This document shows positions 1 to 64,000 of a stretch of DNA of 64,000 nucleotides, in pieces (position 1 is the first letter of the stretch; the number at the start of each line of letters is the position of its first letter). The translations under genes were made by a program, and so were the position numbers. Where the stretch lies: positions 19,665-83,664 of the IMG/VR virus record IMGVR_UViG_3300048919_000123; one strand, written 5' to 3'. This stretch comes from a virus. Below the pieces are notes generated by a model. That model did not search any database, was not told the origin of the DNA, and worked only from the letters and a program-made list of their open reading frames with translations.

Positions 1-3000
1 GTGAATGGGGAACTGGACGCATCACCAACTTGCAGGTTGGCTTCAGGCAGACCGGAAGTGGCCTGATCCAGTTGCTTGGTGCGGATCTGGCTGTAGATCC
101 GGTTGAACTCCTGCAGGCTTACCGTGCCTTCGTTCAGGCCCTTCTGCAGGACAGCCAGATCATTGGCAGCCACGCCGAACGGCGACTGGGCGTAGGAGTC
201 GCGCAGTTTATCCAGTGCAGCTGCCTCCTTGTCCAGCGCTAGTATGGCCTTGTAGTGGGTCAGGTTCAGCTCGCCGAGGGCTTTGTTTTCCTGATCCATG
301 GTGATGGTGCCGGCCGCGCGCAGGCGCTGCATCGCGGCGGTGCCTTTCTGCAGTTCCAGCTGGGCAGCGCTCGCCTCGTCGAACTTCTTGGCCAGCGCCG
401 TGTAGGTGCGCAGATCCTCTGCAGCCTGTCGATCATCCGTGCGGGTGGCTTTCGCGCCGGCCTTGTCAGACTTGGTCTCCAAGCCCTTGATCTGACCCAG
501 TACCTTCGCCTGTTCCTTGTACAGCTCGGTCACGGTTTTGACGTCCATGGCCTTGCCGTCGCCCGGGTTCTCGGCGGCTTTGATCTTCGCAGCGATGTCC
601 GCAGCCTGCTTCTGGTATGCGGCCATGTTCTCGGTGTCGCTGCGGGTTACCGCGGCGGCTGCCTGGCGTGCTTCGACGAGTTTGTTCTCCTCGTCGGTGA
701 CCTTCTCCTGAATCTTGGCGCGCTCGGCCTCCAGCTTGGCGATCCGGTTCACCGAGACTTCTGCCAGCTGCAGGCCCGGGCGCATGTCGGTGTTGCCCGC
801 CGCGATTGCTGCCTCATCCTGCTTGATGAGTTTGGCCTGCGCAGCTTTGGCTTCGGTGATCTGGTTCTCGATGTCCAGCAATTGCTGGGCGTTCGAGGTC
901 ACGTCCTTGTAGACCTTGGCGTCCGCCTCTTTCTTGGCGTCAGCTTCCAGGCTACTGATCGTCTCGGAGAACGGACGGACATTGCTCTGGGTGCGCAGGA
1001 GCTGGCCAGTGCCGAGTTCGACCTGCCGCTGGGCAAGCGCCTTCTCCTGCTCCAGGCGGCCGACGTCCTGCGCCAGCTTCAGGTTGCTGAAGCCGATGCC
1101 GCTGCGGCTCTGGCTCTGTTCCAGTTTGGCCTGGGCCAGGGTCAGGTCGTTGGTCAACCCGATCAGCTTCTGGATTCGGCGAGCCTGGTAATCGGCCTCG
1201 GTCGAGTAATCGTTGGTGGTGGTGCCGAGCTTGGCCAGCGACTCCTCGGAATCCTTGACCTTCTGGTCATAGGTGCCGACCAGCGAGCGCAAGCTCTCCA
1301 GCCGCTTGGTCAGCGGCGCGAGGTTCTCTTCCGATACCCCGGCGCCGCGCGCGTTGTTGATCAGCGTGACCTGGCTGGCGATCTGCGAGGACAGATCGGT
1401 CGAGCCCTGCTTATCGGCCTTGATCTGCTCTTTCAGGGCAGCCCGCTGACGCGCCAGCCCGGTCTCCTCGATGGACTGCTTGAGCTGGTCGTAACTGCTC
1501 TTGACGTCGTCCACCGAGTCCCGGTGCTTGATCACTTCCTCATCGGTGTTGGTGCTGAAGACCTCCCAGATCGCCGAGCCGATGCCGTAGATCAGACCCA
1601 CCCAGCCGAGCGCGCGCATCACCAGCCCGGCAGCGGCGGCGAACCGCGCCAGCCCTGCGGCGGCGGTGGCCGAGGCAGCGGTCATCGAACCCATGACGCC
1701 CACCGACCGGCCGAGGGTGGCGTTGAACATTTCGGTGTTGGTGCGCGCCACACTGGTGGCCATGCCCATGATCTGGTAGTTCGCCGAGGCACCCTTCAAC
1801 CGGTCAGCGACCAGGGTCAGCCTCTCGGCCGCGCCCTTCGCATCGGCGGAGAACGCCGCGAACACCGTGCCGCTGGCGAACTTGTAGGCGACGATACCGG
1901 CGACCACACGGGCAAAGGCTTCTGCCGTGGTCTGCGCCTGCACCAGCAACCGATCAAGGCCGGTGATGTCGGTGCCTTCCTTGTACGGCTCCATCATGTC
2001 GAGGACGTATTTGGACATGCGCGCGGTGGCTTCACGCAGCTTGCCGTCTAGCGAGCTGAACGCCTGCAGCTGGACTTCCTCAAGGCTCGACAGGAATTCC
2101 TTCCAGTCGAACTTCAGGTTGTCGGAGATGATCTTCTCCATCCGGTCACCGGCACCGGCGACATTCTGGTTCTGCTCAGCGAACTGGTTGTACTGGCTGG
2201 CGTTGTCGACCAGACCGGTTACCGCAGACGAAGCGTAGACGCCCACCAGGTTGGTGATTGCCGCCAGACGCTCAGGGCCTGGCAGGTCTTTGAAGGCGTT
2301 GCTCATCTGGTTGATGATGTTGGTCAGCGAGCGGGTATTGCCTTCCGCGTCGAGGATATCCAGGCCGTACTTGCTGATGACCTCCGAACCCTTTTTGGTT
2401 GGGTTCAGCAGGCTGGTGAACATCCGGCGCAGCGCCGAGCCCGAGCGGGAGCCCTTGATGCCGGAGTTGGCCATGGTCTCAATGGCCGCGGTGGTGTCCT
2501 GAATCGAGAAGCCGGCGGTCTTCGCCGCCGGGCCGGCGTAACTCAGCGAGTTGGCCAGCTGCTCAATGTCGGCGTTGGAGTTGTTGACCGCAGTCGCCAT
2601 CAGGTCGACGACACTCTGCAGCTCCTTGGCCTGCATGCCGAACGTCATGAGCACGTTGGTCGAGATGTCCGCCGAGCGCGCCATCGACACGTTCGCGAGG
2701 TTGGCCAGCTGCAGGGACGGCTTCAGCGCCACCAGCGCCTGGTTGGCAGACAGGCCAGCCATACCCAGTTGCTGCAGGCCTTCGCCAACTTCCGACGCGG
2801 TGAACACCGTGGTCTGACCCAGCGCCCTGACCTGCATCTCCAGCGCGCGCGACTGCATCTCGGCGTTGGTCAGCCAGTTGGCGCTGCTGTCGCCGGTGGA
2901 CATCACGGCGCGGGTGCGGGCCATGGTCGCGTAGAACTCGGCGCCGGTCACCACGGAGTCGCGCATCGCAGCCGCGATCCCGTAGGTTGCCGTGGCAGCC

Positions 3001-4226
3001 AGTACCGTGGCACTGGTGTACATGCCGACGCTGGCGTGCAGCCCGGTCAGGCCAGCGCGCAACATGGCGGCCGATTGACTGCCCAGCTCCTGCGAGATGT
3101 TGACCTTGGACTGCGCGGCGCCGAAGCCCAGCAGGCTGGTGGTGGACATCGCCAGCAGCTTGTTGTGGCGCTCCTGCTCCGCGATCTGCGTCTTCAGCGC
3201 GGTGACGCGCTGGCCGTGAGCAGTTGACGACAGTTGAGCCTGCGCCTGCAGCCTGACGAGCTGAGCTTCTTCACGCTTGAGCGCAGCGGTCATCTCGTCG
3301 ACGACTTTTTTCTCGACGGTGGCTTCGGTGATCGCCCGCTTGCGCGCGGAGATCTGCGCCTGAACCTTGGCGATTTCTTCCTGGCGTCCGCCGCTCAGGC
3401 TGGTCAGGGTCTGCCGCAGCTTCTGCAGCTGTAGATCCTCCCGGCTGGCCTCAGTAATCTCGGCCTTGCGCGCGGCGATCAGTTGCTGAACCTTGGTGAT
3501 CTCTTCCTGCTGTCCGCCGGTGAGACCAGCCAGCGTCTTCTGCAGGGTGCGCAGCTGCGTGTCGAGCCGGAACTCTTCGGTGATCTGGCTGCGACGGTGG
3601 GCGATGTACGCCTCCGTCATCACGTTGGCCTTGCCCTGCTCGTTGGACATGCTGGCCAGGGTCAGCACCAGCTTGTCACCGGTGATGCGCAAGCGCTGGT
3701 CTACCGTGGCCAGGTTCTGTTTGTGAGCGAGGTTGGCTTTGAGGTTGGCGTTGGTCTTGCCGACCTCAGTGTCGGTGGCAGCGATCGCAGCGCGCAGGTA
3801 GCCGTTCTCGGCCGTCAGCTTATTGGTCAGCTGCAGGGTCTTCTGCTGCCAGGCGTTGTAGGTGTTCTTGCTGGCGGTGTCGTTCAGCAGACGCCCCAGC
3901 TCGGCCAGCTCACCGTTGTACGCTTTGGCTTGCACGGTGGCTTTGAGGTTATTGGCTGCAAGCCCGGACATCATCAGGTTGACGTTGTCCCGCACGGTCT
4001 GCATGGTTTTGCCGAGCTTCTCGGCATCGGCACCCGCATCGACCAGAATTTTTTCCAGCTTGTCGTACTCGGCATTCATCGAGGACAACAACTTGGTGGA
4101 AGCCGAAGTGGATTTTCCGGACTTGGCTTCAAGGGCGTCGAGCGACTTACCCATGTTCGCCAGGCGGATCTGGAACTGCGCCAGCTGGCTCAGTGATTCG
4201 GAGAAATCCACTTCAAACTGAGCCAT
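1..4226 (-). CDS. Tail tape measure protein, TP901 family (3' end runs off the window)
   Basis: ATG at 4226 (MAQFEVDFSESLSQLAQ...), same frame still open at position 1; Ala-rich helical sequence; TP901 core motif ANSGIKGSRSGSALRR near 2430-2475; follows tail chaperones. Absent from the ORF track because it lacks a stop in the window. Confidence 0.92.
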   Translation of the reverse strand, partial: MAQFEVDFSESLSQLAQFQIRLANMGKSLDALEAKSGKSTSASTKLLSSMNAEYDKLEKILVDAGADAEKLGKTMQTVRDNVNLMMSGLAANNLKATVQAKAYNGELAELGRLLNDTASKNTYNAWQQKTLQLTNKLTAENGYLRAAIAATDTEVGKTNANLKANLAHKQNLATVDQRLRITGDKLVLTLASMSNEQGKANVMTEAYIAHRRSQITEEFRLDTQLRTLQKTLAGLTGGQQEEITKVQQLIAARKAEITEASREDLQLQKLRQTLTSLSGGRQEEIAKVQAQISARKRAITEATVEKKVVDEMTAALKREEAQLVRLQAQAQLSSTAHGQRVTALKTQIAEQERHNKLLAMSTTSLLGFGAAQSKVNISQELGSQSAAMLRAGLTGLHASVGMYTSATVLAATATYGIAAAMRDSVVTGAEFYATMARTRAVMSTGDSSANWLTNAEMQSRALEMQVRALGQTTVFTASEVGEGLQQLGMAGLSANQALVALKPSLQLANLANVSMARSADISTNVLMTFGMQAKELQSVVDLMATAVNNSNADIEQLANSLSYAGPAAKTAGFSIQDTTAAIETMANSGIKGSRSGSALRRMFTSLLNPTKKGSEVISKYGLDILDAEGNTRSLTNIINQMSNAFKDLPGPERLAAITNLVGVYASSAVTGLVDNASQYNQFAEQNQNVAGAGDRMEKIISDNLKFDWKEFLSSLEEVQLQAFSSLDGKLREATARMSKYVLDMMEPYKEGTDITGLDRLLVQAQTTAEAFARVVAGIVAYKFASGTVFAAFSADAKGAAERLTLVADRLKGASANYQIMGMATSVARTNTEMFNATLGRSVGVMGSMTAASATAAAGLARFAAAAGLVMRALGWVGLIYGIGSAIWEVFSTNTDEEVIKHRDSVDDVKSSYDQLKQSIEETGLARQRAALKEQIKADKQGSTDLSSQIASQVTLINNARGAGVSEENLAPLTKRLESLRSLVGTYDQKVKDSEESLAKLGTTTNDYSTEADYQARRIQKLIGLTNDLTLAQAKLEQSQSRSGIGFSNLKLAQDVGRLEQEKALAQRQVELGTGQLLRTQSNVRPFSETISSLEADAKKEADAKVYKDVTSNAQQLLDIENQITEAKAAQAKLIKQDEAAIAAGNTDMRPGLQLAEVSVNRIAKLEAERAKIQEKVTDEENKLVEARQAAAAVTRSDTENMAAYQKQAADIAAKIKAAENPGDGKAMDVKTVTELYKEQAKVLGQIKGLETKSDKAGAKATRTDDRQAAEDLRTYTALAKKFDEASAAQLELQKGTAAMQRLRAAGTITMDQENKALGELNLTHYKAILALDKEAAALDKLRDSYAQSPFGVAANDLAVLQKGLNEGTVSLQEFNRIYSQIRTKQLDQATSGLPEANLQVGDASSSPF

Positions 4227-4613
4227 TTATTTCTTCCTTGGGCGGGGCTTCCGTTTCGTATCTTCCAGGGCTTTACGATCAGCCTCGGACTTCGTGAACT
4301 GATCATACAGGATGGCGTTGTCTGTTTCCTCCATTGTCAAGTAAAACAAGTCCAGCTGGGAGGGATGAAGGCGCAGCACCCTTTCGGCGAAGTCGGCCAT
4401 TTCCTGATAATTCAGCGGCTGCATTCCATGCTCGCCGAACTGCCGCCTGCGGTGCAGACGGAAGAAGGACTCTGGCAGCCACCGGTGTATGGGGAGAGGT
4501 TCTTTGTACTCGGCAAGCTTGGGGTGAGCCTTGCCGAATCGCTTCTCCAGCGCCTTGAAGGCGCGGATACCCTTCTCCCCGTACTGAATCAGGAAACGGC
4601 AGAATCCTTTACC
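4227..4613 (-). CDS. Tail assembly chaperone C-terminal extension (gpT-like, -1 frameshift product)
   Basis: -1 frame is open from GGTAAAG (4613-4607) through GFCRFLIQYGEKG... into the 65-aa ORF ending at 4227. Confidence 0.75.
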   Translation of the reverse strand, partial: GKGFCRFLIQYGEKGIRAFKALEKRFGKAHPKLAEYKEPLPIHRWLPESFFRLHRRRQFGEHGMQPLNYQEMADFAERVLRLHPSQLDLFYLTMEETDNAILYDQFTKSEADRKALEDTKRKPRPRKK

Positions 4614-5029
4614 GTCGTGGCCACTTCGTGGTCAGCCGAAGCCAGGTAGTAATAGTGGTTGTTGCTGTAGTTTTCCAGCCAGGCAGCAAGTTCGGCATAC
4701 AGCGGATTGAGCAGCAGCTTGGTGCCGATCTCAGGGGTGTAGGCGATCTCCCCTTGGCCTTTCTCACCGACGTTGCGCCAGTTCAGCAGAATGTGCTCGC
4801 AGAACGCGATGGTGTGGATTTCCTGCATCTTGGCCACGCCTTCCACGGTGATCAGACCGTGGTCGTCCTTGGCATCGATTACTTCTTTGTTCTGGGTGTA
4901 GAGCTCGCCCAGGCGGGCTTGGAACGCAGGGCCTTTACGGGCCAGCAGAAATTCGCCGCCCATGTAGTTCGCCCAGACGCCGCCTTGAGCAAGTTTTGGG
5001 TCGACTGCGATAGAAGAGAGAATGAGCAT
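4589..5029 (-). CDS. Tail assembly chaperone (gpG-like)
   Basis: 146 aa, AAGGA RBS, located between tail tube and tape measure genes. Confidence 0.8.
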   Translation of the reverse strand: MLILSSIAVDPKLAQGGVWANYMGGEFLLARKGPAFQARLGELYTQNKEVIDAKDDHGLITVEGVAKMQEIHTIAFCEHILLNWRNVGEKGQGEIAYTPEIGTKLLLNPLYAELAAWLENYSNNHYYYLASADHEVATTVKDSAVS

Positions 5030-5111
5030 TTGGGTCGTCCTTGGGTGGAATGTTCGGTAACTAGCGGCGTTACTCTAGCAAGAGCAACGCCGCAAGTCAC
5101 GACCCAAGGTC

Positions 5112-6170
5112 TTACGGGGTTGGGAGGTAGGTGATCGCCAGAACGCAAGGAACGTCGACGTTGGTGCCGATAGTGACCTTGCCAGCTTCCGCCACCAGAG
5201 TCATGGCCGACTTGTAGTCAGCGTTCTCGCCTTCGGCGTTGTTGGTCGGGGCCTGCGCCATCAGGTTCGGCATCTGGATGGTGAAGGTGCCTTCAACCGT
5301 CGAGATGGTGGCCTTCAGGCTCACACGCTTGTTGGTCATGTGAGTGTCGAGCACGGTCTGGTCGTAGTAGTAGATCTCGCCAGAGAACTGCACAGCGACC
5401 TTGCCCACGCCGATACCGGCCGCGAACTCGTGACCCAGACCGGACTGCTCACGGACGTTGTTCTGGATCTGCAGCGAGGCATCGCTCCAGGTAACTTCCA
5501 GCAGGTCGTCGTCAGCGTTGCGGATCTCGATGTTGGCCAGGTTGTTCGAGCTGTCAGCGATCTCGTAGTTGGCCGGAACCGCTTTCGAGATGGCCACCGA
5601 GCCACCCAGGCCATCAACACCGGCAATCGCGTTGCCGTAGTCGGCGTTGGCCGACATGGTGTTCGATTCCATGGTGATCAGCTCGCCGTCACCGAACTGG
5701 ATGGTGGCGTCGTTGATCAGGGTGCCGAAGTACCACTCATGGTCGAGGCGATCGGTAGACGCGGTGCCCTGGCGGACAGTCTTCTCGATCACCATGTACT
5801 GCTTCAGCTCACCGTCGGTGATGAACTTGCCGAGCAGTGGATCGGTGTTGTCGACGTCCTTCCAGGTGTTCATCATCGCGACCTGCAGCAGGTCGAGGAT
5901 CCAGTTGGTCGCGCCGAACTCGACAGTGATCGCACCGTTGGCGCTGCCCTTGGTGTTCTTCGAGCCGGAAGTGCGACGGTCACCGCGAATCGCAGTCGAG
6001 CTTTTCGGCTCTTTCTGCATCGCGAAACCTTCGGTTGTGAACGGGAGCAACTTCATCGGCACCCGGGAGGCGCCAACGAAATCAGATTTGCTGTCCAGGT
6101 TGCTGAGGGCATATGCCACCGACACCGAGGAACTATCGTTAAAACTCCGAACTTGTGGCATAGCCGTCAA
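5112..6170 (-). CDS. Major tail (tube) protein
   Basis: 352 aa, beta-rich, S.AIRGDR motif, synteny. Confidence 0.8.
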   Translation of the reverse strand: MTAMPQVRSFNDSSSVSVAYALSNLDSKSDFVGASRVPMKLLPFTTEGFAMQKEPKSSTAIRGDRRTSGSKNTKGSANGAITVEFGATNWILDLLQVAMMNTWKDVDNTDPLLGKFITDGELKQYMVIEKTVRQGTASTDRLDHEWYFGTLINDATIQFGDGELITMESNTMSANADYGNAIAGVDGLGGSVAISKAVPANYEIADSSNNLANIEIRNADDDLLEVTWSDASLQIQNNVREQSGLGHEFAAGIGVGKVAVQFSGEIYYYDQTVLDTHMTNKRVSLKATISTVEGTFTIQMPNLMAQAPTNNAEGENADYKSAMTLVAEAGKVTIGTNVDVPCVLAITYLPTP

Positions 6171-6619
6171 CTCCTTTGGACGTAAATTTCGAACTCAATG
6201 TTGATCACCCCACCATAGGCGGTGAATCCATGCAACGGCACCGGATCGGTAGGGGTGAACGTTCGGAATCGGATTCCGTTGACCGTCGCGTCCTGAAACC
6301 AATCGGCTACAGCCTCCACCTTGCGCCCGTACTTTACCTTGTCCCGCGGGGATTTGGTAAACAGCGAGATGTCCAGACTGCCTGTGACCCTACGCGGCGC
6401 CACCTGTGTCGGGCCGGCGCGGCGCGTGCGGTCAATGTCCAGCTCGAACAGCCAGAAGTCTTCGTTCTGTTCCAGCAGCACACCTGCGTCGTTAACGCTG
6501 ACGTCCAGCCCTTCGACAAAGTCGTAACCGAACAGCATGTCCGGAGTGACCTTGGTCAGCAGGTAGTCCCTCACCCGGACATCAAGATCGGTCAGCGATG
6601 ACAGCATAAAGTCGCTCAT
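6167..6619 (-). CDS. Putative tail terminator
   Basis: 150 aa, immediately upstream of tail tube, ATGA coupling. Confidence 0.6.
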   Translation of the reverse strand: MSDFMLSSLTDLDVRVRDYLLTKVTPDMLFGYDFVEGLDVSVNDAGVLLEQNEDFWLFELDIDRTRRAGPTQVAPRRVTGSLDISLFTKSPRDKVKYGRKVEAVADWFQDATVNGIRFRTFTPTDPVPLHGFTAYGGVINIEFEIYVQRS

Positions 6620-7125
6620 CGGTAGCTCTTCCTTACCTGGCCTGCGGTAATCCTGTTTTGAAAGATTCGCCGAACCTCTTCCACCGCGGCTTTACCTGCC
6701 TCCTCGATGTTGGCGTTCTCGCCGTACTCGCTACCCGGGTCGATGGCGTTGAAGAAGTAGAAGACCGTCTCTGGAGTTCGGCCAGCCACCAACTTTTCCA
6801 CCACCTCTCGCAATTCCTTGTCCCGCACAAACCGCTCGGTCAGCCTGGCATTCTTGCCCGCGTCACGGCGCCGACCTACCGGCGGCACACCCGGCCGGGT
6901 CGAGGTTTCCCTCAGATCCCGCAGTGTGCCGTAGCGCCGTGACGCCGGCCGGCTTCTGCCCTTTGCCGCCACCTGCCAGTGCACCGCGGCGTTGGAGGAG
7001 TCATGCTTGGTCACCTGCAGCGCCATCACCAGACCCGCCATAACCGCCTGGCGTATGGCCCGGCTGAACAGCGCACCCAGATCAACACTGAGTTCGTCCG
7101 CCTGCTTGGCGAACTTGCCCATCAC
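6616..7125 (-). CDS. Putative neck/tail completion protein (HK97 gp10-like)
   Basis: TKHDSSNAAVHW resembles the PVDTG.L..SW motif; synteny. Confidence 0.55.
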   Translation of the reverse strand: MMGKFAKQADELSVDLGALFSRAIRQAVMAGLVMALQVTKHDSSNAAVHWQVAAKGRSRPASRRYGTLRDLRETSTRPGVPPVGRRRDAGKNARLTERFVRDKELREVVEKLVAGRTPETVFYFFNAIDPGSEYGENANIEEAGKAAVEEVRRIFQNRITAGQVRKSYR

Positions 7126-8033
7126 GCCACCCTCAGGGTGTACTGCCGTGTGCCTGATTGCGTGGCCACCGATTTCACCTGACGCTTCAACCCGTTCAGC
7201 TCCAGCCAGACGTCCTTACCGGTGATGTCAATGCCGAAGGGCAGGTGCTCTGCCTCGAAATACACAGTCCGGTACGACTGAGTGTCCGTGGCCCAGAGGG
7301 CAGCGTCGGTCGACTTCTCCATGACCCCTGTGACGTTGTAGCTGACCTCACCGCCTTCCCATTGGTGCGTGGTGTTGTTCATCGTCCGCTTGCTGCCGAC
7401 GTGCAACACGAAGTCGCTGCGATAGTCGCCCTCGTGGTCAATACGCAGGGCAAAGAATCCGGAGTCGGCGAACGTATCCAGCACGCGGTACTTCACGTTG
7501 TGCAGGGTGATGAAGTCCCATTCTTGCGGCTGCACATTCAACGGCAGGTAGGCGTTGTAGCGCTCGATCCGCAGATCCGTGGTCTCGACTTCGTCGGTGC
7601 TGCTGAGGAACTCAGTGTCGATGTAGCTTTTGGCAAAGACCGTGTCGACCAGCCAGCCAGGATTCTCCGGCGGGCCCTGCACGACCTTGCGAGTAATTGT
7701 GGCCAGCCCAGAGCTTCCACCGGGCAGATCCGTTACCAGTTGCAGGATGGTCAGGCCAAGGTATTCCTTGCCGTGCCTAGCGTCCTTTCGGGTGGTGCCG
7801 AGGATGTAGACGTCGTGCGTGCCCGGGTGCCGAAACGTCAGGCTCTCCGGGAACACCACGTTGCTGTCGGTGAACAACATCCGACGGCGAGTTGGTTTGT
7901 TGAAGTTGCTGAGGAAGCGATCGGTCAAATCGATACGGCCAACGAACGAATCCGGCACCCAGGTCTCCGTCAGCGGATCCCAGGCTTCCATTTTCTCGTC
8001 GGCGTATTTCAGCGCGATCTTCTTCAGCTTCAT
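7122..8033 (-). CDS. Putative head closure/stopper protein
   Basis: 303 aa beta-rich; follows adaptor. Confidence 0.5.
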   Translation of the reverse strand: MKLKKIALKYADEKMEAWDPLTETWVPDSFVGRIDLTDRFLSNFNKPTRRRMLFTDSNVVFPESLTFRHPGTHDVYILGTTRKDARHGKEYLGLTILQLVTDLPGGSSGLATITRKVVQGPPENPGWLVDTVFAKSYIDTEFLSSTDEVETTDLRIERYNAYLPLNVQPQEWDFITLHNVKYRVLDTFADSGFFALRIDHEGDYRSDFVLHVGSKRTMNNTTHQWEGGEVSYNVTGVMEKSTDAALWATDTQSYRTVYFEAEHLPFGIDITGKDVWLELNGLKRQVKSVATQSGTRQYTLRVA

Positions 8034-8518
8034 TGCGTGGCCGCCGCTCTTGGTGTGGTGATCGGATCACGGTCAGGGATCACACGCGCGATAACGGTGA
8101 ACGGCATGACGGTTTCCGGCACCAGCTTCAGGTCTTCCAGCAGGTCTGAGAGGTGGCCGTCTGCCGTTTCCAGCAGACGGTCTGACATCCACAGCCAGCC
8201 ATCCTTGTCGCTGCGCTGCCCCTCGTTGGAGCCGTCGGTGTCCTTCTTGAGGATGAACACCTGAGCCATCCTGGCCACGACCCCAGCACAGAAATACTTC
8301 GCCATAAGCTTGAGCTTGCGCTTACGGGCCGCCGTGAAATCCGTCCCTGTTTCATCGGCGATACCTGCCCACACATCCGGCAGAGCCTTGTCCAGCGCAG
8401 CGCCGAGGTCGTCATCCAACCCCTGCGCTTCGAGCTTTTCAGCGTCGATGTCCGTGTCATCCACGGTCAGCACCGCAAGGATCTGCGCGGTGGTGGTCAG
8501 GCCGAAGTAGTCAGGCAT
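8030..8518 (-). CDS. Putative head-tail adaptor
   Basis: 162 aa helical protein downstream of capsid genes. Confidence 0.55.
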   Translation of the reverse strand: MPDYFGLTTTAQILAVLTVDDTDIDAEKLEAQGLDDDLGAALDKALPDVWAGIADETGTDFTAARKRKLKLMAKYFCAGVVARMAQVFILKKDTDGSNEGQRSDKDGWLWMSDRLLETADGHLSDLLEDLKLVPETVMPFTVIARVIPDRDPITTPRAAATQ

Positions 8519-8519
8519 G

Positions 8520-9020
8520 TCAGTCTTCCTTCACTTCACGCAGCAAACGGGCCTTGATCTGATTCTGCAGCCAGCCGTCGTCCTGCAGGTGCTCGGTCTG
8601 GCCGGCGTAGATCCACTTACCCGACGAGGCTTGACGCATGTCGGAGTGGGTAAGGTTTTCCACCAGAACCAGTTCCAGACGGCGAGGTTTCTTGCCTTCG
8701 GCAGTAGCCACAGCATTTTCCTGCGCCACACGCTCAAGATCGGAAGCAGCACGCTTGTCGGCCTCTTCCTTCTCGGCAGCCAGGCGCAACGCTTCCTTCT
8801 CGTCGCGCTCTTTCTGGGCCTGGTCGGCTTCCGCTTTGGCATCCGCCTCGGCTTTTGCTACACGTTCGGACTCAGCTTTGGCAGCTTCTTCCTCGCGGGC
8901 TTTCTGATCGCGAGCTTCCTGCTCTTTACGATCTTCTTCAGCCTTGGCATCGGCAACGCGCTGAGCTTCCAGCTCTTCAGCGGTAGGTTCTTTTTCGGTA
9001 TCGGCTTTTTTCAGTGCCAT
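8520..9020 (-). CDS. Hypothetical protein with Ala/Glu/Lys-rich coiled coil
   Basis: 166 aa, GGAG RBS, low-complexity N-terminal part plus small C-terminal domain. Confidence 0.7.
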   Translation of the reverse strand: MALKKADTEKEPTAEELEAQRVADAKAEEDRKEQEARDQKAREEEAAKAESERVAKAEADAKAEADQAQKERDEKEALRLAAEKEEADKRAASDLERVAQENAVATAEGKKPRRLELVLVENLTHSDMRQASSGKWIYAGQTEHLQDDGWLQNQIKARLLREVKED

Positions 9021-9051
9021 GATCCATGATCTCCAGCTATGTCCAAATGGA

Positions 9052-9077
9052 TGAAAGGCCGCCGAAGCGGCCTTTCA
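9052..9077 (-). terminator. Hairpin/terminator after major capsid gene
   Basis: GAAAGGCCGC-TTCG-GCGGCCTTTC, cUUCGg loop. Confidence 0.7.
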
Positions 9078-9085
9078 GTTGATGC

Positions 9086-10261
9086 TTAGGCCTCGAGGCT
9101 CAGCACCGACCAGGCTTCGTCGTACAGACGGGTAGCCATTTCGCCATAGTCCACGCGGAAACCGGTGGCTTTGCGCATCACGAACTCTTCGATGGCGTCA
9201 TACGCCGCCGAGATGTTCACGAAACGCTGGATGGCGTAGCGCGGGTCGAAGCCAACCAGCAGACCGGCGCCGAACATGTCTGGTTCGAACGGGGTGATGC
9301 GTGGTTGGGTCAGGCCCAGGTTCATGCCAGCCCACGGAGTGGCGATCTTCGAGTTGTCGGTGCCGGTGTTCTTCGGCGCCAGACCTTCGTCGACGTCCAG
9401 CGCGGTGTCGATGTCGGTCAACACCTGGCTGATGTTGGCGGTTTTGCGCATGCTGAACAGCCACTTGATGTAGGCACGCTTGGTGATCACGCCATCAGCA
9501 ACGATGGACGAGTCAAACTGGCTGGCCTTCAGGATCGGCAGCGGATCCATGTCCAGGTCAGTATCGCCCAGAACCATGGATTTCAGTTGCTCACCTACGC
9601 GACGGATCTTGTCACCGCGCGACTGTGCTTCCATGACGATACGCACCAGGTCGATGGTGGTAGCAGCCATGGCTTCGTTCGCGATCATCAGACCAATCGA
9701 ATTGGTTGGGATCTTGAACGATTTTTGGCCGGTGCTGATGGAAACCATGGTTTCCGGCAGCGCCATCTGCACGATACGACCGCTGCGGCTGCCTTCAGGC
9801 GCCGAAGTGTCGATGATTGGCTGCTCAGCCTTCATGCCGTTGATGTTGCGACTGGTGGCAATGAAGGATTCCCAGATCGACAGGATGTCAGAACCGTCAT
9901 CACGCAAGGTGTTGGCGTTCATGGTTTCCAGGATCAGCTGCGGGTACAGCAGGCGCGCGCCGAGGGAGCTGTCGTTGCCGTCCGGGCGACGGAAGCCGTC
10001 AGCCTGGGTCAGGCCGGCGATCTGTGCCATGGTCAGCGCTGGGCCAACACGCGAGTCCGCATCCATCATGCCGGCGTTGGTCATCATCTGGTCGATCGGG
10101 TCGCCCATGGTGACATCAAAGTCGGAAGCCAGGGTACGGATGTACTGGCGAAGATCCATGCCAGCGGCAGCGGCCTGGGCGTAAAGCTCGACGTTCGCGT
10201 CGAGGCTCTTTTCAACCTGTTTGCCATTGTCGTTGGCGACGTATTTCAGGGTGCATTGCAT
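9086..10261 (-). CDS. Major capsid protein
   Basis: ~391 aa from ATG 10261 with AAGGAA RBS; position after protease and decoration genes; followed by terminator. Confidence 0.85.
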   Translation of the reverse strand: MQCTLKYVANDNGKQVEKSLDANVELYAQAAAAGMDLRQYIRTLASDFDVTMGDPIDQMMTNAGMMDADSRVGPALTMAQIAGLTQADGFRRPDGNDSSLGARLLYPQLILETMNANTLRDDGSDILSIWESFIATSRNINGMKAEQPIIDTSAPEGSRSGRIVQMALPETMVSISTGQKSFKIPTNSIGLMIANEAMAATTIDLVRIVMEAQSRGDKIRRVGEQLKSMVLGDTDLDMDPLPILKASQFDSSIVADGVITKRAYIKWLFSMRKTANISQVLTDIDTALDVDEGLAPKNTGTDNSKIATPWAGMNLGLTQPRITPFEPDMFGAGLLVGFDPRYAIQRFVNISAAYDAIEEFVMRKATGFRVDYGEMATRLYDEAWSVLSLEA

Positions 10262-10298
10262 GATTTCGATTCCTTGAAAAATTGGTCGGATTCGGCGA

Positions 10299-10757
10299 TT
10301 AACCGACACGTTCCAGGAGGACAGTGGTGCCCGCGGCGCCGGTGGTGTACACGCGGATCACCTTGTATTTCCAGATTGCCGGGGTGCCTTTCTTCACCTG
10401 CGGCAGGCCCTTGGTGCCCAGAGCCAGCTGAGCGCCAGCAACCACCAGGTCGCCGAACACCAGCGGGGTAGCTACGCCAGCGGCAACCTGCGCTTCAACG
10501 CGGAAGCCGGTATCCGGACGCTGCACACCGCCGACAACAAAACCATTGGCGGTAGGGCCCTGGTCGATGTTGTCGAGGAACCCTTCCAGCTCGTCACCGT
10601 CGGAGGCCAGCACGTAGTTGGACAGTGCGCCCATCTTCATTGCCTTGCCCACGTCCTTGTCGGTGTAGTTCTGGCCAGCGGCCGAACCCAACTTGGCGGT
10701 GACGACGTTCAGGCGCTCAGGAAGAACCACGAGCACGTTGAATTTAAAGTCAGCCAT
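10299..10757 (-). CDS. Head decoration/cement protein
   Basis: 152 aa Gly/Ala/Val-rich, D.DVGKA.K motif, between scaffold and capsid. Confidence 0.7.
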   Translation of the reverse strand: MADFKFNVLVVLPERLNVVTAKLGSAAGQNYTDKDVGKAMKMGALSNYVLASDGDELEGFLDNIDQGPTANGFVVGGVQRPDTGFRVEAQVAAGVATPLVFGDLVVAGAQLALGTKGLPQVKKGTPAIWKYKVIRVYTTGAAGTTVLLERVG

Positions 10758-10769
10758 GACTGATTCTCC

Positions 10770-11366
10770 TTACTTTTTCGCAGCGTTGAGTTGAGTAACT
10801 TTTTGGCGCAGGCCGGATGCGAGGGGCTGGGAGGCTTCCTCGATCGGGGTGTCTTTCGACTTCTGCTCGGTTGGGAACAGCTTGGCCATCTTGTTCTGCA
10901 GGTCGTTGAACTGCGTGATGATTTCAGAGGCCGAGTTTTTCTCAACCTGCGGGCTACCGGTGGCAACCTGCAGTTTTTTGACCGCTTGCTGAGCGACCAC
11001 AATCAGGGTGTCAGTCTGACCTTTGGCCTCGGTGAGCGCGCTTTCGGCTTTGGCCAGTCGTTCGGTCAGATCTTCGACCTTGGCTTCCAGCTTGCCGTTT
11101 TCCTTGAGTGCGTTGGTCAAGGTTTTGGCGTCGAAACCGGTGCCGGTGACTTCAGGGTCATCGCCGTTTTCTTTGTCCGCGGCTTCCTTGGCCAGGCGCT
11201 CAGCTTCAGCGTCGTCCTTTTCTTTCTGAGCAGCAGCTTCCTTATCGGCAGCTTCCTGCAGGGCAGCAACGTCTTTCTCGTACTGCGCCAGCTCAGCTTT
11301 GGTGAGCACGTCTTTTGGAGCCGCGCCCGCTTCGATCTGAGCGAGTTTTGCTTCGGAGATCTTCAT
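10770..11366 (-). CDS. Nested scaffolding protein (in-frame internal start, Nu3-like)
   Basis: AAAAGGAAATTCGAGATG: RBS and in-frame ATG (MKISEAKL...) at the protease/coiled-coil boundary. Confidence 0.65.
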   Translation of the reverse strand: MKISEAKLAQIEAGAAPKDVLTKAELAQYEKDVAALQEAADKEAAAQKEKDDAEAERLAKEAADKENGDDPEVTGTGFDAKTLTNALKENGKLEAKVEDLTERLAKAESALTEAKGQTDTLIVVAQQAVKKLQVATGSPQVEKNSASEIITQFNDLQNKMAKLFPTEQKSKDTPIEEASQPLASGLRQKVTQLNAAKK

Positions 11367-12239
11367 CTCGAATTTCCTTTTATCGCCAGTAGTGTTTGCG
11401 GACGCGCCGCTGTTAATGAGGTCATCCAGAGATGCAATCCGGTCGACCAGCCCATTTTTCACGGCCTTCGCTGCGAAAAAGGTTTTACCGTCAGCCCAAT
11501 CTTTGTAGTCGTCGAGACTCACCTTGCGCTGCGCGGAAATGTGGTTGAGGAAGAAGGCGTTGGTCTCCTTCAGATTTTCCTGAAGGTACTTCTTGTCCGA
11601 CTCGCTCAGTTCCTCGTAGGGGTTGCCCACCGCCTTGAACTCACCTTCCTTGAGGACGGTGAATTTCATGCCGAAATTTTCTTCGGTGTTGGCCAGGGTG
11701 CGCACCACGGCGATCACGCCAATGGAGCCGACTTCGGCCATCTTGCTGGCTGTCACCCGGTCAGCGCTGGACATGATCCAGTAGCTGGCAGAGAACGACG
11801 CGCTGTCAGTGTGGGCGCGGATCTGCATGCCATTCTGTTGCATGCGGGCCATCTGCTCAGTCACGGTGTTCAGGCCGCTGACCGCGCCACCGCCACTGTT
11901 GTGGTCGAAGATCACGTCGGTGTGGCCCGACTCAGCCAGGATCGCCAGCGCGTCGTTGATCGCCTCGTAGCTGGTGATCTCACCGGGGAACCACTGGTGG
12001 TAGCGGCGGTACGACGGGGTCAGAGATCCGTGGATCTTCAGCACCGCAGTTTCACCTACTTTTTCCAGCAGATACAGGCCCTTACGGCGAGTATTTACAC
12101 CGAAATCTGGGTCGAGTTCTTCGCGGTCTTCGTCATACGGGTAGTTGGAGTACGCCTCTTTGTCGAAGGTGTACTTCATCTCGTAGCTGCACCACGCCTC
12201 GTAGGCCTTCTCGTTGCCCAGCCAAATTTCTACTGCCAT
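10770..12239 (-). CDS. Prohead protease, S49 (SppA/ClpP-like), with C-terminal scaffold
   Basis: NSGGG, SASYW and GSIGV motifs; AAGGAG RBS before ATG 12239; coiled-coil C-terminus. Confidence 0.9.
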   Translation of the reverse strand: MAVEIWLGNEKAYEAWCSYEMKYTFDKEAYSNYPYDEDREELDPDFGVNTRRKGLYLLEKVGETAVLKIHGSLTPSYRRYHQWFPGEITSYEAINDALAILAESGHTDVIFDHNSGGGAVSGLNTVTEQMARMQQNGMQIRAHTDSASFSASYWIMSSADRVTASKMAEVGSIGVIAVVRTLANTEENFGMKFTVLKEGEFKAVGNPYEELSESDKKYLQENLKETNAFFLNHISAQRKVSLDDYKDWADGKTFFAAKAVKNGLVDRIASLDDLINSGASANTTGDKRKFEMKISEAKLAQIEAGAAPKDVLTKAELAQYEKDVAALQEAADKEAAAQKEKDDAEAERLAKEAADKENGDDPEVTGTGFDAKTLTNALKENGKLEAKVEDLTERLAKAESALTEAKGQTDTLIVVAQQAVKKLQVATGSPQVEKNSASEIITQFNDLQNKMAKLFPTEQKSKDTPIEEASQPLASGLRQKVTQLNAAKK

Positions 12240-12249
12240 GCCAGGCTCC

Positions 12250-13713
12250 TTATTGGTCTGCACCACCGGTCTGTGCCGGGGTGTCTGGCGCCAGTGCCGC
12301 GCCGGTCGATGATGTGCGATCGGTTGCCGTCGCGTCGGAGGCAGCCTTGGCGTAGAAGTGGGTTCCCGCCAGCAAAGCCTGCAATCCTTGAGGCCGGATG
12401 CCGAGTTCCCAGCAAGCGTGCGCGTCGTTGATCACACCAAAGCTGAGCAGCTCCAGCACGCGCTTCTGGCGAGTGCCGAGGTAGGCTTCCAGCTCGATCT
12501 CCGGACGCAGGTTGATCGGTAAAAATTCGAAGGCGACATAGCCGTCTACGCCATACAGCCGGCAGGCCAGGGTCAGCGCGCGGGACATCACCTCTTCCAC
12601 CGGCGGGCGAGTGCCTTGCACCACCTGCAGGTAGATCAGCGTCTCGGCATTGGACAGACCCTGGCCGCCCGATGCGCGCAGCCCGGACACAGAGGCCGGG
12701 GTCTTCAGCGAAGCACCGAGCATGTTGCCCAGCGTGGTCAGCATCGAGCTGTAGTCGGCCTTGTTGCCGCCGGTGTCCTTGACGTCGTAGACCACGCTGT
12801 CGTAGGTCACCACCGCATCTTCCGGCTCCAGGCCCGCCAGTGCTTCCTGCACTTCCTGCAGCACCTGGTTGAACAGCTCGCCCATTTTCTTCGGGTCGTT
12901 GCGGGTCTTCTCGTCGGCAGCCTTGCTGATCTTCTCGCTGACAATGGTCGCGATCAGACGGCTATGCCCGGTGCGGTTCAGCGCCCGGTGCATGTCTTCG
13001 ATGAACCCGTTGAAGTTCATGACCTGTGACAGACCCGGGCGCAGCAAGCTGACCGAGTAGGCTTCGTCTGGGTTGCGGTTATGTTCGGAGATGAACACCG
13101 TGGGGATGTTCAGAACAATGTCACCGCCGTCCTGAGTGGGGTAGCGCCCTCCTTGGCCATCAGCTTCCCATTCCACTGTCGAGTAACCGATCGGCACCAG
13201 CCGCTCGGGCCCGAACTCTGCATCCAGCACAAGCTCAAGACCACAACCCCCTGTCGTGATCACATCCGTTTGAGTGCTCGACAACAGCGACTGCATCCCT
13301 GGCTTATCGTTGTATCCCTTGCTGTAATCATGCAGCGTCGAGAATCGATCCATGATGCTGTAAGCCAGTGCCATGACCTCGGTGCTCATCATGCCCGTGG
13401 AGTCATAGCCGGCGAGTCTGAAGCCTGCACCTACCGAGATGGCCGCCATCGAGTTCGCCGCCGAGCTGAACATCCCGTCTTCACGGGTCAGCAGGCGGAT
13501 GATTTCGTTGACGTCGGTGCGGGAGCTGATGTTGTTGATCGCGTTCTGGTTGAACGTTTTCAACGTGTTGGTGATTGCAGACCCTTTTTTCTGGTCTGAG
13601 CCTGGGCGCTTGGCACGCGCTTTACCTGCGAGATTTCGGGTCGGCAAGATCACGTCGGCACCCGTCGCGGCGTACCTCGATCCTTTCGTGCCCGGTGTCT
13701 GCTTGGTAGCCAT
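12250..13713 (-). CDS. Portal protein
   Basis: 487 aa between terminase and protease. Confidence 0.8.
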   Translation of the reverse strand: MATKQTPGTKGSRYAATGADVILPTRNLAGKARAKRPGSDQKKGSAITNTLKTFNQNAINNISSRTDVNEIIRLLTREDGMFSSAANSMAAISVGAGFRLAGYDSTGMMSTEVMALAYSIMDRFSTLHDYSKGYNDKPGMQSLLSSTQTDVITTGGCGLELVLDAEFGPERLVPIGYSTVEWEADGQGGRYPTQDGGDIVLNIPTVFISEHNRNPDEAYSVSLLRPGLSQVMNFNGFIEDMHRALNRTGHSRLIATIVSEKISKAADEKTRNDPKKMGELFNQVLQEVQEALAGLEPEDAVVTYDSVVYDVKDTGGNKADYSSMLTTLGNMLGASLKTPASVSGLRASGGQGLSNAETLIYLQVVQGTRPPVEEVMSRALTLACRLYGVDGYVAFEFLPINLRPEIELEAYLGTRQKRVLELLSFGVINDAHACWELGIRPQGLQALLAGTHFYAKAASDATATDRTSSTGAALAPDTPAQTGGADQ

Positions 13714-13743
13714 GCCGTATCGTCTTCCCTAGAGATGGCGCGA

Positions 13744-13773
13744 GTTTAGTTGGCCAACGGCCTGAAATACAAG
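13744..13773 (-). promoter_or_regulatory. Putative sigma70-like promoter for portal/head operon
   Basis: TTGTAT-N18-TAAACT on minus strand; palindromic motif copies just upstream. Confidence 0.45.
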
Positions 13774-13829
13774 GGTTCTTTTCTCGCTACTTAACGCGAT
13801 ACTTGAAGTACATAGGGATAACTCGCTGC

Positions 13830-15623
13830 TTAGCGAGTTATCCCCTTGCGTTTAGCAAACCCGAACATTCCCTGCAGGACGTGCTGGATCTCACCCTCTT
13901 CCGGCTTTTCCACCACAGCGCTGCCGAGTTTCACCTTCGACGTGCCTGGCATCACGCCGACCACGCTGTGGTCTTCGAACTGGTCGCAGGCGATGGCCGC
14001 GATGTTGGCGTAGTTCAGCGCGTGCACCCAGTGATCCTGCTTGTTGGTCTTGATGAACTTCTCGGTGATCTGCCCATCGTTGCCGCGCTCGCGCACCTTC
14101 TTGGTGGTCTCCAGATGCTTGAACAGCTCGATGCGCAAATCATCCCTGTGCGGGTAGTGGCACTCGCCCGCGTTGTGCTGGTTCAGCAGCAGGGTCAGGG
14201 TCTTCGTCCGGTCAGCGTTGATCACCTCGCCCTCGGTCTTCTCCACGATCGGCAGGAAGCCTGGCAGGTTGCTGACGTAGACCACCGCCTGGATGCCGTG
14301 GCGCGCGTTCACCAGCATGTTCACCAGTGTGATGTCGGGGCCGGCGTCGATGCACAGCTTGCGCATGTTGAAGAAGTCGTAGCGCTCCAGCACCTTCTCG
14401 TAGGCGGGGTCGCTTTTGGTGTTGGCGATCTTCTCCATCCACACGACGTGCCAGCCACCCGGCACCTTCACCTTCACCACGAAGTGCAGGATCTTGCCGA
14501 TGTCCATGCCGCCGACGGTGCCGCACGGGATGATGCACTGGTTGAAGATCCACAGGTCGACGTCACAGGTCTTGGTGCGGTGCTCGGCGGTGACGATGAA
14601 GCTGTTTTCCGAGTCGGAGAAGGGCAGCCCGAGCACGAAGTTGAAGAAGTCGGACTTCAGCGGGTAGGCCTCGAACTGGGCGAAGATGTTCGGCGGCGTG
14701 TTGTACTTCGGCACGTCCCACGGGTTCACCTGGTAGCTGTGGTTCCAGTTGTCCGGCTTCTTCGCCACCCACTGGCGCCGCGCCGGGTTGACCAGCGATG
14801 GCCACAGATCCTTGTGGCAGGACGGGCAGCGCATCCACGCTGTCTGCACGTCGATGCGTTCGTCATCGAGGTTGTCCCGGCCGAACTCCAGCAGCGACTT
14901 GTCCCAGCCTGGCAGGATCATATCTTCGAGGAAACTCGGGTTCACCCAGGTCTCGCAGCGCTCGCACTTGCACATGTAGTAACGCTGGTCGCCGGCCTGA
15001 AAGCCGACGTCGATGCCGAAGCCATCCACCGTCGGCGTGGAGAATCGATAGCGGTAGCCACGGTTGCCTTGGGCATCGACGGTCTTGGCGTGTCGGATAC
15101 GGGAGTTCAGCTTGCCGAGCACGACCTCGTTGGAGAAGTCGGTTTCGTCGGAGATGATCATCTCGGCCGGTACGGAAATCGCCGCGTTGGCGCCGTAGGT
15201 GCCGATGATGTACAGGAAGTTGCGGCCGATCTTCTTCATGCCCGCCGCGTCGGAGCCGGCCTTGACCAGCGCCGAGTAGAACTCGCTCTGCTCCACGGCG
15301 CCGTCGATCCGGTCTTTGGAAAACTTGGTGGCCATCTCCTTGGTCGGCTGGCTGAACATCACCCGGATGTTCTTCATCACCGCAAGGATCGCCAGGGTCT
15401 TCTGCACCATCATCTCGGTCAGGCCGACCTGCGAGCACTTGCGCACGTCGATCCGCTGCGAGGTGTCCTTCACGATATCGATCTGAAATTCGTGGTCGTC
15501 GAAGGAGAACTTCTCCCCCTCGACCATCCCGTATTTCAAGATGGTCTGATCCAGTTCCTTCATGCCCTCTTCGCGGCTGAGGGCCATTCTGAACCGTTCT
15601 GCTACCGATCCCTGGTCGCTCAA
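13830..15623 (-). CDS. terL: Terminase large subunit, lambda GpA family
   Basis: KCSQVGLTE (Walker A-like), ISDETD (Walker B), FSTPT, two CxxC pairs, GMDIG and DHWVHA nuclease motifs; TTG start with AAGGA RBS. Confidence 0.92.
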   Translation of the reverse strand: MSDQGSVAERFRMALSREEGMKELDQTILKYGMVEGEKFSFDDHEFQIDIVKDTSQRIDVRKCSQVGLTEMMVQKTLAILAVMKNIRVMFSQPTKEMATKFSKDRIDGAVEQSEFYSALVKAGSDAAGMKKIGRNFLYIIGTYGANAAISVPAEMIISDETDFSNEVVLGKLNSRIRHAKTVDAQGNRGYRYRFSTPTVDGFGIDVGFQAGDQRYYMCKCERCETWVNPSFLEDMILPGWDKSLLEFGRDNLDDERIDVQTAWMRCPSCHKDLWPSLVNPARRQWVAKKPDNWNHSYQVNPWDVPKYNTPPNIFAQFEAYPLKSDFFNFVLGLPFSDSENSFIVTAEHRTKTCDVDLWIFNQCIIPCGTVGGMDIGKILHFVVKVKVPGGWHVVWMEKIANTKSDPAYEKVLERYDFFNMRKLCIDAGPDITLVNMLVNARHGIQAVVYVSNLPGFLPIVEKTEGEVINADRTKTLTLLLNQHNAGECHYPHRDDLRIELFKHLETTKKVRERGNDGQITEKFIKTNKQDHWVHALNYANIAAIACDQFEDHSVVGVMPGTSKVKLGSAVVEKPEEGEIQHVLQGMFGFAKRKGITR

Positions 15624-15628
15624 AGTCG

Positions 15629-16057
15629 TTATTCCTTTGGAGGTCTTGGCTGAGGCTCTCGGTGGAGAATGCCGGTGGGTTCACCCATCAGGGCGAAGGG
15701 TGCTTTACTCAAGAATCCGCCGCAGGCGTACCCTTCCTTTAGCTTTTGCGAGATGAAGTCGATGTCGAGCTGCGACACACTTGACCGGTGTCTGCTCAGG
15801 ATCTCGGTCACTTCGGCGACGTCGTCCTGCATCTTGCGCTGTTTGATCTCGTTCAGCTCGTAGGACGCCACCTTGGCTTTGAGCATCGCCATCTGCTCGG
15901 ACATCGCCTGAAGGATCTCCGGGGTGATCTCCTGGTACTGGGTGCCCGCGTCGATGGTGTCGCTGTAGCGCCGCCCCGGGTAGATAATTGGCCCGACCTC
16001 GACGAACAGCTTGCGACCGAACAGCCCGCCGGTCTTGAATCGCCCTGTCCATTTCAT
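15629..16057 (-). CDS. Hypothetical protein
   Basis: MKWTGRFK..., ATGA-coupled to upstream gene. Confidence 0.65.
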   Translation of the reverse strand: MKWTGRFKTGGLFGRKLFVEVGPIIYPGRRYSDTIDAGTQYQEITPEILQAMSEQMAMLKAKVASYELNEIKQRKMQDDVAEVTEILSRHRSSVSQLDIDFISQKLKEGYACGGFLSKAPFALMGEPTGILHREPQPRPPKE

Positions 16058-16692
16058 TTGAGTTCCCTCGCGGCTTTGCGCTCTTCTTCCTCGAGGAGCA
16101 GCAGCACCTCGTCCTGTTTGTCCCGGGGCAGCGACTCCACCACCTTCATCAGGCTCATCTCCAGGCGCTGCACGCGAGCCAGGGTGATGACCTTCGGCAG
16201 ATCCTTGACCAGCATGCCGATCACTTTCATGGACATATTCAGCGCGTCCTTCACGCCGATGTCCAGACCGTGGTTGTGTTTGGCAGTGCCGTCCGGGTTC
16301 ACCACTCGTTGGCACACCGCGTCGATCAGCGCCAGCTGCTGCTTGAACGTGACCAGCACCGACGCATCCAGCCCGGCCATCTGCGCCACCAGCGCGCGCT
16401 TGCTGCTGGCCGGCATGGCTTCGATCAGGTGCAGCAGCACCGGCTCGGGCAGCATGTCGTTCTTCATCTGCATGCAGATCAGTTCGATGGCGTCGAACGC
16501 TTCCCGGTCGCCCCATTTGAGCGTGGCCATGTTCGTGACTTCCACCGGCCGCGCCATCGGCTTATACGTCTTCGGGTGCACGCTGTCTGGCGCCAAGGCT
16601 TCAGGGGTCGGATCCCAGCCAGGGTCTCCCTCACCGAGGGTGATGCCTGGCGTGGCTGGATCAGATGTCGTGGCAATGCGTCGGCTGGCCAT
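16054..16692 (-). CDS. Putative terminase small subunit
   Basis: 212 aa helical protein upstream of terL; synteny only. Confidence 0.45.
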   Translation of the reverse strand: MASRRIATTSDPATPGITLGEGDPGWDPTPEALAPDSVHPKTYKPMARPVEVTNMATLKWGDREAFDAIELICMQMKNDMLPEPVLLHLIEAMPASSKRALVAQMAGLDASVLVTFKQQLALIDAVCQRVVNPDGTAKHNHGLDIGVKDALNMSMKVIGMLVKDLPKVITLARVQRLEMSLMKVVESLPRDKQDEVLLLLEEEERKAARELK

Positions 16693-16982
16693 CAGTAATC
16701 AACCTCCACCACCAGCAGTTTGGAGGGGGTGAAGTGCAGCAGCTCTCGGCTCGGGATCACCACTGGGCTGCCCTGGATTGGCTTGGTGTTGACCCGGGCC
16801 TTGTGGTGGCGCATCTCGAACTTGCCGAACTCGCGCAGGGTGAGTTTGTCGCGGTCGGTGGCCAGCTGAACGATTCCCTGCAGGACGGTTTCGACGTAGA
16901 CCTTCGCTTCCTTCTTGGTGATCTGGCAGTTTTCGGCCACCAGCGCGATCAGGTCTTGGATGTTGGCAGTTGGGCTTGGCAT
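16692..16982 (-). CDS. HU/IHF-family DNA-binding protein
   Basis: LTLREFGKFEMR...AR and F.PSK.L signature; 96 aa. Confidence 0.9.
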   Translation of the reverse strand: MPSPTANIQDLIALVAENCQITKKEAKVYVETVLQGIVQLATDRDKLTLREFGKFEMRHHKARVNTKPIQGSPVVIPSRELLHFTPSKLLVVEVDY

Positions 16983-17131
16983 GGTCTGGAATCCGTTCGT
17001 TGAAAGAGGCGTCGGCGAGGGCTTCTTGCCCCGTTACAGCACACGTTGGCCGTTATCCGTGGGTCTATCGAGGATGAGGTAACTCTGGGTCACGGGCCGA
17101 CTTAACTCGGAGATTAGCGGGGTTTTGAGGC

Positions 17132-17164
17132 AAAAGAAAGCCCCGCTTTACGGGCGGGGCTTTC
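17132..17164 (-). terminator. Intrinsic terminator after RNA cluster
   Basis: GAAAGCCCCGC-loop-GCGGGGCTTTCTTTT. Confidence 0.8.
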
Positions 17165-17172
17165 AGTGTGTC

Positions 17173-17370
17173 AGTGACCAGGTGCCTCGCAGCGCTGTCG
17201 GGTGTGGTCGGGTAGCTACTCCTCCCATACTGTGCCGAAGCTTACTGTGCCCGCGGCTTACTGCGCGCTTTCCTGATCTACCGCACTTCAGTCCAGGTCG
17301 CCGGTGCCATTTCATCTCCGGCTTTGGGGCATACACCCTGCGCAATGGCTGACGCTTTCAACCTGGAACT
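17173..17370 (-). ncRNA. Candidate ~200-nt structured ncRNA (rod-shaped, 6S-like)
   Basis: No credible ORF between tRNA 3' end and terminator; nested 5'/3' complementary segments. Confidence 0.5.
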
Positions 17371-17371
17371 C

Positions 17372-17450
17372 TGGAAGAGGGTCAAGGATTCGAACCTTGG
17401 ATAGCCGGTGTCAAAGACCGGTGCCTTAAGCCAGACTTGGCGAACCCTCT
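17372..17450 (-). tRNA. tRNA-Gln (anticodon TTG)
   Basis: Cloverleaf: AGAGGGT/ACCCTCT acceptor, CCGGT-CTTTGAC-ACCGG anticodon arm, CAAGG-TTCGAAT-CCTTG T arm, encoded CCA. Confidence 0.95.
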
Positions 17451-17459
17451 GAAATTTGT

Positions 17460-17477
17460 TGAGACATCCTTGTCTCA
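17460..17477 (-). promoter_or_regulatory. CsrA/RsmA-type binding hairpin
   Basis: TGAGACA-AGGA-TGTCTCA; matches ACARGGAUGU consensus with GGA in loop. Confidence 0.55.
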
Positions 17478-17533
17478 CGAAACCGTCCTGCCCACTCGCA
17501 ACTCGCCTTGGAGTAGCCCGGAGATTAGCGAGA

Positions 17534-18196
17534 TTACTTGCAGTCGTCAATATCTCGTTCGGCTTGCGAGCGCTCATCAATGACTGCCCCGGCCAGCACT
17601 TGTGCCTGGCTGCGCGAGTCGATCTCACCGTCAGTGATCTTCGCTTGGCTGATCGTGCAGTTCTGCCGGCCGTACTCGCTCAGCGAGCCGTCGGCATTGA
17701 AGGCCTTTCCTATTTCGAACTCGAAGGGCTTCACGATCACCTGGTGCGCCAGCGAGGATTCTTCCACCGGACGCTCGGACACCGACCCACTGAACGCCGA
17801 TCGCAGGATATGCAGCCCTCCAATGATCGAGTTCCGCGCCAGCCAGGCAGCGGACTGATCCACACCGTCGTACTTGTCGAGCATCTCGATATCGGTGTAC
17901 AGCGTCCGGAACTTTTCCTCGAGCTCGTCCACCCGCTGGCGGCGTACTTCGTGGAAGCGCGCACGGTCGCTCAGATCCGCTTCGCCGATCAGATGGTCTG
18001 GCAGCCGGCCCGACTCACGGAGTTCTTCACCCAGTGGCGTGTCGCGGATCGCCGTGGCGATCTCGTTCAGCCCGGTCTTCACATCTTCCAGGCTGATACC
18101 CACCTCAAACCCCGAGGCGTAGGTTTGCCCGCTTTCGCTGGTGCCGAGCACGATTCGGCCCACGATCTGGTCAGGTCGGTCATTGGATTGGCTCAT
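17534..18196 (-). CDS. Hypothetical protein
   Basis: ~220 aa, AAGGAG RBS before MSQSNDRP. Confidence 0.75.
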   Translation of the reverse strand: MSQSNDRPDQIVGRIVLGTSESGQTYASGFEVGISLEDVKTGLNEIATAIRDTPLGEELRESGRLPDHLIGEADLSDRARFHEVRRQRVDELEEKFRTLYTDIEMLDKYDGVDQSAAWLARNSIIGGLHILRSAFSGSVSERPVEESSLAHQVIVKPFEFEIGKAFNADGSLSEYGRQNCTISQAKITDGEIDSRSQAQVLAGAVIDERSQAERDIDDCK

Positions 18197-18350
18197 TGGT
18201 CTTCTCCTTTTTGCTCCCGCCACGCAGCCAGTAACCGGCAAAGAAGCACACGGTGAAGGCAATGAAGTGGGTGTAGTTGAGGGTCGGCAGCCAGGCCGCG
18301 ATGGCGTAGACCACGGCGATCAGGGTGTCTTGAACGGGTACGTCTTCCAT
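18180..18350 (-). CDS. Small membrane protein
   Basis: 56 aa with hydrophobic segments and basic C-tail. Confidence 0.6.
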   Translation of the reverse strand: MEDVPVQDTLIAVVYAIAAWLPTLNYTHFIAFTVCFFAGYWLRGGSKKEKTNEPIQ

Positions 18351-18351
18351 G

Positions 18352-18585
18352 TCACTTCTCGAAGGGGTCAGCTGGGCGAGCAACCCCGCGGACGAACCAC
18401 ATGAACCCTTGTTGCAGCTGACTTCTGGCGATAGCCAGCGCACGTTGGTCTACGTTGGGGATTTCACTGATCTGCTTGAACAGCGCACCGGTGTCGGCTT
18501 CCAGAGCCTTGATCGAATTCATGCCGTCGATCTCACTCTGGGTCAGATCTCGGTAACCTGTGATCTTTTTATGCTGGTTGTCCAT
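18352..18585 (-). CDS. acb2: Anti-CBASS protein Acb2 (cyclic oligonucleotide sponge; T4 Vs.4 family)
   Basis: MDNQHKKITGYRDLTQSEID.MN.IK...R.LAI..SQLQQGFMW.VR.VA.P matches the Acb2 family signature. Confidence 0.9.
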   Translation of the reverse strand: MDNQHKKITGYRDLTQSEIDGMNSIKALEADTGALFKQISEIPNVDQRALAIARSQLQQGFMWFVRGVARPADPFEK

Positions 18586-18625
18586 GTTGAGATTCCTCGC
18601 TGATTGGCGAGCGGAGGATAGTCCG

Positions 18626-18665
18626 AAAAGAAAAAGACCTCAAGGAGGACTAGGCCTTGAGGTCT
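18626..18665 (-). terminator. Intrinsic terminator
   Basis: AGACCTCAAGG-loop-CCTTGAGGTCT followed by TTTTCTTTT. Confidence 0.75.
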
Positions 18666-18722
18666 GGGGTCGAGCTTTTCTGTCTGTGGCATTGCCTGCG
18701 TGCGTTGCTCACGTCCCGAAGA

Positions 18723-19217
18723 TTAGAGGTCAGCCTCGGTGATGTCAACGTAGTAGGCCTTTCCCTGCTCCAGGTGGGCGGCGATGTCGCTGCGCACGTT
18801 GTAGCTCAGGGAGCCATACGGGGTGTACTTGCCGAACACGCCGTCTTCCTCGGTCGGGTTGGGGCTGTACACGGCGCCGAAGGTGCACCGGGTCAACGGA
18901 TCGTCCGCGCTGCCCACGTTCGGGGTGAGACTGTGCAGGGTCATCTTCAGGCGGGTTGTGCGGCGTGGGGTGGCAGGTTCGATGTGAAGGCCCATGCCGC
19001 AGAGCGACTCGCCGACCTTGAAGGGCACGCTGTTCTCGTCGAAGCGTTTGGCGCAGTCACTGACGCTCCCGGTGTCGATGGTCGAGCGCTTCACGGCGTC
19101 ATGCTCTGCAAGTTGGCGAGCCAGGTTCTCAACGGCTGGCGGGGTGGTGATTGAGGCGACACTGGCGTCCAGAGCCTTGTGGGCTTCCTCGAGGTAGTTC
19201 TGGGTCTTGATGGTCAT
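18723..19217 (-). CDS. Conserved phage hypothetical protein
   Basis: 164 aa, ACAGGA RBS; C-terminal E..F.KYTP.G.L....G..YYVD motif common in phages. Confidence 0.7.
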   Translation of the reverse strand: MTIKTQNYLEEAHKALDASVASITTPPAVENLARQLAEHDAVKRSTIDTGSVSDCAKRFDENSVPFKVGESLCGMGLHIEPATPRRTTRLKMTLHSLTPNVGSADDPLTRCTFGAVYSPNPTEEDGVFGKYTPYGSLSYNVRSDIAAHLEQGKAYYVDITEADL

Positions 19218-19404
19218 GGTGGGTGATCCTGTCGTGGAGGGTGTGGGTGTGGGTGTGGTGGAACGGCAGGATGGGGCTTGCGGATCTGGCGCCTGCGAGG
19301 GTGAAGCATAGGGTGGAAATTGAAAAAAGTAAAAAATCCTGACGCTGACCAAGGCAATGAAGCACGCCTCTGCCGTGCTAGAAAATAGGGGGCGGGGTGG
19401 GTCA

Positions 19405-19463
19405 AATTATTTTCACTTTTTCTACATTCTTCGCTTGCGCTTATAGTCTTATACCTCTAGTAT
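19405..19463 (+). promoter_or_regulatory. Early sigma70 promoter with AT-rich UP element
   Basis: TTGCGC(19435)-N17-TAGTAT(19458), preceded by T-rich tract. Confidence 0.6.
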
Positions 19464-19547
19464 TTGAACTGTAGACAGCAACACCGCCTCACCGCTTCAC
19501 CCGGCTGGCCCTTGGCCCGCCACTGGCTAGGCCTTTGCCTTGCCGCC

Positions 19548-19560
19548 CGCTCTTTAACAA
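19548..19560 (+). promoter_or_regulatory. boxA antitermination element
   Basis: CGCTCTTTAACAA, matches the rrn/lambda consensus boxA. Confidence 0.75.
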
Positions 19561-19919
19561 TTTGGTTCACCGCTATGCGGACTAAGCGACAACACCTGTC
19601 AGGCTCACTCGGGCCGGGCACGGGGAAGTCTTGCCAACGAGAATGATTATCAGTGTTATCTGCACTTCACCTGATAACCAGTACAAGCAAGACGTTCCAT
19701 TAACTCTATGCTGCTACCTGCACCACGAACGGGGTAACAGTAAAAAGACTAGACGATAGGACTACCCGTTTCCACTGGGGTACGTCATGCCACCCTGACA
19801 CGTACAGGGATATCTGAGGACATAGAGTTATTTACCGGTATCAACTAGTCAGGCCGACTCACTCGCCCACTGGGCAGTTAGATGTTAGCCAAACGCCACG
19901 CACCGAACCGAACTGTTAT

Positions 19920-19931
19920 CACTCTTTAACA
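19920..19931 (+). promoter_or_regulatory. Second boxA-like element
   Basis: CACTCTTTAACA. Confidence 0.55.
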
Positions 19932-20197
19932 TTACTAACCGAACTATGCTAACCGAGACGCACGGGATACTAGCGCATTACCCAAGCATTACCCCAAACA
20001 TGATTCACCTATGCAGTATCACCGACATACACACAACGGTTAGACACACCTGAATAACAAGGGTTGTTATTCCCAAGATAACAACCCTCGCGATGAACTA
20101 AGCATTTAGAATTTGAACTCCCCTAACCCCAGTGGTTTAGATCAAGTAGCTGTATCGGCTACTTGCCATAACTCACTAGCAATAAGGAATTAGAACC

Positions 20198-20983
20198 ATG
20201 GCCAAGAAACCACAACTGACCCTCACTGTGCAGGGCAAACAAGTTAACAACACCATCATTGCTGCCTACGCCAAGCGCGTTGGTTCGCTGGATGAAGTCC
20301 TGTCTGTCTGGGCTAACGCTGCAACCCTGCAAGTTGCCATCCACGGCAACCGTAACTGGATGGATGCCTTGTTTGATGTTCCAGTGATGCGCCTTGCTTC
20401 TGGCGCCCTGAGCAAAACCGGCAAGGAAGTGTTTAACTACATTTCCGCCCACTGCCCACGGGTAGTATGGAACAAGGAAAACAACACGGTCGGCATGACT
20501 AAGTTGCAGAAGGACAGCATTCTGGCAACTCACTTTATCGCGGTCGGTGCGACCGAAGAAAGCGAAGTGGTCAGCCTGCACCGTAACAAGTTCTACATGG
20601 CTCACGGTGACTTCGCCCTGACGCTGACCGCTTTCAAGAATCTGGTTAAACCAGAAGTCGAGAAAGAAGAGCAAGAGGAGAAAATGACCGCCGCCGCGTT
20701 CATCAAACAGGCGGACAAGGCGCTCAATTGCTTCAATGCGCAACGGTTTGTCGGCACCGAAGACGAACTGCTGACCGCCATGACCAAAGCAAAAGCGCTG
20801 TTTCTGGCGCTGGACGCCCAACTGGTCGAAGCCGAAAAAGCGAAACTGGCGAAACTGGCAGAAAGCGGTATTGCCGCGACCGCCGCCGACGTGGTCGACG
20901 TCGCCAAGGCCGACGAACTGCACAAGTCGGGTCAAGCCGGCAAGGCCCTGCGCGCTGGCGGCAAAGTCGCAAAAGCCGCCTAA
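20198..20983 (+). CDS. First early protein, hypothetical
   Basis: 261 aa, TAAGGA RBS, TAA stop. Confidence 0.85.
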   Translation: MAKKPQLTLTVQGKQVNNTIIAAYAKRVGSLDEVLSVWANAATLQVAIHGNRNWMDALFDVPVMRLASGALSKTGKEVFNYISAHCPRVVWNKENNTVGMTKLQKDSILATHFIAVGATEESEVVSLHRNKFYMAHGDFALTLTAFKNLVKPEVEKEEQEEKMTAAAFIKQADKALNCFNAQRFVGTEDELLTAMTKAKALFLALDAQLVEAEKAKLAKLAESGIAATAADVVDVAKADELHKSGQAGKALRAGGKVAKAA

Positions 20984-21046
20984 CCTTACCTTTCGATCCA
21001 CGGCGGGCCAGAAGGCCCGCCGACGCTCACACACGGAGTAACGACC

Positions 21047-21460
21047 ATGCTTGCAGCCGCCCTGATTACCCTTGCCTGTTCCCTTGCCCCGGCCCAACCG
21101 GGAATCGCCCCACACGACCAGTGCGACCGTCTGGTGATGCAGCGGTGGGAAGGCCCGACCACTGAAGAGCTGGACGATTGTGTGAACATGGCCGAGTCCC
21201 TGACCCTGATGGGCCAGCGTTCCACCTGCGAATTGCAGCGCGCCGAGGAGGAACCCGCCGTCGCCCTGTACCCCGCGCCGCCGGTCAAAGGCCCAAGCCG
21301 CGCGCTGAATGGCAAAACCCTGGCCAGCCGCAACAGCGCCCCGGCCGAATTGTCGAACCGCGACCTGTACAACCAGCGCGGCACCGGGGTTGAGCCGCCG
21401 AAAGCGCGGTTCATCATGCCCAACCCGATCGTGCCGATGCCGGTCAAGTTCATGTACTGA
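21047..21460 (+). CDS. Hypothetical exported protein
   Basis: GGAG RBS, hydrophobic signal-like N-terminus. Confidence 0.65.
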   Translation: MLAAALITLACSLAPAQPGIAPHDQCDRLVMQRWEGPTTEELDDCVNMAESLTLMGQRSTCELQRAEEEPAVALYPAPPVKGPSRALNGKTLASRNSAPAELSNRDLYNQRGTGVEPPKARFIMPNPIVPMPVKFMY

Positions 21461-21492
21461 TTCACCCGAACTCCGCAGACTGGAGTCCCTTC

Positions 21493-21528
21493 GGCCAGGC
21501 GCGCTAACCCGTGCCTGGCCTTTTTATT
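21493..21528 (+). terminator. Intrinsic terminator
   Basis: GGCCAGGC...GCCTGGCC followed by TTTTTATT. Confidence 0.7.
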
Positions 21529-21610
21529 CCGCGCGCGCCCGTGGGCGCGGGCCATGGTGATCGGCTGACAAGGTCAGTTTGACACTGAAAAGCAGTTGAA
21601 ATTTTCCCAG

Positions 21611-21623
21611 TAAGTCATTGATT
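21611..21623 (-). promoter_or_regulatory. IHF consensus site
   Basis: AATCAATGACTTA fits WATCAANNNNTTR. Confidence 0.55.
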
Positions 21624-21903
21624 AGCTGGGATTTTTAGGCAAAAACTTCAGAAGACTGGCGGCCGTCATCCAGACCGTCGAGCCGAGGAGATTTTCAGCC
21701 ATGATCTAACCGACCAGCCCCGGCAGGTGCCGCCTCACGCGGCGCCGAGCCATTTTCTTATCGGTAAAGTTACAAGCAACTCTTTGTTTCTAAAGCAATT
21801 TCTATTCGAATTTCTCGGTCGCCAGACCATCGAGAATGGCGCCGCTGTGGGTGACTTTCGCCCCGGCGGCGCCACCCTACCCCTGAGCATTAAGGAATTA
21901 GCC

Positions 21904-22371
21904 ATGTCGATCATGTCCCAACTCGCCGTCGCCATTCAGGATCGCGGCATCGACCTCAGCGCCGACCTCGACCTGCCCCAGCACCTGACCAACATCTACG
22001 CCTGTTCGGTCTACCGCTTCGACGGCTCCAACCCGCTGCACGTCAACATCGCCGCCGCCCATACCGCGGTGGCCGTGGCCAAGCTGGGCAACTGGTGCGT
22101 GACCAATCACGGCTTCCGGCCGTACCGCGCCAGTGCCAAGACCCCCGTACGCCGGCTGAAGATGGCCGACCTGATCCAGTGCCCCGGTGTGTACGACGCC
22201 GCGCTTCAGCTCGCCAAGGAGAATCAGGAGAGCGACGTGGTCACCGCCCTGCGCAAGATTCCGGCGTGGATCAGCCAGCAGACCGGCGTGCCGCTGCCGG
22301 TGCTCAACGTCGCCGACACTGACCGGCTGTTTCAGTCGCTGACCAACGAGATCGCCGCGCTGTCGGCGTAA
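21904..22371 (+). CDS. Hypothetical protein
   Basis: TAAGGA RBS before MSIMSQL. Confidence 0.8.
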   Translation: MSIMSQLAVAIQDRGIDLSADLDLPQHLTNIYACSVYRFDGSNPLHVNIAAAHTAVAVAKLGNWCVTNHGFRPYRASAKTPVRRLKMADLIQCPGVYDAALQLAKENQESDVVTALRKIPAWISQQTGVPLPVLNVADTDRLFQSLTNEIAALSA

Positions 22372-22433
22372 CCCCCACTGCCGAGGCCACTTGCAAAGGT
22401 GGCCGTGAGCCCAGACACAAAGGTGCCCGTACC

Positions 22434-22829
22434 ATGGAACGCAACCGCTCTTACGTGACCACCCTCGATCACTGCAAAGACGCCGCCCTCAAGGTCTACC
22501 AGATGACCGTGCTGCTGCGCCTGAACGAGCAGCAGTTCGACGATGCCTTCACCACCGACGTCTACAGCAAGATGGTCGGCGGAATGCCGGGCGAACTCAG
22601 CCGCCTTGAGACTTACACCAACGGTCTGCAGGAGGCCTACCGGGCAGCCATCAAGGAATCGCTGTGCGAATTCGTCTTCATCCTGCGCGACGGGGCAAAA
22701 GTCCTTCAAGCCGATGCCCGCAAGTACGATCCGGTCACCCTGTTCGAGTCGACCTGCTGCTATTCGTGGAAGGACAGCTACTACAACTTCACCGAGCCCG
22801 TCGACACCGTGCAGGAGACCCAACCGTGA
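22434..22829 (+). CDS. Hypothetical protein
   Basis: 131 aa, phage-like codon usage. Confidence 0.7.
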   Translation: MERNRSYVTTLDHCKDAALKVYQMTVLLRLNEQQFDDAFTTDVYSKMVGGMPGELSRLETYTNGLQEAYRAAIKESLCEFVFILRDGAKVLQADARKYDPVTLFESTCCYSWKDSYYNFTEPVDTVQETQP

Positions 22830-23020
22830 ACTTCGCCGCCTGGCTGGCCACTCTCGGCCTTGAGCGCCACACAGCCGGCCTGATCGCCACCTTGGGCGTG
22901 TGCTGCGCTCTCACACTGCTCGGCGTGGCCTGTGTCGCCTGGTGCGAAGGCTGGCGACCGCCCCGCCAGCGCCCCAGCCCGCCGCGAGGCGCCACCCGTC
23001 ACAAGCCTGGGCAGCCATGA
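22826..23020 (+). CDS. Small membrane protein
   Basis: GTG start with AGGAG RBS, one hydrophobic helix. Confidence 0.55.
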   Translation: MNFAAWLATLGLERHTAGLIATLGVCCALTLLGVACVAWCEGWRPPRQRPSPPRGATRHKPGQP

Positions 23021-23094
23021 AGGTGTGGCTGTTGATCTTGTTTACCGAAGGGAAACAGAAAGATAAGGGCATTTACATGCAAGGCCTGTGCCAA

Positions 23095-23660
23095 AATCCC
23101 CTCTATACCTATACCTAATAAGTTATTAGTAGGGGGTATATAGGGGGGTATGGGGGGGGGGGAGAGAGGGAGGTAGGGTAGATAAATATTAAGGTGAGAT
23201 TCTCGTTTTTGGATTTAAATGCGGAGGCCTATTTGCAAATCTAATACTCGCTGTTGATTTCTAAGGGGCGCGAATTTGAAAAACGTGTTTTGCGTTTTTA
23301 TCTAGGGCGATAACGTCACCCTCGCCTACACCCAAACCCTCACCTTCCCTTCAACCCTACCTAAACCGGCACTCTCAGCCTCACCTTCCCCTTCCACCTT
23401 TCTTTCAGCGTACCGCCTCAACCCCGCATAATCTGCCGCCGTCACCTTCACTCACGCCTTATACTTTCAAGGTCGGCCTTACCGTTCGTCGACCCTGACC
23501 CTGAGGTCAGCTTTGCAAACCGTAATTTAAATAGTGAAGTAACCAGTTGGTACATTATCGTTTTATACAGGGCAAAACTTGAACCTTTCTAAGAAACTGT
23601 CCTGATTTTTTATCGTTTTATGCTAATCTATAAGCATAACCCTCCTTAGAGCCCTATATA
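23095..23660. other. Non-coding AT/G-run-rich region, candidate replication origin
   Basis: G-runs, inverted repeat, CCTCACCTTCCC direct repeats, AT-rich tracts. Confidence 0.4.
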
Positions 23661-23662
23661 CC

Positions 23663-24946
23663 ATGAACTTTCAGCTACTTTCCGCCCGAGCTGTAGAGGA
23701 GCGTCTCCAGCCTAAGCCCCGTCGCCCCTCAAAGCCCCGTCTACCAAGGCTTGCGAGCCTCGGCTGCTACCTGCCCGCCGGTGACATCAAGGCCCATTTC
23801 CGCGCCCTCGGTGCCCACCTCGACCCCGACAGCCCTGAAATGGAGGCTGCCGCCGCGGTGTTCGCCAGCTCCCTGCTCGACGCACTCGGCGAGGCCAGCA
23901 AACCCGAACGCAGCCTCATTGGCCCGGCCCGCTACAGCGACCGCATCCTCGCCAAATACTGCCGCTGGTTGCAGAAGTCGGCGTTCGGGCTGCCTGGCGT
24001 GGATCTGGTCAGCCCCGCGCTTGTGCCGTACCTGCTCGGCGGCATCCCGATCAAGGCTGTCGAGGATCTGGCGCACCGGGCGCTGGAGGTCATGGACTTC
24101 TTCCCCGACCCCCTCAGCGACTACACGCTGGGCAAGTTCGCTGCGGTCGGCTTCGGCGCGCGGCCGCACATTCACCACGACGTGGAGGTCATCAAGCGCT
24201 TCTCCAACTTCAGTTTCCGTCAGGAGTTCATCCTCGACCTGCCGCGCACCGGTTCCTACAGCCGGCTGCTGATCGACAGCGGCGCTTATGGCGCGTCCGC
24301 CCGGCGCAAGATCGCCATGATCCAGCCCCAGATCATCGCCGAGGTCGAACAGCTGCTCGACCCTGAAAGCGGTGAGATGGGAGAGGTGGCAGCCCACGGC
24401 CGGGAGCCGCTGAAGGTCACGGCGTTGATGTTCAATCGCGCTGTGCGGCGGGTGTTCGAAAGACCCTGGGCTGAGCTGGACTTGTCCGGTGACCCGGCCG
24501 ACTTCCATGCCGATGCCGAGGTGCTGCTCGCCCGCCGACTGATCGTTCATTTGACGTCAAAGGAACGGCAGCGCGAGAAGGACACGGTCAGCGCTCAGAC
24601 GTTGGTCGGAATGTCGCTACTTACCGGCATTTCGCTGGCCAACTGGACGGAATTTGCCGTCTATGATCTACGCAGGCGCGGGGAGACTTTCCTCACTGCC
24701 GAGGCCATCGAGGCGGCGATCCGCATCGCCGAGGTGTCGCCGTATTTCCGCTGCGCCGAGGCGATGACCGAAGCGGCGACGGAAATCAAGTTCGCCTCCA
24801 TGGAGAAGGCGGCGTGGGCACGGAGATTGCGTTCTGGACGCCAGCCACTGTGGAGCACCAGCGGTCGTTTCTACCAGAACGGCCTTGACGGTGACGGGTT
24901 GCCGACGTTCAAGCACAAGCCGTACCGCCTCTCGGATGATGGCTAG
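23663..24946 (+). CDS. Hypothetical protein (427 aa)
   Basis: Long ORF with coding-like codon bias; no recognised motif. Confidence 0.75.
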   Translation: MNFQLLSARAVEERLQPKPRRPSKPRLPRLASLGCYLPAGDIKAHFRALGAHLDPDSPEMEAAAAVFASSLLDALGEASKPERSLIGPARYSDRILAKYCRWLQKSAFGLPGVDLVSPALVPYLLGGIPIKAVEDLAHRALEVMDFFPDPLSDYTLGKFAAVGFGARPHIHHDVEVIKRFSNFSFRQEFILDLPRTGSYSRLLIDSGAYGASARRKIAMIQPQIIAEVEQLLDPESGEMGEVAAHGREPLKVTALMFNRAVRRVFERPWAELDLSGDPADFHADAEVLLARRLIVHLTSKERQREKDTVSAQTLVGMSLLTGISLANWTEFAVYDLRRRGETFLTAEAIEAAIRIAEVSPYFRCAEAMTEAATEIKFASMEKAAWARRLRSGRQPLWSTSGRFYQNGLDGDGLPTFKHKPYRLSDDG

Positions 24947-25015
24947 ATTCCTCGCTATTGAGCGAGGTTCCCCGAAGGTGGGGACGGAAACCCCCTCTTA
25001 ACCCTATCCTGCCGC

Positions 25016-25483
25016 ATGAGGCGGGTTCCCAAGGTCGTAGTCATGCACACACAGCCAATTATCCAAGCCCACTGGGGGATGGTGGACTGTCTGTTCGATG
25101 AGGTGTTCCTCGGAAAGCACGAGGACACCCTGCATTCGCACGAAATGCTGGAAGAGCTGTTCCGTTACTTCGCCTCGCACGATCCACGCTTTCACCGGGT
25201 CGGCCTGCACTGGAACCACCGCGGGTTCATTGAGTACGGCGGGTTCAAGGCCGAGGGCGCCATCGCGGCGTTCCTCGGCCTGCCGCTGACCGCGCGCGGG
25301 GATGCCAGCTTCCAGGCCCTGTGCAAGATCTACCGGCCCTTCCGGGACAAGGAGGAGGCGCGGACGTGGATCCGCTGGGAGGCGCAGAAGCAGTACGGGT
25401 ACACCCGAAAGGATCAGGATCTGTGGAAGGATTATCCGCGGAATTTCCCTGAGATTCCTAATGCAATCAATGAGTTGAACTGA
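25016..25483 (+). CDS. Hypothetical protein
   Basis: 155 aa ORF; start uncertain. Confidence 0.6.
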   Translation: MRRVPKVVVMHTQPIIQAHWGMVDCLFDEVFLGKHEDTLHSHEMLEELFRYFASHDPRFHRVGLHWNHRGFIEYGGFKAEGAIAAFLGLPLTARGDASFQALCKIYRPFRDKEEARTWIRWEAQKQYGYTRKDQDLWKDYPRNFPEIPNAINELN

Positions 25484-25500
25484 AAATAGGACTAAGAATT

Positions 25501-26907
25501 ATGAGCGAGCATACGTTTTCAGAGGCCAACGTTCTGGCCTTGTGGCAGAACCGGGCGATCACCTCCCAGCACGCGATGCCGAATCGGGGAGAGCTGGACG
25601 CCTTTCTGGAGAAGCGCGAGCACCCGAAGTTTCCAGCGGTGCCGGAGCATATGGCGATGCTCGACGTGCAAGGCTATGTCTTTGTGCTCGAGCGGCCGGA
25701 GGCTGACGCCATGGAAGTAACCCAGTGGGGCTGGGATCATGGGGGCCGTGGGCCGAGCGCTTTCCCGACGCTAGAAGCCGCGGTGAAGAACGCCTACTGG
25801 GTTCACATCGGCCTGTACGGCCGCATCCGCGAAGTGCAGAAGGCCGGCATCAAGGTCGAGCCAGCCTCCCTCGGCGAGGGGGTGCATTACTGGCGCTTTG
25901 AGCGTGGCAACCGGGTCAGCGCCCTGTTCCCAACCGAGGAAGCCGCCTGGCTTGACGCGATCCGCGTGCATGAAAACGCCGTGGAGAGGGTGAAGGCTGA
26001 CCCGGGCATCCACCGGGTGCGGAGCCGCAGCGCCGAGGAGTCCCGTGAACTCAGCATCCTCAAACGCCTGACCAACCAGGCGGGCTATGAGTACAGCTGT
26101 GACGGAGTATCCAATGAGTGGAGGCGAGGCGGCCAGACAGTGAAAGGCTTCAAGAGCCGCGCCGACGCCATCCGCGCTGCAATCAGGAACTGGGCCAGCG
26201 TCAACCCGGACGATTTCGCCGTGAAGATGAACAGCCTGGGCTTGGGTGAAACTGTGCTCCAGAGCCCCGAGGATTCCGAAGCCATCTCGCACATGATCCA
26301 CAAAAGCAGCGGGCTGACCTTCGCGCAATTGCAGAAGGCGCAAGGGTTTCCGGCCGACTGGATGACCGAGCCAGACGAGGCTCACCTCTTCGGCATGCAA
26401 AAGGCGCTGGAGCATGACGGGTACGGGTTCGACTTCACCGCCTCGCGCGGCTGGATCTGGTCGTGTGACGGTGAGCAAGGTCAGGGCAGCGGCGCCAAGG
26501 CCACGGCAGTCAAAGATGCGTGGAAACACGCCATAGCCAATGGGACTGTCGAGAAGGATCTGGCTTCCGTGGCCCTCGGGTATGCCCGTGACTACATCAA
26601 TCCGGATGTCTACGCCGATTCGGAAAGCGAAACTGCACCTGACGTGGTCTACGTCAGCCCGCCCTGCCAGCACCACGCAGGCTTCCCTGACATCGCCGAG
26701 CCTGAGCGCTGGCCGAAGCCAGGCACCCGCGTCATGGTCAGACCGCATAACGCGGTGTGGGGATTCCCCAACGTTGACCCGGTGCTGTGCGACATCCGCG
26801 GCTACTGGGGCGACTGGGTCTGGTTTCAGCGCGTCGGCACCTTCTGCAGCAACGACGCTTTCGTCACCACCCGCATCGACAAGTGCGAAATCGAACTGGC
26901 GGAGTAG
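25501..26907 (+). CDS. Hypothetical multi-module protein
   Basis: 468 aa; four internal W...F.T..AA..DA-like repeats. Confidence 0.8.
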   Translation: MSEHTFSEANVLALWQNRAITSQHAMPNRGELDAFLEKREHPKFPAVPEHMAMLDVQGYVFVLERPEADAMEVTQWGWDHGGRGPSAFPTLEAAVKNAYWVHIGLYGRIREVQKAGIKVEPASLGEGVHYWRFERGNRVSALFPTEEAAWLDAIRVHENAVERVKADPGIHRVRSRSAEESRELSILKRLTNQAGYEYSCDGVSNEWRRGGQTVKGFKSRADAIRAAIRNWASVNPDDFAVKMNSLGLGETVLQSPEDSEAISHMIHKSSGLTFAQLQKAQGFPADWMTEPDEAHLFGMQKALEHDGYGFDFTASRGWIWSCDGEQGQGSGAKATAVKDAWKHAIANGTVEKDLASVALGYARDYINPDVYADSESETAPDVVYVSPPCQHHAGFPDIAEPERWPKPGTRVMVRPHNAVWGFPNVDPVLCDIRGYWGDWVWFQRVGTFCSNDAFVTTRIDKCEIELAE

Positions 26908-26909
26908 CC

Positions 26910-28471
26910 ATGGAACATTACCGCGTCGAAAAGAACCGCAACCGGCAGGAATCCATGGACGGCGCCAAGCCGCTGGATTCCTGCACCACCAACAGCCTGC
27001 GCGAGGCCAAGAAGACCATGAAAGAGTACGCAGACAACGGCGCCTATTACGGCGCCGTGTTCATCAACCGTGACGGTGAATGCATCGACGAATGCGGGCT
27101 GGGTGCGCCATGAACCAGTATCTCGTAAAGTGGGAAGTCAACGTCGAAGCCGAAACCGCGGTAGATGCCGCGATTAATGTCGCCGCCGACTACTTCCAGA
27201 CTCGCATCCAGCGAGGCCAGACTGACACGGCCTGTGTGTTTCAGGTCGAGAAGGATGGCGAGCCCTCCTGGGAATCGGACGACGGTGAGGTGATCGACCT
27301 GTCCAAGATCGCCTCAGCGCTCACGCCGACGCAGCTGCGCAAAATGTTTGTCACCGAGCACCCTGATTACGAGCAGTACCGCTGGCGCTCGGCGATTGAC
27401 CGCGAAGAGACACTGCTGGGTTACTGGGAGTGGGTCATGCACCAGCTGGAAGAGGACGCACGGGTATGAACATCGCCCACCTCACCCCGGAGCAGTTGGT
27501 GGCCATCGTCAACGGCCACCTGAACTGCGATTTCATCTACAAGGACTGCCTTGAGATCGTCGAGAACATGAAGGCTCGCGAGGCTCAAGGCATCCTCACC
27601 GACAACAACCGCGCGCTGATCGCCAAACTGGAGGCCCAGCCATGAACACCATCACCCCTGCCCGCTCCCTCCAGTTGGCAGCGGCAGCGTGGCGCCCCGG
27701 CACCAAGATGAAGACCATCATCGTCGATGGCTGGGCGCGCGGCTTTGCCAAGGAGCAAACGTTGCACGAATGTATTCAAGCCGGGTACAGCGCCTGCATC
27801 GCTCAGCCAGCCATCGACAAACGCTGGTCGACGATGGATGCCGAATACGCCAAGCATGCGGAGGAAAGCCGGGCCTGTGGCCTTCGAAACTACCAAGGCT
27901 TTTCGCTTCAGGATCTGCCTCAGGACAAACGCAGCCCGGAAGACAAGGCCGCGGCGATCGAGCGCTACGAAACCTTCTGGAACAAGCGCCCAGACCGTGC
28001 CCACCACGAAATCGACTGCCCCAACCCAGCGTGTGATTGCCGACTGAAGATCAACCGGCCGGCGCGGGGCAGCGGTGAAATGTGGGACAGCCTGGCGACG
28101 TGCCCGTATTGCAACGGCACGTTCTTCTACGAATCGCGGCCACTTCGCATCGACGTGGCGTTCAAGGGGTTCATCTAGCCATGGCCCACTACGCAGTCTA
28201 CTGGCAGAAGGGCAACGAAGGACGCCCGCTTGCCTCTCACTGGTACGAGCTGAATGGTGTGATTACCTACGCCAGTCCGGTACTGGAAGACTGGGTGGGC
28301 AAATCACACAAGGAGCTGGTCGGCGAGTTGTGGGAAGGCCGGGCCAGCCCATGGTGGGACGATAACTGCGTCCCGCCGACCATGAAGTACCACCTCCAAC
28401 TACTGCGGTGCGTGAACGCGCTGCTCATAGGACTTCCATATGACCCGCCAACCCGACGCCGTCACCCCTGA
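26910..28471 (+). CDS. Run of five coupled small hypothetical genes (26910-27113, 27110-27469, 27466-27645, 27642-28178, 28181-28471)
   Basis: ATGA overlaps and RBSs; 27642 ORF has C-terminal CxxxxC/CxxC zinc ribbon. Confidence 0.7.
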
Positions 28472-28841
28472 GTACATCGAGGCTCGCCGCCTGGGCGTGC
28501 TGGTGCGCACGCCGATCGAGAACATCGCGTTCTTTCAGGCCGAGCACAAGGCGGTGGTGGCGCACACCAAAACCAACGGCTCGTTCGTCCTCGATGTACC
28601 TCTGTGCGAGATCGCCGAGACCTTGAAGGACAAGGCGACCACGGTGCACCGCGCGTATCTAGTGCCCAACGATGTTTTGCCCGGCCTGAAGAGCTGGCGA
28701 AAAGGCGAGCACTGGGTCTTCGAAATCATCACCAGCGTGCGCCGCGCGGACGGGATGGTCGGCTTGATTGACCACGTCATCCCGGTCGCGCGGCGCAGCA
28801 CCAACAAGGTCAGGAAGTTGCTGACCAAGGAGAAGTCATGA
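28440..28841 (+). CDS. Stand-alone LytTR DNA-binding domain protein
   Basis: IENIAFFQAEHK...L.EI.E.L...VHRAYLV...IPVARR LytTR pattern. Confidence 0.8.
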   Translation: MTRQPDAVTPEYIEARRLGVLVRTPIENIAFFQAEHKAVVAHTKTNGSFVLDVPLCEIAETLKDKATTVHRAYLVPNDVLPGLKSWRKGEHWVFEIITSVRRADGMVGLIDHVIPVARRSTNKVRKLLTKEKS

Positions 28842-29412
28842 TCGAAATGCACCACAAAGACGAGAGCTGGCAGCTCCACTACGGCGCGCCCGGCCGAGGT
28901 CAGCAGTACCGCTGCATCATCTGCGGGATCGGTGGTGCATCGGGCTCTGGCAGCCCGCCACCGCTAACCTACAACTGCCACAACAAGACCTGCAACGGTC
29001 AGAACACCATGTGGCCGACCCCGCAGTACAGCCTGTATCGCCAGCAGGTGCTGGCGCTGGAGCGCTTCCGCGCCGCCCTGCAGGAGATCGCCGACGGCTG
29101 TAATGAGCCGGACACTTACGCAACCTTGATACTGGAAGGCATCCTGTAGGAGAGAAGATGAAGTACATCGTCACCAAAAACGAGGAAGGCACCGAAGAGA
29201 TCTTCATCTTCCCCAAGCGCTACCACCATGACGACATGGCTGACATGGTCAGCAGCCTGAAGTCGTTCAAGAATCACAACCCTCGCGACTGGGAGCGGCA
29301 CTACAAAGAGCCGATCGCCGCCGGCTTCACCGACGGCAAGGCCTGCCACGGTCGCAGTGAAACCCTCAACCTCGAATCACGCGGTCGGCTCGACGAGATG
29401 CTGATCGAATAG
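28838..29412 (+). CDS. Two small hypothetical genes (28838-29149 with CxxC motifs; 29158-29412)
   Basis: RBSs; conserved-looking AAGF...CHGRSETLNL motif in the second. Confidence 0.7.
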
Positions 29413-29421
29413 GAGCCTGAC

Positions 29422-29964
29422 ATGGCCGAATACACCCCCTACTTCCTGAAGTCAGGAATGAAACCCGTACCCCACACCCTGCTCGGCATCGAAGGCGTGC
29501 TGGTACAGGTCGAAGGCGAGAACGGGCTTTGGAAGGATCAGCTCTTTGTCGCCTACCGCGACTTCAAAGGGCAAGGTGGCCGCTTCGAGATTTGCATCTC
29601 GTATGACAAAGGCGCGGCGGCGAACACCTCCAACTATTTCGCGATCACCCGAGACTTTGACGGTGTGACCGGCCCCCTGGGCGAAGAGCAAGCTCGGGAG
29701 TTCTGGCCCGAGATCGCCCACCTGGTGAAGTGGCACCTGTGCGAAGACGGGGTGCCTCTCCACTATATCGCCAACACGCTGTACCACGCAGGTGAGGGTA
29801 ACTTCGCCTTGGCCCGCAGCTCCGCGAATTGGGATGACGCCCCAGAGGAACTCCTGAAGGGCGAGGGCTGCTATCTGGAAGTCGCCCTGCGTGAACGCCT
29901 GCCAGCCCTCCAAACGCAATTTCGTGAAGAGCTGGCCGCGACCGGCCTGAAACTCAAACCGTAA
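29422..29964 (+). CDS. Hypothetical protein, paralog of the next gene
   Basis: PEIAHLVKWHL...PLHYIANTLYHA. Confidence 0.8.
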   Translation: MAEYTPYFLKSGMKPVPHTLLGIEGVLVQVEGENGLWKDQLFVAYRDFKGQGGRFEICISYDKGAAANTSNYFAITRDFDGVTGPLGEEQAREFWPEIAHLVKWHLCEDGVPLHYIANTLYHAGEGNFALARSSANWDDAPEELLKGEGCYLEVALRERLPALQTQFREELAATGLKLKP

Positions 29965-29976
29965 CTCGGAGCAATC

Positions 29977-30783
29977 ATGGAAACCAAAGCCACTCTCTGC
30001 GGCGTGCCTGGCACGCTGACCGTTGTACCGTGGGGCAGCCAAAGTCGTGACGGCAAGCCCGGCCTGTTTATGCACCAGAAGTGGGTGAGCGAACTCCGCA
30101 CCAAGACGGTGAAAGGCCAGAAGATCCTGATGCACGCCGAAGTTCGCTTCGACGACAACTGCAAGAACGGCCACAACAGCTTCGCGGTCACCGGCTACGG
30201 CTGGTATGACAGCTGGAAGTCCCGAGACTCGGACTTCGGCGGGTGCTGCCACGACGAGATCGAGGCGGTGTTCCCGGAGCTGAAGCACCTGATCAAGTGG
30301 CACCTGATGTCCAGCGACAGCCCGATGCACTACGTGGCCAACACGGTGTATCACGCCAGCGACAAAGATTGCTGGGGCTTGGCAAAAGGTGAGAAACGCC
30401 AGCTCGTAAATGGCCGGACGAAGGAACCGGTGTGGAGCCTGCGAGCCGACGCTACCGACTGCAGCCTGAAGACGGCGTTAGGGGACAACGAAGACATCAC
30501 CAATCTCCCCCTCTACCGCCTGGAGGACATGCTGGATTCTGAGCAAGTGCCATCAGCACTGCCACGCCTGTTCTGGGAGCCTTGCTGGAAGGTTGGTGAG
30601 GGCAAAGAGCGCGACTTCGCCGCGGCCCGCTCCACCGGCATCTGGCCGGACGCCACCGACGAGCAGCTGAGTCTGCCGAAGGACGAGCTGACAGCCCTGC
30701 TGCTGGCACGCCTGCCTGGCATGGTGGCGGAGTTCAAGGCCGCCATCGAATCCACCGGATGCTTCGTCTGGGAGGCGCCATGA
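29977..30783 (+). CDS. Hypothetical protein, paralog of the previous gene
   Basis: PELKHLIKWHL...PMHYVANTVYHA. Confidence 0.8.
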   Translation: METKATLCGVPGTLTVVPWGSQSRDGKPGLFMHQKWVSELRTKTVKGQKILMHAEVRFDDNCKNGHNSFAVTGYGWYDSWKSRDSDFGGCCHDEIEAVFPELKHLIKWHLMSSDSPMHYVANTVYHASDKDCWGLAKGEKRQLVNGRTKEPVWSLRADATDCSLKTALGDNEDITNLPLYRLEDMLDSEQVPSALPRLFWEPCWKVGEGKERDFAAARSTGIWPDATDEQLSLPKDELTALLLARLPGMVAEFKAAIESTGCFVWEAP

Positions 30784-32369
30784 ACTACTACCTGAACCCC
30801 AACACCCAACAGGTCGAAGCGACCGCCTACGAGCACAGCGATGTGCTCACCCTGTTCAAGACCCGCGAGGAGGCGGAAGCCTCCGGCATGGCCCCGGCGT
30901 ATCTGGCCGAACTGCTAAAGGCCTGGGTCGTGCCCAACGCGGTGCGCAGCCCGAACCGCAACCAGCTCCTGCGCATCGCCGAGCTGCTCGAGTGTCTGGA
31001 CGGCATCCACGAAACGGTCAACGTCCCGGAGTGGGAGGATCACACTCTCGCAGAAGTAGCCGGGTATCTGGACGACCGAGGATTGACGGTGATGCCCTTC
31101 ATGGTCAAGGAAGGGAACTGCCAAGGTTGCAACGAAACCCTGCCGAACCATGACCCGGTATGCGCTCTACGCCCCGGTCAGGAGGACTGACATGCCAGCA
31201 CCAGAGCAAATCCTGATGCTCGGTCAGCGGTTTGTGGGAAGCCCGCTGATGACCGAGCCAAAGACTGAAGAGGTGCAGCTGACGTTGAAGCAGCGCCTGT
31301 TCAGCTGGCCGTGGCGCCCGCTGCGCAAGACCAAGTACGTCACAACCCAGACCCCTTGCCGGAACATCATCTGTTCCAACGGGATCTACTACGCCCACCC
31401 CGCCATCATCGAAGAGATCAAGGCGCAGATCGCAAAAAGGAACGGGACATGAAGAAATTCACCGTGACCGTGGTCGCCCGGGCCGACATTTTCACCTACG
31501 TGGAGGTCGAGGCCGAGAACAAAGAACAGGCCGAGGTGTTTGCCCTGGCCAAGGCACCGACCGATCCGCAGGACTGGATGATGGAGTCGGATCATGCCAT
31601 TGACATGCGGGTCAGCGCGGCGGATGAGGAGGAAGTCGATGAGCCAGTTTAAGCCCGGCGACATCATCCGCTACAACCACGGCTGCACGGCGCTGGCGCA
31701 GCTGAGCACGCCGCACGCCGGTGGCTGGCATGCCGACCAGTGCATGGGCGGCAAGATCTACATCAGCGACAACGGCCAGCTGCGCCATGCCGATGAAGAA
31801 GACCTGCGGATGTGGAACAAGCAGGCGTGGCACCGCGGCTGCGGTATCCCTCCGATGTGGCGACCGAAGATCCTGAAGCAGGGCGGCTTTTACATCGTTA
31901 CGTTCAGCAACCACGTTCCACAGCGCTGGCGCCCCGACTTCAACGGGTTGCTGGAAAAGGCCCTGAACTACGTCGAGCGGCGTAACGCCGAGGAGGCAGG
32001 ATGAACCCACCAAAACCTCTCCCCTGCACCCTCTACCTGGCCAGCGGCAAAGAGGTGAAGGTGCCGTACACCGCCGACTTGCTGGCTTTCAGGCACCTCG
32101 ACATGCAGATCCGCAACCCGATGCTGTCCGAGTGCGGCCGCTTCAACGTTGAACCAAAGTATTACGGGTTCGACGAGTTCCACACCGGCGGCGGCTGCAT
32201 GGCCCTGCGCAAGATGCTGCCGTGCGGTGAGTATCTGCTGCTCACCGATGCCGACGGCAGCGACATACCGCAGGCCGAAGAGTGGGAGACCGCGCTTTAC
32301 GGCCGATATTACCGAGACGGAACGCCGGCGATTATCATCGAACTGGGTGACGTTCCAATGGCCGAGTAA
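30780..32369 (+). CDS. Run of five small hypothetical genes (30780-31190, 31192-31452, 31449-31652, 31639-32004, 32001-32369)
   Basis: Translational coupling and GGAG(G) RBSs. Confidence 0.7.
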
Positions 32370-32440
32370 GAGGAGTAATCTCGGCAACCAGCGACAAAAG
32401 TACAACTCAAAGCACAAACCCAACCAGAAGGAAATGTCCC

Positions 32441-33352
32441 ATGAAACGAACGTTGCAGCATGCCGTTGTCCAGATGATTCTGTTCAGCACCCTGATCTTT
32501 TCAGCCCTCGCCCAAGCGGCGCCACCTGAAACCCTGAAGTTCTGCTCCGGTGGTGTCGGCGGCTTCTACGAAGGCCTGGCCACCAGCATTGGCGGAAAGA
32601 TCACCAACGAGATCGGCAACACGCTCAAGGTGATGACCACCGGCGGCAGCGTCGACAACGCCAAAAAGCTCAAGGCCGGTGACTGCGACATCGCGATCAT
32701 CCAGGCCGACGCCGTGATCACCCAACCGATGCCGGCTTCCTTCAAGGCGATCAACGCCCACGAAGAAGTCGTGTACTGGCTCTACCCAAAGGGCGGCGAG
32801 GTGAACGACTTTGGCGACATGGAAAACGACAGCGTGGCGAAGAAATACGCTTTCGCCACCGTCAAAGGCAGCGGCGCAGCCGTGACCCTGAACAACTGGA
32901 TCAAAACCGACAAGGACTACGCCGGCGCCGTGCCGGTCGAGTTCAAGGATTGGTACAGCGCGGCCGAAGCCGTGGCACAGGGGTTCACCATGGACAGCGG
33001 CGTTCGTGTCGACATCGCCGGCATGCTGTATATCGGTCGACTCGGCATGCTGCCGGCTGACATCACGTCCGACTTCGGCAACCAGATCATGGTCGGTGGC
33101 GTGGACGACAGCTCGTTCGAGAACGCCAAGGATGCCAACGGCAATCCGCTGTACACCCACTGCGCCATCGCCAAAGGCAAGACTTCCGGTCTGGAAGGCC
33201 CCGGCACGTTCAGCGACGTGAAAACCTACTGCCTCCGCGCTCAGGTGGTCTTCAACAATGCCTACCTGAACGGGCTGGATGAAGCAGAAACCACCGCGGT
33301 TCGCCGCGCCGTGGACAAGGGCATAAACAGCACGGTCAAGGTCGTGCGCTGA
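32441..33352 (+). CDS. TAXI-family (TRAP) periplasmic solute-binding protein homolog
   Basis: Signal peptide (..ALAQA), SGGVGGFY, TTGGSVDN..L..GDCDIAIIQAD and HEE motifs. Confidence 0.8.
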   Translation: MKRTLQHAVVQMILFSTLIFSALAQAAPPETLKFCSGGVGGFYEGLATSIGGKITNEIGNTLKVMTTGGSVDNAKKLKAGDCDIAIIQADAVITQPMPASFKAINAHEEVVYWLYPKGGEVNDFGDMENDSVAKKYAFATVKGSGAAVTLNNWIKTDKDYAGAVPVEFKDWYSAAEAVAQGFTMDSGVRVDIAGMLYIGRLGMLPADITSDFGNQIMVGGVDDSSFENAKDANGNPLYTHCAIAKGKTSGLEGPGTFSDVKTYCLRAQVVFNNAYLNGLDEAETTAVRRAVDKGINSTVKVVR

Positions 33353-33516
33353 TGGACGGCTGGAAGTTTTTCCAGCGTCTGCTGTGCATGCTGGTGGTCT
33401 TCTGGCTGCTCACCAAACTGGTGGGCTTGCTGGTCGGCCTGCTGCTGTTTGTGATCGCGGTGATCCTTGCAGCCGGCGCCACGATCTGGCACTTCCGAAA
33501 GAAAATCCGCAGTTGA
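33352..33516 (+). CDS. Small membrane protein
   Basis: 54 aa MDGWKFFQRLLCMLVV...WHFRKKIRS, coupled (TGATG) to the TAXI gene; not in the ORF track. Confidence 0.65.
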   Translation: MDGWKFFQRLLCMLVVFWLLTKLVGLLVGLLLFVIAVILAAGATIWHFRKKIRS

Positions 33517-33584
33517 TTCAAGGCAGGGCACTCGCAAGAGTGCCTTGTCACTTGAGCCATCTGAAACAGCACAACGGAGTCATC

Positions 33585-34259
33585 ATGGGAACCCCACATC
33601 GCACTATCGAAACACCGGTGTACAAGTTCGACCAGCTCAGCGAGGAGGCCAAGGCCAGCGCTCTGGACAAGAACCGGGATTGGAACGTCCACCACGGCTG
33701 GTGGGAGCACGTCTACGAGGACGCCATCAAGATGGCGGACTGCCTCGGCATCGTGATCGACACCCGAAAGGGTGGCGGCAGGGATCCGTCGATCTACTTC
33801 AGCGGGTTCAGCAGCCAGGGTGACGGCGCATCGTTCGAAGGGTCGTACAGCTACCAAAAAGGCTGCGCGAACCTGCTGAAAATGGAGGCGCCGGAGTATT
33901 ACCGGGACAAGGAACTCGGCGCCTGGGTCAAGGTGGAAAACAACGCCGAGCTGCACCGCATATGCAAGGCGCTGATCGCGGTGCAGAAGAAGCACTTCTA
34001 CCAACTGGAGGCGCAGGTAGCGACCTACGGTCATTACAGCCACAGCGGCTGCACCCGGATCGAGGTGACCCACGCCGAAGACAAGTACCGCGATATCGGT
34101 GATGCCGAGGAAGAAGTGGCGCAGTTGCTGCGGGATTTCATGGACTGGATCTACTCCAGCCTCGAAAAGTCCTACAACTCGCTGACCAGCGACGAGTTGG
34201 TAGGTGAAAGCCTGGAAGCCAACGAGGTCGAGTTCGACGCCGAGGGCAACCGGGTATGA
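33585..34259 (+). CDS. Conserved mobile-element protein (often annotated 'antitoxin of TA stability system'; function unproven)
   Basis: TIET.VYKFDQLSEEAK...IYFSGFSSQGDGASF...ANEVEFD.EG pattern. Confidence 0.65.
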   Translation: MGTPHRTIETPVYKFDQLSEEAKASALDKNRDWNVHHGWWEHVYEDAIKMADCLGIVIDTRKGGGRDPSIYFSGFSSQGDGASFEGSYSYQKGCANLLKMEAPEYYRDKELGAWVKVENNAELHRICKALIAVQKKHFYQLEAQVATYGHYSHSGCTRIEVTHAEDKYRDIGDAEEEVAQLLRDFMDWIYSSLEKSYNSLTSDELVGESLEANEVEFDAEGNRV

Positions 34260-34377
34260 CCCACCCATTCGAAGGCTGGGGCATTGCATCGATCGGCGTG
34301 GAAGCGGCTATGGCCATTCCCCTACCACAATTCTCAGGTGGCCGCGTAAAGCGGCCCTTTACACTGGAGTCACCAGC

Positions 34378-36608
34378 ATGGGCCTTAAAAAATCAGCAGA
34401 ACTGGCAAACGCCGAGCGCGTGGCTGACGAAGCCATCGCGGCGCTCGACGTCCTCGAAGACATGGTGCGCAACGCCTTGCTCGATCAGGGCATAGGCGAA
34501 GACGCCGAGCCCAACCTCTGGCAGCAACTGGAGCGCAGCAAGGCTGACGCAGCCCGCCTGCGCTCCGAGCTGGAGGGAGGCTGATGAAGTACAAGCAGCA
34601 CCGGGTGGTGACCCGGAATCCCGACGGCACATGGGATGAGGCCTACCAAGGCACCAAGGGAGCGTGCCACGTATTCATCGAAGCAATGCGAATGGCCGAC
34701 CGGAAGCGAAAGTCACCGGTGGTCACGCGCCGGAGTCTGCAGGAATGGCGAGAATTGAACACACCCCGTGGGAGCCAGGCTGCATCGTCCTCAGCGACGA
34801 AGACATCCGCGGAAAGAACCCCTATATCGGAAAGTGCCTGAACCCGATAGCGATCCTCAACATGCTCCCCGCGATCGGCAACGTGTGCTGGCAGCTGGAC
34901 TCGAGCATCTCCCAGATACAGCAAGACAGCAAACATTCGGAGTGAGCCATGCCCAAACCAAAACGCATCCTGCCTGACGGCCAAGCCGTTCGGAGCAACC
35001 TGATTGCCCGCGACACCCTCTGCGGCGCTGACCTGACCGCCCAAGAGCGCAAGGAGTACGACTACCTCGGCGAAGAGCTGGACGGGTCGGTGTTCTTCCG
35101 CTTCAAGGGGCAGGTCTACGGGCTGTGCGAGTTTTCCGCCACCGCGCACGGTGACAACCTGAGCAAGGCAGGCTGGAACGGCTACGCCGCCCAGTCGTTC
35201 TTCCATGCCGTGGTGATCAGCGTGAAAAACGTCAACCGCGTCATCGTCGGGGAGCTCTTTTCATGAGCATCATCGACACCATTGAGTACAGCGTTTGCGA
35301 AGATTGCCTGCTGCTGATCGCCAACGGCGAGGGGGGTGAGAACTGTGACGAAGACCACGTCGACAAGGCCATCAAGCGCGAGCTGAACGGTCGCAAGGGT
35401 CACTTCGCCGCCGGCGTCGAGCCGACCGAGGATGATCCTGAGGGCCAAGGCTACGACGAGTTCAGCTCTCACAACTGCGAGCTGTGCAACACCCACCTGG
35501 CCGGCAGCCGGTACGGTGTCACCATGCTCTTGGAGGGCGCCGAGGATGACTGACGATAAAGACTCGTTCCACACCTTCGCCTACAAAGGCGGCTTCGTCC
35601 ACACCTGCTGGAACCGCACCAAACAGTGCGAAGAAGTGACGGTGCAGCGCTACGAAGGTGACAAGGCCCGTCGGGTGCCGAGCGTCAAAGGTGCCAAGAT
35701 GCGCATCAGCAAATATAAACCGAAAGAGGATTAGAAACATGAACTTAGCACCGCACTGCAAGCTTCATAACACGACTCAGCCAGGCATCACTGTGCGGCT
35801 GAAAGTCGATCACTTCGCCGCCATGACCTACTGCAGCAACTTGCGGGTGGGCATCTCGGGCGAAGATCCACACACCGAGATCCGCAATCCGGAAAGCGTG
35901 CTGGTCGAGCCGGAGATGCTGGGTCATAAGCTGTGGCTGAACATGACCCACGGCCGCTCCACGCCGAAGGCAGAGATGGAGGATTTCGGCTACAGCGCCG
36001 ACTCCGTCGAAGGGCATGTCCCGCCGCGCGGTGACGCGCTTTACTTCTGCGAGGAAGGCGTCAAGGTCATCAACTACCACGCCCACGGCGATGGCTGGGA
36101 CGAGTTGCTGGTGCCCTACGTCGAGGACATGCTGTTCTTTGAGGGTCACTACTACGGTGACTGGTCGGCGGATAACGACGGGAAGGTAGCGTGAGCACCC
36201 TTCGCGAAGCCGCCGAAGCTCTGGCCGCGGAGGTGCAGAACCTGCGCCGCCGCAACGAACCCCTTCAACCCGTAGAACTCGACCACGCCAAAGAGTTGGC
36301 AGATGCGGTGGTCGGGGAAATTTACCCGGAGGAACAACCTGATGAGCAAGTTGATGGACAACCTGCGGCTGGGCCGATCGCCGCTCAGTAACCGCGTGAT
36401 GATCTACCGCATGGGCAAGACCTCTGATGAGGTCGCGCTGGAGTCGAAAGACTTCACCGCCGATGCGGTAAAGGCGGTGGTCGAGCGCATCGAATCACTG
36501 CCCGGTAAGAAGGACGAGTTCATCGCCACCTTCAAGGGCGTGCGCACCAAATTCACTTTGACGCTGACCATGGAGCCGGTCGAGGAGCAGCCGTGCGTTA
36601 CTTCGTAA
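34378..36608 (+). CDS. Run of small hypothetical genes (34378-34584, 34584-34841, 34949-35266, 35263-35553, 35546-35734, 35739-36194, 36191-36391, 36342-36608)
   Basis: Coupled ORFs with RBSs; 35263 has CEDC/CELC zinc motif. Confidence 0.65.
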
Positions 36609-37124
36609 ACGATTACAGCCGACTGGTGCGCACTACTGATGACGTGGCCGGCGTGCCGCCCAAACCTTGGCGGGAGGTCACCAGCTCCGGCTATGACCAG
36701 TTCCGCCTCAACACCCGGACATTGTTGACAGCGAAGGAGTTGAGGGTGATCCAGAGCACAGGCGAAGGCAAGGTCACGACCATGAAAGGCCTGAAGCGTG
36801 CCGCGACTAAACGCAAGAAGGCCGCGCAGGCGGCCGGCGAGAAAATGACCCACACCGAGGCGCTGGAAAAAGAGGCTTGGGCAAGGGGTTATCAGGGCTT
36901 TGAACATGCTCAAAAGGAGCTGGAAAGTGACTGAACAAGCGCGCTCCCTCGCCCGGGTCAACAAGATCGCCCAGAACCTGCGCCGCGAGGCGCGGGACAA
37001 GGGCGAGAAGCTGGCCTTCACCGCCTCACTGGAGCAGGCAGCCAAGCGCTGCGGCTTCGCCTCCTACAACCACGCAGTCATCGCGCTGCCCACCAAAGAT
37101 CCATCACCCGTTCCTCGGAGCTGA
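36593..37124 (+). CDS. Two tandem small proteins sharing a helical domain (36593-36934, 36927-37124)
   Basis: K..A.......GEK.....ALE..A...G(Y/F)..(F/Y).HA in both. Confidence 0.7.
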
Positions 37125-37125
37125 C

Positions 37126-38203
37126 ATGAACGCCATCGCTTCCTGCTACACCAAATCCAAGCAGCCTGAGCCGCTGAGCCAGCTGAACTGCAGCCGCGGC
37201 GCCCCAATGGGCCGGCGCAACATCACGGACGCCGACCGTGAGCACTTCCACGGCACCATGCACCTGACGCTGGTGCCGATGATCGACGGTGACTACGACC
37301 GGGGCGGGGCCTACTGGGGCGCGGCCACGCCGAAGACCGGCTGGTTGTACCGAGCTTGGTATTACGGCCAGGACGAAGACGGTGACCTGGTGCACATCGA
37401 GATGTTTGTCCGGGGCGTAACGCGCCGAGCGGCAAAGCTCAAGGTGCTGGAAGAATTCCCGAAAGCGAGGTTCTACAAATGACCAGCACCCAAGAACGCC
37501 TGGAGGAGATCCGCGCCGAAGCGGTAGGTCTGCTCCACGAATCTCACGTCGCCCAGCTCAAGGCGCTGAATGAGCTGCTTGCTGAAAATGCCTGCGCCGT
37601 CCTGCAGGAAGACAGCAAGACCAACGGCCCAATGTCCACCCCGAAGAACCTTGTGACGGCGCTGCACATCCGTCAAGCATGGCAGTGGGGCCCTCCGGGT
37701 GCTCGGATCGAACTGACCCTCTCACGTACAGCCGGAACCCTGTCACAGCGTGCCCGCCGAGCAATCGAGTTTTTCCGCCGGAGGCTGACATGAAGATCGA
37801 AAAGGCACTGACGTTGAAGGTGGGCGACACCGTCTACTGCCCCGCGGATCGCGGCGACCCTCCTTTCAGCGGAAAGGTCACGCACAACTGCAACGGCACC
37901 AAGACCATTTCCAAGAACCTCGACGGCGTCGAATACATCTGGGTCGAAGTGCAGGGGCCTGGCAAGAAATCGATGTGGCCGTCCAACCGACTGGGGTGAA
38001 GCATGACAGTGCATATCGGCATCAACGTCCACACCAACGGCAACGCTGCCTTTGAAGACGCCCCGGCGACGGAGATGGGTCGAATCCTCCGCGAGGTCGC
38101 CAAGCGCCTGGAGGATGGCGACTTCCCGGACGGTGAAGTCCCGCTGCGCGACGTCAACGGCAATAAGTGCGGATCGTTCTACTTCCACGACGACGGCGAA
38201 TAG
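37126..38203 (+). CDS. Four small hypothetical genes (37126-37482, 37479-37793, 37790-37999, 38003-38203)
   Basis: Conserved phage motifs GAPMGR/DYDRGGAYWG and NAAF.D...E..RIL...D.NGN. Confidence 0.7.
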
Positions 38204-38214
38204 CCCAAATCTGA

Positions 38215-38260
38215 TTGACAACCCAACCGCTTAGCGTGGGATACTTCGCCAATTGGCGAG
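38215..38260 (+). promoter_or_regulatory. Putative sigma70 promoter overlapped by palindromic motif
   Basis: TTGACA(38215), TGgGATACT extended -10 (19-bp spacer, atypical), TTCGCC-AATT-GGCGAG at 38245. Confidence 0.5.
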
Positions 38261-38292
38261 GTATCTGCGTGCCTTTAACACAGAGGTGCAGC

Positions 38293-38643
38293 ATGATCAA
38301 CAACCAATTCAAGTCGGACAAGGCGGATCGCGTCGGCCTGATTGCAGCCATGATGATCAGCAACGAACTGGAAGACCGGATGCCGGAAGGCGAGATCAGC
38401 CGGCTCCCTCCGTCCGACCACGGGGAGATCTTCACGGCGGCCTGCAAAGCCCTGAAGTTTGTCGCCAAGATGCACCGCGAACACCCCACTCAGTGGGATG
38501 GTGTGGTCTGGTTCGAGTTGTTCAGCAAACCCGAGAAGGGTTCGCTCGCTGACCGGTTGGTGGAAATGCTGGTTTCAGACATGCCCACCAACGAGAACGT
38601 AAGGCTGGTAGTCATTGATTGGCTCGAGGCTGTTGGACTTTAA
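38293..38643 (+). CDS. Hypothetical protein
   Basis: GAGG RBS, MINNQF... Confidence 0.7.
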   Translation: MINNQFKSDKADRVGLIAAMMISNELEDRMPEGEISRLPPSDHGEIFTAACKALKFVAKMHREHPTQWDGVVWFELFSKPEKGSLADRLVEMLVSDMPTNENVRLVVIDWLEAVGL

Positions 38644-38682
38644 CCACGACAAGGACGCCCAGTGGCGTCTCAAGGATATACG

Positions 38683-40794
38683 ATGCGAGACATCAACAGT
38701 TACCCGATCCCCGTCGGGTATCGCTGGATCAATGGCAAAGTCGTCGACAACTTTGCAGGCGGCGGTGGAGCTTCCACCGGCATCGCCCAGGCCAATGGCC
38801 GCTCCCCCGACATCGCCGTGAATCACAACGCCGAAGCGCTGATGATGCACGAGCAGAACCACCCCGAGACCAAGCACTACAACGAGTCGGTCTGGGACAT
38901 CGATATCCTCGCAGCGTTGAATGGCCAGCCAGCCCTGATGGGCTGGTTCTCGCCGGACTGCACCCACTTTTCGGTCGCCAAGGGCGGCAAGCCGGTGAAG
39001 AAAGCCATTCGCGGCCTGGCCTGGATCGTGAAGAAGTGGATCGGCCAGTCGGACATGGCCATGCTCTTCATGGAGAACGTGAAGGAGTTCATGACCTGGG
39101 GCCCACTGATCGCCAAGCGCTGCAAGAGCACCGGCCGCGTGATCAAGCTGGTCGCCGACCCGGTGAAGAAGGACAAGGACGGCAACCCGGTGATGAACGA
39201 AGTCGTCAGCGAGCCTGGCGAACAGGTCGCTTACTGGGATCAGGCGCTGGTGCCGGACAAGAAGCGATCCGGCAGCATCTTCAAGCAGTTCATCAAGCAG
39301 CTGCGCGCCGCCGGCTACACCGTGGAGTGGAAGGAGAAGGGTCTCAACGCCTGCGACTACGGTGACCCGACTACCCGAAACCGCTTCTTCCTGATGGCCC
39401 GCAAGGATGGGCTGCCGATCATCTGGCCGGAGCCGACCCACGCTGACAAGAAGTACCTGCGTGCCAACCCGGGCAAGCTGCAGCCGTGGAAGACCGCAGG
39501 CGAGAACCTCGACTTCAGCCTGCCCTGCCCGTCGATCTTCGGCCGCAAGAAACCGCTGGCCGAGAAGACCCTGGCACGCATCTTCAAAGGCATCGAGAAG
39601 TTCGTGATCGGCGCCGGCGATGAGGCGTTTCTCGTGAAGACGAACCACGCCTACGACCAGTTCCGCGGCCAGTCGCTGGACGAACCGCTGCAGACCCTGA
39701 CCAGCAAGCTGGGCACCGGGCTGACGGCGGTCACGCTTAGCAAGTTCAACCAGAACAGCATCGGCCAGTCGGTGGACATGCCGATCGACACCGTCATGGC
39801 TGGCGCAACCCGCTTTGCCTTGGTGGAAGCCGAGCTGCAGTCAGCCGCCGCTATCATGAAGTTCCGCGGTGACTCCGGCGGCGCCAGCTGCAACATGCCA
39901 CTGCCGGTGATCACCGCCGGTGGCGGCGCGGCGCGGCCGGCAGGCGCACCCCATGCCCTCGGCGTTCTGCAGGCGCAGCTGGAGCCGTTGATGCAGGCAG
40001 GCTGCATCACCACCATCGACCACCAGAGCACCGGCGATACCTCGAAAGGTTACGACGAGCCACTGTCGGTCGTGACCAGTAAGGCCCGGCACATTCAAGT
40101 CGCCGCGCTGCTCAAGCATTACACCGGCGTGGTCGGCCAGCACCTGGACAAGCCGCTGCCAACGATCACATCCAAGGATCACAACTCGGTCATGGAAGCC
40201 ACGCTGGCAGCCGTTGACCCGGTGCACGATCTGGAAGATGCACTCGACGTAGCGCACATCCAGCGCGACTTCGGCAACAGCGTCGGCCACGGCGCCGATG
40301 AACCACTGGGCGCAATCACCGCAGGTGGCGGCGGCAAGTCGGCGCTGGTGGCCAGCAGCCTGGTGAAACTCAAAGGCACCTGCAACCACGGTCAGTCGCT
40401 CGACAGGCCACTGGATGCGATCGCTGCACAGGGCAACCACTTCGCAGCGGTTCAGGCCTTCCTGATCAAGTTCTACGGCACAGGCGGCGCGGTCAGCTGC
40501 GACGAGCCGCTGGACACCATCACCGCCAAGGCGCGCTTCGGCATCGTCACCATCCACGGGCAGGACTACCAGATTGTCGACATCGGCATGCGAATGCTGG
40601 AGCCGCACGAGCTGTATCGCTGCCAGGGTTTCCCGGCCGATTACGAGCATGAAGTGGTGATGGGCAAGAAACTGCCGAAGCATGCGCAGGTGCGCATGGT
40701 TGGCAACTCGGTGCCGCCGGGGCTGGCCCGGGCACTGGTAGCAGCAAACATCCCGCGCTGGGCGCTGGGCAATCAAATGCAGGAGAGTGCGTGA
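38683..40794 (+). CDS. C5-cytosine DNA methyltransferase
   Basis: FAGGGG (motif I), SPDC (IV), ENV (VI), R.R (VIII), QGFP (IX), GNSV (X). Confidence 0.93.
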   Translation: MRDINSYPIPVGYRWINGKVVDNFAGGGGASTGIAQANGRSPDIAVNHNAEALMMHEQNHPETKHYNESVWDIDILAALNGQPALMGWFSPDCTHFSVAKGGKPVKKAIRGLAWIVKKWIGQSDMAMLFMENVKEFMTWGPLIAKRCKSTGRVIKLVADPVKKDKDGNPVMNEVVSEPGEQVAYWDQALVPDKKRSGSIFKQFIKQLRAAGYTVEWKEKGLNACDYGDPTTRNRFFLMARKDGLPIIWPEPTHADKKYLRANPGKLQPWKTAGENLDFSLPCPSIFGRKKPLAEKTLARIFKGIEKFVIGAGDEAFLVKTNHAYDQFRGQSLDEPLQTLTSKLGTGLTAVTLSKFNQNSIGQSVDMPIDTVMAGATRFALVEAELQSAAAIMKFRGDSGGASCNMPLPVITAGGGAARPAGAPHALGVLQAQLEPLMQAGCITTIDHQSTGDTSKGYDEPLSVVTSKARHIQVAALLKHYTGVVGQHLDKPLPTITSKDHNSVMEATLAAVDPVHDLEDALDVAHIQRDFGNSVGHGADEPLGAITAGGGGKSALVASSLVKLKGTCNHGQSLDRPLDAIAAQGNHFAAVQAFLIKFYGTGGAVSCDEPLDTITAKARFGIVTIHGQDYQIVDIGMRMLEPHELYRCQGFPADYEHEVVMGKKLPKHAQVRMVGNSVPPGLARALVAANIPRWALGNQMQESA

Positions 40795-43700
40795 TGGCTG
40801 ATTTTTGCAGGAAGTGCACGGAAGACTTGTTCGGCGCAGAAGCCGCCGAAAATAACGACATGGCTGGCCTGACCTCGCACGAGAGCTGGGACAAGGGGCT
40901 GGCTGCATCGGTGCTGTGTGAAAGCTGTGGGCCGATTCAGGTCGACCCCCATGGCAACTGCGCCAGCAATTGCAGCCTGGGGGATCTGCCGGGCCACAAC
41001 GTGGCCTGGAAGGCGGTGGCGGAGCCGATCTGCCCGCCGGAAGCGGCGGGCATGCAGCACCTGACCTACAGCCTGACCTTCACCGGCAAGATCAACATCG
41101 AAGGCATGAACCCGGAGGCAGCCAAGGCTGCCCTCGAGGATCACCTGGCTCGCTTCGCCAATCAGCACACGGCGGAAGGCAGCGGCGGGCCGATGGATGC
41201 CGAAGGCGCGGTGTTCGTGGGCTTTGAAATGAGCGTGGTGGTGAAAGGCGGTGACGCATGCGATTCCGTGTAACCGCCAACAACACCAACGGCAACCTGC
41301 CCCGCCATGAAGAGTGGTTCGACACAGAAGAGCGGGCCAAGCGACACGGGGACTGGTGGCATGGCCAGTCCTCCCTTTGCAACGTCGAAGTCGACGAGCC
41401 GCTGGGCGTGCTGCTGACCTTCTCCAACGGCTCCACGCAGTTCGAGGTGGCGCCGGACATGCCGACCGCCATTGCCGTGCGTGACAGCTGGCAAGGAGTG
41501 GTCAACAACCGAAAGATCAACCGCAGCACGGTGCGCAAGGTCGAGATCTGCGGCGTGCGGCAGAAGACGGCCGTGGCGACCGCCGAAGACCAGCTGGTCG
41601 GCGCCTGGATGGCTGCAGCGCTCGACGACCACATGGTCTGCCCGAGCATGAAGTACGACATCAATCGCTGGATAGACAGTAAGGAATGGGTATGAAATCG
41701 AAAAGCGTTGTGCAGATCCGTGCCATGGGCGGCGGCATGATGGACGTGCCGTGCTACCACCAGTGGTCGCTGGACGTCGGCGGCACCAAGTTCAACTTTG
41801 CCCTGCACCCCAAGGCAGGCACCATCAAAGGCCTGCAGCGACCGCTGGCGATCAGCGAATGTGGCACCGGGTTCGACGTCAAGGCTGTGCTGCTGCACCC
41901 CAACAGCCGCAACCCGCTGACCGAGAACTCGGTGAAGAACATGACCAGCGACCAGGTCAAGCGCCTGGCCCGGGCAGCGCTGCACCGGCTGATCTTCAAA
42001 CAGGTCGGCCCGATGAACTTCCTGCAGGCGATGATCACCGCGCAGATGCGGGTGTCCGGTCTGACGATGGACATCAGCAAGATCGAGAGCCAGCTGGCTG
42101 AGCTGGAAGCGGGAGCAGCTGCCACGCCTGATGAGTATGTACCGACCCCGGAAGAAGTCTCGCAGGCGCTGGCCGACGCTGACGAGATGAACAAGAACAT
42201 GCGCACTTACGGGACGATTGACGCCCCGAAGGTCGTTGAAGGCAGCGCCGAGCCTTGCGCAGCCTGCGGTGGCAGCCGAGTGCTGACGACCACCGACAAG
42301 GATCACGAAGGCCAATCCCTCGAAATCGAATGCACGGAGTGTGAACCATGCTCGACCACGAAATGATCTTCAAGGGTCAGGTACTCAGCCAGGCACAGAT
42401 CGACGTGCTGGCCAAGCTGCCGACCGACATCACCAACCTGTCCTCGAAGAACTTCCGCAAGGCCATCGACATCGCGCTGACCAAGGCCGGGATGCCGGTG
42501 CCGGACATCCAGATCGGCCAGGTCGTGAGCTGGCGTGTCGGCACCGGCACCGACAAGGGCAAGGTCATCAGCTACGACGAGCGCGCCGACAAGTACCGCG
42601 TTTTCTCCAAAAACAAGAAGCGCGAGTTCACCGTCCGTGGCAATGACATCCGGGTGAGTCTGGGAAAGGAGACTGCTGATGCTGACTCTGCAGAACCACA
42701 AGAAAATCCATGACCTGCTCTGCGACTGGGATCAGCTGGCGAAGCTGTACGAAACCATCCAGACCGGAAACAACCTTACCGTGCAGGTGAACGGCTGCTA
42801 CCGGGATGAGTTCCGTGCGGGTGCGGTCAAGGAAGCCAAACGGGTTCTGAAGGAAAAGTCTCAGGTGATGCTTGAGCAGCTGAAGAATCTGGGATTCGAC
42901 ACAAGCACGCTGGAACCTCTGCGAGAGGTAGTCCGGCCGGAGGATATGGCCAATGAACCAGCCAAGAGTTGACCGCATGACGCTGCACTTTCGCAGCGGG
43001 CCTGACCGGCGCACCCCGAAGGCCGGCGACGAGAAATATGTCGCCGGCGTGCTCAAGGTGCGCCAGCAGAGCAAGGCGTTCGGCTACTCCATGGTCAGCA
43101 ACGGCCGGCCGGTGTGGGAGTGGGTTGACTGGGGCAGCGAGCGTGACCGCTGCCGCAACCAAGGCCGCTACCGCACGATGCGCCACGGCATACCCGTGCC
43201 GCCTCCGCCCGACGGCTGGAAGATCCTCGAAGCAGGTCAGGTGGTGCCCAAAGAACACATGGTGTTCAAGCAGGAGTTCGGAGCCGCTGGCGAAGTCGGC
43301 TGGTTTGGGGCATCAAACTGGGCCGGGCGGGAGGCTGAGGTCGGTAGCGTCCACCGGGCCTACGCCGTTCGCAAGTCAGACATCGAGCTGACTCGTGATC
43401 TGTTTGAAAAACAATGCGCCTGCATCTCCGAAGGACACATGGCCAAGCAGCCAGTGAGTGTTTCGGCAGCGACGGCAGTGAAGAAATATTTGGCACGCTG
43501 TAAGTGCCCTACTCGCCACGAGGTGGAATCACATGCTACAGATTGACCAGATAAAAGCCCTGCTCGCCGAAGGCCTGCGCATCTACCGCGGCACCCCCAA
43601 GGGCCGGGATTACCGAACGGTGTGGATGAACGAGGGCTGCTACTACGTTGATGGCCAGCGGCGCTTGGCTCACGCCCACCCTTCTGACGAAGCAGGCGAG

Positions 43701-45800
43701 GACTGGCGCCAGGTTGAGATGCCTGACTTCAACCCGGCGGACTACAAGCTGCACGCCGACAACCACCACTACGGTGGCCACTTCCACAAAATCCTGTGCT
43801 GGGACTTCGAGGAGCCTGTGGTCACCAAGGTGGTGAAGTTCATCAACCCTCGGCCACCCCGCGCTGGCTACCACAGCCTGAACCACTACGTCGTCTTTGA
43901 ATCGGCCGAGCCGCTGACCGATGAAGATGCCTGCGAACGCGCCATCGACCTGGTGCTGGCCCTCGGCGCCGGCTTCGATGAAACGAACGCTCAACCTGCT
44001 CTCGTTATCTGAGGTGAAACCATGCCAAGCATTGCCAACTATCTGATGGGCCAGAATCAGGAAGACATCCGCTTCCAGTCTCTGGAGCAATCGTTCAAAG
44101 GTTTCCAGGCCCGCAAGGGTTACAGCGAGATCACCTTCACCACTGACCAGAAGGTCAACCCGGGCGCCTCGCTGGGAATGGGCGGCCACCTGTTCGAACG
44201 GCTGCCTCTGGTTCTGTGGCTTGACCGTGCCAAGTGCAAGGAAGTCGACGCGCTTCTCCAGCCGGCCGACATGAAAGACGACCACTACATGGATCTGCGC
44301 CTTGCCCTGCAGGGTCTGGCGCAGGTGCGTGACGGCGGAGCGATGGCCACACTCACCGAGCAACAGCAGGCTGCGCTTACGGCAGCGCGCGATACCCTGG
44401 CTTCACTCTTCGGCGAGGTGTAAATGGCTTTCACACACGTAATCCAGTGGCGCCGTAAGGGCTACTGGTCGCCGGGCGCCAAGTTCAGCTCCGAGGAAGA
44501 GGCGCAGGAATACGGGGAGATGCGGGTCAACTCCGACAAGGAGGCGGGCTTTCGCGTCGTCCCGTTGACCAAGCACGGCGAGCTGTCCGTGGAGCAGTGC
44601 CTGGTGCTGCTCAAGTGCATGCACCTGTCGCCGAAATACTGGCGGGCGGAGCTGGTGCGCTTTCTGGAGAAGGGCGCCAAGCCTACCGCTGGCCTGACTC
44701 CGGAGGACGTCGAACTGCTGCTCGTGATCGGCCAGCAGTACCCGATGCGCAAGCTGGTGAAGACCAACCCCGAAGTCATGCGCAACCGGCTGAAGATGGC
44801 CGATGCGCGGGAACGTGCACGGGAAATCGCCAAGGCTGCCTCTCACATCGTGGCGCTGGACACCAACCCGGAAGTCATGCCCATCGCCCAAGGCTGCTTC
44901 GTGCAGGCATGGGTGTTTGTCCCGAATCGGACTGAGGATCAAGAACGTGGACGTCAACACGATATTGCAGCCTACCTGGCCGGCACGGCCGGGGCAGACG
45001 CTGCTTGAAACAGCAACAAGAGATACACGCAAGGCTTTGGAAGCATTCGTAAAACGCTGGGAAAAATCGAAGTTCATCCCCTATGACCAGGTGCTGGACT
45101 TCGCCAAGGATCCACGCTTCTGCTCGGTGATGCTCACACCGGTGGCGCAGCGCGGAATCTTCGATTTGTTTGCGGCCGGCACCGGGGATGACACTCGCCT
45201 CGCTCTGGCAAAGCGGGCAGATCAATCGCTCAGCCTGGCGGGTGCCTACACCTACAGCTGGACGGAACAGATCCACTTCTTGGAAGACGGCTCGGCCAGG
45301 CTGTACGCCTGGAAGGGTCTCAGCCATGCAACCTCGCTTCGGCGAATCCGAAAGGAGTATCTCAAGTGACTGAATTAACACCAGAAAAGTTGTTCCTCGC
45401 CATGCTGATGATGGGCGTGGTCATGGCCGTGCTATTCATCCTCCTCTCCGCGGCAACGGAGGCCGTGAAGTCCGCCCTGCTCTGGGTGGATGACCGCAAG
45501 TCATCAGGCCCATGGCCAATGGCGCAGCTGATCGCCAAGGCCATGGGTTACAAGGAAAGCAGCCACAGCTACAAGTTCGAGAAGGAAGGAAAGGAAGATC
45601 AGAGCAGCTCAGACATCCTAGGCAAGGCCGCGGTTGTGGTGGGCTGCATCCCGATGGTGGTCTGCCTGACGATCAAGTTCTACCCCATCGTGCTGTCGCT
45701 GGCCCTGCTCTACGCCATTGCCCACACGGCGCGGTTCGCCCGCCGCCACAAAAAACTTTTCGATCAACACGTCAAAGATCCAGGAGCACACGAAAAATGA
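40791..45800 (+). CDS. Run of about eleven hypothetical genes (40791-41273, 41258-41695, 41692-42366, 42348-42713, 42679-42972, 42953-43546, 43533-44012, 44022-44423, 44424-45008, ~44947-45369, 45366-45800 membrane)
   Basis: Overlapping stop/start junctions; several CxxC motifs; last ORF has hydrophobic helices. Confidence 0.65.
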
Positions 45801-46609
45801 ACATCACCAACGACGTAAAGCACACCCTGATTCACTCGATGCTGCGCCAAGCATCGAAACGCCAGGCGGCCTCGACCACCAAGGCCGCCCGCGCGCTGGA
45901 CAAATTGTGGCGCCAGCTGTTCGCCAAGCAGATCGCATTGAAGATCCCGGAAGTGCCTGAGGCTCGCTGGGCACCGTTGATTCAGGACGGCATCTTCAAC
46001 AGCCTCAAAGGCAAGGTGCACCTGGTCACCGTAAAGTTGAACGACAAGTTCAATGCCACGCAGAGCGAGGTCATCGGAAAGGTTGGCTACACCTATGAGA
46101 CCCTAAACGGCAACATCCAGGTTCGCGAGAAGGACAAGGAAAAGTGGCAGACAATCCGCCAAGCAGTCGAGGAGGAATGGGGAGCCTTCCTGAACTTCAC
46201 CGAAAAATACACTGGCAGCTACGACTTTCATTACAGCTGGAAGACCAGCCACGCTGACCTGCCGAGCATCCCTGGCCTGGACAAGGTCTTTCACCCTGAT
46301 GTGACGGTCGGCAAGGCCGACGAGTACCGCATCCCCTACTCCACCGCAGCGTACCGGCTGGTGCAGGAATCTGAGCGCCTGCTGCAGGCGTACATGGCAG
46401 TGATCATCGCGGCCGGCGCGCTGTACGAGGATCTGGTCAAGATCCTGGCGCCGATCCGCACCCTCAAGCACCTCGAAGCCCAGTTCCCGGACGCGGTGCA
46501 ATACCTGCCGGAAGGCTTCACAGAAAAGGTGAAGAACGTGAAGCAACTTGCTGATCCTAAACTGGTAAGCCGCGCCAGCGCACTGTTGTTGACCGGCATC
46601 CCTGATTAA
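45797..46609 (+). CDS. Nmad5-like (nucleotide modification-associated domain 5) protein
   Basis: M.IT..VK..LI N-terminus and RTLKHL...FPDA..YLP C-terminal motif. Confidence 0.55.
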   Translation: MNITNDVKHTLIHSMLRQASKRQAASTTKAARALDKLWRQLFAKQIALKIPEVPEARWAPLIQDGIFNSLKGKVHLVTVKLNDKFNATQSEVIGKVGYTYETLNGNIQVREKDKEKWQTIRQAVEEEWGAFLNFTEKYTGSYDFHYSWKTSHADLPSIPGLDKVFHPDVTVGKADEYRIPYSTAAYRLVQESERLLQAYMAVIIAAGALYEDLVKILAPIRTLKHLEAQFPDAVQYLPEGFTEKVKNVKQLADPKLVSRASALLLTGIPD

Positions 46610-46645
46610 CCGAAACACTTGGCCGCGGGCCCAGAAGGAGTATGC

Positions 46646-46972
46646 GTGGAACGACTGAAGACTGAACTGCTGATGATCGGCAAAGACGTGGGTGACATCG
46701 GAACGACGGAGCAGCAGCAGCGCTGGATTGGACATTTCTTCGAGGGACTGCGTTACAGCCTCACCGAAGAAGGCCTGCAGACCTTCAGCGCCGAGCAGCT
46801 GCGTCCGGCATACGTGGCGTTTGTCCAAGGTTACGGTGAGAGCCGGAGCCTGGCGGACGCCATCGAGAAGGTGATCTACCTGTTCCACCCCAGCGACAAG
46901 CACCGGCCGATCGTTCAGCTGAAACTACCGGACGCTCCGAATGTGGTGAGCATCTTCCAAAAGAACTCTTGA
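46646..46972 (+). CDS. Hypothetical protein
   Basis: AAGGAG RBS before GTG. Confidence 0.55.
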   Translation: MERLKTELLMIGKDVGDIGTTEQQQRWIGHFFEGLRYSLTEEGLQTFSAEQLRPAYVAFVQGYGESRSLADAIEKVIYLFHPSDKHRPIVQLKLPDAPNVVSIFQKNS

Positions 46973-46997
46973 CCGGGAGGGCACGACTGACTATCGT
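46969..46997 (+). promoter_or_regulatory. Putative sigma70 promoter of replication operon
   Basis: TTGACC-N17-TATCGT, overlapped by GGGCACGA/TCGTGCCC inverted repeat. Confidence 0.5.
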
Positions 46998-47037
46998 GCC
47001 CAACCTATAAGCGTATAAATTTATAAGGGGATAACCC

Positions 47038-48366
47038 ATGGGACTGAACAGTGGCCAGGCCGAAGCCGTAAACAAAGCACTCGACGCTTATGAGAATGGC
47101 GCGCAGGGCTACACCATCATCGGCGAAGGCGGTACAGGCAAGACCTACTCCTGCATGGAGATCGCGGTGATCCTGCTCGACGCCGGGCTCAAGATCATCT
47201 TCGTGGCACCGACCAACAAGGCGGTGAAACAGCTGGAGAAGGCAGCGCGCAAGTACGGGCTGCCAATGGACAAGATCGGCTTCAAGACCGCCCACAGCGC
47301 GTTGGGCTTGGCTCTGATGCCAACGGATGAACGCAAGTACGCTGCCCGGGTTCGTGACAGCGTGCTGGGCGACTACAACATGGTGGTCTGCGACGAAGCT
47401 TCGATGCTCGGCGAGATCTTCCTGATGGACTACCTGCTACCGGATCTGCAGAACAACGAGGTGTTCTGCCTGTTGATGGGCGACCAGATGCAGCTGCCCC
47501 CGGTGAAGGAGAAGGAATCCAAAGCCTTCGGCCTGTTCCCCACCAGCGAGCTGACCCAGGTAGAACGGCAGAAGAACAACCCGGACGGCACCCCGAACGG
47601 CATCCTGCAGCTGACTCATCCGCTGCGCGCCGCCATAGAAGAGAACCGCTCGTTCAAGTTCGACACGATCCCTGCCCACAACGTTACCGTGCTCAAGGCC
47701 GCTGACTTCCTACAGGCAGTGGTGGCCGAGTTCGATCTGACCACGGATCTGGAAGATGTGCGGGTGCTGGCGTGGCGAAACTACCGCGTCGACGACATCA
47801 ACAAGGCAATCCGTGCCAAAATCTACGGCCCGAAAGCCGCACGTTTTGAAGTCGGCGAGCGCCTGGTAACCGGCAGCCCAATTACCCGGGCTGGCGAGGT
47901 CGAGCTGTCCACCGACGAAGAGTCGCTGGTCGCTTCGGTGCGCGAAAGCACCATGTTCGATGAGGAGACCGGCGAGAAGTGGAAGACGTGGCTGGTCACC
48001 CTCAATCCTGTGTATGCTGATACACGGCAGGTGTTCGCTCACGTCCTGCACGAGGATGAGTTCGAACGCTACAACCGTTACACCAACGAACTCAGCGAAA
48101 AGGCTATCAAGGCCAAGAAAAGTGGAGGCAACCCCGGCTACCACTGGAAGACGCTTCACCAGTTCAAAGACCTGTTTGCGGATCTGAAATACTGCTACTG
48201 CATCACCGTCCACCGCAGCCAGGGCAGCACCTTCAAGCGAGTCATGGTCGATGTCAAAGATCTGCTGGAAAACCCAATCCGCAGTGAAAGGCAGCGGCTT
48301 TTGTACGTGGCGTTCAGTCGGCCACAAGAGGAATTGATCATCAACAAGTTCGGGTTTACCGCTTAG
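47038..48366 (+). CDS. SF1B helicase, Dda/RecD-like
   Basis: GEGGTGKT, APTNKA, DEASM, GDQMQLPPV, TVHRSQGST and LYVAFSR motifs. Confidence 0.92.
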   Translation: MGLNSGQAEAVNKALDAYENGAQGYTIIGEGGTGKTYSCMEIAVILLDAGLKIIFVAPTNKAVKQLEKAARKYGLPMDKIGFKTAHSALGLALMPTDERKYAARVRDSVLGDYNMVVCDEASMLGEIFLMDYLLPDLQNNEVFCLLMGDQMQLPPVKEKESKAFGLFPTSELTQVERQKNNPDGTPNGILQLTHPLRAAIEENRSFKFDTIPAHNVTVLKAADFLQAVVAEFDLTTDLEDVRVLAWRNYRVDDINKAIRAKIYGPKAARFEVGERLVTGSPITRAGEVELSTDEESLVASVRESTMFDEETGEKWKTWLVTLNPVYADTRQVFAHVLHEDEFERYNRYTNELSEKAIKAKKSGGNPGYHWKTLHQFKDLFADLKYCYCITVHRSQGSTFKRVMVDVKDLLENPIRSERQRLLYVAFSRPQEELIINKFGFTA

Positions 48367-48391
48367 GCACCCCGGGCTACAGGAGCCGCAC

Positions 48392-48634
48392 ATGAAAGTC
48401 GTGGAACACGAAGAGCGTACCCCCAACACGCCTATCGACTACAGCAAACTGGCTGATTTCTACAACCGTTTGGAGATCGGTGGCGCGGTCGAAATGGATC
48501 AGGTCTACAACATCACCCTGTTCAAGCAGGCCATTGAGCGCCGCGGCCTGGGTCTGGGAGATTTCCAGGCCTTCAACAAAGGCGGAAAAACCCTTGTTAA
48601 GCGACTGACCCAGGCCCTCATGAGCAAGGATTAA
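48392..48634 (+). CDS. Hypothetical protein
   Basis: AGGAG RBS, 80 aa. Confidence 0.7.
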   Translation: MKVVEHEERTPNTPIDYSKLADFYNRLEIGGAVEMDQVYNITLFKQAIERRGLGLGDFQAFNKGGKTLVKRLTQALMSKD

Positions 48635-48638
48635 CGCC

Positions 48639-51527
48639 ATGTATTATTTCCTTCAGTTCCGTGCGGACAAGAAGGAACCATGGCGGCTCTACACAGAGGA
48701 GCAGCTGCAATCAGCTGAGCTTCCAGGCCCGCCTGCGTTCAAAACTGTCCTGATGGTTGATCAGAACCCCGAAGAAGTTACCGAGAACGGTCTCAATGCT
48801 GTTGAGACCGTTCTGTATATGGGCCCGATGTACCTGGACTTTGATGACGCTGACGATATTGACCAGGTGCTGGCCGACGTCAACGCGGTCATCGACTACC
48901 TGATGAACAAGCTGGATATCCCGGCTGAGTTCATCCACTGCTGGTTGTCCGGCGGCAAGGGCGTGCACATTACGATCCCGGCTCAGGTCTTTGGCGTCAA
49001 GAAACCTACAAAGTTCCTGCCGATGATCTACCGCGAGATCATGCTGACCATCATGAAGGGCGCCGGCCTTGAATCGCCGTGCAGCCTGGATGAGTCGGTT
49101 TACTCCTGTGGCCGTGGCCGGATGTGGCGCTGTGAAGGCGTTCCACGCCCCGGCAGCGGCACCTACAAAGTCGGCACCACGCCGAACGAACTGGCTGACA
49201 TGAACAGCGAGGAATACCACGCCATCGTGGCCTCGCCGCGGCCGGCACTGGCCCAGCCTCAGCCCGGAAAGAACGTCACCTACGCCAAGGCTGAGCAGCT
49301 GCTCAAAGCTGCCCGTGTCGCGGCGTCCCGTAAGGTCAAGGCAATGAGCGCTGCCTGCGTTGTGCCGAAAGAGGCAATGCGGGAGTGGGAAGGCATCCCT
49401 GGCTGCATCGAGAAGCTGATCACCGAGGGTGACTCAGGCAACTCGAACTGGAACCAAGCGGCCATGCAGCTGGCGGCTTACATCGCTGCCCGCTACGAGA
49501 AGTCCGAAGAGAAGGAGTACATGGAGCTGCTGGTGCGGCCGTTCGTGAAGAACGTCGAGTCGAGCAGCCGGCCTTCTGAAACAGAACGACTCAAGCATGT
49601 GAAAGGGCAGCTGCAGCGCACCTTCGGCGGATCCATCAAGTTCGCCCCCGGCGCGCTGATCGCCACCATCGGCACCCCCTGCCGCCAGTGCCCGATCTGC
49701 CGCGCCGACGTGGCGAGCGGCGAGACCTCGCAGGAGCAGGTGGGCAACTACAACTCCGACGTGCGTATCCGCTACGACGACAACGGCTACCACCTGGTCG
49801 GTGAGGAAAACAGTCGGCAGCTGACCAACTTCACCTTCTGGCCCACGCTGGAGGTATTCGAGCTGGAGCCCTACACCAGCGCCACCGGCCAGACCAGCTG
49901 GCGCAACAGCGAGCGCAAGGAACTGATTGGAACCCTGCGCGTGGCCGGCAGTGAGGTGGTCAGCGAGATCTCCTTGTCGGAGCGGTCGTGGAGCTCCAAG
50001 CGCGACCTTATCGCGGCGGTGAAAGGCCGGGACGCTGCGGTATACGCCGGTGACGGCGAGATCCAGAAGATGCTGGTTGCCTTACTGAAATTTTCTCGGG
50101 ACAAGGCTGAAGATAAGGAGTTGGACAAGATGATTCGTGCGAACGTCTGCGGGATCGTTTTAGATCGCAGCGATCGGGGCACGGTCGCGCACTATGTGGA
50201 AGCTGGGGCAGCAATCACCGGTCTCGGCGGCCGTAGCCCTTACCGTTTTGACGGTAACGCGCGGCAATCTCCCGCCCTGATCGCTGGCAGCAACCCGCTG
50301 GAAGACGACGACCAACTGGCCACGGCCATGCGGGCGTTGTGCAAGGTCAATGAACCAGTGCAGGTGGCCCAGATGCTGGGCTGGTTTGCCTCGTGCCACT
50401 TCCGTGAACACATCCAGTTCGAGGAACCGCAGTTCCCCCTGTTGAACATCTATGGCAACGCCGGGGCCGGTAAGTCCTGCCTGGCTACCCTGATGGCTTT
50501 GATAAACGGGATCGACTACAACAAGGCCGAGCTGCAGAACGTGGAGGTGGGCACATTGTTCCCACTGGTTCGCTATGTCAGCAGCAGCACCACAGTGCCT
50601 CGCCTGATCGAAGAAGTGAACCCGGTGCAGCTGGGCAACACTCGCTACGGTCAGATCGTCGGCATTCTCAAGGCGGCCTGGAGCCACGCGCCAATTCAGC
50701 GAGGCAACATCAACAGCCAGCGTGAGCTGACCGTCACCGAGGATCGGGTATCCGCCCCTTTGGTGTACACCAGCGAGCAATCGGCGTCGGTGCCAGCGCT
50801 GCGCAGCCGGTCGGTGGAAGTCCGCCTGCAGGCCAAGGCGCTGCAGAATCAGGAGTACCGCGACAACTACCGCACCGCCGTGCAGAACCGCTCAGCGTTC
50901 GCCAGGCTCGCCCGAGCTATGGTGACGGTGGCCCTGCAGACTTCGCCTAACGCGCTGCTGAAGATCCTGCACAGCAAGTCGGAGCTGATCCACAAGCGCG
51001 TTGAAGAACGCCCTCGCTGGGGAATGATGTGCTGCCTGACCGGGCTGCACATGCTCATCCACACCATGAAGGAGTTCAAGGTCGATGGCGTGGAAAGCGT
51101 TGAGATGCTCGAGCGTGAGCTGATCACCTACTACGGCGGCAAGGTCACCGAAGCCGAGCGCGGCAAGTCGTCCTCGGAAGTTGACCGGGTGCTGAGCACA
51201 ATGAATATTCAGGCAGATGCGACCTTCGATGAACGTCTCCGTCTGATCCCGGGCAAGCACTACTGGCGTCAGGGCGACTCGCTGTACCTGGTGCTGCAGT
51301 CCTGTCTGCCGCGCTACCACGCCCATACCAAAAACGTTGGTGAAATGGCGGTGATCCGAAGCTACAACCAGCTCGCGGAGCTGATTGAAGGCGAGGTTTA
51401 CTTCCTGCGCACCGAGCCCCATCCACTCAACAACGAAATCGATGTCTTCGTGATCAGCGTGAAAGCTCTCGCCGAAAAAGGGACGCTGCTGAACAACTTC
51501 GAAAATGGAACGGAGCCCGACCAATGA
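48639..51527 (+). CDS. Primase-helicase (AEP primase plus P-loop helicase)
   Basis: LDFD and SGGKGVH AEP motifs; CxxC; GNAGAGKS Walker A. Confidence 0.85.
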   Translation: MYYFLQFRADKKEPWRLYTEEQLQSAELPGPPAFKTVLMVDQNPEEVTENGLNAVETVLYMGPMYLDFDDADDIDQVLADVNAVIDYLMNKLDIPAEFIHCWLSGGKGVHITIPAQVFGVKKPTKFLPMIYREIMLTIMKGAGLESPCSLDESVYSCGRGRMWRCEGVPRPGSGTYKVGTTPNELADMNSEEYHAIVASPRPALAQPQPGKNVTYAKAEQLLKAARVAASRKVKAMSAACVVPKEAMREWEGIPGCIEKLITEGDSGNSNWNQAAMQLAAYIAARYEKSEEKEYMELLVRPFVKNVESSSRPSETERLKHVKGQLQRTFGGSIKFAPGALIATIGTPCRQCPICRADVASGETSQEQVGNYNSDVRIRYDDNGYHLVGEENSRQLTNFTFWPTLEVFELEPYTSATGQTSWRNSERKELIGTLRVAGSEVVSEISLSERSWSSKRDLIAAVKGRDAAVYAGDGEIQKMLVALLKFSRDKAEDKELDKMIRANVCGIVLDRSDRGTVAHYVEAGAAITGLGGRSPYRFDGNARQSPALIAGSNPLEDDDQLATAMRALCKVNEPVQVAQMLGWFASCHFREHIQFEEPQFPLLNIYGNAGAGKSCLATLMALINGIDYNKAELQNVEVGTLFPLVRYVSSSTTVPRLIEEVNPVQLGNTRYGQIVGILKAAWSHAPIQRGNINSQRELTVTEDRVSAPLVYTSEQSASVPALRSRSVEVRLQAKALQNQEYRDNYRTAVQNRSAFARLARAMVTVALQTSPNALLKILHSKSELIHKRVEERPRWGMMCCLTGLHMLIHTMKEFKVDGVESVEMLERELITYYGGKVTEAERGKSSSEVDRVLSTMNIQADATFDERLRLIPGKHYWRQGDSLYLVLQSCLPRYHAHTKNVGEMAVIRSYNQLAELIEGEVYFLRTEPHPLNNEIDVFVISVKALAEKGTLLNNFENGTEPDQ

Positions 51528-51748
51528 TGGAAAATTACGCCGACCCCCTCGATCGTTCAGTAGCTGAGCAGGACATGATCCTGCAGGAGCAGCTACGCCT
51601 GGCCCGCAAGCCTGTCCACACCTTGGCCTACATCGGCAAGTGCCACAACTGCGGTGAACCGTTAGCGGATCCTCAGCGATTCTGTGACGCGGATTGCCGC
51701 GACGACCACGCCAAGATCCTTCGCAGCAGGTCTCAGAGGGTGTACTGA
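51524..51748 (+). CDS. DksA/TraR-like C4 zinc finger protein
   Basis: ADPLDRS N-terminus; CHNC...FCDADC. Confidence 0.7.
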   Translation: MMENYADPLDRSVAEQDMILQEQLRLARKPVHTLAYIGKCHNCGEPLADPQRFCDADCRDDHAKILRSRSQRVY

Positions 51749-53439
51749 TGAGCAGAAGTCTTCACGACTTGATGCTCGAAGTCGGGGTGGGCAACCACCC
51801 CGGCTGGTTCGACCAGATCAAACTCCCCCACTGGCCGATGAAGCATCAACTGGACATGATCAAGATCTACCCCTGGAACGACCGTTACGGGGATTTCTCC
51901 GAGCCAGGCGCAGGCAAGACGTACCCGGCTCAGGTTCATGCAATCATGATGGCGGCGATGGGTAACCGCGTCGTCTTCACCACACTGCCCACGCTGATCC
52001 CGCAGTTCATGGCGGAGTTCGAGCTGTTTTTCCCGGGCATCCATCAACACCTGCGCATCGAAGACCTCGACTGCAGCGCGGACAAGAAGAAGAAAAAAGA
52101 GGCGCGGTGGGACGTCGAAGGCTGGCCAGATATTCTGGTCATGTCCTACGACATCTACCGCATGTACAACGCCAAGCATGCACGGAAAAAGATCGGAAAT
52201 AATCTGTGGAAAATAAGGAATATCAACAAGATAGGGACAAAAGAAGAGTTCTCTACCAGCTATTTCATTGAGCAAGGCGACGACAAGGGTGAACCCCGAT
52301 TCCCCAAAGCTCAGCCGTACACGAAGGATGGTCGCATGATCAATCCGAAAAACGGCACGGCGCCGAACCCCAAGCAGATGCTCCTCTACCACCAGAATTA
52401 CCACGTCCAGTTTTTCGACGAGGGTGACGCGCTGTGCGGCATGGACTCGATTCTGTCGGAATCGGTGTACGAGATGAGCATGCGGCTGAAGGACGAGGTG
52501 GCGATCTACGTGCTGACCGGCACGCCGATACCGACCCACCTGCACAACGCCTACGGCCTGATCCGGCTGATCAACCCAAGCGCCTACCTGAACAAGGCAG
52601 CGTTCATCCGCCAGCACTGTGAGCAGGAGGAGTTCAAGGTTCCGCTGCCCAACGGCAAGAGCAAGACGATCAAGCAGATCGTCGGCTACAAGGACGTCGA
52701 GAAGATCGAGGCTTCCCTGTGGAAGAACGCTCACCGGGTGCAGAAGCGCGACGTGATCCAGATGCCGGAGCCGATCATCAGCGAGGTGCCGGTCAGGCTG
52801 TCCGGACGCCACCTGAAGCTGTACCAGACGGTGATCCGGGATCGGTTCGCTGTGTTGGGTGATCGGGTTCTGGCGCCGGACAGCGCCAGTGCCCTGCGCC
52901 ACATGGCCCTGCAGCTGATCAGCTGCCCCACCAAGTTCGACCCGACCCTGGTGGAGTGCGATGAGCTGGCCAAGGCCACCGGCGAGCTGGTGGAGACGAT
53001 CAACCCCGGCCCCGGCCGCAAGCTGATCATCTTCGCCTTCTACCGCCAGGCCATTGAAGGCCTCGCCATGCAGTTCGCTCACCGCAAGGTGGCGATCGTC
53101 TACGGCGAGATACCGGACAGGCAGGCGCAGCTGGACAAATTCCAGAACGATGATGAGTGCGACACGATCATCATCCAATGGGTGGCCGGAGGCGCCGGGC
53201 TGAACTTGCAGGTGGCTGGGTACATCATCTTTTACGAATGCCCAACGTCGCCCAAAGCGGCGAAGCAAGCGATTGCACGGGCTGACCGTAAAGGGCAGGT
53301 AAACATCGTCAACGTGTACTTCATGCGGGTCTTGAGGACGCTGTCCGACAAGAACTTCAGGGCGCTGTTGGCGAACGAAGAAAGCAACAACCGGGCGATC
53401 AAGGACAAGCATGACTTGCTCCATGAATTACTCGGTTGA
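51748..53439 (+). CDS. SNF2-like SF2 helicase
   Basis: EPGAGKT, DEGD, LTGTP, GGAGLNLQ and QAIARADRKGQ motifs. Confidence 0.88.
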   Translation: MSRSLHDLMLEVGVGNHPGWFDQIKLPHWPMKHQLDMIKIYPWNDRYGDFSEPGAGKTYPAQVHAIMMAAMGNRVVFTTLPTLIPQFMAEFELFFPGIHQHLRIEDLDCSADKKKKKEARWDVEGWPDILVMSYDIYRMYNAKHARKKIGNNLWKIRNINKIGTKEEFSTSYFIEQGDDKGEPRFPKAQPYTKDGRMINPKNGTAPNPKQMLLYHQNYHVQFFDEGDALCGMDSILSESVYEMSMRLKDEVAIYVLTGTPIPTHLHNAYGLIRLINPSAYLNKAAFIRQHCEQEEFKVPLPNGKSKTIKQIVGYKDVEKIEASLWKNAHRVQKRDVIQMPEPIISEVPVRLSGRHLKLYQTVIRDRFAVLGDRVLAPDSASALRHMALQLISCPTKFDPTLVECDELAKATGELVETINPGPGRKLIIFAFYRQAIEGLAMQFAHRKVAIVYGEIPDRQAQLDKFQNDDECDTIIIQWVAGGAGLNLQVAGYIIFYECPTSPKAAKQAIARADRKGQVNIVNVYFMRVLRTLSDKNFRALLANEESNNRAIKDKHDLLHELLG

Positions 53440-53465
53440 CAGAGGGTTGGGCGTCTCTGTATAAA
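53436..53465 (+). promoter_or_regulatory. sigma70 promoter
   Basis: TTGACA-N18-TATAAA. Confidence 0.65.
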
Positions 53466-53544
53466 ACAGCCTGCGCTGGCGGATTCCTCGCTAGTTGCCG
53501 ATGAAAATGACGATGAAACGAAATTAAATTAACTCAGAGAGATA

Positions 53545-54459
53545 ATGATCATGGCTCTTAAACGCGCAGTTCCAGCAGAAGAAACCACCAACACCAACAC
53601 CACCGCAGAGAAAGCGGTTGAAACGGTAAAGGAAACCGTCTCCACCGTGGAAACGGCGGCAGCGGATACTGCGAAGGAATCGCAGGCCAAGGAAGGCGAG
53701 CTGGTGGACGGTGATGCACAGCTGGCCGATGAAGGCGCTCTCAAGGATGCGGCGCCGGAAGCCGAGCCAGAAGCAGAAGCAGCAGCTTCCGCCGAAGCGG
53801 CCATCGAGCCTGAGCAGATCCGCGACAAAGCGGTGGCAGTTCAGACCGAAAGCCCTGTAGCACTCAGCAACACCGAGCGCCAAGCCGGTGCAGCCCGTCA
53901 GTTCAGCGAAAGCATGGCTGAGCAGGGCTTCGAAGGCCTGAACCTGACCGGCATGTCCTTCGACCGCGTCAAGCTGGACGAAGGCAAGTTCCTGCTCGGC
54001 AGCGAGGAAACCGAGATCGGTGAGCAGATCGATGTCAACATCCTCAGCACCCGCAACATTTACATCGTGCGCCAGGGTTCTTTCAAGGATGCCGAGCTGT
54101 TCTACAGCTACGACAAGAAAGGCCTGACTCACAGCGACGGCACCAGCGCTCAGGCTACTCTGGACGAGTGGGCTGAAGAAGGCTACGGCGTGGAAGGCCA
54201 GCCGCTGGACATCAAGGAATACATCGAAGCAATGGCTCAGCTCAAAAATCGCGACGACGAGTACGACGAGCACATGGTTTCGCTGTCCATTCCACCTGCT
54301 TCGAAGGATCGCGTGGCAGGGGCGTTTGCCGTCGGCACCCGCAAATACAACTGCGCGCCAGGTCAACTGATCATCCAATGCTCTGTGGGCAAGAAGATCG
54401 GCACCGGCGATAAAGCGTTCCGTCCGTGGAACTTCAAAGCCATTGGCGTGAACGAGTAA
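53545..54459 (+). CDS. Putative ssDNA-binding/recombination protein with acidic low-complexity N-terminus
   Basis: Own promoter and terminator; located in replication module; function inferred from context. Confidence 0.45.
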   Translation: MIMALKRAVPAEETTNTNTTAEKAVETVKETVSTVETAAADTAKESQAKEGELVDGDAQLADEGALKDAAPEAEPEAEAAASAEAAIEPEQIRDKAVAVQTESPVALSNTERQAGAARQFSESMAEQGFEGLNLTGMSFDRVKLDEGKFLLGSEETEIGEQIDVNILSTRNIYIVRQGSFKDAELFYSYDKKGLTHSDGTSAQATLDEWAEEGYGVEGQPLDIKEYIEAMAQLKNRDDEYDEHMVSLSIPPASKDRVAGAFAVGTRKYNCAPGQLIIQCSVGKKIGTGDKAFRPWNFKAIGVNE

Positions 54460-54476
54460 CACCTCGCTCTGACCTG

Positions 54477-54509
54477 AAGCCCGGCCGGTGATCCTGCCGG
54501 GCTTTTTAT
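54477..54509 (+). terminator. Intrinsic terminator
   Basis: AAGCCCGGC...GCCGGGCTTTTT. Confidence 0.75.
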
Positions 54510-54532
54510 TCACAAAATTTCGAGACAAGACC

Positions 54533-55195
54533 ATGACCGAAGCGAACAAAGACCACGGCTTTACCGGCGGCTTCCACGAGGCAATCCTCAACCAGCTCGA
54601 AGAGACTCGGGTGACGGCTGTTCTCGCTGATATCCCAGCTGAGAATCACGAAAAAATTCTCCAGACCCCGTTCGCGCTGATGGTCAGCGACCTGGCCAAG
54701 CCCGGCCAAGCGATGCTGGACACCCTGAAGTTCACCGGGTTCCTGCAGCTCCTGGCTCTGTGCGCCGCGATCATCAACAAGGGCAACCAGCTCGACGCAG
54801 CCAAGAAGGTCATCGTCTACAACAAACCTCCGGTCGACGGCATCGACCCGAACGCATTCAAGCTGCCAAGCAGCCAGCCGCTCGGCGAAGCGTTCGAAGC
54901 GCTGACCCCTGAAAAAATGCACATGCTGCACATGGCCGTAGGCCTGGCCGGCGAAGCAGCCGAGATGCTGGAAGCGGTGGTCAATCACGTACTGGGCGGG
55001 CAGCTGGATGGTGTGAACGTCCGCGAGGAAGCGGGCGATGCAACCTTCTACATCGTGGGCCTGCTGAACAGCATTCAGACCTGCCTGGACGAGGCGCTGC
55101 TGGCCAACAAGGTCAAACTCCTGGGCAAGCGCTACAAGAACGGGTACAGCGATCAGGCCGCCCAGGCGCGCGCTGACAAGGCTGAGGGCCAGTGA
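54533..55195 (+). CDS. MazG-like NTP pyrophosphohydrolase
   Basis: GLAGEAAE...EEAGD..FY...N..KL..RY motifs. Confidence 0.85.
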
Positions 55196-55197
55196 TC

Positions 55198-55485
55198 ATG
55201 CCCATTCAGCCACTGAACGACCGTGTAGTTGTACGCCGCAAAGCGGCGGCGAAAGAAACCGCCAGCGGCATCATCCTGCCTGGCGAACCGGAGAAACTGA
55301 ACCAGGGTACGGTGGTTGCCGTTGGCCCTGGCCGCCGTGAGAGTGGTGAGGTGGTTCCACTCTCGGTGAAGGTGGGCGACACCGTGGTGTTCGGCCCCTA
55401 CTCCGGCAGCAACGTCGTCAAAGTCGACGGCGAAGACCTGCTGGTGATGGCTGAGGCGGAGCTGCTCGGCATTATCACGCAGTAA
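55198..55485 (+). CDS. groES: Co-chaperonin GroES
   Basis: [27 protein letters not shown] and VKVGDTV motifs. Confidence 0.95.
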
Positions 55486-55491
55486 CCACTC

Positions 55492-55514
55492 GCCCCCGCT
55501 TCGGCGGGGGCTTT
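55492..55514 (+). terminator. Hairpin terminator
   Basis: GCCCCCGC-TTCG-GCGGGGGC-TTT. Confidence 0.7.
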
Positions 55515-55529
55515 AAGCAGGAGTAGGAC

Positions 55530-55853
55530 ATGACAGTTATTTTCGCGGCACCTGCCGGGACAGGTAAGACCATGTTTGGGAAAGCCCTGGCTGAACATTT
55601 TGGCTGCAAGAGCGTAATCGAAGCGGAACAGCTGAGCCCCATGTCGGAGACAGTAAAGAAACATTCGCTGAGCAATGCGCTGATTCTCTGCCAGACCCCG
55701 GAACAAGTCCCGTACAGCCCGCACATTCGCCTTCGTCTCACCCTGGATCGTGACCAGATGAACCGCGCGATGGTCGAGGTGGGAGGCATCCCGATCTGGA
55801 ACGACGACGGTTCGGTCAATCAATTCGGCAAGCGCAAGGGGCTCGGGCAATGA
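55530..55853 (+). CDS. Small P-loop protein
   Basis: APAGTGKT Walker A at N-terminus, 107 aa. Confidence 0.7.
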   Translation: MTVIFAAPAGTGKTMFGKALAEHFGCKSVIEAEQLSPMSETVKKHSLSNALILCQTPEQVPYSPHIRLRLTLDRDQMNRAMVEVGGIPIWNDDGSVNQFGKRKGLGQ

Positions 55854-56539
55854 AAGCAGAATACATCGATCACATGGGCAGCGACCTCTCGGTTGTCCGA
55901 GCGGCTAAGGTCAGCTTCGCCAACGACGAGACGGTGCAGCAGTTCATCACAGCCGAGATGGCTGAGCGTATGTCCGCTGATCAGGGCGTAACAGTCCGCT
56001 CCCACGAAGGCCTGATCAACTACCTGGCCCGGCATCACCACTGGACTCCGTTCGCCCACACCTCGATCACCTTGAAGATGGCTGCACCGGTGCCGATCCG
56101 CACCCAGTGCTTCAAGCACAAGGTGGGCTTCGTCGAGAACGAAGAGAGCCGGCGCTACATCAGCGATCGGCCGGTGCTGTTCGTGCCGGAGGTGTTCCGC
56201 CAGGCGCCGGACGGTGACAAGGTCAAGCAGGGCAGCGCCGGCCCGCACCCTAACAACGACATCATCTGCCAAGCCTATGTCCAGCGCTGCGAGGACATGA
56301 TCAATTTCTACGAGGAGCTGGTGAAGCAGGGCGTGGCGCCAGAGCAGGCCCGCTTTGTGCTCCCGCAGGGCTGCGAAGTGAACTGGTACTGGACAGGCAG
56401 CCTGTATGCCTATGCTTGTGCCTACCTGAAGCGCGTCGACTCCCATGCACAGGGGGAAGTGCGCGACTTGTTCACCGAAATCGGGCCGATCATGCAGAAG
56501 CTGTTCCCGTACAGCTGGAACGCCCTGACAGGAGAGTGA
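55850..56539 (+). CDS. thyX: Flavin-dependent thymidylate synthase
   Basis: HWTPF, KH...NEESRRY, EQARFVLP and HAQ.E motifs. Confidence 0.95.
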   Translation: MKAEYIDHMGSDLSVVRAAKVSFANDETVQQFITAEMAERMSADQGVTVRSHEGLINYLARHHHWTPFAHTSITLKMAAPVPIRTQCFKHKVGFVENEESRRYISDRPVLFVPEVFRQAPDGDKVKQGSAGPHPNNDIICQAYVQRCEDMINFYEELVKQGVAPEQARFVLPQGCEVNWYWTGSLYAYACAYLKRVDSHAQGEVRDLFTEIGPIMQKLFPYSWNALTGE

Positions 56540-56541
56540 CC

Positions 56542-56817
56542 ATGAAAATGCTCAAGTTCGGCCTCAATACGGGCACCAACCTGCTTCAGGTTCCCGGTGG
56601 TCTTTCGGTGGACTCGACGGTGCAGCATCAGCCCGCACAACCCCATTCGCTGCAGTTGTGGACGCTGGTCGACGACAAGCTTCCCCCGGTGCAGGCCGAG
56701 ATTTACGTCGCGAGAACCGGCGAAGACCTCGACCCGAACAAGAACTACATCAACCTGGGCACCTGCCAGCTACACGGAGGGGGCACTGTGTTGCACGCTC
56801 TCTTCATTCAGGAGTAA
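56542..56817 (+). CDS. Hypothetical protein
   Basis: AGGAG RBS; common phage small-protein pattern (W.LVD...TG....Y.GT......V.H.). Confidence 0.7.
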   Translation: MKMLKFGLNTGTNLLQVPGGLSVDSTVQHQPAQPHSLQLWTLVDDKLPPVQAEIYVARTGEDLDPNKNYINLGTCQLHGGGTVLHALFIQE

Positions 56818-56820
56818 CCC

Positions 56821-59800
56821 ATGACCGAACATCCATTACAAATCATCGACTTCCGAGCGACAGTTAAACACGCTTATTACGGGGTGAGTGACAAGACCCT
56901 GCACTGCGTGAAGCTGGATCGGAAGTTCGCGGAATGGGAAGCCGCCGCCGGCGACTTCCTGACCCGCTACCTGCGGCCGATGCTGGAGCAGGGTTCCTCA
57001 CCGCGTGAAATGGTCATCGCTCACGACGCCGGCCGCGCTTACCGCACCGGCATCTACCCGGCCTACAAGGGCCAGAAGGAAAAGAAGGACGAGAACAAAA
57101 GCCCTGTCGAGATCGAGCAGTACAAGCTGCTGATGAACTGGGCCAAACGGTTCTTCGCAGCACTCGGCGCCACCCAGCTGTTCGTGGAAGGCGTCGAAGC
57201 GGATGACCTGATCGCCTGGATTTGCCAGATGGTTAAAGGGCCGAAGGACATCCGCACGGTCGACGAAGACATGCTGCAGCTGGTCGACGCCGACACCATC
57301 GTGACCCTGAAGAACGTCGCCCACTACGGCGCCGACGGGGTGTACCCCGAGGGCCACGCTCTGGAAGGGCTGCCCTACCGCCTGACCAGCTTCGCCAAGT
57401 CGATCATGGGCGACAGCTCCGACAACTACAAAGGCGTCACGGGGATGGGCCCGGCAAAGGTCTTGACGCTGCTGAAGAACTACGGCGCCGACGGCCTGGA
57501 CGAGCTGGCCCACATCGTCGACACCGGCAACACCGATCTCCTCGATGAAACCATTGAGGCCTCCAACGACAAGATCCTGATCAAGCTCAAGGAGAACTTT
57601 GGCGACTGGAAGATGGGCTGGCGCCTGGCGTCTTTGAAGCCGGAGCTGTGCTGGAAGCCGCGGCAGCGCAAGCTGACCAAGCTGAAGATCCACAAGCGCG
57701 TGCCAGATCCGACCGCGCTGTACAACTGCCTGAAGGAAGTCGGCTGCGAGGACATGTGGGAGGCGGAGTATTGCCACCTGATGCCGTCGCCGATGATCGT
57801 CGACGCCAACAACTGGCCGGAGATGCGTGAAGCGATCTTCGCAGAGATCAAGGCCGGGAACCTGACCGCGTTCGACTATGAGTCGTCGGACAAGAACCCG
57901 ATCATGGACTTCCGCCGCGCTTCGCAGGCCGGTAGCAACTTCGTCGACATGCTCAGCCAGGAGCTGGCCGGCGCCTCGTTCCAGTTCGGCCGGCACCTGG
58001 AGAACGTGATCTACATCCCGGTCGATCACAAGGACAGCGCCAACCTGAACAAAGAGGTGATCCTGGAGATCCTTGAGTTCGCCGGCGAGCACACCCAGCG
58101 AGTGGCCCACAACGCCTTGTTCGAAGGCGTGGTCAGCTTCACCAACCTCGGCGCCTGGCTGACCAACATCCAAGACACCCGGATGATGCAGCGCTTCTAC
58201 GACGAGAACATGGAAGCGGGTCTGAAGGCGATCTCGCTGAACTACCTGTCCTACGAGCAGACCTCGTTCCAAGACACCCTGGCGGCCGGTAACGGCGGCG
58301 AGGGCGTCAACATGATGTGCGAGCTGACCGCTGACGAAGTCTTCAGCTACGGCACCGACGACAGCTTGGTGACTGGCCACCTGCATGACCTGCTGAAGCT
58401 TCTGCTGCAGCTGGATGGGCAGTGGGACTTCTACCGGCAGTGGGCTGTGCGTCCGACCGAGGTGCTGCAGCGTGCCTACGTGGCTGGTTCAAACATGAAC
58501 TGGGCGCTGCAGAAGCGCATCCACTCCAAGGATCTGGAAACCATCCGCACCGGCATGATCGAACTTCGCGAGATCCTCGAGAAGAACGTCACCGGCAACA
58601 TCACCCCCGGCGCCAAATCGCTGATCGACGCGGAGAAGGATTACATCTTCCGCGCGGCGAAGAAGAAAGCCGATGGCAACGTGGAGGCAGCCAACCTCAA
58701 GGTGTCTGAGTGGCGCAAGAAGATCGAAGCGTCCTGCCAATACACGCCGTACCGCGAAGAGTCGGTAATGCCGACTTTTGCCTTTACGCCGACTCAGCTG
58801 AACCCGGCGTTCGAGAAGGTCGGCCTGCCAAAAATCGAGAAGGTCACCCTCAAGGCGATCACCGAGTGGTTTGAAGCAGCGGGCGCTGCGGGTTTCCGCG
58901 ATGAATGGAAGCTGACCGAGCAGCAAGTTGAAGTCGTCGACATGATCGCCGCCGCCGTCAACGCCGGCTGCCTGAAAATGGGTGATCTACGTCGCAAAGC
59001 TGAAGAAATGGATTCGGCAGAAGACGTCTGCGATGCCAAGCTGGCGACCGCCGAGAAGGTGTTCGACCAACTGGGTGAGCTGATCCAGCGGCTGGCCGGC
59101 GTGGAGCCACGGATCGTGCAGTTTGGCGACCCGTTGAACGTGGGCAGCCCGGCCCAGATGCAGCAACTGCTGTATTGCAAGATCGGGATGCCAGTGCGGC
59201 TGCGCGGCAAGACCCCGGGCAAAGGTCGGTTGTCCATCGGCATCAAGGAAGCAGGCCCGTCTACCGACGAGCAAGCGATCCTCACCGCCCTGGCGAACGA
59301 CGTGCCGGAAGACTGCTGGCAGCGTGAGGCTCTGCAGGTACTGCGCGTGGTCAAATCGGCCAGCACCCGCTGCAGCCTGTTCCACGACAAGTACCCGATG
59401 TGGCGTCACCGTGACGGTCACGTTCACCCGATCGTTACCGACGCAGGCACCGACACCACCCGGCCAACGGCGAGCGCGCCGAACAGCCTGCAGGTGCCGA
59501 AGAAGGGCGAAGGCAAGGTCATGCGGTCGATCTACATCCCGCCGAACAAGGACTACTTGTGCGTGGCGATCGACTTCAACGGCCAGGAGATCCGTCTCAT
59601 GGCCAACCTCGCCAACGACCCGGTGATGCTGTCGGTGTACGAGCCGGGCAACGAGAAAGACCTGCACAGCATGACCGGTGCCGGTATCGCGAAGATGGAC
59701 TACATGGAGTTCTGCCTGGCCAAGGACAACAGGGAGCACAAGCTGCACAAGCTGGCCGTGGCGATTCGCGGCAAGGCCAAGACCATCAACTTCGGTATGG

Positions 59801-60477
59801 CCTACGGCGCAGGCGCTGGCACCCTGTCCCGCAACCTCATTGCACCACTGGAGGAAGCGAAACAGCTGCTGGAGCAGACCATGGCGCTGTACTGGCGCAT
59901 CCGCCCATGGCAGGAAGAAACCGCAGCGTTCATGGAGAAAAACGGCTTTACGCTCACCGCGTTCGGCACCAAGCGGCACGCCACGCCGGACATCTTCAGC
60001 AACGACGGCGGCAAGGTGGCGCGGCAGCACCGTCAGGGCACCAACGCAACGATTCAGGGCAGCGCGGCGCAGATGCTTCGCATCGTGCTCACCCGGATCG
60101 CCGAAAGCGGCCTGATGGATCGCCTGCGCATGTCCTTCTTCGCGCCGATCTACGACGAAGTGGTGTCGTGGGTGCACAAGGACGACGTCCTGGCTTACTG
60201 CCAAGAGGTCGGCCGGTTCATGGAAGAATCGACACCGCCGGGGCACAAAGTTCGACAAGTACCGGAGTTCTCTATCGGCTGTGACTGGGGTAGAGTGCAG
60301 GAGCTGGGCCGGGACATCAGCCCGGACAACGTGGCCAAGTTCGTCGCCGAGGCGCTGGAAGAAGGCCGCGACATCTGGGAGAAAGACGTGCTGGAACCTT
60401 TCGATCCGATCCGCAAGGCGACCTACATCGAGGCGGATGAGGACGAGGAGGTGGCGGTTGAAAACATCGCCGACTAA
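56821..60477 (+). CDS. polA: DNA polymerase family A with 5'-3' and 3'-5' exonuclease domains
   Basis: EADD and GDSSDN (5' nuclease); FDYE and AHNALFE (3' exo); DFNGQEIR, KTINFGMAYG and YDE (motifs A, B, C). Confidence 0.95.
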   Translation: MTEHPLQIIDFRATVKHAYYGVSDKTLHCVKLDRKFAEWEAAAGDFLTRYLRPMLEQGSSPREMVIAHDAGRAYRTGIYPAYKGQKEKKDENKSPVEIEQYKLLMNWAKRFFAALGATQLFVEGVEADDLIAWICQMVKGPKDIRTVDEDMLQLVDADTIVTLKNVAHYGADGVYPEGHALEGLPYRLTSFAKSIMGDSSDNYKGVTGMGPAKVLTLLKNYGADGLDELAHIVDTGNTDLLDETIEASNDKILIKLKENFGDWKMGWRLASLKPELCWKPRQRKLTKLKIHKRVPDPTALYNCLKEVGCEDMWEAEYCHLMPSPMIVDANNWPEMREAIFAEIKAGNLTAFDYESSDKNPIMDFRRASQAGSNFVDMLSQELAGASFQFGRHLENVIYIPVDHKDSANLNKEVILEILEFAGEHTQRVAHNALFEGVVSFTNLGAWLTNIQDTRMMQRFYDENMEAGLKAISLNYLSYEQTSFQDTLAAGNGGEGVNMMCELTADEVFSYGTDDSLVTGHLHDLLKLLLQLDGQWDFYRQWAVRPTEVLQRAYVAGSNMNWALQKRIHSKDLETIRTGMIELREILEKNVTGNITPGAKSLIDAEKDYIFRAAKKKADGNVEAANLKVSEWRKKIEASCQYTPYREESVMPTFAFTPTQLNPAFEKVGLPKIEKVTLKAITEWFEAAGAAGFRDEWKLTEQQVEVVDMIAAAVNAGCLKMGDLRRKAEEMDSAEDVCDAKLATAEKVFDQLGELIQRLAGVEPRIVQFGDPLNVGSPAQMQQLLYCKIGMPVRLRGKTPGKGRLSIGIKEAGPSTDEQAILTALANDVPEDCWQREALQVLRVVKSASTRCSLFHDKYPMWRHRDGHVHPIVTDAGTDTTRPTASAPNSLQVPKKGEGKVMRSIYIPPNKDYLCVAIDFNGQEIRLMANLANDPVMLSVYEPGNEKDLHSMTGAGIAKMDYMEFCLAKDNREHKLHKLAVAIRGKAKTINFGMAYGAGAGTLSRNLIAPLEEAKQLLEQTMALYWRIRPWQEETAAFMEKNGFTLTAFGTKRHATPDIFSNDGGKVARQHRQGTNATIQGSAAQMLRIVLTRIAESGLMDRLRMSFFAPIYDEVVSWVHKDDVLAYCQEVGRFMEESTPPGHKVRQVPEFSIGCDWGRVQELGRDISPDNVAKFVAEALEEGRDIWEKDVLEPFDPIRKATYIEADEDEEVAVENIAD

Positions 60478-60757
60478 AGGCGGCTGGTGGGATAAGTTCC
60501 GGGAGGCTGTTCTCAGCCTCCCTGAGCCATCCCCGGCGAGGTCAATTGACGTTGACCAGATGCTCGCCGACAACACCCGCCTGCTGGAGGAGAACCAGCG
60601 CCTGCGGGAAACCGCTGCAACTGTCCGTGAGCTGCGCAAGCAGCTCGCTGACTCCAAGCATAACGAGTCACTCATGGCCAGGAGGATTGAGGCTTTCCGC
60701 CGTAAATGGCCAGCCATCCACAAAGATTTCTTCACAGCCGAAAGGAAAACCCAATGA
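60458..60757 (+). CDS. Hypothetical coiled-coil protein
   Basis: GAGGAGG RBS with TTG start. Confidence 0.55.
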   Translation: MKTSPTKGGWWDKFREAVLSLPEPSPARSIDVDQMLADNTRLLEENQRLRETAATVRELRKQLADSKHNESLMARRIEAFRRKWPAIHKDFFTAERKTQ

Positions 60758-61500
60758 GCTTCAATGGACAGAGTATCAAGGCTTTAGCCCACGACTACGA
60801 GACCACGGGGGTGGATGCAGCAACTTGCGGCGTCCTGCAGTCAGCCCTGTGCATCGTGACCGTTCACCAGACCGGTGAGTTTGAAATCCACGACAAGGAC
60901 GTGACCTTGTTGAACCCCGGGCAGGAGATTCACCCGGAAGCCTCGAAGGTACACGGCTACTACGCCCACGACCTGATCGACGAGAAGCCATGGGAAGCCT
61001 ACCTGGCTGAACAGATGCAGACCGTCAACGAGATGAAGTTGGACGCCGTGATCGGCTACAACAGCGCAACCTTCGACAACCGTATTGCCGCCCGTGTCGG
61101 TCTGCGCGCGCCGAAGTCCATCGACCTGATGAAGGCCGCCCGCAAGCTGAAGTCCGAACACAAGTGGCCGAGCGCCAAACTGGTTCACTTCTACGAGCAC
61201 CTGGTGGGCTCGCCGCTGGGCAAGGCGCACGATGCCTTCGCCGACGTGGAAGGCACGCTGATCTGCATTAAGCCGTTGTTCAGCTGGGCCAAAGTACAGT
61301 GCCTGGACGAGCTGATGGTCTGGATGCAGGGCGACGATGGCACGCTGGACATGAAGATCGGCTTCGGCAAACACAAGGGCAGCAAGGTCAAGAACCTCGA
61401 CCGCGATTACTGCAAGTGGCTGCTCAGCGACAAGTGCGACATGTTGTTCAGCGATGAGCTGACCCAGTCGCTGAAGCTGCGTCTGGAGCAGCAGTTGTGA
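60754..61500 (+). CDS. DEDDh 3'-5' exonuclease (ExoX-like)
   Basis: DYETTG, GYNSATFD, AHDAFAD; C-terminal FGKHKG domain. Confidence 0.9.
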   Translation: MSFNGQSIKALAHDYETTGVDAATCGVLQSALCIVTVHQTGEFEIHDKDVTLLNPGQEIHPEASKVHGYYAHDLIDEKPWEAYLAEQMQTVNEMKLDAVIGYNSATFDNRIAARVGLRAPKSIDLMKAARKLKSEHKWPSAKLVHFYEHLVGSPLGKAHDAFADVEGTLICIKPLFSWAKVQCLDELMVWMQGDDGTLDMKIGFGKHKGSKVKNLDRDYCKWLLSDKCDMLFSDELTQSLKLRLEQQL

Positions 61501-62069
61501 TCCTGTTGGGCGTGACCGGCTTGGCCAGGGCCGGGAAAGATCACGCATCTGCCTACCTCGGCCGGCACATGGCGCTGCATCAGTACGCCTTCGCGGAGTC
61601 GCTGAAGACCATGCTCAAATCGGTCTTCGGCGACCATTTCCACAAAGGCGATCGCTCCGAAATCTGCCCGGAAACCTGCAAGTCGTACCGGGTAATGATG
61701 CAGACGCTGGGCACCGAGTGGGGCCGGGAGATGATGAACCCCCAGATCTGGGTCAACCTTGTGGCGCGGCGCTGGAAAGAAATCAACGCGGTGCCGGTCA
61801 TCAGCGGCATGGTGCTCAGCGACGTGCGTTTCGATTCCGAGGCCGAGTGGATCAAGCTCAACGGTGGGGTGATCATCGAGATCGTCCGCCCTGATCTGGA
61901 GACGCCAGGCTTGGTGGAGAAGGCGCTCAGCGCGGTGGGGATCCCCGGCCATGTAAGCGAGAAGGGCATCAACCGCGACTACATCAGCCACACCGTGGTC
62001 AACGACGGCTCGCTGGCCGACTTCGACATCAAGCTGATGGGGTTGATCGACCAACTCAAGGAAGGCTGA
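61497..62069 (+). CDS. Deoxynucleoside monophosphate kinase
   Basis: GLARAGKD, QTLGTEWGR, DVRFDSE and H.SE motifs. Confidence 0.92.
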   Translation: MILLGVTGLARAGKDHASAYLGRHMALHQYAFAESLKTMLKSVFGDHFHKGDRSEICPETCKSYRVMMQTLGTEWGREMMNPQIWVNLVARRWKEINAVPVISGMVLSDVRFDSEAEWIKLNGGVIIEIVRPDLETPGLVEKALSAVGIPGHVSEKGINRDYISHTVVNDGSLADFDIKLMGLIDQLKEG

Positions 62070-62071
62070 CC

Positions 62072-62593
62072 ATGGCTGCCAGCATCGGGAAAGTGTTCGA
62101 GAAGGAGATGATTCAGGTGTTCAAGATGCTGTTCGAGCAGCGCCTTGTCAGCTACCACCGCCTTTCGGACTCCGGAGCCGCCGGCTCCATCGTCGCTGAG
62201 CAGCCAAGCGATTACCTCCTCGGCCTTCCTGCGGGGTGTCAGAACCTGCAGGACGGCCAGAGGCTGTGTTTCCTCGAGGTGAAAGCCAGTGAGGAGCACA
62301 GCACGATGCCAAAAGCCGCGGTGCGGCCGGCGCAGCGTGGGGCGATAGCCCGGTTCAGGTTCCTGCTCGGCCTGCCCTACTACATCATGTTCTGGGATGC
62401 GCAGAATGGTGTGATCCAGCTGTGGGACGGCATCGCCGTGCACGACACAGCGCGGATCGACAAACACCACCTGCTGGCCACCTGGCCGAACGTTGGGGTG
62501 ATCAACAAGCTGCAGCGACAGCGCGTGGTGGATCTGATTGCCGACTACTTCCGCATACCGACGTATGCGGATACACTGAACAAATCCCGCTAA
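62072..62593 (+). CDS. Putative Holliday junction resolvase (PD-(D/E)xK, RecU-like)
   Basis: G..FE, PSDY, EVK and Q motifs. Confidence 0.7.
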   Translation: MAASIGKVFEKEMIQVFKMLFEQRLVSYHRLSDSGAAGSIVAEQPSDYLLGLPAGCQNLQDGQRLCFLEVKASEEHSTMPKAAVRPAQRGAIARFRFLLGLPYYIMFWDAQNGVIQLWDGIAVHDTARIDKHHLLATWPNVGVINKLQRQRVVDLIADYFRIPTYADTLNKSR

Positions 62594-62625
62594 GTAGCGG
62601 GGTTTCTAATTTTGGGGTGTGGACT

Positions 62626-63774
62626 ATGAAAGTATTGTCAGAGAAGACGCTGTACAAGAATCACGGGAAAGCGATCGGCTGGTGGAAGGTGGAAGCGTGT
62701 GACCTGGGGGACGGTAAGGCAGGCCTGCGCATCACGTTCGCCAAAACCATGGACGGCGCCGTCGTCGAGAAGAGCTCGGCGGTCAAGGGCGTAAACATCG
62801 GCAAGGCCAACGAGACCACCCCTTCGCAGCAAGCGATCGCTGAAGCAGAGTCGCGCTGGAAGAAGCAGCTCGACAAGGGTTACGTCGAGACCGAGGAAGC
62901 CGCCACCGCTCCGGCTACCAACGCCAGCGGCAACGAGATGCCGATGCTGGCGCAGCCAATCGAAAAGGTGAAGCCAGAGAAGGTCGACTGGGCCAACGCC
63001 TTCGTGCAGCCGAAACTCGATGGTCACCGCTGCCTGTCGAAGAATGGTCTGATGTACAGCCGCAACGGCAAGCCGATCAACCTGCCCCACATCGCTGAAG
63101 CCCTGGCGCTGCTGGGCGACGTTCACCTGGACGGCGAGCTGTACTGCCACGGGATCTCGCTGCAGGAGATTGGCAGCCTGATTAAAGATCCCCGCGAAGA
63201 ATCGAAGGTCATCGAATACCACATCTACGACATGGTCGCCGGTGACCAGTTCTCTGACCGGTATGCCCGGGCTGCAGCGATCCTCGGCCAAACGCCTTAT
63301 CAGGTGACTCACTCCACAGCGCAGTCGCCGCTGAAGCTGGTGTCGACGGTGCGCGTTGACAGCCTGGCCGGCGCCAAGCATCTGCACCAGCAGTACCTGG
63401 AGCAAGGCTACGAGGGCAGCATCGTCCGCCACGGCAGCAGCGGCTACCTCGACGGCAAGCGTAACCCCGGTCTGCTGAAGATCAAGGACATGGAAGACCA
63501 CGAGTACGAGGTCACCGGCTACGAGGAAGGAACCCCGCTCATCTCCGGCGGCGTCACTTACCGTGTGCCGGTCTGGATTATGAAGGTCGACCAGGAAACT
63601 GACAGAACCTTCAAAGCCACCGCGGCCGGCACCAAAGAAGAGAAGAACGAGCAGTGGGAAGCGCGCGACAGCTACGTCGGTCAGCGCAACGTCGTGCGCC
63701 ATTTCGGGTTCACTCCGGACGGCATCCCGAACCTGCCGGTCTCCAAGTGCTGGGAATCGGACAAAAACGTATGA
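62626..63774 (+). CDS. ATP-dependent DNA ligase with N-terminal WGR-like domain
   Basis: QPKLDG (I), DGELY (III), YD (IIIa), EGSIVR (IV), LLKIK (V). Confidence 0.93.
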   Translation: MKVLSEKTLYKNHGKAIGWWKVEACDLGDGKAGLRITFAKTMDGAVVEKSSAVKGVNIGKANETTPSQQAIAEAESRWKKQLDKGYVETEEAATAPATNASGNEMPMLAQPIEKVKPEKVDWANAFVQPKLDGHRCLSKNGLMYSRNGKPINLPHIAEALALLGDVHLDGELYCHGISLQEIGSLIKDPREESKVIEYHIYDMVAGDQFSDRYARAAAILGQTPYQVTHSTAQSPLKLVSTVRVDSLAGAKHLHQQYLEQGYEGSIVRHGSSGYLDGKRNPGLLKIKDMEDHEYEVTGYEEGTPLISGGVTYRVPVWIMKVDQETDRTFKATAAGTKEEKNEQWEARDSYVGQRNVVRHFGFTPDGIPNLPVSKCWESDKNV

Positions 63775-63902
63775 AAGCCGATATCGCGATGATCCGAGCG
63801 GGAGGCATGCTGGGTTTCGGCCTGTTTATAGGGGTTATGACGGCCTTTTCGGCGTTTGACCTGGCCCACTCAGCTATTGCCTTTGTTGTAGCGATGTTTT
63901 GA
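63771..63902 (+). CDS. Small membrane protein
   Basis: 43 aa hydrophobic, ATGA-coupled. Confidence 0.55.
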   Translation: MKADIAMIRAGGMLGFGLFIGVMTAFSAFDLAHSAIAFVVAMF

Positions 63903-64000
63903 GTCACCCGGGGCAGCATGCTGCCCCACCCTTGAAATGGATGGAACCATGACAAAAGACGTCAAGAAGAAACTCGCGCTGTTCATTTTGGAAGGGATCA

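Follow-up and report, generated by a model that had tools for sequence, protein, structure and literature searches.

A two-fold-symmetric DNA word at gene junctions of a lytic Pseudomonas phage and its relatives

Eleven degenerate 16-bp palindromes near gene boundaries raised the question of whether they belong to one family, and whether such a family would act as DNA or as RNA. The initial annotation had read them as a single regulon served by a dimeric DNA-binding protein. The window, i.e. the whole stretch of DNA analysed, was 64,000 nt of an 83,664-bp genome with an intergenic fraction of 6.4%. All 11 16-mers were present, with both coordinates and sequences correct, and 11 of 11 were intergenic or on a stop codon according to our home-made gene calls. 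The neighbours named for them (the Acb2/Tad1-hairpin ORF, tRNA-Gln, the HU-like gene, the NMT1/TAXI-like ORF and the portal promoter) were also correct. The sites and the features around them are listed below.

5046..5075, minus strand: site 5053, between the tail-tube and tail-chaperone genes; matrix 19.2 bits
13743..13772, minus strand: sigma-70-like portal promoter, TTGTAT-18-TAAACT, score 12.9
13776..13805, minus strand: site 13783 (B2), a weak copy; matrix 13.0 bits
13815..13844, minus strand: site 13822 (B1), the best copy, over the TerL stop codon
17099..17128, minus strand: site 17106, CCCGC-TAATCT-CCGAG, with the -10-like TAATCT at the centre
17510..17550, minus strand: site 17517 and its -35, sigma-70-like TTGACG-17-TAATCT, 12.9 bits
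18589..18618, minus strand: site 18596, after the canonical terminator 18664-18626
17164-17136, 18664-18626 and 21493-21520: canonical terminators, with stems unrelated to the motif followed by at least five T
24606..24635, plus strand: low-scoring copy inside a 427-aa ORF; matrix 13.7 bits
24944..24973, plus strand: site 24951, GATTC-CTCGCT-ATTG-AGCGAG-GTTCC, beginning on the stop codon of the 427-aa ORF
32373..32402, plus strand: site 32380, a weak copy; the NMT1/TAXI-like 303-aa ORF starts 45 nt downstream
38238..38267, plus strand: site 38245, 11-bp arms GATACTTCGCC/GGCGAGGTATC, conserved in 7/8 genomes
53436..53465, plus strand: sigma-70-like promoter, conserved TTGACA-18-TATAAA, 13.6 bits, upstream of site 53487
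53476..53509, plus strand: site 53487 (site I), fitting the family in its left half only, GATTCCTCGCT
62579..62608, plus strand: site 62586, AAAUCCCGCU-AAGU-AGCGGGGUUU then CUAAUUUU, a terminator-like 10-bp stem

The 16-bp consensus, CTCGCT-N4-AGCGAG, was not enriched by itself. With up to three mismatches it gave 45 matches in the window, versus 47.67±7.41 in 100 dinucleotide shuffles, 72 of which reached 45. Site 5053, four mismatches from the consensus, was outside these 45. Near-perfect copies (at most one mismatch) numbered four versus 0.34 expected, a count reached in 0 of 100 shuffles; one of the four (34178) was in coding DNA. Over the whole genome, intergenic versus coding matches were 4 versus 1 at up to one mismatch, 2 versus 9 at exactly two and 7 versus 42 at exactly three.

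Behind the 11 sites was a longer family, RGAWACCYCGCTA-NN-TAGCGRGGTWTCY, made of two opposed RGAWACCYCGCTA half-sites with 2 bp between them. On the query genome, a 30-nt matrix derived from 32 sites in seven other genomes, with the query left out, gave 13 matches of at least 12 bits, versus a mean of 0.28 (maximum 2) in 50 dinucleotide shuffles. The 13 consisted of the 11 sites, one match outside the window (genome position 3196) and one inside an ORF (24613). The internal site of the 427-aa ORF was matched in 8/8 genomes, and its conservation may come from the coding sequence alone.

The fixed 4-bp spacer of the initial annotation held. In eight genomes, CYCGST-Nn-ASCGRG gave 18 intergenic and 4 coding matches with n=4, and none between genes at any of the remaining 12 lengths in the range 0–12. 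The pattern YCGSTANNTASCGR had 18 sites in four relatives versus 0 for the reversed-pattern control. The flank was also conserved, GATTCCTCGCT occurring exactly three times, at 18591, 24946 and 53482.

In phages Lana, PMBT3 and UAntarctica and in four metagenomic relatives, sites recurred at the orthologous junctions, with 12–13 degenerate copies per genome. The eight genomes together had 73 intergenic and 28 'coding' matrix matches, some of the latter within doubtful home-made ORF calls; the intergenic share was 6.1–6.6% in each of the four genomes with a printed fraction. Several sites lay between core genes of invariant order (resolvase-ligase, TerL-portal and helicase-next gene). The family is confined to one clade of lytic Pseudomonas siphophages, that of Lana and PMBT3, and in this phage and its relatives it is a two-fold-symmetric DNA word of about 28 bases at about 12 gene junctions. 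The 16-bp observation was confirmed as real overall. What stood of its earlier interpretation was a lineage-wide dyad element with fixed spacing at gene boundaries; what fell was the single class, the 11 sites being a mixed set (terminator-like, -10-centred, shifted-register hairpin and hairpin-abutting). The dual activator/repressor behind an early-to-late switch, put forward initially, is a hypothetical role.

The existence, symmetry, fixed spacing and conservation of the family were accompanied by independent variation of its halves. Both halves had the same information profile out to -13/-14, with a flank pattern, G-A-W-A-C, that does not pair, and the right half was conserved at least as well as the left. 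Identity between halves at variable positions was 406 over all 66 sites, versus 375.7±10.3 for independent draws from the consensus; with one site per orthologous group, z was 1.2–1.9 (p 0.04–0.14). The halves matched at W positions -12 and -11 in 30 and 33 of 68 sites, versus 34.4 and 28.2 expected. On the sense strand, G·U versus A·C was 6 versus 17 at position -7 and 6 versus 18 at -2. The GATTC-bearing half was upstream at 24946 and 53482, and downstream at 18591 and genome position 3216. With the better half on either side, the sites thus have no set direction relative to transcription.

Because the half-sites varied almost independently and shared a non-pairing flank pattern, we tentatively favored reading the family as the operator of a putative homodimeric DNA-binding protein, at somewhat less than even chances, over RNA hairpins. 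Near-independent deviation of the halves fits a protein better than a stem, as proposed initially. The operator reading was also based on the excess of leave-query-out matches, the spacing fixed at four, the lack of preference for G·U over A·C on the sense strand and the free orientation of the GATTC half. The earlier remark that several variants cannot pair as RNA was borne out, in that 6/11 sites folded no better than shuffles (z above -2.3). Five of those six were conserved at their junctions (5053, 13783, 17106, 32380 and 53487, each with a matrix match at the same junction in at least one relative), which again pointed to an operator. So did the position of 17106 and 18596 directly behind canonical terminators, where little read-through RNA is expected and a new promoter would be needed, and the promoter-like hexamers near the site centre in 8/11 groups.

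The surroundings of the sites differed. Site 5053 in the sense orientation had a half-site-quality match, GCCGCTAGTTACCGAA, and adjoined a different conserved hairpin, GGCGTTgCTCTtgctAGAGtAACGCC, and a promoter-like GTGACT-17-TAGAGT (score 10.9). B2 was 10 nt upstream of the -35 of the portal promoter, a block conserved in 14/14 aligned sequences, and 39 bp from B1, a spacing kept in 5/8 genomes. At 18596, a promoter-like TTGAGG-17-TATCCT ended 11 nt before the site centre, and the right arm with its flank, AGCGAGGAA, provided the Shine-Dalgarno sequence of the Acb2-like ORF (18585-18352), at a distance of 10 nt.

In an operator of this kind, the CGC triplets at about ±5 would be one helical turn apart on the same DNA face, and the A/T-rich centre and flanks (±10 to 12) would present the minor groove on that side, as is usual where a dimer bends the DNA it binds. 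The sites stand at module starts, on or beside promoter-like sequences and ribosome-binding regions, and the simplest effect of a bound protein would be to occlude initiation or to block elongation there. Sites 13822, 38245 and 62586, with near-perfect halves, probably also serve as terminators or attenuators. That a protein binds, the direction in which it regulates and what factor it is are all matters of inference. The protein may be phage-encoded with a fold missed by Pfam; the phage HU-like protein or a host factor would be less likely binders.

The initial annotation had recognised no cognate regulator, and our searches agreed: the DNA-binding proteins found with Pfam (E up to 1), NCBIfam and PDB sequences were only the HU-like and LytTR proteins, neither fitting the role, a result that goes against the operator reading. 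LytTR, formerly a candidate, was missing from 4/7 motif-bearing relatives. The HU-like protein was conserved in 7/7 relatives, as was a DksA/TraR-like zinc-finger protein (51524-51748).

Less probably, and in our judgment at about one chance in four, the elements act as RNA, as inter-cistronic hairpins in long polycistronic transcripts. Their roles would be termination (weak or factor-dependent), attenuation, processing, or stabilisation of 3' or 5' ends. A quasi-symmetric hairpin might be read by a phage protein, the shared sequence reflecting common descent or one RNA-binding factor. Three sites had stable hairpins, with folds matched by 0/200 shuffles: 13822, a perfect inverted repeat with 13-bp arms as annotated (-24.2 kcal/mol, z -7.8); 38245, upstream of a 116-aa ORF and a C5-methyltransferase gene (-20.6 kcal/mol, z -5.6); and 62586 (-14.0 kcal/mol, z -4.6). 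The last, over the resolvase stop codon and 24 nt before the ligase start, looks like a terminator. It had an A-tract upstream and GUUUCUAAUUUU downstream, and its U·G pair forms only in the sense strand, with U-A instead in G002 (alignment A2, eight genomes).

At the TerL-portal junction, a clear stem of at least 9 bp was present at or just after the B1 position in 12/17 sequences (11/16 relatives). These included the motif-less distant relatives L015, L017, L165 and L166, and in L017 and L165 it was a canonical terminator; in PMBT3, G004 and L010 the stem was in a shifted register and reached 3–5 nt beyond the consensus. Pairing itself is under selection at this position. Site I had a conserved hairpin in another register, CTGGCG-GATTCCT-CGCTAG (53476-53494; consensus CTRGYG-GATTCCT-CGCTAG), covering roughly +10 to +30 of the RNA that the 53436-53465 promoter is predicted to start. 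The PMBT3 counterpart of this promoter is listed as a predicted promoter in supplement 3 of PMC8421299. Of the 13 predicted pairs at site I (alignment A1), one was changed on both sides and four on one side, the hairpin keeping its pairing. Some compensatory changes were present at site I, and in UAntarctica at B1 and at K, the latter with one. Moreover, 6/12 sites started at most 10 nt from the upstream stop codon, as for 3' RNA elements, and there was a weak orientation bias, most centres reading A-N in the sense direction. A two-fold-symmetric consensus could suit a dimeric RNA-binding protein as well, as in the LicT/RAT complex. The junction stem, the compensatory changes, the stop-codon proximity, the strand bias and this last point all go against an operator.

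On the other hand, the six poorly folding sites go against RNA hairpins. Among them were 5053 (-3.9 kcal/mol in the motif register, z -1.3), 17106 (z -0.5), 17517 (z -0.1) and 32380 (z +0.1), the last three forming no hairpin. The folds of 24951 and 18596 were -13.5 kcal/mol (z -2.95) and -9.2 kcal/mol (z -2.9). Complementarity of the arms at variable positions was close to the independent expectation, A·C outnumbered G·U, and the flanks on both sides were unpaired. The loop had a constant length of 4 nt, A...T ends and U-A as its closing pair, and its sequences (AAGU, AACU, AAUC and similar) are not known to belong to the stable tetraloop families. A U-tract-like run was found only at 62586, two sites stood directly behind strong terminators, and an Rfam search yielded tRNA only.

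It is improbable that the elements are promoter parts, in which a -10-like hexamer and a GC-rich discriminator serve the host RNA polymerase, perhaps tuned by the DksA/TraR-like protein with its full conservation, and the second arm is incidental. The best case was 17517, where the -10 of the promoter is the 'palindrome' centre, with a CCGGG discriminator, upstream of tRNA-Gln (17450-17372); TTGACR-17-TAAnnT was found at this junction in the query, G001, PMBT3 and Lana. Site 17106, directly after terminator 17164-17136 and some 125 nt ahead of the HU-like gene, has the same TAATCT centre, in a promoter-like TTTCTT-17-TAATCT of 7.7 bits. Groups K, G and H had TAACCT, TAATCT or GATACT in the left flank, and in eight K-group sequences (TAACCT, TAATCT, TATTCT, TACTCT) T-A and the final T were constant and the inner positions varied. 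The sigma-70 promoter overlap noted initially was convincing only for some sites: over all site groups the -35 score was 1.73 versus 1.37 bits at control intergenic positions, i.e. at control level, which also goes against the operator reading. In 8/11 groups the hexamers placed the site centre at about -10 to +9 of the predicted start, an overlap owed mostly to the A/T-rich flank of the motif itself. The offset of the -10-like hexamer from the centre was inconsistent among groups (+3, -6, -7, -11, -16), and a directional promoter explains neither the conservation of the right half nor the free orientation of the better half.

Least probable was an action on DNA apart from transcription, as cassette-exchange junctions or as nuclease, HU-compaction or replication sites: variable cargo was flanked (the terminator-motif-SD order before 18585 was kept in seven genomes versus 0/7 orthologues for the query's Acb2-like ORF; 32380 and the NMT1/TAXI-like gene co-occurred in the same 3/7 relatives, Lana, G001 and G002; 17106 and 17517 bracketed a tRNA region of varying content) and the HU-like protein is universal among the relatives, but sites also separated core genes of constant order, recombination linkers require identity and neither dyad symmetry nor fixed spacing, and HU-family binding, with kinks about 9 bp apart at IHF and TF1 sites, does not match the motif layout.

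Among known systems, intrinsic (Rho-independent) terminators resemble 62586, and less so 13822 and 38245, in GC-rich stems after a stop codon, and the TerL-portal junction of more distant relatives is closed by canonical terminators; most copies differ in lacking a U-tract, and 6/11 lack a stable stem. The intergenic RNase III processing sites of T7, about 10 conserved sites at module boundaries in the long transcription units of a lytic phage, are likewise conserved, structured and intergenic. Their stems are irregular and long, at least about 20 bp, whereas only the PMBT3 copy of 38245 approaches such length and most copies cannot pair.

Cluster O mycobacteriophages carry a 17-bp dyad repeat, 5'-TGTTCGGNNNCCGAACA, in at least 34 copies (PMC4351075). 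It too is an inverted repeat of fixed spacing that is specific to a lineage and scattered over a siphophage genome, mostly intergenic or near gene starts, with a centre of no meaningful orientation relative to transcription, and an orphan with neither regulator nor function attached. It differs in its invariant 7-bp arms and 3-bp spacer, versus 12–13 degenerate copies here, in which half-sites of about 13 bp are separated by 2 bp and some copies are strong hairpins as well; host and sequence are unrelated.

The stoperators/operators of Cluster A mycobacteriophages (L5 gp71 family) are many repressor sites over the genome, in promoters and short intergenic gaps, with a proposed block of both initiation and elongation (PMC9283540). 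They are asymmetric 13-mers, monomer-bound and strictly orientation-dependent, in an immunity system of temperate phages. Here, on the other hand, the site is symmetric, its orientation is free and no repressor is recognisable, and PMBT3 is described as virulent (PMC8421299). Stoperators offer a working model of the way in which about 12 sites at gene junctions could exert an effect.

All eleven 16-bp palindromes listed in the initial annotation were present at their positions in the window, and they are named here by their starts (5053, 13783, 13822, 17106, 17517, 18596, 24951, 32380, 38245, 53487 and 62586). Their consensus, CTCGCT-N4-AGCGAG, was not in excess over shuffled controls at three or fewer mismatches (45 matches in the window vs. 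47.7 ± 7.4), but near-perfect copies were (4 vs. 0.34 expected). Matches were concentrated in intergenic DNA, which makes up 6.4% of the genome (4 intergenic vs. 1 coding at up to one mismatch, 7 vs. 42 at exactly three); every intergenic label here and below rests on a home-made gene caller. Site 5053 has four mismatches to the consensus, and thus lies outside the three-mismatch set. A consensus this loose carries no meaning as a 16-bp word.

The query phage genome is 83,664 bp long with a G+C content of 60%, and the window is its bases 19665–83664. Its relatives are the Pseudomonas phages Lana, PMBT3 and UAntarctica (TerL identity 64–75%), with further ones among IMG/VR and metagenome contigs. 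Seven whole genomes were compared with it, namely these three phages and the full-length contigs G001–G004. A search of metagenome contigs with the portal protein gave eight loci, only three of which (L163, L165 and L166) were apparently new. The 22 runs listed for 12500–19500 were all DNA, mostly from root and soil metagenomes. The main features, in window positions, are as follows.

1–19.3 kb, minus strand: structural genes
5112–6161, minus strand: tail tube gene
12250–13713, minus strand: portal gene
13830–15587, minus strand: TerL gene
16692–16982, minus strand: HU-like gene
17450–17372, minus strand: tRNA-Gln
From 20.2 kb onward, plus strand: early genes without known function and the replication module

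A GroES/Cpn10 gene was also seen at 55198–55485 on the plus strand (Pfam E 3e-27), with orthologues in none of the seven relatives.

The real word exceeded 16 bp. The sequence GATTCCTCGCT was found three times exactly, and alignment of the sites gave the consensus RGAWACCYCGCTA-NN-TAGCGRGGTWTCY. The strict pattern YCGSTANNTASCGR occurred three times in the window (0.02 expected) and at 18 sites in G001–G004, where the reversed control gave none. Between -14 and -1 the left and right halves agreed in their consensus and in the information carried at each position (66 sites in eight genomes), and the shared half-site profile extended to -13/-14, including the A/T-rich flank G-A-W-A-C. The spacer was indeed fixed at 4 bp, as had been claimed: 18 intergenic matches were found at this length, and none at each of the 12 other lengths between 0 and 12. 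A k-mer comparison of intergenic with coding DNA was dominated by A/T-rich words containing stop codons and added little. The observation is confirmed, with a longer refined consensus, and the eleven sites are a mixed set; the interpretation given in the initial annotation is supported in part.

The element was found at the same junctions in the relatives. These were the TerL–portal, tail tube–chaperone and resolvase–ligase junctions, the regions upstream of the HU-like gene and of the tRNAs, and positions that follow the 427-aa ORF, precede the 116-aa ORF and the methyltransferase, or follow the helicase. One more conserved site lies outside the window, at genome position 3196, upstream of an SbcC-like gene. 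At the TerL–portal junction, two copies spaced 39 bp apart were present in five of the eight genomes. A matrix made from 32 sites of the other seven genomes matched 13 places in the query genome (0.28 in shuffles): the eleven sites, genome position 3196, and 24613, inside an ORF. Since orthologous sites are homologous, this result is a measure of conservation, and the sites cannot count as rediscovered independently. The distant relatives L015, L017, L165 and L166 (portal identity 72–78%) gave no matrix matches in 11–13 kb each, and the element therefore appears specific to the Lana/PMBT3 clade.

Segments of 36 nt from the sense strand were folded as RNA, with z scores taken against shuffles, and this separated the sites. 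Five gave hairpins.

Site 13822: stable hairpin, -24.2 kcal/mol, z -7.8
Site 38245: stable hairpin, -20.6 kcal/mol, z -5.6
Site 62586: stable hairpin, -14.0 kcal/mol, z -4.6
Site 24951: moderate hairpin, -13.5 kcal/mol, z about -2.9
Site 18596: moderate hairpin, -9.2 kcal/mol, z about -2.9

The other six (5053, 13783, 17106, 17517, 32380 and 53487) folded no better than shuffles, which bears out the proposal that several variants cannot pair as RNA.

The neighborhoods of the sites also differed. Site 62586, AAAUCCCGCU-AAGU-AGCGGGGUUU followed by CUAAUUUU, runs across the resolvase stop codon, and its terminator-like 10-bp stem was kept in eight genomes. Site 17106 lies immediately behind a canonical terminator (17164–17136) and has the 12-mer CGCTAATCTCCG in common with site 17517. 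The latter is the center of TTGACG-17-TAATCT, which scored 12.9 bits on a sigma-70 scale built from approximate hexamer frequencies, so that this and all promoter scores below are approximate. TTGACR-17-TAAnnT was also found upstream of tRNA genes in G001, PMBT3 and Lana. The minus-strand segment 17550–17130 makes up one compact unit, with the promoter (17550–17522), tRNA-Gln, a non-coding stretch of about 200 nt and the terminator 17164–17136. The segment of about 115 nt that separates site 17106 from the start codon of the HU-like gene (16983–17098, minus) is well conserved in four phages, e.g. cggggcaagaagccctagccgac, and may represent a leader or else a small RNA with structure.

Site 53487 fitted the family in its left half only. 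The conserved pairing there, CTRGYG-GATTCCT-CGCTAG, is in a different register from the palindrome, lies approximately 10–30 nt downstream of a conserved TTGACA-18-TATAAA, and survives one two-sided and four one-sided changes. Directly after this hairpin is an 8-codon ORF (ATGAAAATGACGATGAAACGAAATTAA; 53499–53525, plus), with a similar one in Lana; the PMBT3 counterpart is longer, so the ORF may be due to chance. Site 5053 adjoins another conserved hairpin and the promoter-like GTGACT-17-TAGAGT.

Whether the elements act as DNA sites or as RNA stems has support on both sides. The initial annotation had favored a dimeric DNA-binding protein; the dyad symmetry and fixed spacing agree with this, but selection for a hairpin is clear at a few sites. 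At the TerL–portal junction, a clear stem of at least 9 bp was present in 12 of the 17 sequences compared. The motif itself forms this stem in the query, G001, G002, UAntarctica and L016, and in PMBT3, G004 and L010 the stem is in a shifted register and runs on for 3–5 nt past the consensus. L017 and L165, both without the motif, have a canonical terminator at this junction, and L166 has an unrelated hairpin. Compensatory changes were found in UAntarctica at the TerL stop codon site (13822 in the query) and in the orthologous group K, and at six of 12 sites the element starts no more than 10 nt from a stop codon.

On the other hand, the two halves vary almost independently where they are variable. 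Half-to-half identity at the variable positions was 406 vs. 375.7 ± 10.3 expected over the 66 sites, a small excess of complementarity, and z was only 1.2–1.9 when each orthologous group contributed a single site. At -12 and -11, the W positions, the halves matched at chance level. Half-site variants include CGGTA in UAntarctica. On the sense strand A·C was commoner than G·U, the reverse of the bias expected from a stem in sense RNA. The better half was found on either side relative to transcription, and two sites are directly behind strong terminators.

In our reading the palindrome family is defined at the DNA level. The CGC triplets at ±5, with A/T at the center and at ±10 to 12, make a layout that would fit binding to one face of the helix, with bending. 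Copies with two good halves would inevitably fold as RNA. At some junctions such copies may serve as terminators, or terminators may have replaced them in other lineages.

The copies had also been placed at promoters, and this held for some sites. Promoter-like sequence was clear at or beside sites 17517, 53487, 13783, 18596 and 5053. Nine distinct intergenic promoter-like sites in the genome scored at least 10.5, four of which touch the family (5072, 13743, 17522 and 53465). In 8 of 11 groups the site center fell at about -10 to +9 of the start predicted from the best nearby promoter-like match. Over all groups, however, the -10 score was high (3.59 vs. 0.51 at control intergenic positions) whereas the -35 score was near the control (1.73 vs. 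1.37). This control shows that the signal comes from the A/T-rich flank of the motif itself, so that only some of the sites have a solid promoter overlap. A promoter scan of 12000–26000 under a strict rule returned no sites. The activator/repressor switch ascribed to the palindromes is a guess. CTAAAC was rejected as a shared promoter word, since among the genomes checked the portal promoter alone recurs. Within the spacer of that conserved promoter (13749–13766, minus) lies a short palindrome, GGCCgttGGCC, of which relatives have variants, GCCCattGGGC among them.

As a family, the palindromes lack the marks of intrinsic terminators. Stems were strong at three sites, moderate at two and no better than shuffles at six, and only 62586 has a U-tract (GUUUCUAAUUUU), the other sites having at most three T. 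A terminator scan of 12000–26000, which contains seven of the eleven sites, listed 13815–13844 as the sole family site. The palindrome matched no RNA family in Rfam, which at the gathering threshold returned only tRNA-Gln in the window. Its GC stem between GAAAC and GTTTC may resemble a host CRISPR repeat, as in RNA anti-CRISPR mimics made of a solitary repeat unit. On the idea of a host operator, an exact scan of genome contigs with CTCGCTANNTAGCGAG was uninformative, giving at least 120 matches in unrelated taxa, as by chance.

No cognate regulator had been recognized in the window, and this stood in searches of Pfam (E 0.001 and E 1), NCBIfam and PHROGs. The two recognizable DNA-binding domains belong to the HU-like protein (in all seven relatives) and the LytTR protein. 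The latter, an earlier candidate, is in only three of the seven and is therefore not the cognate factor. A PDB sequence search with four conserved unknown proteins yielded no regulator, and the ESM Atlas gave only "Glyoxalase_8" clusters (0.87 or lower) for the basic 65-aa ORF at 36927–37121. The acidic 116-aa ORF after site 38245 (pI 5.0) looks ill-suited for DNA binding. A DksA/TraR-like zinc-finger protein is conserved. Proteins of the DksA/TraR family may modulate promoters with GC-rich discriminators, and by analogy this one could do so here.

Before the Acb2-like gene (18352–18664, minus), the order of terminator, -10-like hexamer, motif and Shine-Dalgarno sequence was kept in seven genomes, the query and six relatives, with a different gene behind it in different genomes. 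The query gene, an Acb2/Tad1-hairpin ORF (Pfam E 5e-18), has orthologues in none of the seven relatives. This slot hints at the place where accessory or anti-defense genes are inserted and at the way in which their expression is achieved. The best sigma-70-like promoter of the genome, TTGACA (18748–18743)-17-TAATCT (18725–18720) on the minus strand (15.2 bits), lies nearby. About 88 nt past it is a canonical terminator, with its stem at 18664–18636 and a T-run to 18626. Judged from these signals, the two could delimit a small RNA in the gap that separates the 164-aa ORF from the Acb2-like ORF.

A fuller proposal, which we hold to be rather unlikely as a whole, is that the palindromes are operators of an orphan global regulator, with a fold outside current profiles, at about a dozen promoters and junctions of a virulent phage. 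One of them would be a conserved terminator-promoter-operator-Shine-Dalgarno slot in which accessory or anti-defense genes are exchanged, occupied here by Acb2. The strongest copies would also serve as terminators, and one sequence would thus be read as both DNA and RNA.

Regulation in phages of the Lana/PMBT3 group is almost wholly unannotated, and the query phage has few recognizable promoters. The 28-bp word, conserved and present wherever a module starts, is a concrete handle on the order of gene expression in an 84-kb lytic phage, and it can be used as bait for the regulator. The practical value is modest, because the clade is small and environmental and similar orphan repeats are known elsewhere.

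No published description of the element was found in the accessible literature on Lana, PMBT3 and Lanavirus/Maxrubnervirus, which held nothing further of relevance, and no publication was found for UAntarctica. The available text of the PMBT3 paper gives three predicted promoters and seven terminators, the element not among them; one of these promoters is the TTGACA...TATAAA upstream of the 53487 counterpart (PMC8421299). The available text of the Lana paper mentions no promoter, terminator, motif, palindrome, hairpin or regulation.

Among known systems, the stoperators of Cluster A phages are described, in the text available, as asymmetric, orientation-dependent and tied to lysogeny (PMC9283540). 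The palindrome fails membership on these grounds. Stoperator orientation follows transcription, whereas the site here is symmetric, with the better half on either side. Stoperators serve the immunity repressor of temperate phages, whereas Pfam and PHROG scans returned no repressor or integrase family here, and PMBT3 is virulent according to the available text of its description (PMC8421299). As described there, the Cluster A stoperators offer a mechanism for the junction sites (PMC9283540). From the accessible part of its description, the 17-bp dyad repeat of Cluster O mycobacteriophages, an orphan as well, is the closest analogue (PMC4351075). Orphan intergenic repeats are a kind already known in other phage groups, and this palindrome is a further case.

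What the first reader, a model, noticed from the sequence alone, without database searches (positions are those of the whole stretch)
17173..17370. Candidate phage-encoded 6S-like RNA co-transcribed with a tRNA
Seen: ~200 nt lie between the tRNA CCA end and a strong terminator, with no credible ORF. The minus strand folds by eye into one rod of nested helices: CCAGGT(17366-61)/ACCTGG(17183-78), CGCAG/CTGCG, GGTGT/ACACC (~17337/17205), GCCGGAG(17322-16)/CTTCGGC(17240-34) and an apical CCTGG/TCAGG, separated by purine-rich internal loops. Knowledge: 6S RNA is a ~180-200-nt rod that mimics an open promoter and sequesters sigma70-RNAP. The segments GCCCCAAAGCCGGAGAT and ACAGCGCTGCGAGGCACCTGG resemble my recollection of the gammaproteobacterial 6S 5' and 3' arms (unverified). 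Inference: a late-arm RNA decoy for host RNA polymerase, released by tRNA processing, could shut down host or early sigma70 transcription. I know of no characterised phage example. The central bubble looks smaller than in canonical 6S and an alternative 5' fold exists, so it may instead be a new ncRNA class.
Basis: partly seen in the sequence, partly recalled or inferred. Interest (0 to 1): 0.85.

Follow-up and report, generated by a model that had tools for sequence, protein, structure and literature searches.

The report
Two folded RNAs behind phage tRNA
The 200 bases after this Pseudomonas phage's glutamine tRNA gene are not a 6S-like decoy for RNA polymerase but two separate, portable folded RNAs, one shaped like a tRNA without an anticodon loop, whose jobs are still unknown.

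Summary
The window is an uncultured relative of Pseudomonas phages Lana and PMBT3. The single rod is not supported. It costs 19 kcal/mol more than the best fold, with pair probabilities near 1e-7. Relatives carry the two halves separately. No 6S match (RF00013) appears at E<=10 in the window or the whole 83.7-kb record.

The stretch is two modules. Module A (17291-17368) is a cloverleaf: an 8-bp closing stem, a 4-bp arm, a short variable arm and a 5-bp arm, with two loops complementary over 5-6 bases. It is found in 4 distinct phages, always 3-5 nt after tRNA-Gln, with compensatory changes in the closing stem, the 5-bp arm and the loop-loop pairing. Module B (17176-17278) is a branched rod found in 3 phages, also with compensatory changes.

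Among 11 relatives, A, B, other folded modules, extra tRNAs and an HNH endonuclease come and go between one conserved promoter and terminator. The closest precedents are T4 RNAC/RNAD and PAK_P3 sRNA2. Expression and function are untested. Earlier unchecked notes of this scan describe similar tRNA-shaped modules in other phages.

The parts
17545..17550 (-). -35 element TTGACG of the promoter of the tRNA/RNA unit
   Evidence: Read. It lies 17 nt upstream of TAATCT. The layout TTGACR-17-TAAnyT is kept in the relatives' sequences. The simple consensus scan did not call it, so it is a promoter by inference.
17522..17527 (-). -10 element TAATCT, inside the 12-mer CGCTAATCTCCG (17519-17530)
   Evidence: The 12-mer occurs exactly twice in the window, here and at 17108-17119, both on the minus strand and flanking the unit.
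17461..17476 (-). Leader hairpin GAGAC-AAGGAU-GUCUC, about 10 nt upstream of the tRNA
   Evidence: Located. The loop is kept while the stem differs in relatives (GAGC/GCUC, GGGCC/GGCCC, GUCC/GGAC, GACCC/GGGUC), read by eye. It is the only GGA of the unit that lies wholly in a predicted loop.
17372..17450 (-). tRNA-Gln (anticodon UUG) with encoded CCA
   Evidence: ARAGORN; Rfam RF00005, 56.5 bits.
17291..17368 (-). Module A, a 78-nt cloverleaf. P1 pairs 17367-17360 with 17299-17292. Pa pairs 17355-17352 with 17343-17340. Pb pairs 17338-17335 with 17330-17327. Pc pairs 17322-17318 with 17304-17300. The proposed loop-loop pairing joins 17349-17345 to 17310-17306.
   Evidence: The cloverleaf is the MFE fold in 3 of 4 homologues folded alone and is the RNAalifold consensus. 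A covariance model built without L037 finds L037 at 69.8 bits. P1 has pair probability 0.93.
17279..17290 (-). 12-nt linker between the modules, the slot where relatives carry tRNA-Met
   Evidence: PMBT3 and L042 have tRNA-Met here. A near-identical contig of run X5 has 136 extra letters at 17288 (table 8).
17176..17278 (-). Module B, a 103-nt branched rod. B1 pairs 17278-17272 with 17182-17176. B2 pairs 17265-17261 with 17192-17188. A conserved hairpin motif GGAGUAGCUACCCG lies at 17222-17209.
   Evidence: B1 and B2 appear in the MFE fold of 3 of 3 homologues. Their pair probabilities are 0.999 and 0.98. Compensatory changes are tabulated. The conserved motif is visible.
17165..17175 (-). Conserved single-stranded tract (ACUGACACACU) ahead of the terminator
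   Evidence: The tract ACACUG is kept ahead of the terminator in 4 of 4 sequences of alignment A1, whichever module precedes it.
17126..17164 (-). Intrinsic terminator: stem 17164-17136 followed by a U tract
   Evidence: Terminator scan: 11 pairs, 8 of them G-C, tail TTTTGCCTCA. It is conserved in all relatives.

Best explanation
The stretch encodes two independent, portable structured non-coding RNAs in the phage's tRNA transcription unit.

Shown:
- One sigma70-type promoter and one intrinsic terminator bracket, in order, a leader hairpin, tRNA-Gln, module A, a 12-nt linker and module B.
- Module A is a four-way junction with tRNA-like proportions: an 8-bp closing stem stacked directly on a 5-bp arm, a 4-bp arm with an 8-nt loop, and a short variable arm where the anticodon arm would be.
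- The loops of the 4-bp and 5-bp arms are complementary over 5-6 bases.
- Module A always starts 3-5 nt after the CCA of tRNA-Gln, which is the spacing between neighbouring tRNAs in the relatives' arrays.
- Its helices and the loop-loop pairing keep pairing through changes on both sides.
- It is as conserved between the window and its closest relative as the tRNA itself.
- Module B is a separate branched rod with its own compensatory changes and a conserved hairpin loop containing the palindrome UAGCUA.
- Among relatives, A, B, other folded modules and extra tRNAs are gained and lost individually.

Inferred:
- The primary transcript is cut by the host tRNA-processing enzymes (RNase P at the tRNA 5' end, 3' trimming at the CCA).
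- This releases module A, about 80-90 nt, as an L-shaped tRNA mimic held by the loop-loop kiss, and module B plus the terminator, about 140 nt, as stable small RNAs.
- These then most likely act by binding a protein that recognises tRNA shape or the conserved loop, rather than by base-pairing to mRNAs. The target is unknown.
For: Anatomy.

Fold:
- Strand-specific fold: minus z -2.25, plus z +0.24.
- Two-module helices have pair probabilities of 0.93-0.999.
- The same cloverleaf is the MFE in 3 of 4 module A homologues folded alone (z -1.9, -2.6, -2.3; PMBT3 z -1.3 with another fold) and is the RNAalifold consensus.

Conservation and pairing:
- Model R1, built from the window, PMBT3 and L042, finds L037 at 69.8 bits, E about 1e-16.
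- Tool count on the model-fitted alignment: 92.5% of 67 cells are paired, against 22-44% when partners are slid; 5 of 500 shuffles reach this.
- Hand-registered table. Module A: 22 positions, 4 with changes on both sides (1 in P1, 2 in Pc, 1 in the kiss), 2 one-sided, 1 non-pair cell. Module B, helices B1 and B2: 12 positions, 3 double-sided, 1 one-sided, no non-pair.
- A variant contig turns the U-G pair of Pa into U-A.
- G-U pairs fit only the minus strand.
- Window versus L037: module A 88.6% identical, tRNA-Gln 87.3%, third codon positions of the next gene 72%.

Modularity:
- L037 group: A alone. L043: B without A. PMBT3 and L042: tRNA-Met between A and the rest. L042: A, Met, C, B. Lana and L040: neither A nor B.
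- X5 has a 136-nt insert between A and B; X7 has a swapped interior of A.

Precedents: T4 RNAC/RNAD are transcribed from the tRNA region and their roles are unknown (PMC3014915, passage). PAK_P3 sRNA2 is abundant late and lies between two phage tRNAs (PMC4933390, passage).
Against: - No expression data exist. No RNA run holds the stretch, so discrete processed species are inferred only.
- The families are tiny: 4 distinct copies of A, forming essentially two lineages, and 3 of B. Covariation is therefore anecdotal. In one search only 2 pairs change on both sides (110 of 500 shuffles reach that), and the covariation score is reached by 26 of 500 shuffles.
- The extra compensatory changes in Pc depend on my shifting the register by one base by hand.
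- L042 has a G-A mismatch in Pa.
- PMBT3's own MFE uses the loop-loop pairs as a nested helix instead of the cloverleaf.
- Single-sequence z-scores are modest (-1.1 to -2.9).
- Module A has none of the sequence marks of a tRNA: ARAGORN is silent even at a 40% threshold, and there is no second Rfam tRNA hit.
- The tRNA-mimic and protein-binding steps are inference.
- No mRNA target was found for the pre-terminator tract (15 matches against 22.7 expected).
Confidence: 0.62

Rival explanations
1. The modules are cis-acting furniture or debris of the tRNA array. They would be spacers or decayed tRNA genes whose hairpins only help processing, protect tRNA ends or insulate the terminator, with no function of their own once released.
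For: - Module A sits exactly in a tRNA slot, where relatives carry tRNA-Trp, His or Met right after tRNA-Gln.
- The region is a hot spot of gain and loss. One relative has an HNH endonuclease ORF beside a broken tRNA-Met.
- The modules are dispensable: L045 has only tRNAs between promoter and terminator, and 5 relatives' whole records lack A.
Against: - Module A is as conserved as the functional tRNA and more conserved than third codon positions.
- Its stems and the loop-loop pairing are kept by changes on both sides, which decay would not do.
- No sequence similarity to a tRNA is detectable.
- The conserved loop of module B points to a specific contact.
Confidence: 0.22
2. One reading: the whole 200 nt form one 6S-like rod that mimics an open promoter and sequesters host sigma70 RNA polymerase.
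For: The length, about 200 nt, is right for 6S. The RNA is co-transcribed with a tRNA and ends at a terminator.
Against: - No RF00013 match at E<=10 in the region or the whole record, with controls ringing in 7 of 14 genomes.
- The rod is 19.3 kcal/mol worse than the MFE, with pair probabilities around 1e-7.
- The halves occur separately or are split by a tRNA in relatives.
- The outer helix CCAGGU/ACCUGG(17183-78) has no counterpart in L042, whose module B ends CCUGAUC.
Confidence: 0.02
3. The transcript is an RsmA/CsrA sponge of the RsmY/RsmZ kind, built from GGA motifs.
For: - The leader hairpin upstream of the tRNA has a CAAGGAUG loop on a covarying stem.
- Relatives carry further hairpins with AGGA loops (GCGCC-AGGAU-GGCG in Lana, L040 and L042; GGAGA-AGGA-UCUCC in PMBT3 and L093).
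- There is a weak RsmY hit on Lana (22.1 bits, E 0.23, gathering score 57).
Against: - Inside the finding GGA is not enriched (5 observed, 4.17 expected; 406 of 1000 shuffles reach 5), and none lies wholly in a predicted loop.
- In the whole unit there are 7 GGA against 7.73 expected.
- There is no Rsm family hit on the window on the RNA strand. RsmY scored 15.6 bits on the opposite strand over the terminator, which shows how such scores arise.
- CAAGGAWG is common on coding strands of this phage as a ribosome-binding-site-like word (17 against 5.2 expected).
Confidence: 0.05
4. The stretch encodes a small protein: the 60-aa ORF 17163-17345 on the minus strand or the 75-aa ORF 17125-17352 on the plus strand.
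For: Both ORFs exist.
Against: - Both start with TTG.
- The homologues of module A differ in length by -1, +34 and -4 nt, none a multiple of three.
- The L037 group lacks the 3' two-thirds of the ORF altogether.
- A near-identical contig carries a 136-nt insert in its middle.
- The substitutions preserve base pairs, not codons.
Confidence: 0.02

Closest known systems
Phage T4 RNAC and RNAD (small stable RNAs of the T4 tRNA region)
   Same: They are small non-coding RNAs transcribed from a phage tRNA region, with biological role still unknown (PMC3014915, passage seen; PMC9697503, passage seen, classes them as late RNAs).
   Different: There is no sequence relation: no phage record outside the Lana/PMBT3 group matched the stretch. 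Host and phage type differ. Expression and processing are proven for T4 and untested here. That RNAC/RNAD have tRNA-like ends cut by RNase P is my recollection, not seen in a call.
Pseudomonas phage PAK_P3 sRNA2
   Same: It is a small RNA of about 100 nt lying between two phage-encoded tRNAs of a Pseudomonas phage. It is abundant late and carries a tRNA-derived (T-loop) stretch (PMC4933390, passage).
   Different: PAK_P3 is an unrelated myovirus. Module A has no T-loop sequence and no detectable similarity to any tRNA. sRNA2 is shown to be expressed; modules A and B are not.
tRNA and tRNA-shaped non-decoding RNAs (mascRNA; the tRNA-like domain of YrlA-type Y RNAs, both recalled)
   Same: Module A shares the cloverleaf topology. 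The closing stem is stacked without a linker on a 5-bp arm. There is a 4-bp arm with an 8-nt loop, one base between the second and third arms, and 3-5 bases before the fourth. It sits in a tRNA slot of an array.
   Different: - There is no 7-nt anticodon loop; the arm is 3-4 bp with a 3-4-nt loop, or a roughly 50-nt insert in PMBT3.
- The T-like loop has 12-13 nt and no T-loop consensus.
- The D-like loop has no GG.
- No CCA is encoded.
- The closing stem is 8 bp and the first linker 4 nt.
- The elbow would be made by 5-6 Watson-Crick pairs instead of the T-loop/D-loop contacts.
- No Rfam family matches.
6S RNA (Rfam RF00013)
   Same: Only the overall length of the stretch, and the fact that it is a non-coding RNA ending at a terminator.
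   Different: There is no model match, no single rod, no conserved central bubble, and the two halves are inherited separately.
RsmY/RsmZ (Rfam RF00195, RF00166)
   Same: One consensus GGA-loop hairpin lies in the same transcript, in the leader outside the finding. Similar hairpins occur in relatives' modules.
   Different: GGA is not enriched and is not loop-exposed in modules A and B. There is no family match above noise.

Membership tests
6S RNA (RF00013) | Match to the family covariance model | tested here: not met
   No hit at gathering score, none at E<=10 on 17000-17600, and none at E<=10 on the whole 83.7-kb record, while 7 of 14 control genomes rang.
6S RNA (RF00013) | One long rod closed by the 5' and 3' ends of a roughly 180-200-nt RNA | tested here: not met
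   The forced rod gives -57.5 kcal/mol against an MFE of -76.8, with pair probabilities from 4e-10 to 2e-7.
6S RNA (RF00013) | Large central bubble that mimics an open promoter, conserved among homologues | tested here: not met
   No common rod exists to hold a bubble. The 5' and 3' halves occur alone or separated by a tRNA in relatives.
6S RNA (RF00013) | Binds sigma70 holoenzyme and templates pRNA | not testable with these tools
   Needs a gel shift and a pRNA assay.
tRNA (RF00005) | Recognised by tRNA models | tested here: not met
   ARAGORN finds only tRNA-Gln even at a 40% threshold. There is no second RF00005 hit at E<=10.
tRNA (RF00005) | Cloverleaf of four stems around one junction, with the acceptor stem stacked on the T stem | tested here: met
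   The MFE fold of 3 of 4 homologues and the RNAalifold consensus give P1, Pa, Pb and Pc, with no base between Pc and P1. Stem lengths are 8/4/3-4/5 rather than 7/4/5/5.
tRNA (RF00005) | Seven-base anticodon loop on a 5-bp stem; T-loop and D-loop consensus bases; 3' CCA | tested here: not met
   Pb has a 3-4-nt loop or a long insert. The loops read CAGCCAUU and AGAUGAAAUGGCA. The bases after P1 are CUGA or CCGA, not CCA.
Small RNAs of phage tRNA clusters (T4 RNAC/RNAD, PAK_P3 sRNA2) | Lies inside the transcription unit of phage tRNA genes and is non-coding | tested here: met
   Promoter, tRNA-Gln, A, B and terminator lie on one strand. The ORFs are not conserved.
Small RNAs of phage tRNA clusters (T4 RNAC/RNAD, PAK_P3 sRNA2) | Accumulates as a discrete stable RNA during infection | not testable with these tools
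   No RNA run holds the stretch.
RsmY/RsmZ-type CsrA/RsmA sponge | Several GGA motifs exposed in hairpin loops; match to an Rsm family model | tested here: not met
   5 GGA against 4.17 expected, none wholly in a predicted loop. There is no Rsm hit on the RNA strand of the window.

The most novel reading that the evidence does not exclude
Module A is one example of a wider, undescribed class of portable 'pseudo-tRNA' genes in phage tRNA islands. These would be anticodon-less RNAs that imitate the L-shape of a tRNA, here with the elbow built from a Watson-Crick loop-loop kiss. They would be released by the host's own tRNA-processing enzymes and would act as decoys or inhibitors for proteins that recognise tRNA shape, for example host tRNA-cleaving defence nucleases or tRNA-modifying and repair enzymes. 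Like accessory tRNAs, they would be swapped between phages as counter-defence cargo. Module B, with its conserved palindromic UAGCUA loop, would be a second cargo RNA that may dimerise or dock on a specific protein.
Probability: 0.15. Interest if true: 0.8.

Novelty: new variant of a known kind. Interest (0 to 1): 0.45.

Why it matters
Phage tRNA islands are usually annotated as tRNAs plus empty spacers. Here the spacers are conserved, modular folded RNAs that matched no Rfam family in the searches, and they are exchanged among related phages like accessory genes.

If they are tRNA mimics or protein decoys, they would add an RNA layer to phage takeover or counter-defence. They would also give a testable handle on the 50-year-old puzzle of what RNAs such as T4 RNAC/RNAD do. 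PMBT3 is a cultivable, published phage that carries module A, so the experiments are feasible.

The negative result also matters: the attractive idea of a phage 6S mimic does not hold here.

Tried and rejected
- 6S: rejected.
- Any Rfam family for A, B or the relatives' modules: only tRNAs, terminator-driven noise and a sub-threshold RsmY hit on Lana.
- tRNA pseudogene: ARAGORN is silent down to a 40% threshold.
- Host origin or prophage copies: the unit's conserved downstream block and a 24-nt module A pattern each gave 0 hits in genome contigs.
- More homologues:
  - Two module A patterns in viral contigs gave 32 and 42 loci. Only those from the PMBT3, L042-type and L037-type records were real; the rest were chance matches in coding DNA.
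  - The downstream block gave 9 viral and 4 metagenome loci, all but one (L093) from records already in hand.
  - The module B pattern gave only the L042 and L043 records.
  - Model R1 found no further copy in 12 sources totalling 123.7 kb, apart from a 13.5-bit chance hit at window 2139-2216. It found none in five relatives' whole records apart from a 13.2-bit hit in Lana.
- Expression: no RNA holder is listed for the stretch. Only DNA contigs could be laid.
- mRNA target of the pre-terminator tract in the phage: 15 matches at up to 3 mismatches against 22.7 expected.
- RsmA sponge: GGA is not enriched.
- MAFFT alignments A2, A3 and A7 mis-register 1-nt indels at helix ends. I therefore used a model-fitted alignment (A6) and a hand-registered table, both of which lean towards the structure. 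In one search the printed position of the L037 Pa 3' strand is wrong (a later GCGC was picked); the pair letters are unaffected.
- Papers:
  - The PMBT3 paper mentions only three tRNAs (passages).
  - The phage structured-RNA survey PMC10690425 mentions tRNA-like candidates only in general terms (passages). Its supplementary tables, which I could not open, might list this locus.
  - The Grad-seq paper PMC8545117 has no phage 6S (passages).
  - I found no described phage 6S mimic or named family for these modules in searches. This covers only the held library.
Full report
WHAT THE WINDOW IS. The window is 64 kb of an 83.7-kb virus record. Its terminase region is about 81% identical to Pseudomonas phages Lana (MK473373) and PMBT3 (MG596799), both lytic siphoviruses of about 88 kb. 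The finding lies on the minus strand at the head of the packaging and structural genes.

CHECK OF THE OBSERVATION. ARAGORN and Rfam place one tRNA, tRNA-Gln(UUG), at 17372-17450 on the minus strand. A terminator with an 11-pair stem and a U tract lies at 17164-17136 on the same strand. Between them are about 205 nt, with only a 60-aa TTG ORF on the minus strand and a 75-aa TTG ORF on the plus strand.

The RNA strand folds better than shuffled sequence (z -2.25; 5 of 200 shuffles fold as well). The opposite strand does not (z +0.24; 112 of 200). The raw observation therefore holds.

THE ROD DOES NOT HOLD. The best compatible structure is -57.5 kcal/mol, against -76.8 for the free fold. In the ensemble those helices have mean pair probabilities of 4e-10 to 2e-7. 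The free fold splits the RNA in two. CCAGGU (17366-61) pairs with the nearer ACCUGG (17298-93), and a second domain is closed by GAUCAGG (17278-72) with CCUGGUC (17182-76). These helices have probabilities of 0.93 and 0.999.

NO 6S. Rfam gives nothing but the tRNA at gathering scores over the window. At E<=10 on 17000-17600 the only other hits are low scores on the terminator hairpin, on both strands. RF00013 run alone on the whole record finds nothing at E<=10, while the same search rings in 7 of 14 control genomes.

RELATIVES SHOW TWO MODULES. I collected the same intergenic unit from 11 distinct relatives. Three came from GenBank (PMBT3, Lana, UAntarctica). The others came from IMG/VR and metagenomes through the neighbouring IHF-like gene and a conserved DNA block.

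All relatives share a promoter of the form TTGACR-17-TAAnyT, a leader hairpin, tRNA-Gln first (PMBT3 has tRNA-Pro before it), a terminator, and a conserved structured 5' UTR of the IHF-like gene. What lies between tRNA-Gln and the terminator differs:

| Phage | Content between tRNA-Gln and terminator |
|---|---|
| Window | A, B |
| L037 group (three identical contigs, the closest relative) | A only, then the terminator |
| PMBT3 | A with a roughly 34-nt longer interior, tRNA-Met, about 180 nt of other folded RNA |
| L042 | A, tRNA-Met, a Lana-type module C, B |
| L043 | a different rod-like module D, B |
| Lana | about 60 nt, C |
| L040 | tRNA-Trp, C |
| L045 | tRNA-Met, tRNA-Asp |
| L044 | tRNA-Trp, tRNA-His, tRNA-Met |
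| UAntarctica | tRNA-His, tRNA-Met |
| L093 | an HNH endonuclease ORF and a broken tRNA-Met |

Contigs of public DNA runs add two more forms. One is nearly identical to the window but has 136 extra letters at 17288, exactly in the 12-nt linker between A and B. The other has 39 nt of A's interior replaced by 72 other letters. A 200-nt rod cannot be the unit of function when its halves are inherited separately.

MODULE A (17291-17368). Folded alone, 3 of the 4 distinct homologues give the same cloverleaf as their minimum-energy structure. It has an 8-bp closing stem P1, a 4-bp arm Pa with an 8-nt loop, a short variable arm Pb, and a 5-bp arm Pc with a 12-13-nt loop. Pc runs straight into P1. PMBT3's own MFE instead pairs the two loops as a nested helix. 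RNAalifold on the four sequences returns the cloverleaf.

A covariance model built from the window, PMBT3 and L042 finds the L037 copy, which it had not seen, at 69.8 bits. It finds no other copy in 123.7 kb of loci or in five further relatives' whole genomes.

On the model-fitted alignment 92.5% of 67 cells pair, against 22-44% when partners are slid by 1-3 columns. Five of 500 column shuffles reach this. That count shows four unpaired cells in Pc for PMBT3 and L042. They disappear if their 5' strand is moved by one base (CCCCG/CGGGG against GCCGG/CCGGC in the window).

With that hand register, 22 helix positions include 4 with changes on both sides: one in P1 (A-U to G-C in L037), two in Pc, and one in the loop-loop pairing. 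Two positions have one-sided G-U changes, and there is one mismatch, G-A in Pa of L042. A variant contig changes the U-G pair of Pa to U-A.

The loops of Pa and Pc are complementary: GCCAU(U) with (A)AUGGC in the window and L037, and (A)GCCAG with CUGGC(U) in PMBT3 and L042. Both Pc and this pairing covary, and they can coexist only as a loop-loop kiss.

Between the window and L037, module A is 88.6% identical, tRNA-Gln 87.3%, and third codon positions of the next gene 72%. Module A therefore evolves like the tRNA beside it.

HOW tRNA-LIKE IS MODULE A? In topology it is very tRNA-like. It has four stems, a closing stem stacked on a 5-bp arm, and a 4-bp arm with an 8-nt loop. One base separates the second and third arms, and 3-5 bases precede the fourth. 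The module starts 3-5 nt after the preceding CCA, like the next tRNA in the relatives' arrays.

In sequence it is not tRNA-like at all. There is no 7-nt anticodon loop, no T-loop or D-loop consensus and no CCA. ARAGORN is silent at a 40% threshold, and there is no second RF00005 hit. I therefore call it tRNA-shaped, not a tRNA.

MODULE B (17176-17278). The closing helix B1 and a second helix B2 appear in the MFE of all three homologues (z -1.8, -2.9, -1.1). In the hand table, 12 positions hold 3 changes on both sides, 1 one-sided change and no mismatch. The interior is less certain. It contains a hairpin whose loop motif GGA(G/U)UAGCUA(C/A)CCG is nearly invariant and includes the palindrome UAGCUA. 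A 22-nt pattern for it finds only the L042 and L043 records in IMG/VR.

OTHER READINGS:
- Protein: rejected. Indels are not in threes, one relative truncates the ORF and one variant interrupts it.
- RsmA/CsrA sponge: not for this stretch. GGA occurs 5 times against 4.17 expected, and none lies wholly in a predicted loop. The leader hairpin upstream of the tRNA is, however, a textbook GGA hairpin with a covarying stem. The Lana-type module also gave a sub-threshold RsmY score.
- Base-pairing sRNA: no enriched target for the conserved pre-terminator tract in the phage.
- Debris of tRNA genes: possible for the origin of the modules, but hard to square with conservation equal to the tRNA and with compensatory changes.

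MECHANISM. Shown: the anatomy, the strand, the folds and the modular inheritance.

Inferred:
- Transcription runs from the sigma70-type promoter to the terminator.
- RNase P and the 3'-trimming enzymes that mature tRNA-Gln separate the leader, the tRNA and the A-B RNA.
- Module A folds into an L-shape held by the kiss and is perhaps itself cut out like a tRNA, since relatives have a tRNA on its 3' side.
- Both modules persist as small stable RNAs that act by binding proteins.

I give about 0.6 to 'two functional portable structured RNAs', about 0.2 to 'structural furniture or debris', and a few percent to the rest.

WHAT IS KNOWN. [quoted passage not shown] Pseudomonas phage PAK_P3 makes an abundant late sRNA2 of about 100 nt between two phage tRNAs (PMC4933390, passage). 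A survey of viral structured RNAs reports tRNA-like candidates only in general terms (PMC10690425, passages). The PMBT3 paper lists only its three tRNAs (passages).

I found no description of these modules or of a phage 6S mimic in six literature searches. This covers only the held library, and supplements were closed.

Earlier notes of this scan agree. One read this same stretch as a two-domain RNA with a kissing loop (e1-6131826). Others describe portable folded RNAs behind tRNAs in another phage (e1-6119073) and tRNA-sized cloverleaves with complementary loops in tRNA slots of unrelated phages (e1-5883343, e1-5786151). These are unchecked AI notes and I used them only as context.

VERDICT. 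What is there is a new variant of a known but unexplained kind: small structured RNAs riding in phage tRNA operons. One is shaped like a tRNA. The families are small and there is no expression evidence yet.

Noticed in passing
window 17461-17476 (minus): The leader hairpin GAGAC-AAGGAU-GUCUC lies about 10 nt upstream of tRNA-Gln. The CAAGGAUG loop is kept while the stem differs in nearly every relative (GAGC/GCUC, GGGCC/GGCCC, GUCC/GGAC, GACCC/GGGUC, GUGUUUC/GAGACAC). It matches the CsrA/RsmA hairpin consensus (recalled) but could also be a processing or ribosome-binding-site-like signal.
   Followed up: partly
window 16983-17125 (minus): The roughly 140-nt 5' UTR of the IHF-like gene is highly conserved. 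It starts with a second exact copy of CGCTAATCTCCG (17108-17119). It is closed by GUCGGC...GCCGAC and holds a hairpin GGGGC-AAGAA-GCCCU whose stem covaries (GGAGC/GCUCC in L040, L042 and L043). It is a candidate late-operon regulatory leader.
   Followed up: no
L093 (RCMZ01000423.1), about 650 nt upstream of the conserved block: An HNH-type endonuclease ORF lies next to a truncated tRNA-Met in the same intergenic unit. This suggests that homing endonucleases drive the turnover of this RNA island.
   Followed up: no
L041/L002 (Lana) about 2229-2350; L040; L042: A further folded module C is shared by Lana, L040 and L042. It has a hairpin GCGCC-AGGAU-GGCG and an inner stem that differs compensatorily (GGC/GCC against CCC/GGG). 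On Lana it gives a sub-threshold RsmY score (22.1 bits, E 0.23).
   Followed up: partly
L043 2112-2205: Another rod-like module D (UUCGAGAC...GUCUCGA closing helix) sits in the slot right after tRNA-Gln, where the window has module A.
   Followed up: no
L035 (PMBT3) and L093, region after tRNA-Met: Both share a hairpin GGAGA-AGGA-UCUCC inside about 180 nt of folded RNA that is unlike module B in sequence.
   Followed up: no
L002 1604-1677 (phage Lana, MK473373): ARAGORN and Rfam find a tRNA-Gln in Lana that is not among the annotated features of the GenBank record.
   Followed up: partly
window, whole: CAAGGAWG occurs 17 times against 5.2 expected. All copies before 19 kb are on the minus strand and all copies after 20 kb are on the plus strand, following the direction of the genes. 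It is probably this phage's ribosome-binding-site word.
   Followed up: no
window 17209-17222 (minus): The near-invariant loop of module B contains the self-complementary hexamer UAGCUA, which could let two copies of the RNA kiss.
   Followed up: no

Follow-up and report, generated by a model that had tools for sequence, protein, structure and literature searches.

Bacterial rRNA (rrn) operons carry a leader antiterminator of the order boxB-boxA-boxC, which works with NusA, NusB, NusE, NusG, SuhB, and S4, and they have a further boxA in the 16S-23S spacer. In these leaders a hairpin comes first and boxA follows; boxA contributes most to the activity, and the complex has a second role as a chaperone of RNA, as passages of one account describe (PMC8632103). 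Passages of another account give GYTCTTTAANA as the gammaproteobacterial boxA consensus and report that boxA outside rRNA controls Rho on poorly translated or untranslated RNA (PMC5725501). Among phages, lambda-type nut sites, read together with the N protein, present boxA followed by a small hairpin on the nascent early transcript, a short distance before a terminator. The virulent phage T7 uses the host-type promoters A1 to A3 and has an early leader of ~175 nt (start at 750, gene at 925). We located a boxA at 811 to 823 of the T7 record, 62 nt after the A3 start, where it is not annotated; no open paper on the role of this element was found. Just before gene 0.3, its first early gene, T7 has a stem/internal-loop/stem hairpin, likewise unannotated in the record, which we take to be the RNase III site R0.3. 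Two further kinds of RNA are relevant. The suhB-type leaders and other long untranslated RNAs with a boxA belong to cellular genes, and CRISPR arrays are reportedly one case of a boxA placed before a long untranslated RNA. GOLLD and ROOL are phage-carried RNAs of several hundred nucleotides with many covarying helices.

We analyzed a 64-kb (64,000-nt) stretch of viral DNA, here called the window, which is part of an 83.7-kb virus record. The structural genes (terminase, portal, protease, and major head) lie leftward of ~19.2 kb, and all sizeable genes from 20198 to the window end are on the + strand. The rightward order begins with genes of unknown function and continues with methylase, DNA polymerases, helicases, primase, and ligase. 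A leader of ~730 nt (19471 to 20197, + strand), which lies in mid-contig in the record, occupies the point of divergence between late genes running leftward and early genes running rightward. Judged by its sequence, this stretch has the behavior of a + strand RNA that is structured and conserved, and the putative sigma-70-type promoter before it is conserved as well. The leftward arm also carries a tRNA-Gln gene (17372 to 17450, - strand).

The nearest named relatives are UAntarctica, Lana, and PMBT3, virulent Pseudomonas siphophages that are 72 to 75% identical to the window over parts of 19200 to 20400. All three have the homologous gap between divergent genes, 842 to 906 nt long and without annotation. 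Word searches of the main text of the PMBT3 paper (PMC8421299) and of the Lana paper (PMC7368026) found no mention of the leader, and our search of the literature on boxA in Pseudomonas phages, on T7 and NusB, and on cappable-seq found no paper on such a leader. To collect homologues, a protein search with gene 1 (four loci) was combined with DNA pattern searches (eight viral and four metagenome loci). Among the four metagenome matches, L017 was false and was dropped, and two repeated viral contigs. De-duplication left nine distinct leaders, 56 to 83% identical to the window. A profile of gene 1 homologues added five more distant loci (34 to 69% protein identity), bringing the set to 14 distinct leaders. 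A gap of 618 to 738 nt before the same first rightward gene is kept in all 14 of these relatives of Lana, PMBT3, and UAntarctica. Among 185,579 species of bacteria and archaea, each represented by one genome, the leader pattern had no match, and a scan with TTAACCTTTATCAAC gave 80 matches, four of them in the leader family and none a new member. Every sequence feature that the initial annotation had listed was recovered at its position in the window.

Features of the leader and its surroundings, with positions in the window
Feature	Position	Strand	Remarks
Putative early promoter	19435-19463	+	-35 TTGCGC (19435-19440), 17-nt spacer, -10 TAGTAT (19458-19463)
Two GC-rich hairpins 5' of boxA1	19503-19544	+	predicted in 9/9 leaders folded separately
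boxA1, CGCTCTTTAACAA	19548-19560	+	13/13 identical to the Pseudomonas rrn leader boxA
Post-boxA1 region	19570-19623	+	small hairpin around invariant GCGGA; invariant GCGACAAC; covarying hairpin at 19595-19623
Invariant ACGGGGAAG, then helix GGAAGTCTTGC/GCAAGACGTTCC enclosing TTATCAG/CTGATAA	19620-19699	+	from the fold of the window
Variable multibranch domain closed by TAACTCTATG/CATAGAGTTA	19701-19830	+	L004 keeps the helix with a different sequence
Conserved single-stranded TTTACCGGTATCAAC, then hairpin with conserved ACTCAC and GTTAGATGT	19831-19890	+	12 pairs, 5 changed on both sides
boxA2, CACTCTTTAACAT	19920-19932	+	boxA-like; 10/11 consensus positions, A for G at position 1
Post-boxA2 module	19949-20043	+	CTAACCG/CGGTTAG around CGGGATACT/AGTATCACCG and the C/A-rich single strand ACATACACACAA
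Perfect 11-bp hairpin	20060-20088	+	z = -6.3; structure kept, sequence free
Last domain	20130-20179	+	lower stem, 3x3 internal loop, 10-bp upper stem; ends 19 nt before the start codon
Ribosome-binding site AAGGA	20184-20188	+	before gene 1
Gene 1	20198-20983	+	261 aa, no known family
Strong intrinsic terminator	21493-21525	+	follows gene 2; stem of 11 bp, 9 of them G-C, and then T5

The layout TTGnnn-17-TAnnAT is conserved across the aligned relatives, so that the proposed placing of the leader behind an early promoter stands as a conserved sigma-70-type arrangement seen by sequence comparison. Host RNA polymerase would start here at ~19469 to 19471. A search for RNA runs containing the stretch returned none; one short contig covering 19762 to 20036 comes from a run whose RNA nature is a guess, and it is uninformative on transcription. 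A sigma-70 consensus scan of 19100 to 20300 returned no promoter above threshold because the putative promoter scores 8/12, below that threshold; its whole sequence is unique within the window. In the spacer (19440 to 19455), CTTATA occurs twice as a direct repeat. PMBT3 has TTAGAT twice at the same place, and the repeat is therefore kept despite the change of sequence. Between the divergent promoters (19362 to 19397) we also noted an inverted repeat, GCACG-N7-CGTGC, and a G-rich box, AAAATAGGGGGCGGGG. The inverted repeat is kept in 8/9 relatives (L014 differs) and may be an operator or another control site.

The leader does not code for protein. Stop codons number 11 to 14 per + frame in the window and 7 to 24 per frame in the five distant leaders. 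No ORF of at least 25 codons keeps its ATG and position across nine leaders, ORFs of that length lying at differing places. The description of an ORF-free leader of ~730 nt therefore holds, as does the remark that its GC content is lower than that of the genes (49.6% in the leader versus 60.2% in the rightward genes). All 14 leaders are C-rich, with C/G ratios of 1.19 to 1.56, and in the window the ratio peaks at 1.6 to 2.0 at 19871 to 20070, right after boxA2.

boxA1 is an exact copy of a host signal. Besides its identity to the rrn leader boxA, it agrees with the T7 early-leader boxA at 13/13 positions and with the gammaproteobacterial consensus at 11/11. The same CGCTCTTTAACAA stands ~160 nt before the 16S gene in 10 of 13 Pseudomonas rrn leaders and 170 and 178 nt before it in two others; the remaining one has no match. 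The 10-mer CTCTTTAACA has six copies in a complete Pseudomonas genome of 6.5 Mb, all in rrn leaders 160 nt before 16S, and in the 64-kb window it occurs exactly twice, at 19550 and 19922, 372 nt apart. The 11-nt core of boxA1 is invariant in 14/14 leaders, although gene 1 identity drops to 34% and most other leader motifs vanish in the distant members. Consensus boxA matches number exactly one per genome in 5/5 whole phage genomes, and the match is always boxA1. As a candidate NusB/S10 site, the first boxA of the initial annotation is thus a perfect host-type sequence.

The resemblance to rrn operons extends to the arrangement. As in an rrn leader, hairpins stand just 5' of boxA1 (the GC-rich pair ends 3 nt before it), and boxA1 heads a long, untranslated, highly structured RNA; as in an rrn operon with its spacer boxA, a second boxA-type site follows further in. 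Unlike the rrn leader, the phage RNA precedes protein genes, and the sequence of boxA2 differs from that of the host spacer boxA, which itself differs from CTCTTTAACA. Mimicry of the rrn leader beyond boxA was ruled out: with boxA masked, the nine leaders gave local alignment scores of 16 to 21 against the host rrn leader, compared to a shuffle mean of 19 to 20. Since no similarity to the host leader extends beyond a 14-mer around boxA, the phage leader has no boxC.

While boxA1 is exact, the second of the two boxA elements that had been proposed is boxA-like only. Its first consensus G is replaced by A or C in 14/14 leaders and the site is degenerate in some, so that calling it a boxA overstates it. 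The 10-mer CTCTTTAACA is exact there in 10/14 leaders; PMBT3, L020, and L357 have one change each, and L360 is degenerate. The positions of the two sites bear on whether the Nus complex might lower the expression of gene 1, as it does in the Escherichia coli suhB leader. A boxA can repress the gene downstream of it, and the criterion given in the same passages is a boxA within ~50 nt of the start codon (PMC5725501). The start codon of gene 1 is 638 nt from boxA1 and 266 nt from boxA2, and we consider repression of this kind very improbable.

The + strand of the whole leader folds with z = -3.9 (0/20 shuffles as good) and the - strand with z = -2.0. Folded singly, the nine leaders have the same order of elements throughout: two GC-rich hairpins, boxA1, the GCGGA small hairpin, GCGACAAC, a 9- to 10-bp hairpin, ACGGGGAAG opening a long-range helix, a junction of variable size, a conserved single strand, a hairpin with conserved internal bases, boxA2, a C/A-rich strand enclosed by a long-range helix, a perfect hairpin whose sequence is free, a final stem/internal-loop/stem, and the ribosome-binding site. 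Covariation was counted in 7 to 12 sequences from few subgroups, on structures derived from the same alignments: the 5' part (nine sequences) has 23 pairs with 86.4% of cells paired and 12 pairs changed on both sides (score reached by 0/500 shuffles); the middle domains (seven sequences) have 36 pairs, 89.2% of cells paired, and 22 changed on both sides (0/500 on all measures); and the last domain has 18 pairs, with 94.4% of cells paired and 9 pairs changed on both sides in nine sequences and 95.8% and 13 in 12 sequences (0/500 shuffles in each case). For the 5' part, the measure "further pair types" was reached by 254/500 shuffles. The window and L004 were left out of the middle-domain alignment because their insertion misaligns, and L357 and L360 were left out of the 12-sequence alignment because their layout differs. 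When the 3' partners were slid by 1 to 3 columns, pairing fell to 21 to 54% in every alignment.

Single helices follow the same pattern. Both sides are changed in 4/6 pairs of the first GC-rich hairpin, in 8/9 pairs of the hairpin at 19595 to 19623, and in 9/10 pairs of the helix CAAGTAGC/GCTACTTG in the last domain (12 sequences; score reached by 0/500 shuffles). Seven relatives have a homologue of the GTCTTGC/GCAAGAC domain in which a GGAAG/CTTCC helix and the inner helices covary. The size of the multibranch domain varies; the shorter relatives have a three-way junction there, with a conserved loop, GATAWMCACACGG, on a covarying stem (8/9 pairs). The CTAACCG/CGGTTAG helix of the post-boxA2 module (19949 to 20043), the most C-rich and G-poor part of the leader, forms in 9/9 leaders with changed sequences, and its mean energy is -10.5 kcal/mol with its own partner versus -6.95 kcal/mol with cross-partners. 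At the place of the 20060 to 20088 hairpin, 9/9 leaders have a perfect hairpin of 9 to 13 bp and of unrelated sequence. The five helices named in the initial annotation, for which covariation in related phages was the check, are confirmed, their pairing being kept through compensatory changes. In the closest relative (L004, ~2840 to 2900), the 20060 to 20088 hairpin is present as a tandem duplicate with a different sequence.

Among the predicted pairs, G-U exceeds A-C by 57 to 19, and the folded strand is thus the + strand RNA. This count also bears on a reading at the level of DNA, by which the inverted repeats would act as a replication origin, a packaging site, or a genome end. Such a role would suit a location where leftward late and rightward early genes diverge. 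However, stems that change and yet pair, together with the excess of G-U, fit a + strand RNA rather than protein-bound DNA repeats, and the stretch is in mid-contig in its record. We give the DNA reading scarcely any credence.

Two smaller points concern repeats within the leader. The direct repeat reported at 19598 and 19848 is present in the window but is not conserved, since the hairpin sequence of its first copy differs in 6/9 relatives. We also observed that the junction-domain loop GATAWMCACACGG of the shorter leaders resembles the C/A-rich ACATACA(C/A)ACAACGG after boxA2 and that GCACGGG follows each boxA. Because of these similar motifs, the two halves of the leader may reflect an old duplication or a common binding partner.

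In layout the leader matches that of T7, likewise a virulent phage: a host-type promoter, the same 13-nt boxA 60 to 80 nt after the start, and a stem/internal-loop/stem hairpin just before the first early gene, promoter and start being putative in the window. Its last domain folds with the same layout as the T7 hairpin before gene 0.3, and by this resemblance to R0.3 it is a candidate RNase III site. The boxA part of the leader therefore has a precedent in the T7 early leader. The difference from T7 is that boxA and the hairpin are separated here by ~600 nt of folded, conserved RNA with a further boxA-like site, and it is this large folded RNA that is new.

Our preferred reading, which we hold with moderate confidence, is that a short early unit begins here with an untranslated leader, in which boxA1 would recruit Nus factors, the long C-rich RNA would escape Rho and fold, and the RNA would then be separated from the mRNA at its last domain. 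As part of the same reading, and with the same confidence, we take the phage to be a virulent Lana/PMBT3-like Pseudomonas siphophage and the leader to head its first rightward transcription unit. After ~78 nt, the nascent RNA would present the two GC-rich hairpins and then boxA1, which would load NusB-NusE(S10) onto the polymerase, joined by NusA, NusG, and SuhB, in the same way as in rRNA operons. The modified polymerase would resist Rho over 650 nt of RNA that is C-rich and untranslated and would otherwise suit Rho well as a substrate, and the tethered 5' end may also aid the folding of the long RNA. At boxA2, immediately ahead of the part of the leader that is richest in C and least structured, the complex may be loaded anew or strengthened. 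Since an R0.3-like element ends the leader 19 nt before gene 1, the folded RNA would probably be cut from the mRNA of genes 1 and 2 at the last domain, and the unit would end at the terminator after gene 2.

Shielding from Rho accounts for boxA, its position, and its invariance, but not for the keeping of 600 nt of elaborate structure. The RNA itself could be the product, an abundant early noncoding RNA acting in trans and possibly released by RNase III, with the boxA copies as its payload or serving only its synthesis. As a decoy, it could titrate NusB/S10/SuhB or some other RNA-binding protein of the host and so shut down host rRNA synthesis; alternatively, it could be a scaffold for the take-over. 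At least 12 conserved helices and the conserved loop motifs far exceed what a boxA site needs, one RNA carries two boxA-type sites, and a processing-type hairpin stands at its 3' border. Yet the body of the RNA diverges fast while boxA1 is fixed, and boxA2 is imperfect. We regard a product RNA of this kind as unlikely. The initial annotation had offered an RNA-based antitermination platform and a large or processed noncoding RNA as alternatives, and both may hold together. A bolder combination, which we put forward tentatively and as less likely than not, is that the phage imitates an rRNA operon on a small scale: an RNA of a new family would be made and folded via the boxA-recruited rrn complex, cut by RNase III at a T7-like site, and would act in trans in host take-over.

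Like GOLLD and ROOL, the leader RNA is phage-carried, several hundred nucleotides long, and rich in covarying helices. Unlike them, it is the 5' leader of an mRNA, carries boxA, and has no Rfam match. An Rfam 15 covariance-model scan with E values up to 10 gave no match in the leader, the only two being at chance level (E of 0.32 and 4.4) and outside it. It differs from the suhB-type leaders and other long untranslated boxA RNAs in that it does not belong to a cellular gene. Large conserved noncoding RNAs are rare, and most have proved to do something unusual. This one, probably the first RNA made on infection, would link a large RNA to the host rRNA transcription machinery, and it is carried by the cultured and harmless phages PMBT3 and Lana, making it directly testable. 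If boxA is needed for its synthesis or folding, the leader would show cleanly that a phage can take over the rrn antitermination/chaperone complex and need no N protein for it. An A-rich sponge motif of the Hfq/Crc type was also considered by eye and set aside, as the window lacks the candidate motif of the 5' end.

Gene 1 has no Pfam or PHROG family, and its Atlas neighbors are unnamed viral clusters. Its AlphaFold model (pLDDT of 75.7) had no PDB match at E <= 0.001. Approximately 100 homologues exist, mostly on contigs of 80 to 92 kb, and none is named. Genes 1 to 4 as a group had no Pfam or PHROG match. By eye, gene 2 (21047 to 21460) has an N-terminal hydrophobic stretch ending in a lipobox-like Leu-Ala-Cys, and its product may be an early-made lipoprotein.

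The initial annotation had set the leader at the head of an early operon of ~25 kb, and this we doubt, as a strong conserved terminator stands 1.3 kb downstream after only two genes. The terminator and its flanks are conserved in 7/7 relatives that reach that far. The first transcription unit probably ends there, and unless the terminator is read through, the unit headed by the leader would therefore be ~2 kb long. Complexes of the rrn type work chiefly against Rho rather than against strong intrinsic terminators. For this reason, shielding from Rho leaves unexplained how the genes beyond 21525 are reached.

The terminator could be passed in the manner of lambda, if a phage N-like protein from the early unit reads boxA1 and the small hairpin after it as a nut site and allows read-through of 21493 to 21525 into the ~42 kb of rightward genes. 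The small hairpin is present 10 to 20 nt after boxA1 in all leaders folded or read. Its stem and first loop bases are nearly invariant in nine sequences, as expected for an element recognized by a protein; because of this near invariance, covariation cannot judge the hairpin. In addition, the placing of a strong, conserved terminator behind two or three small genes is reminiscent of lambda early operons, and the rightward genes are all on one strand to the window end. On the other hand, inspection by eye of the ORFs of 20990 to 25500 revealed no small arginine-rich protein, and neither the family searches with genes 1 to 4 nor the gene 1 model (without a clear fold match) points to one, although N proteins are hard to recognize by sequence. 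The sequence of the hairpin differs in the two most distant leaders. Unlike a lambda-type nut site, the phage leader also has hairpins before boxA1, which is the rrn order, and it is 10 times the length of a nut site. We therefore judge a nut-type mechanism quite unlikely and retain the boxA1-dependent escape from Rho as the preferred reading.

Another conserved motif, GAAATTTTCCCAGTAAGT, lies approximately 70 nt beyond the terminator (in 21493 to 21620). It has no second copy in the window, does not resemble a sigma-70 element, and may serve the next genes as a middle promoter or control site.

The 14-mer CCGCTCTTTAACAA around boxA occurs in at least 120 viral contigs, none of the listed copies lying beside a 16S start and the contexts being many and varied. 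Because at least 120 viral contigs carry it away from 16S, the use of an rrn-type boxA by phages appears to be much wider than lambda and T7. In several viral contigs of ~40 kb, the 14-mer lies ~350 nt from one end, behind a sigma-70-type promoter.
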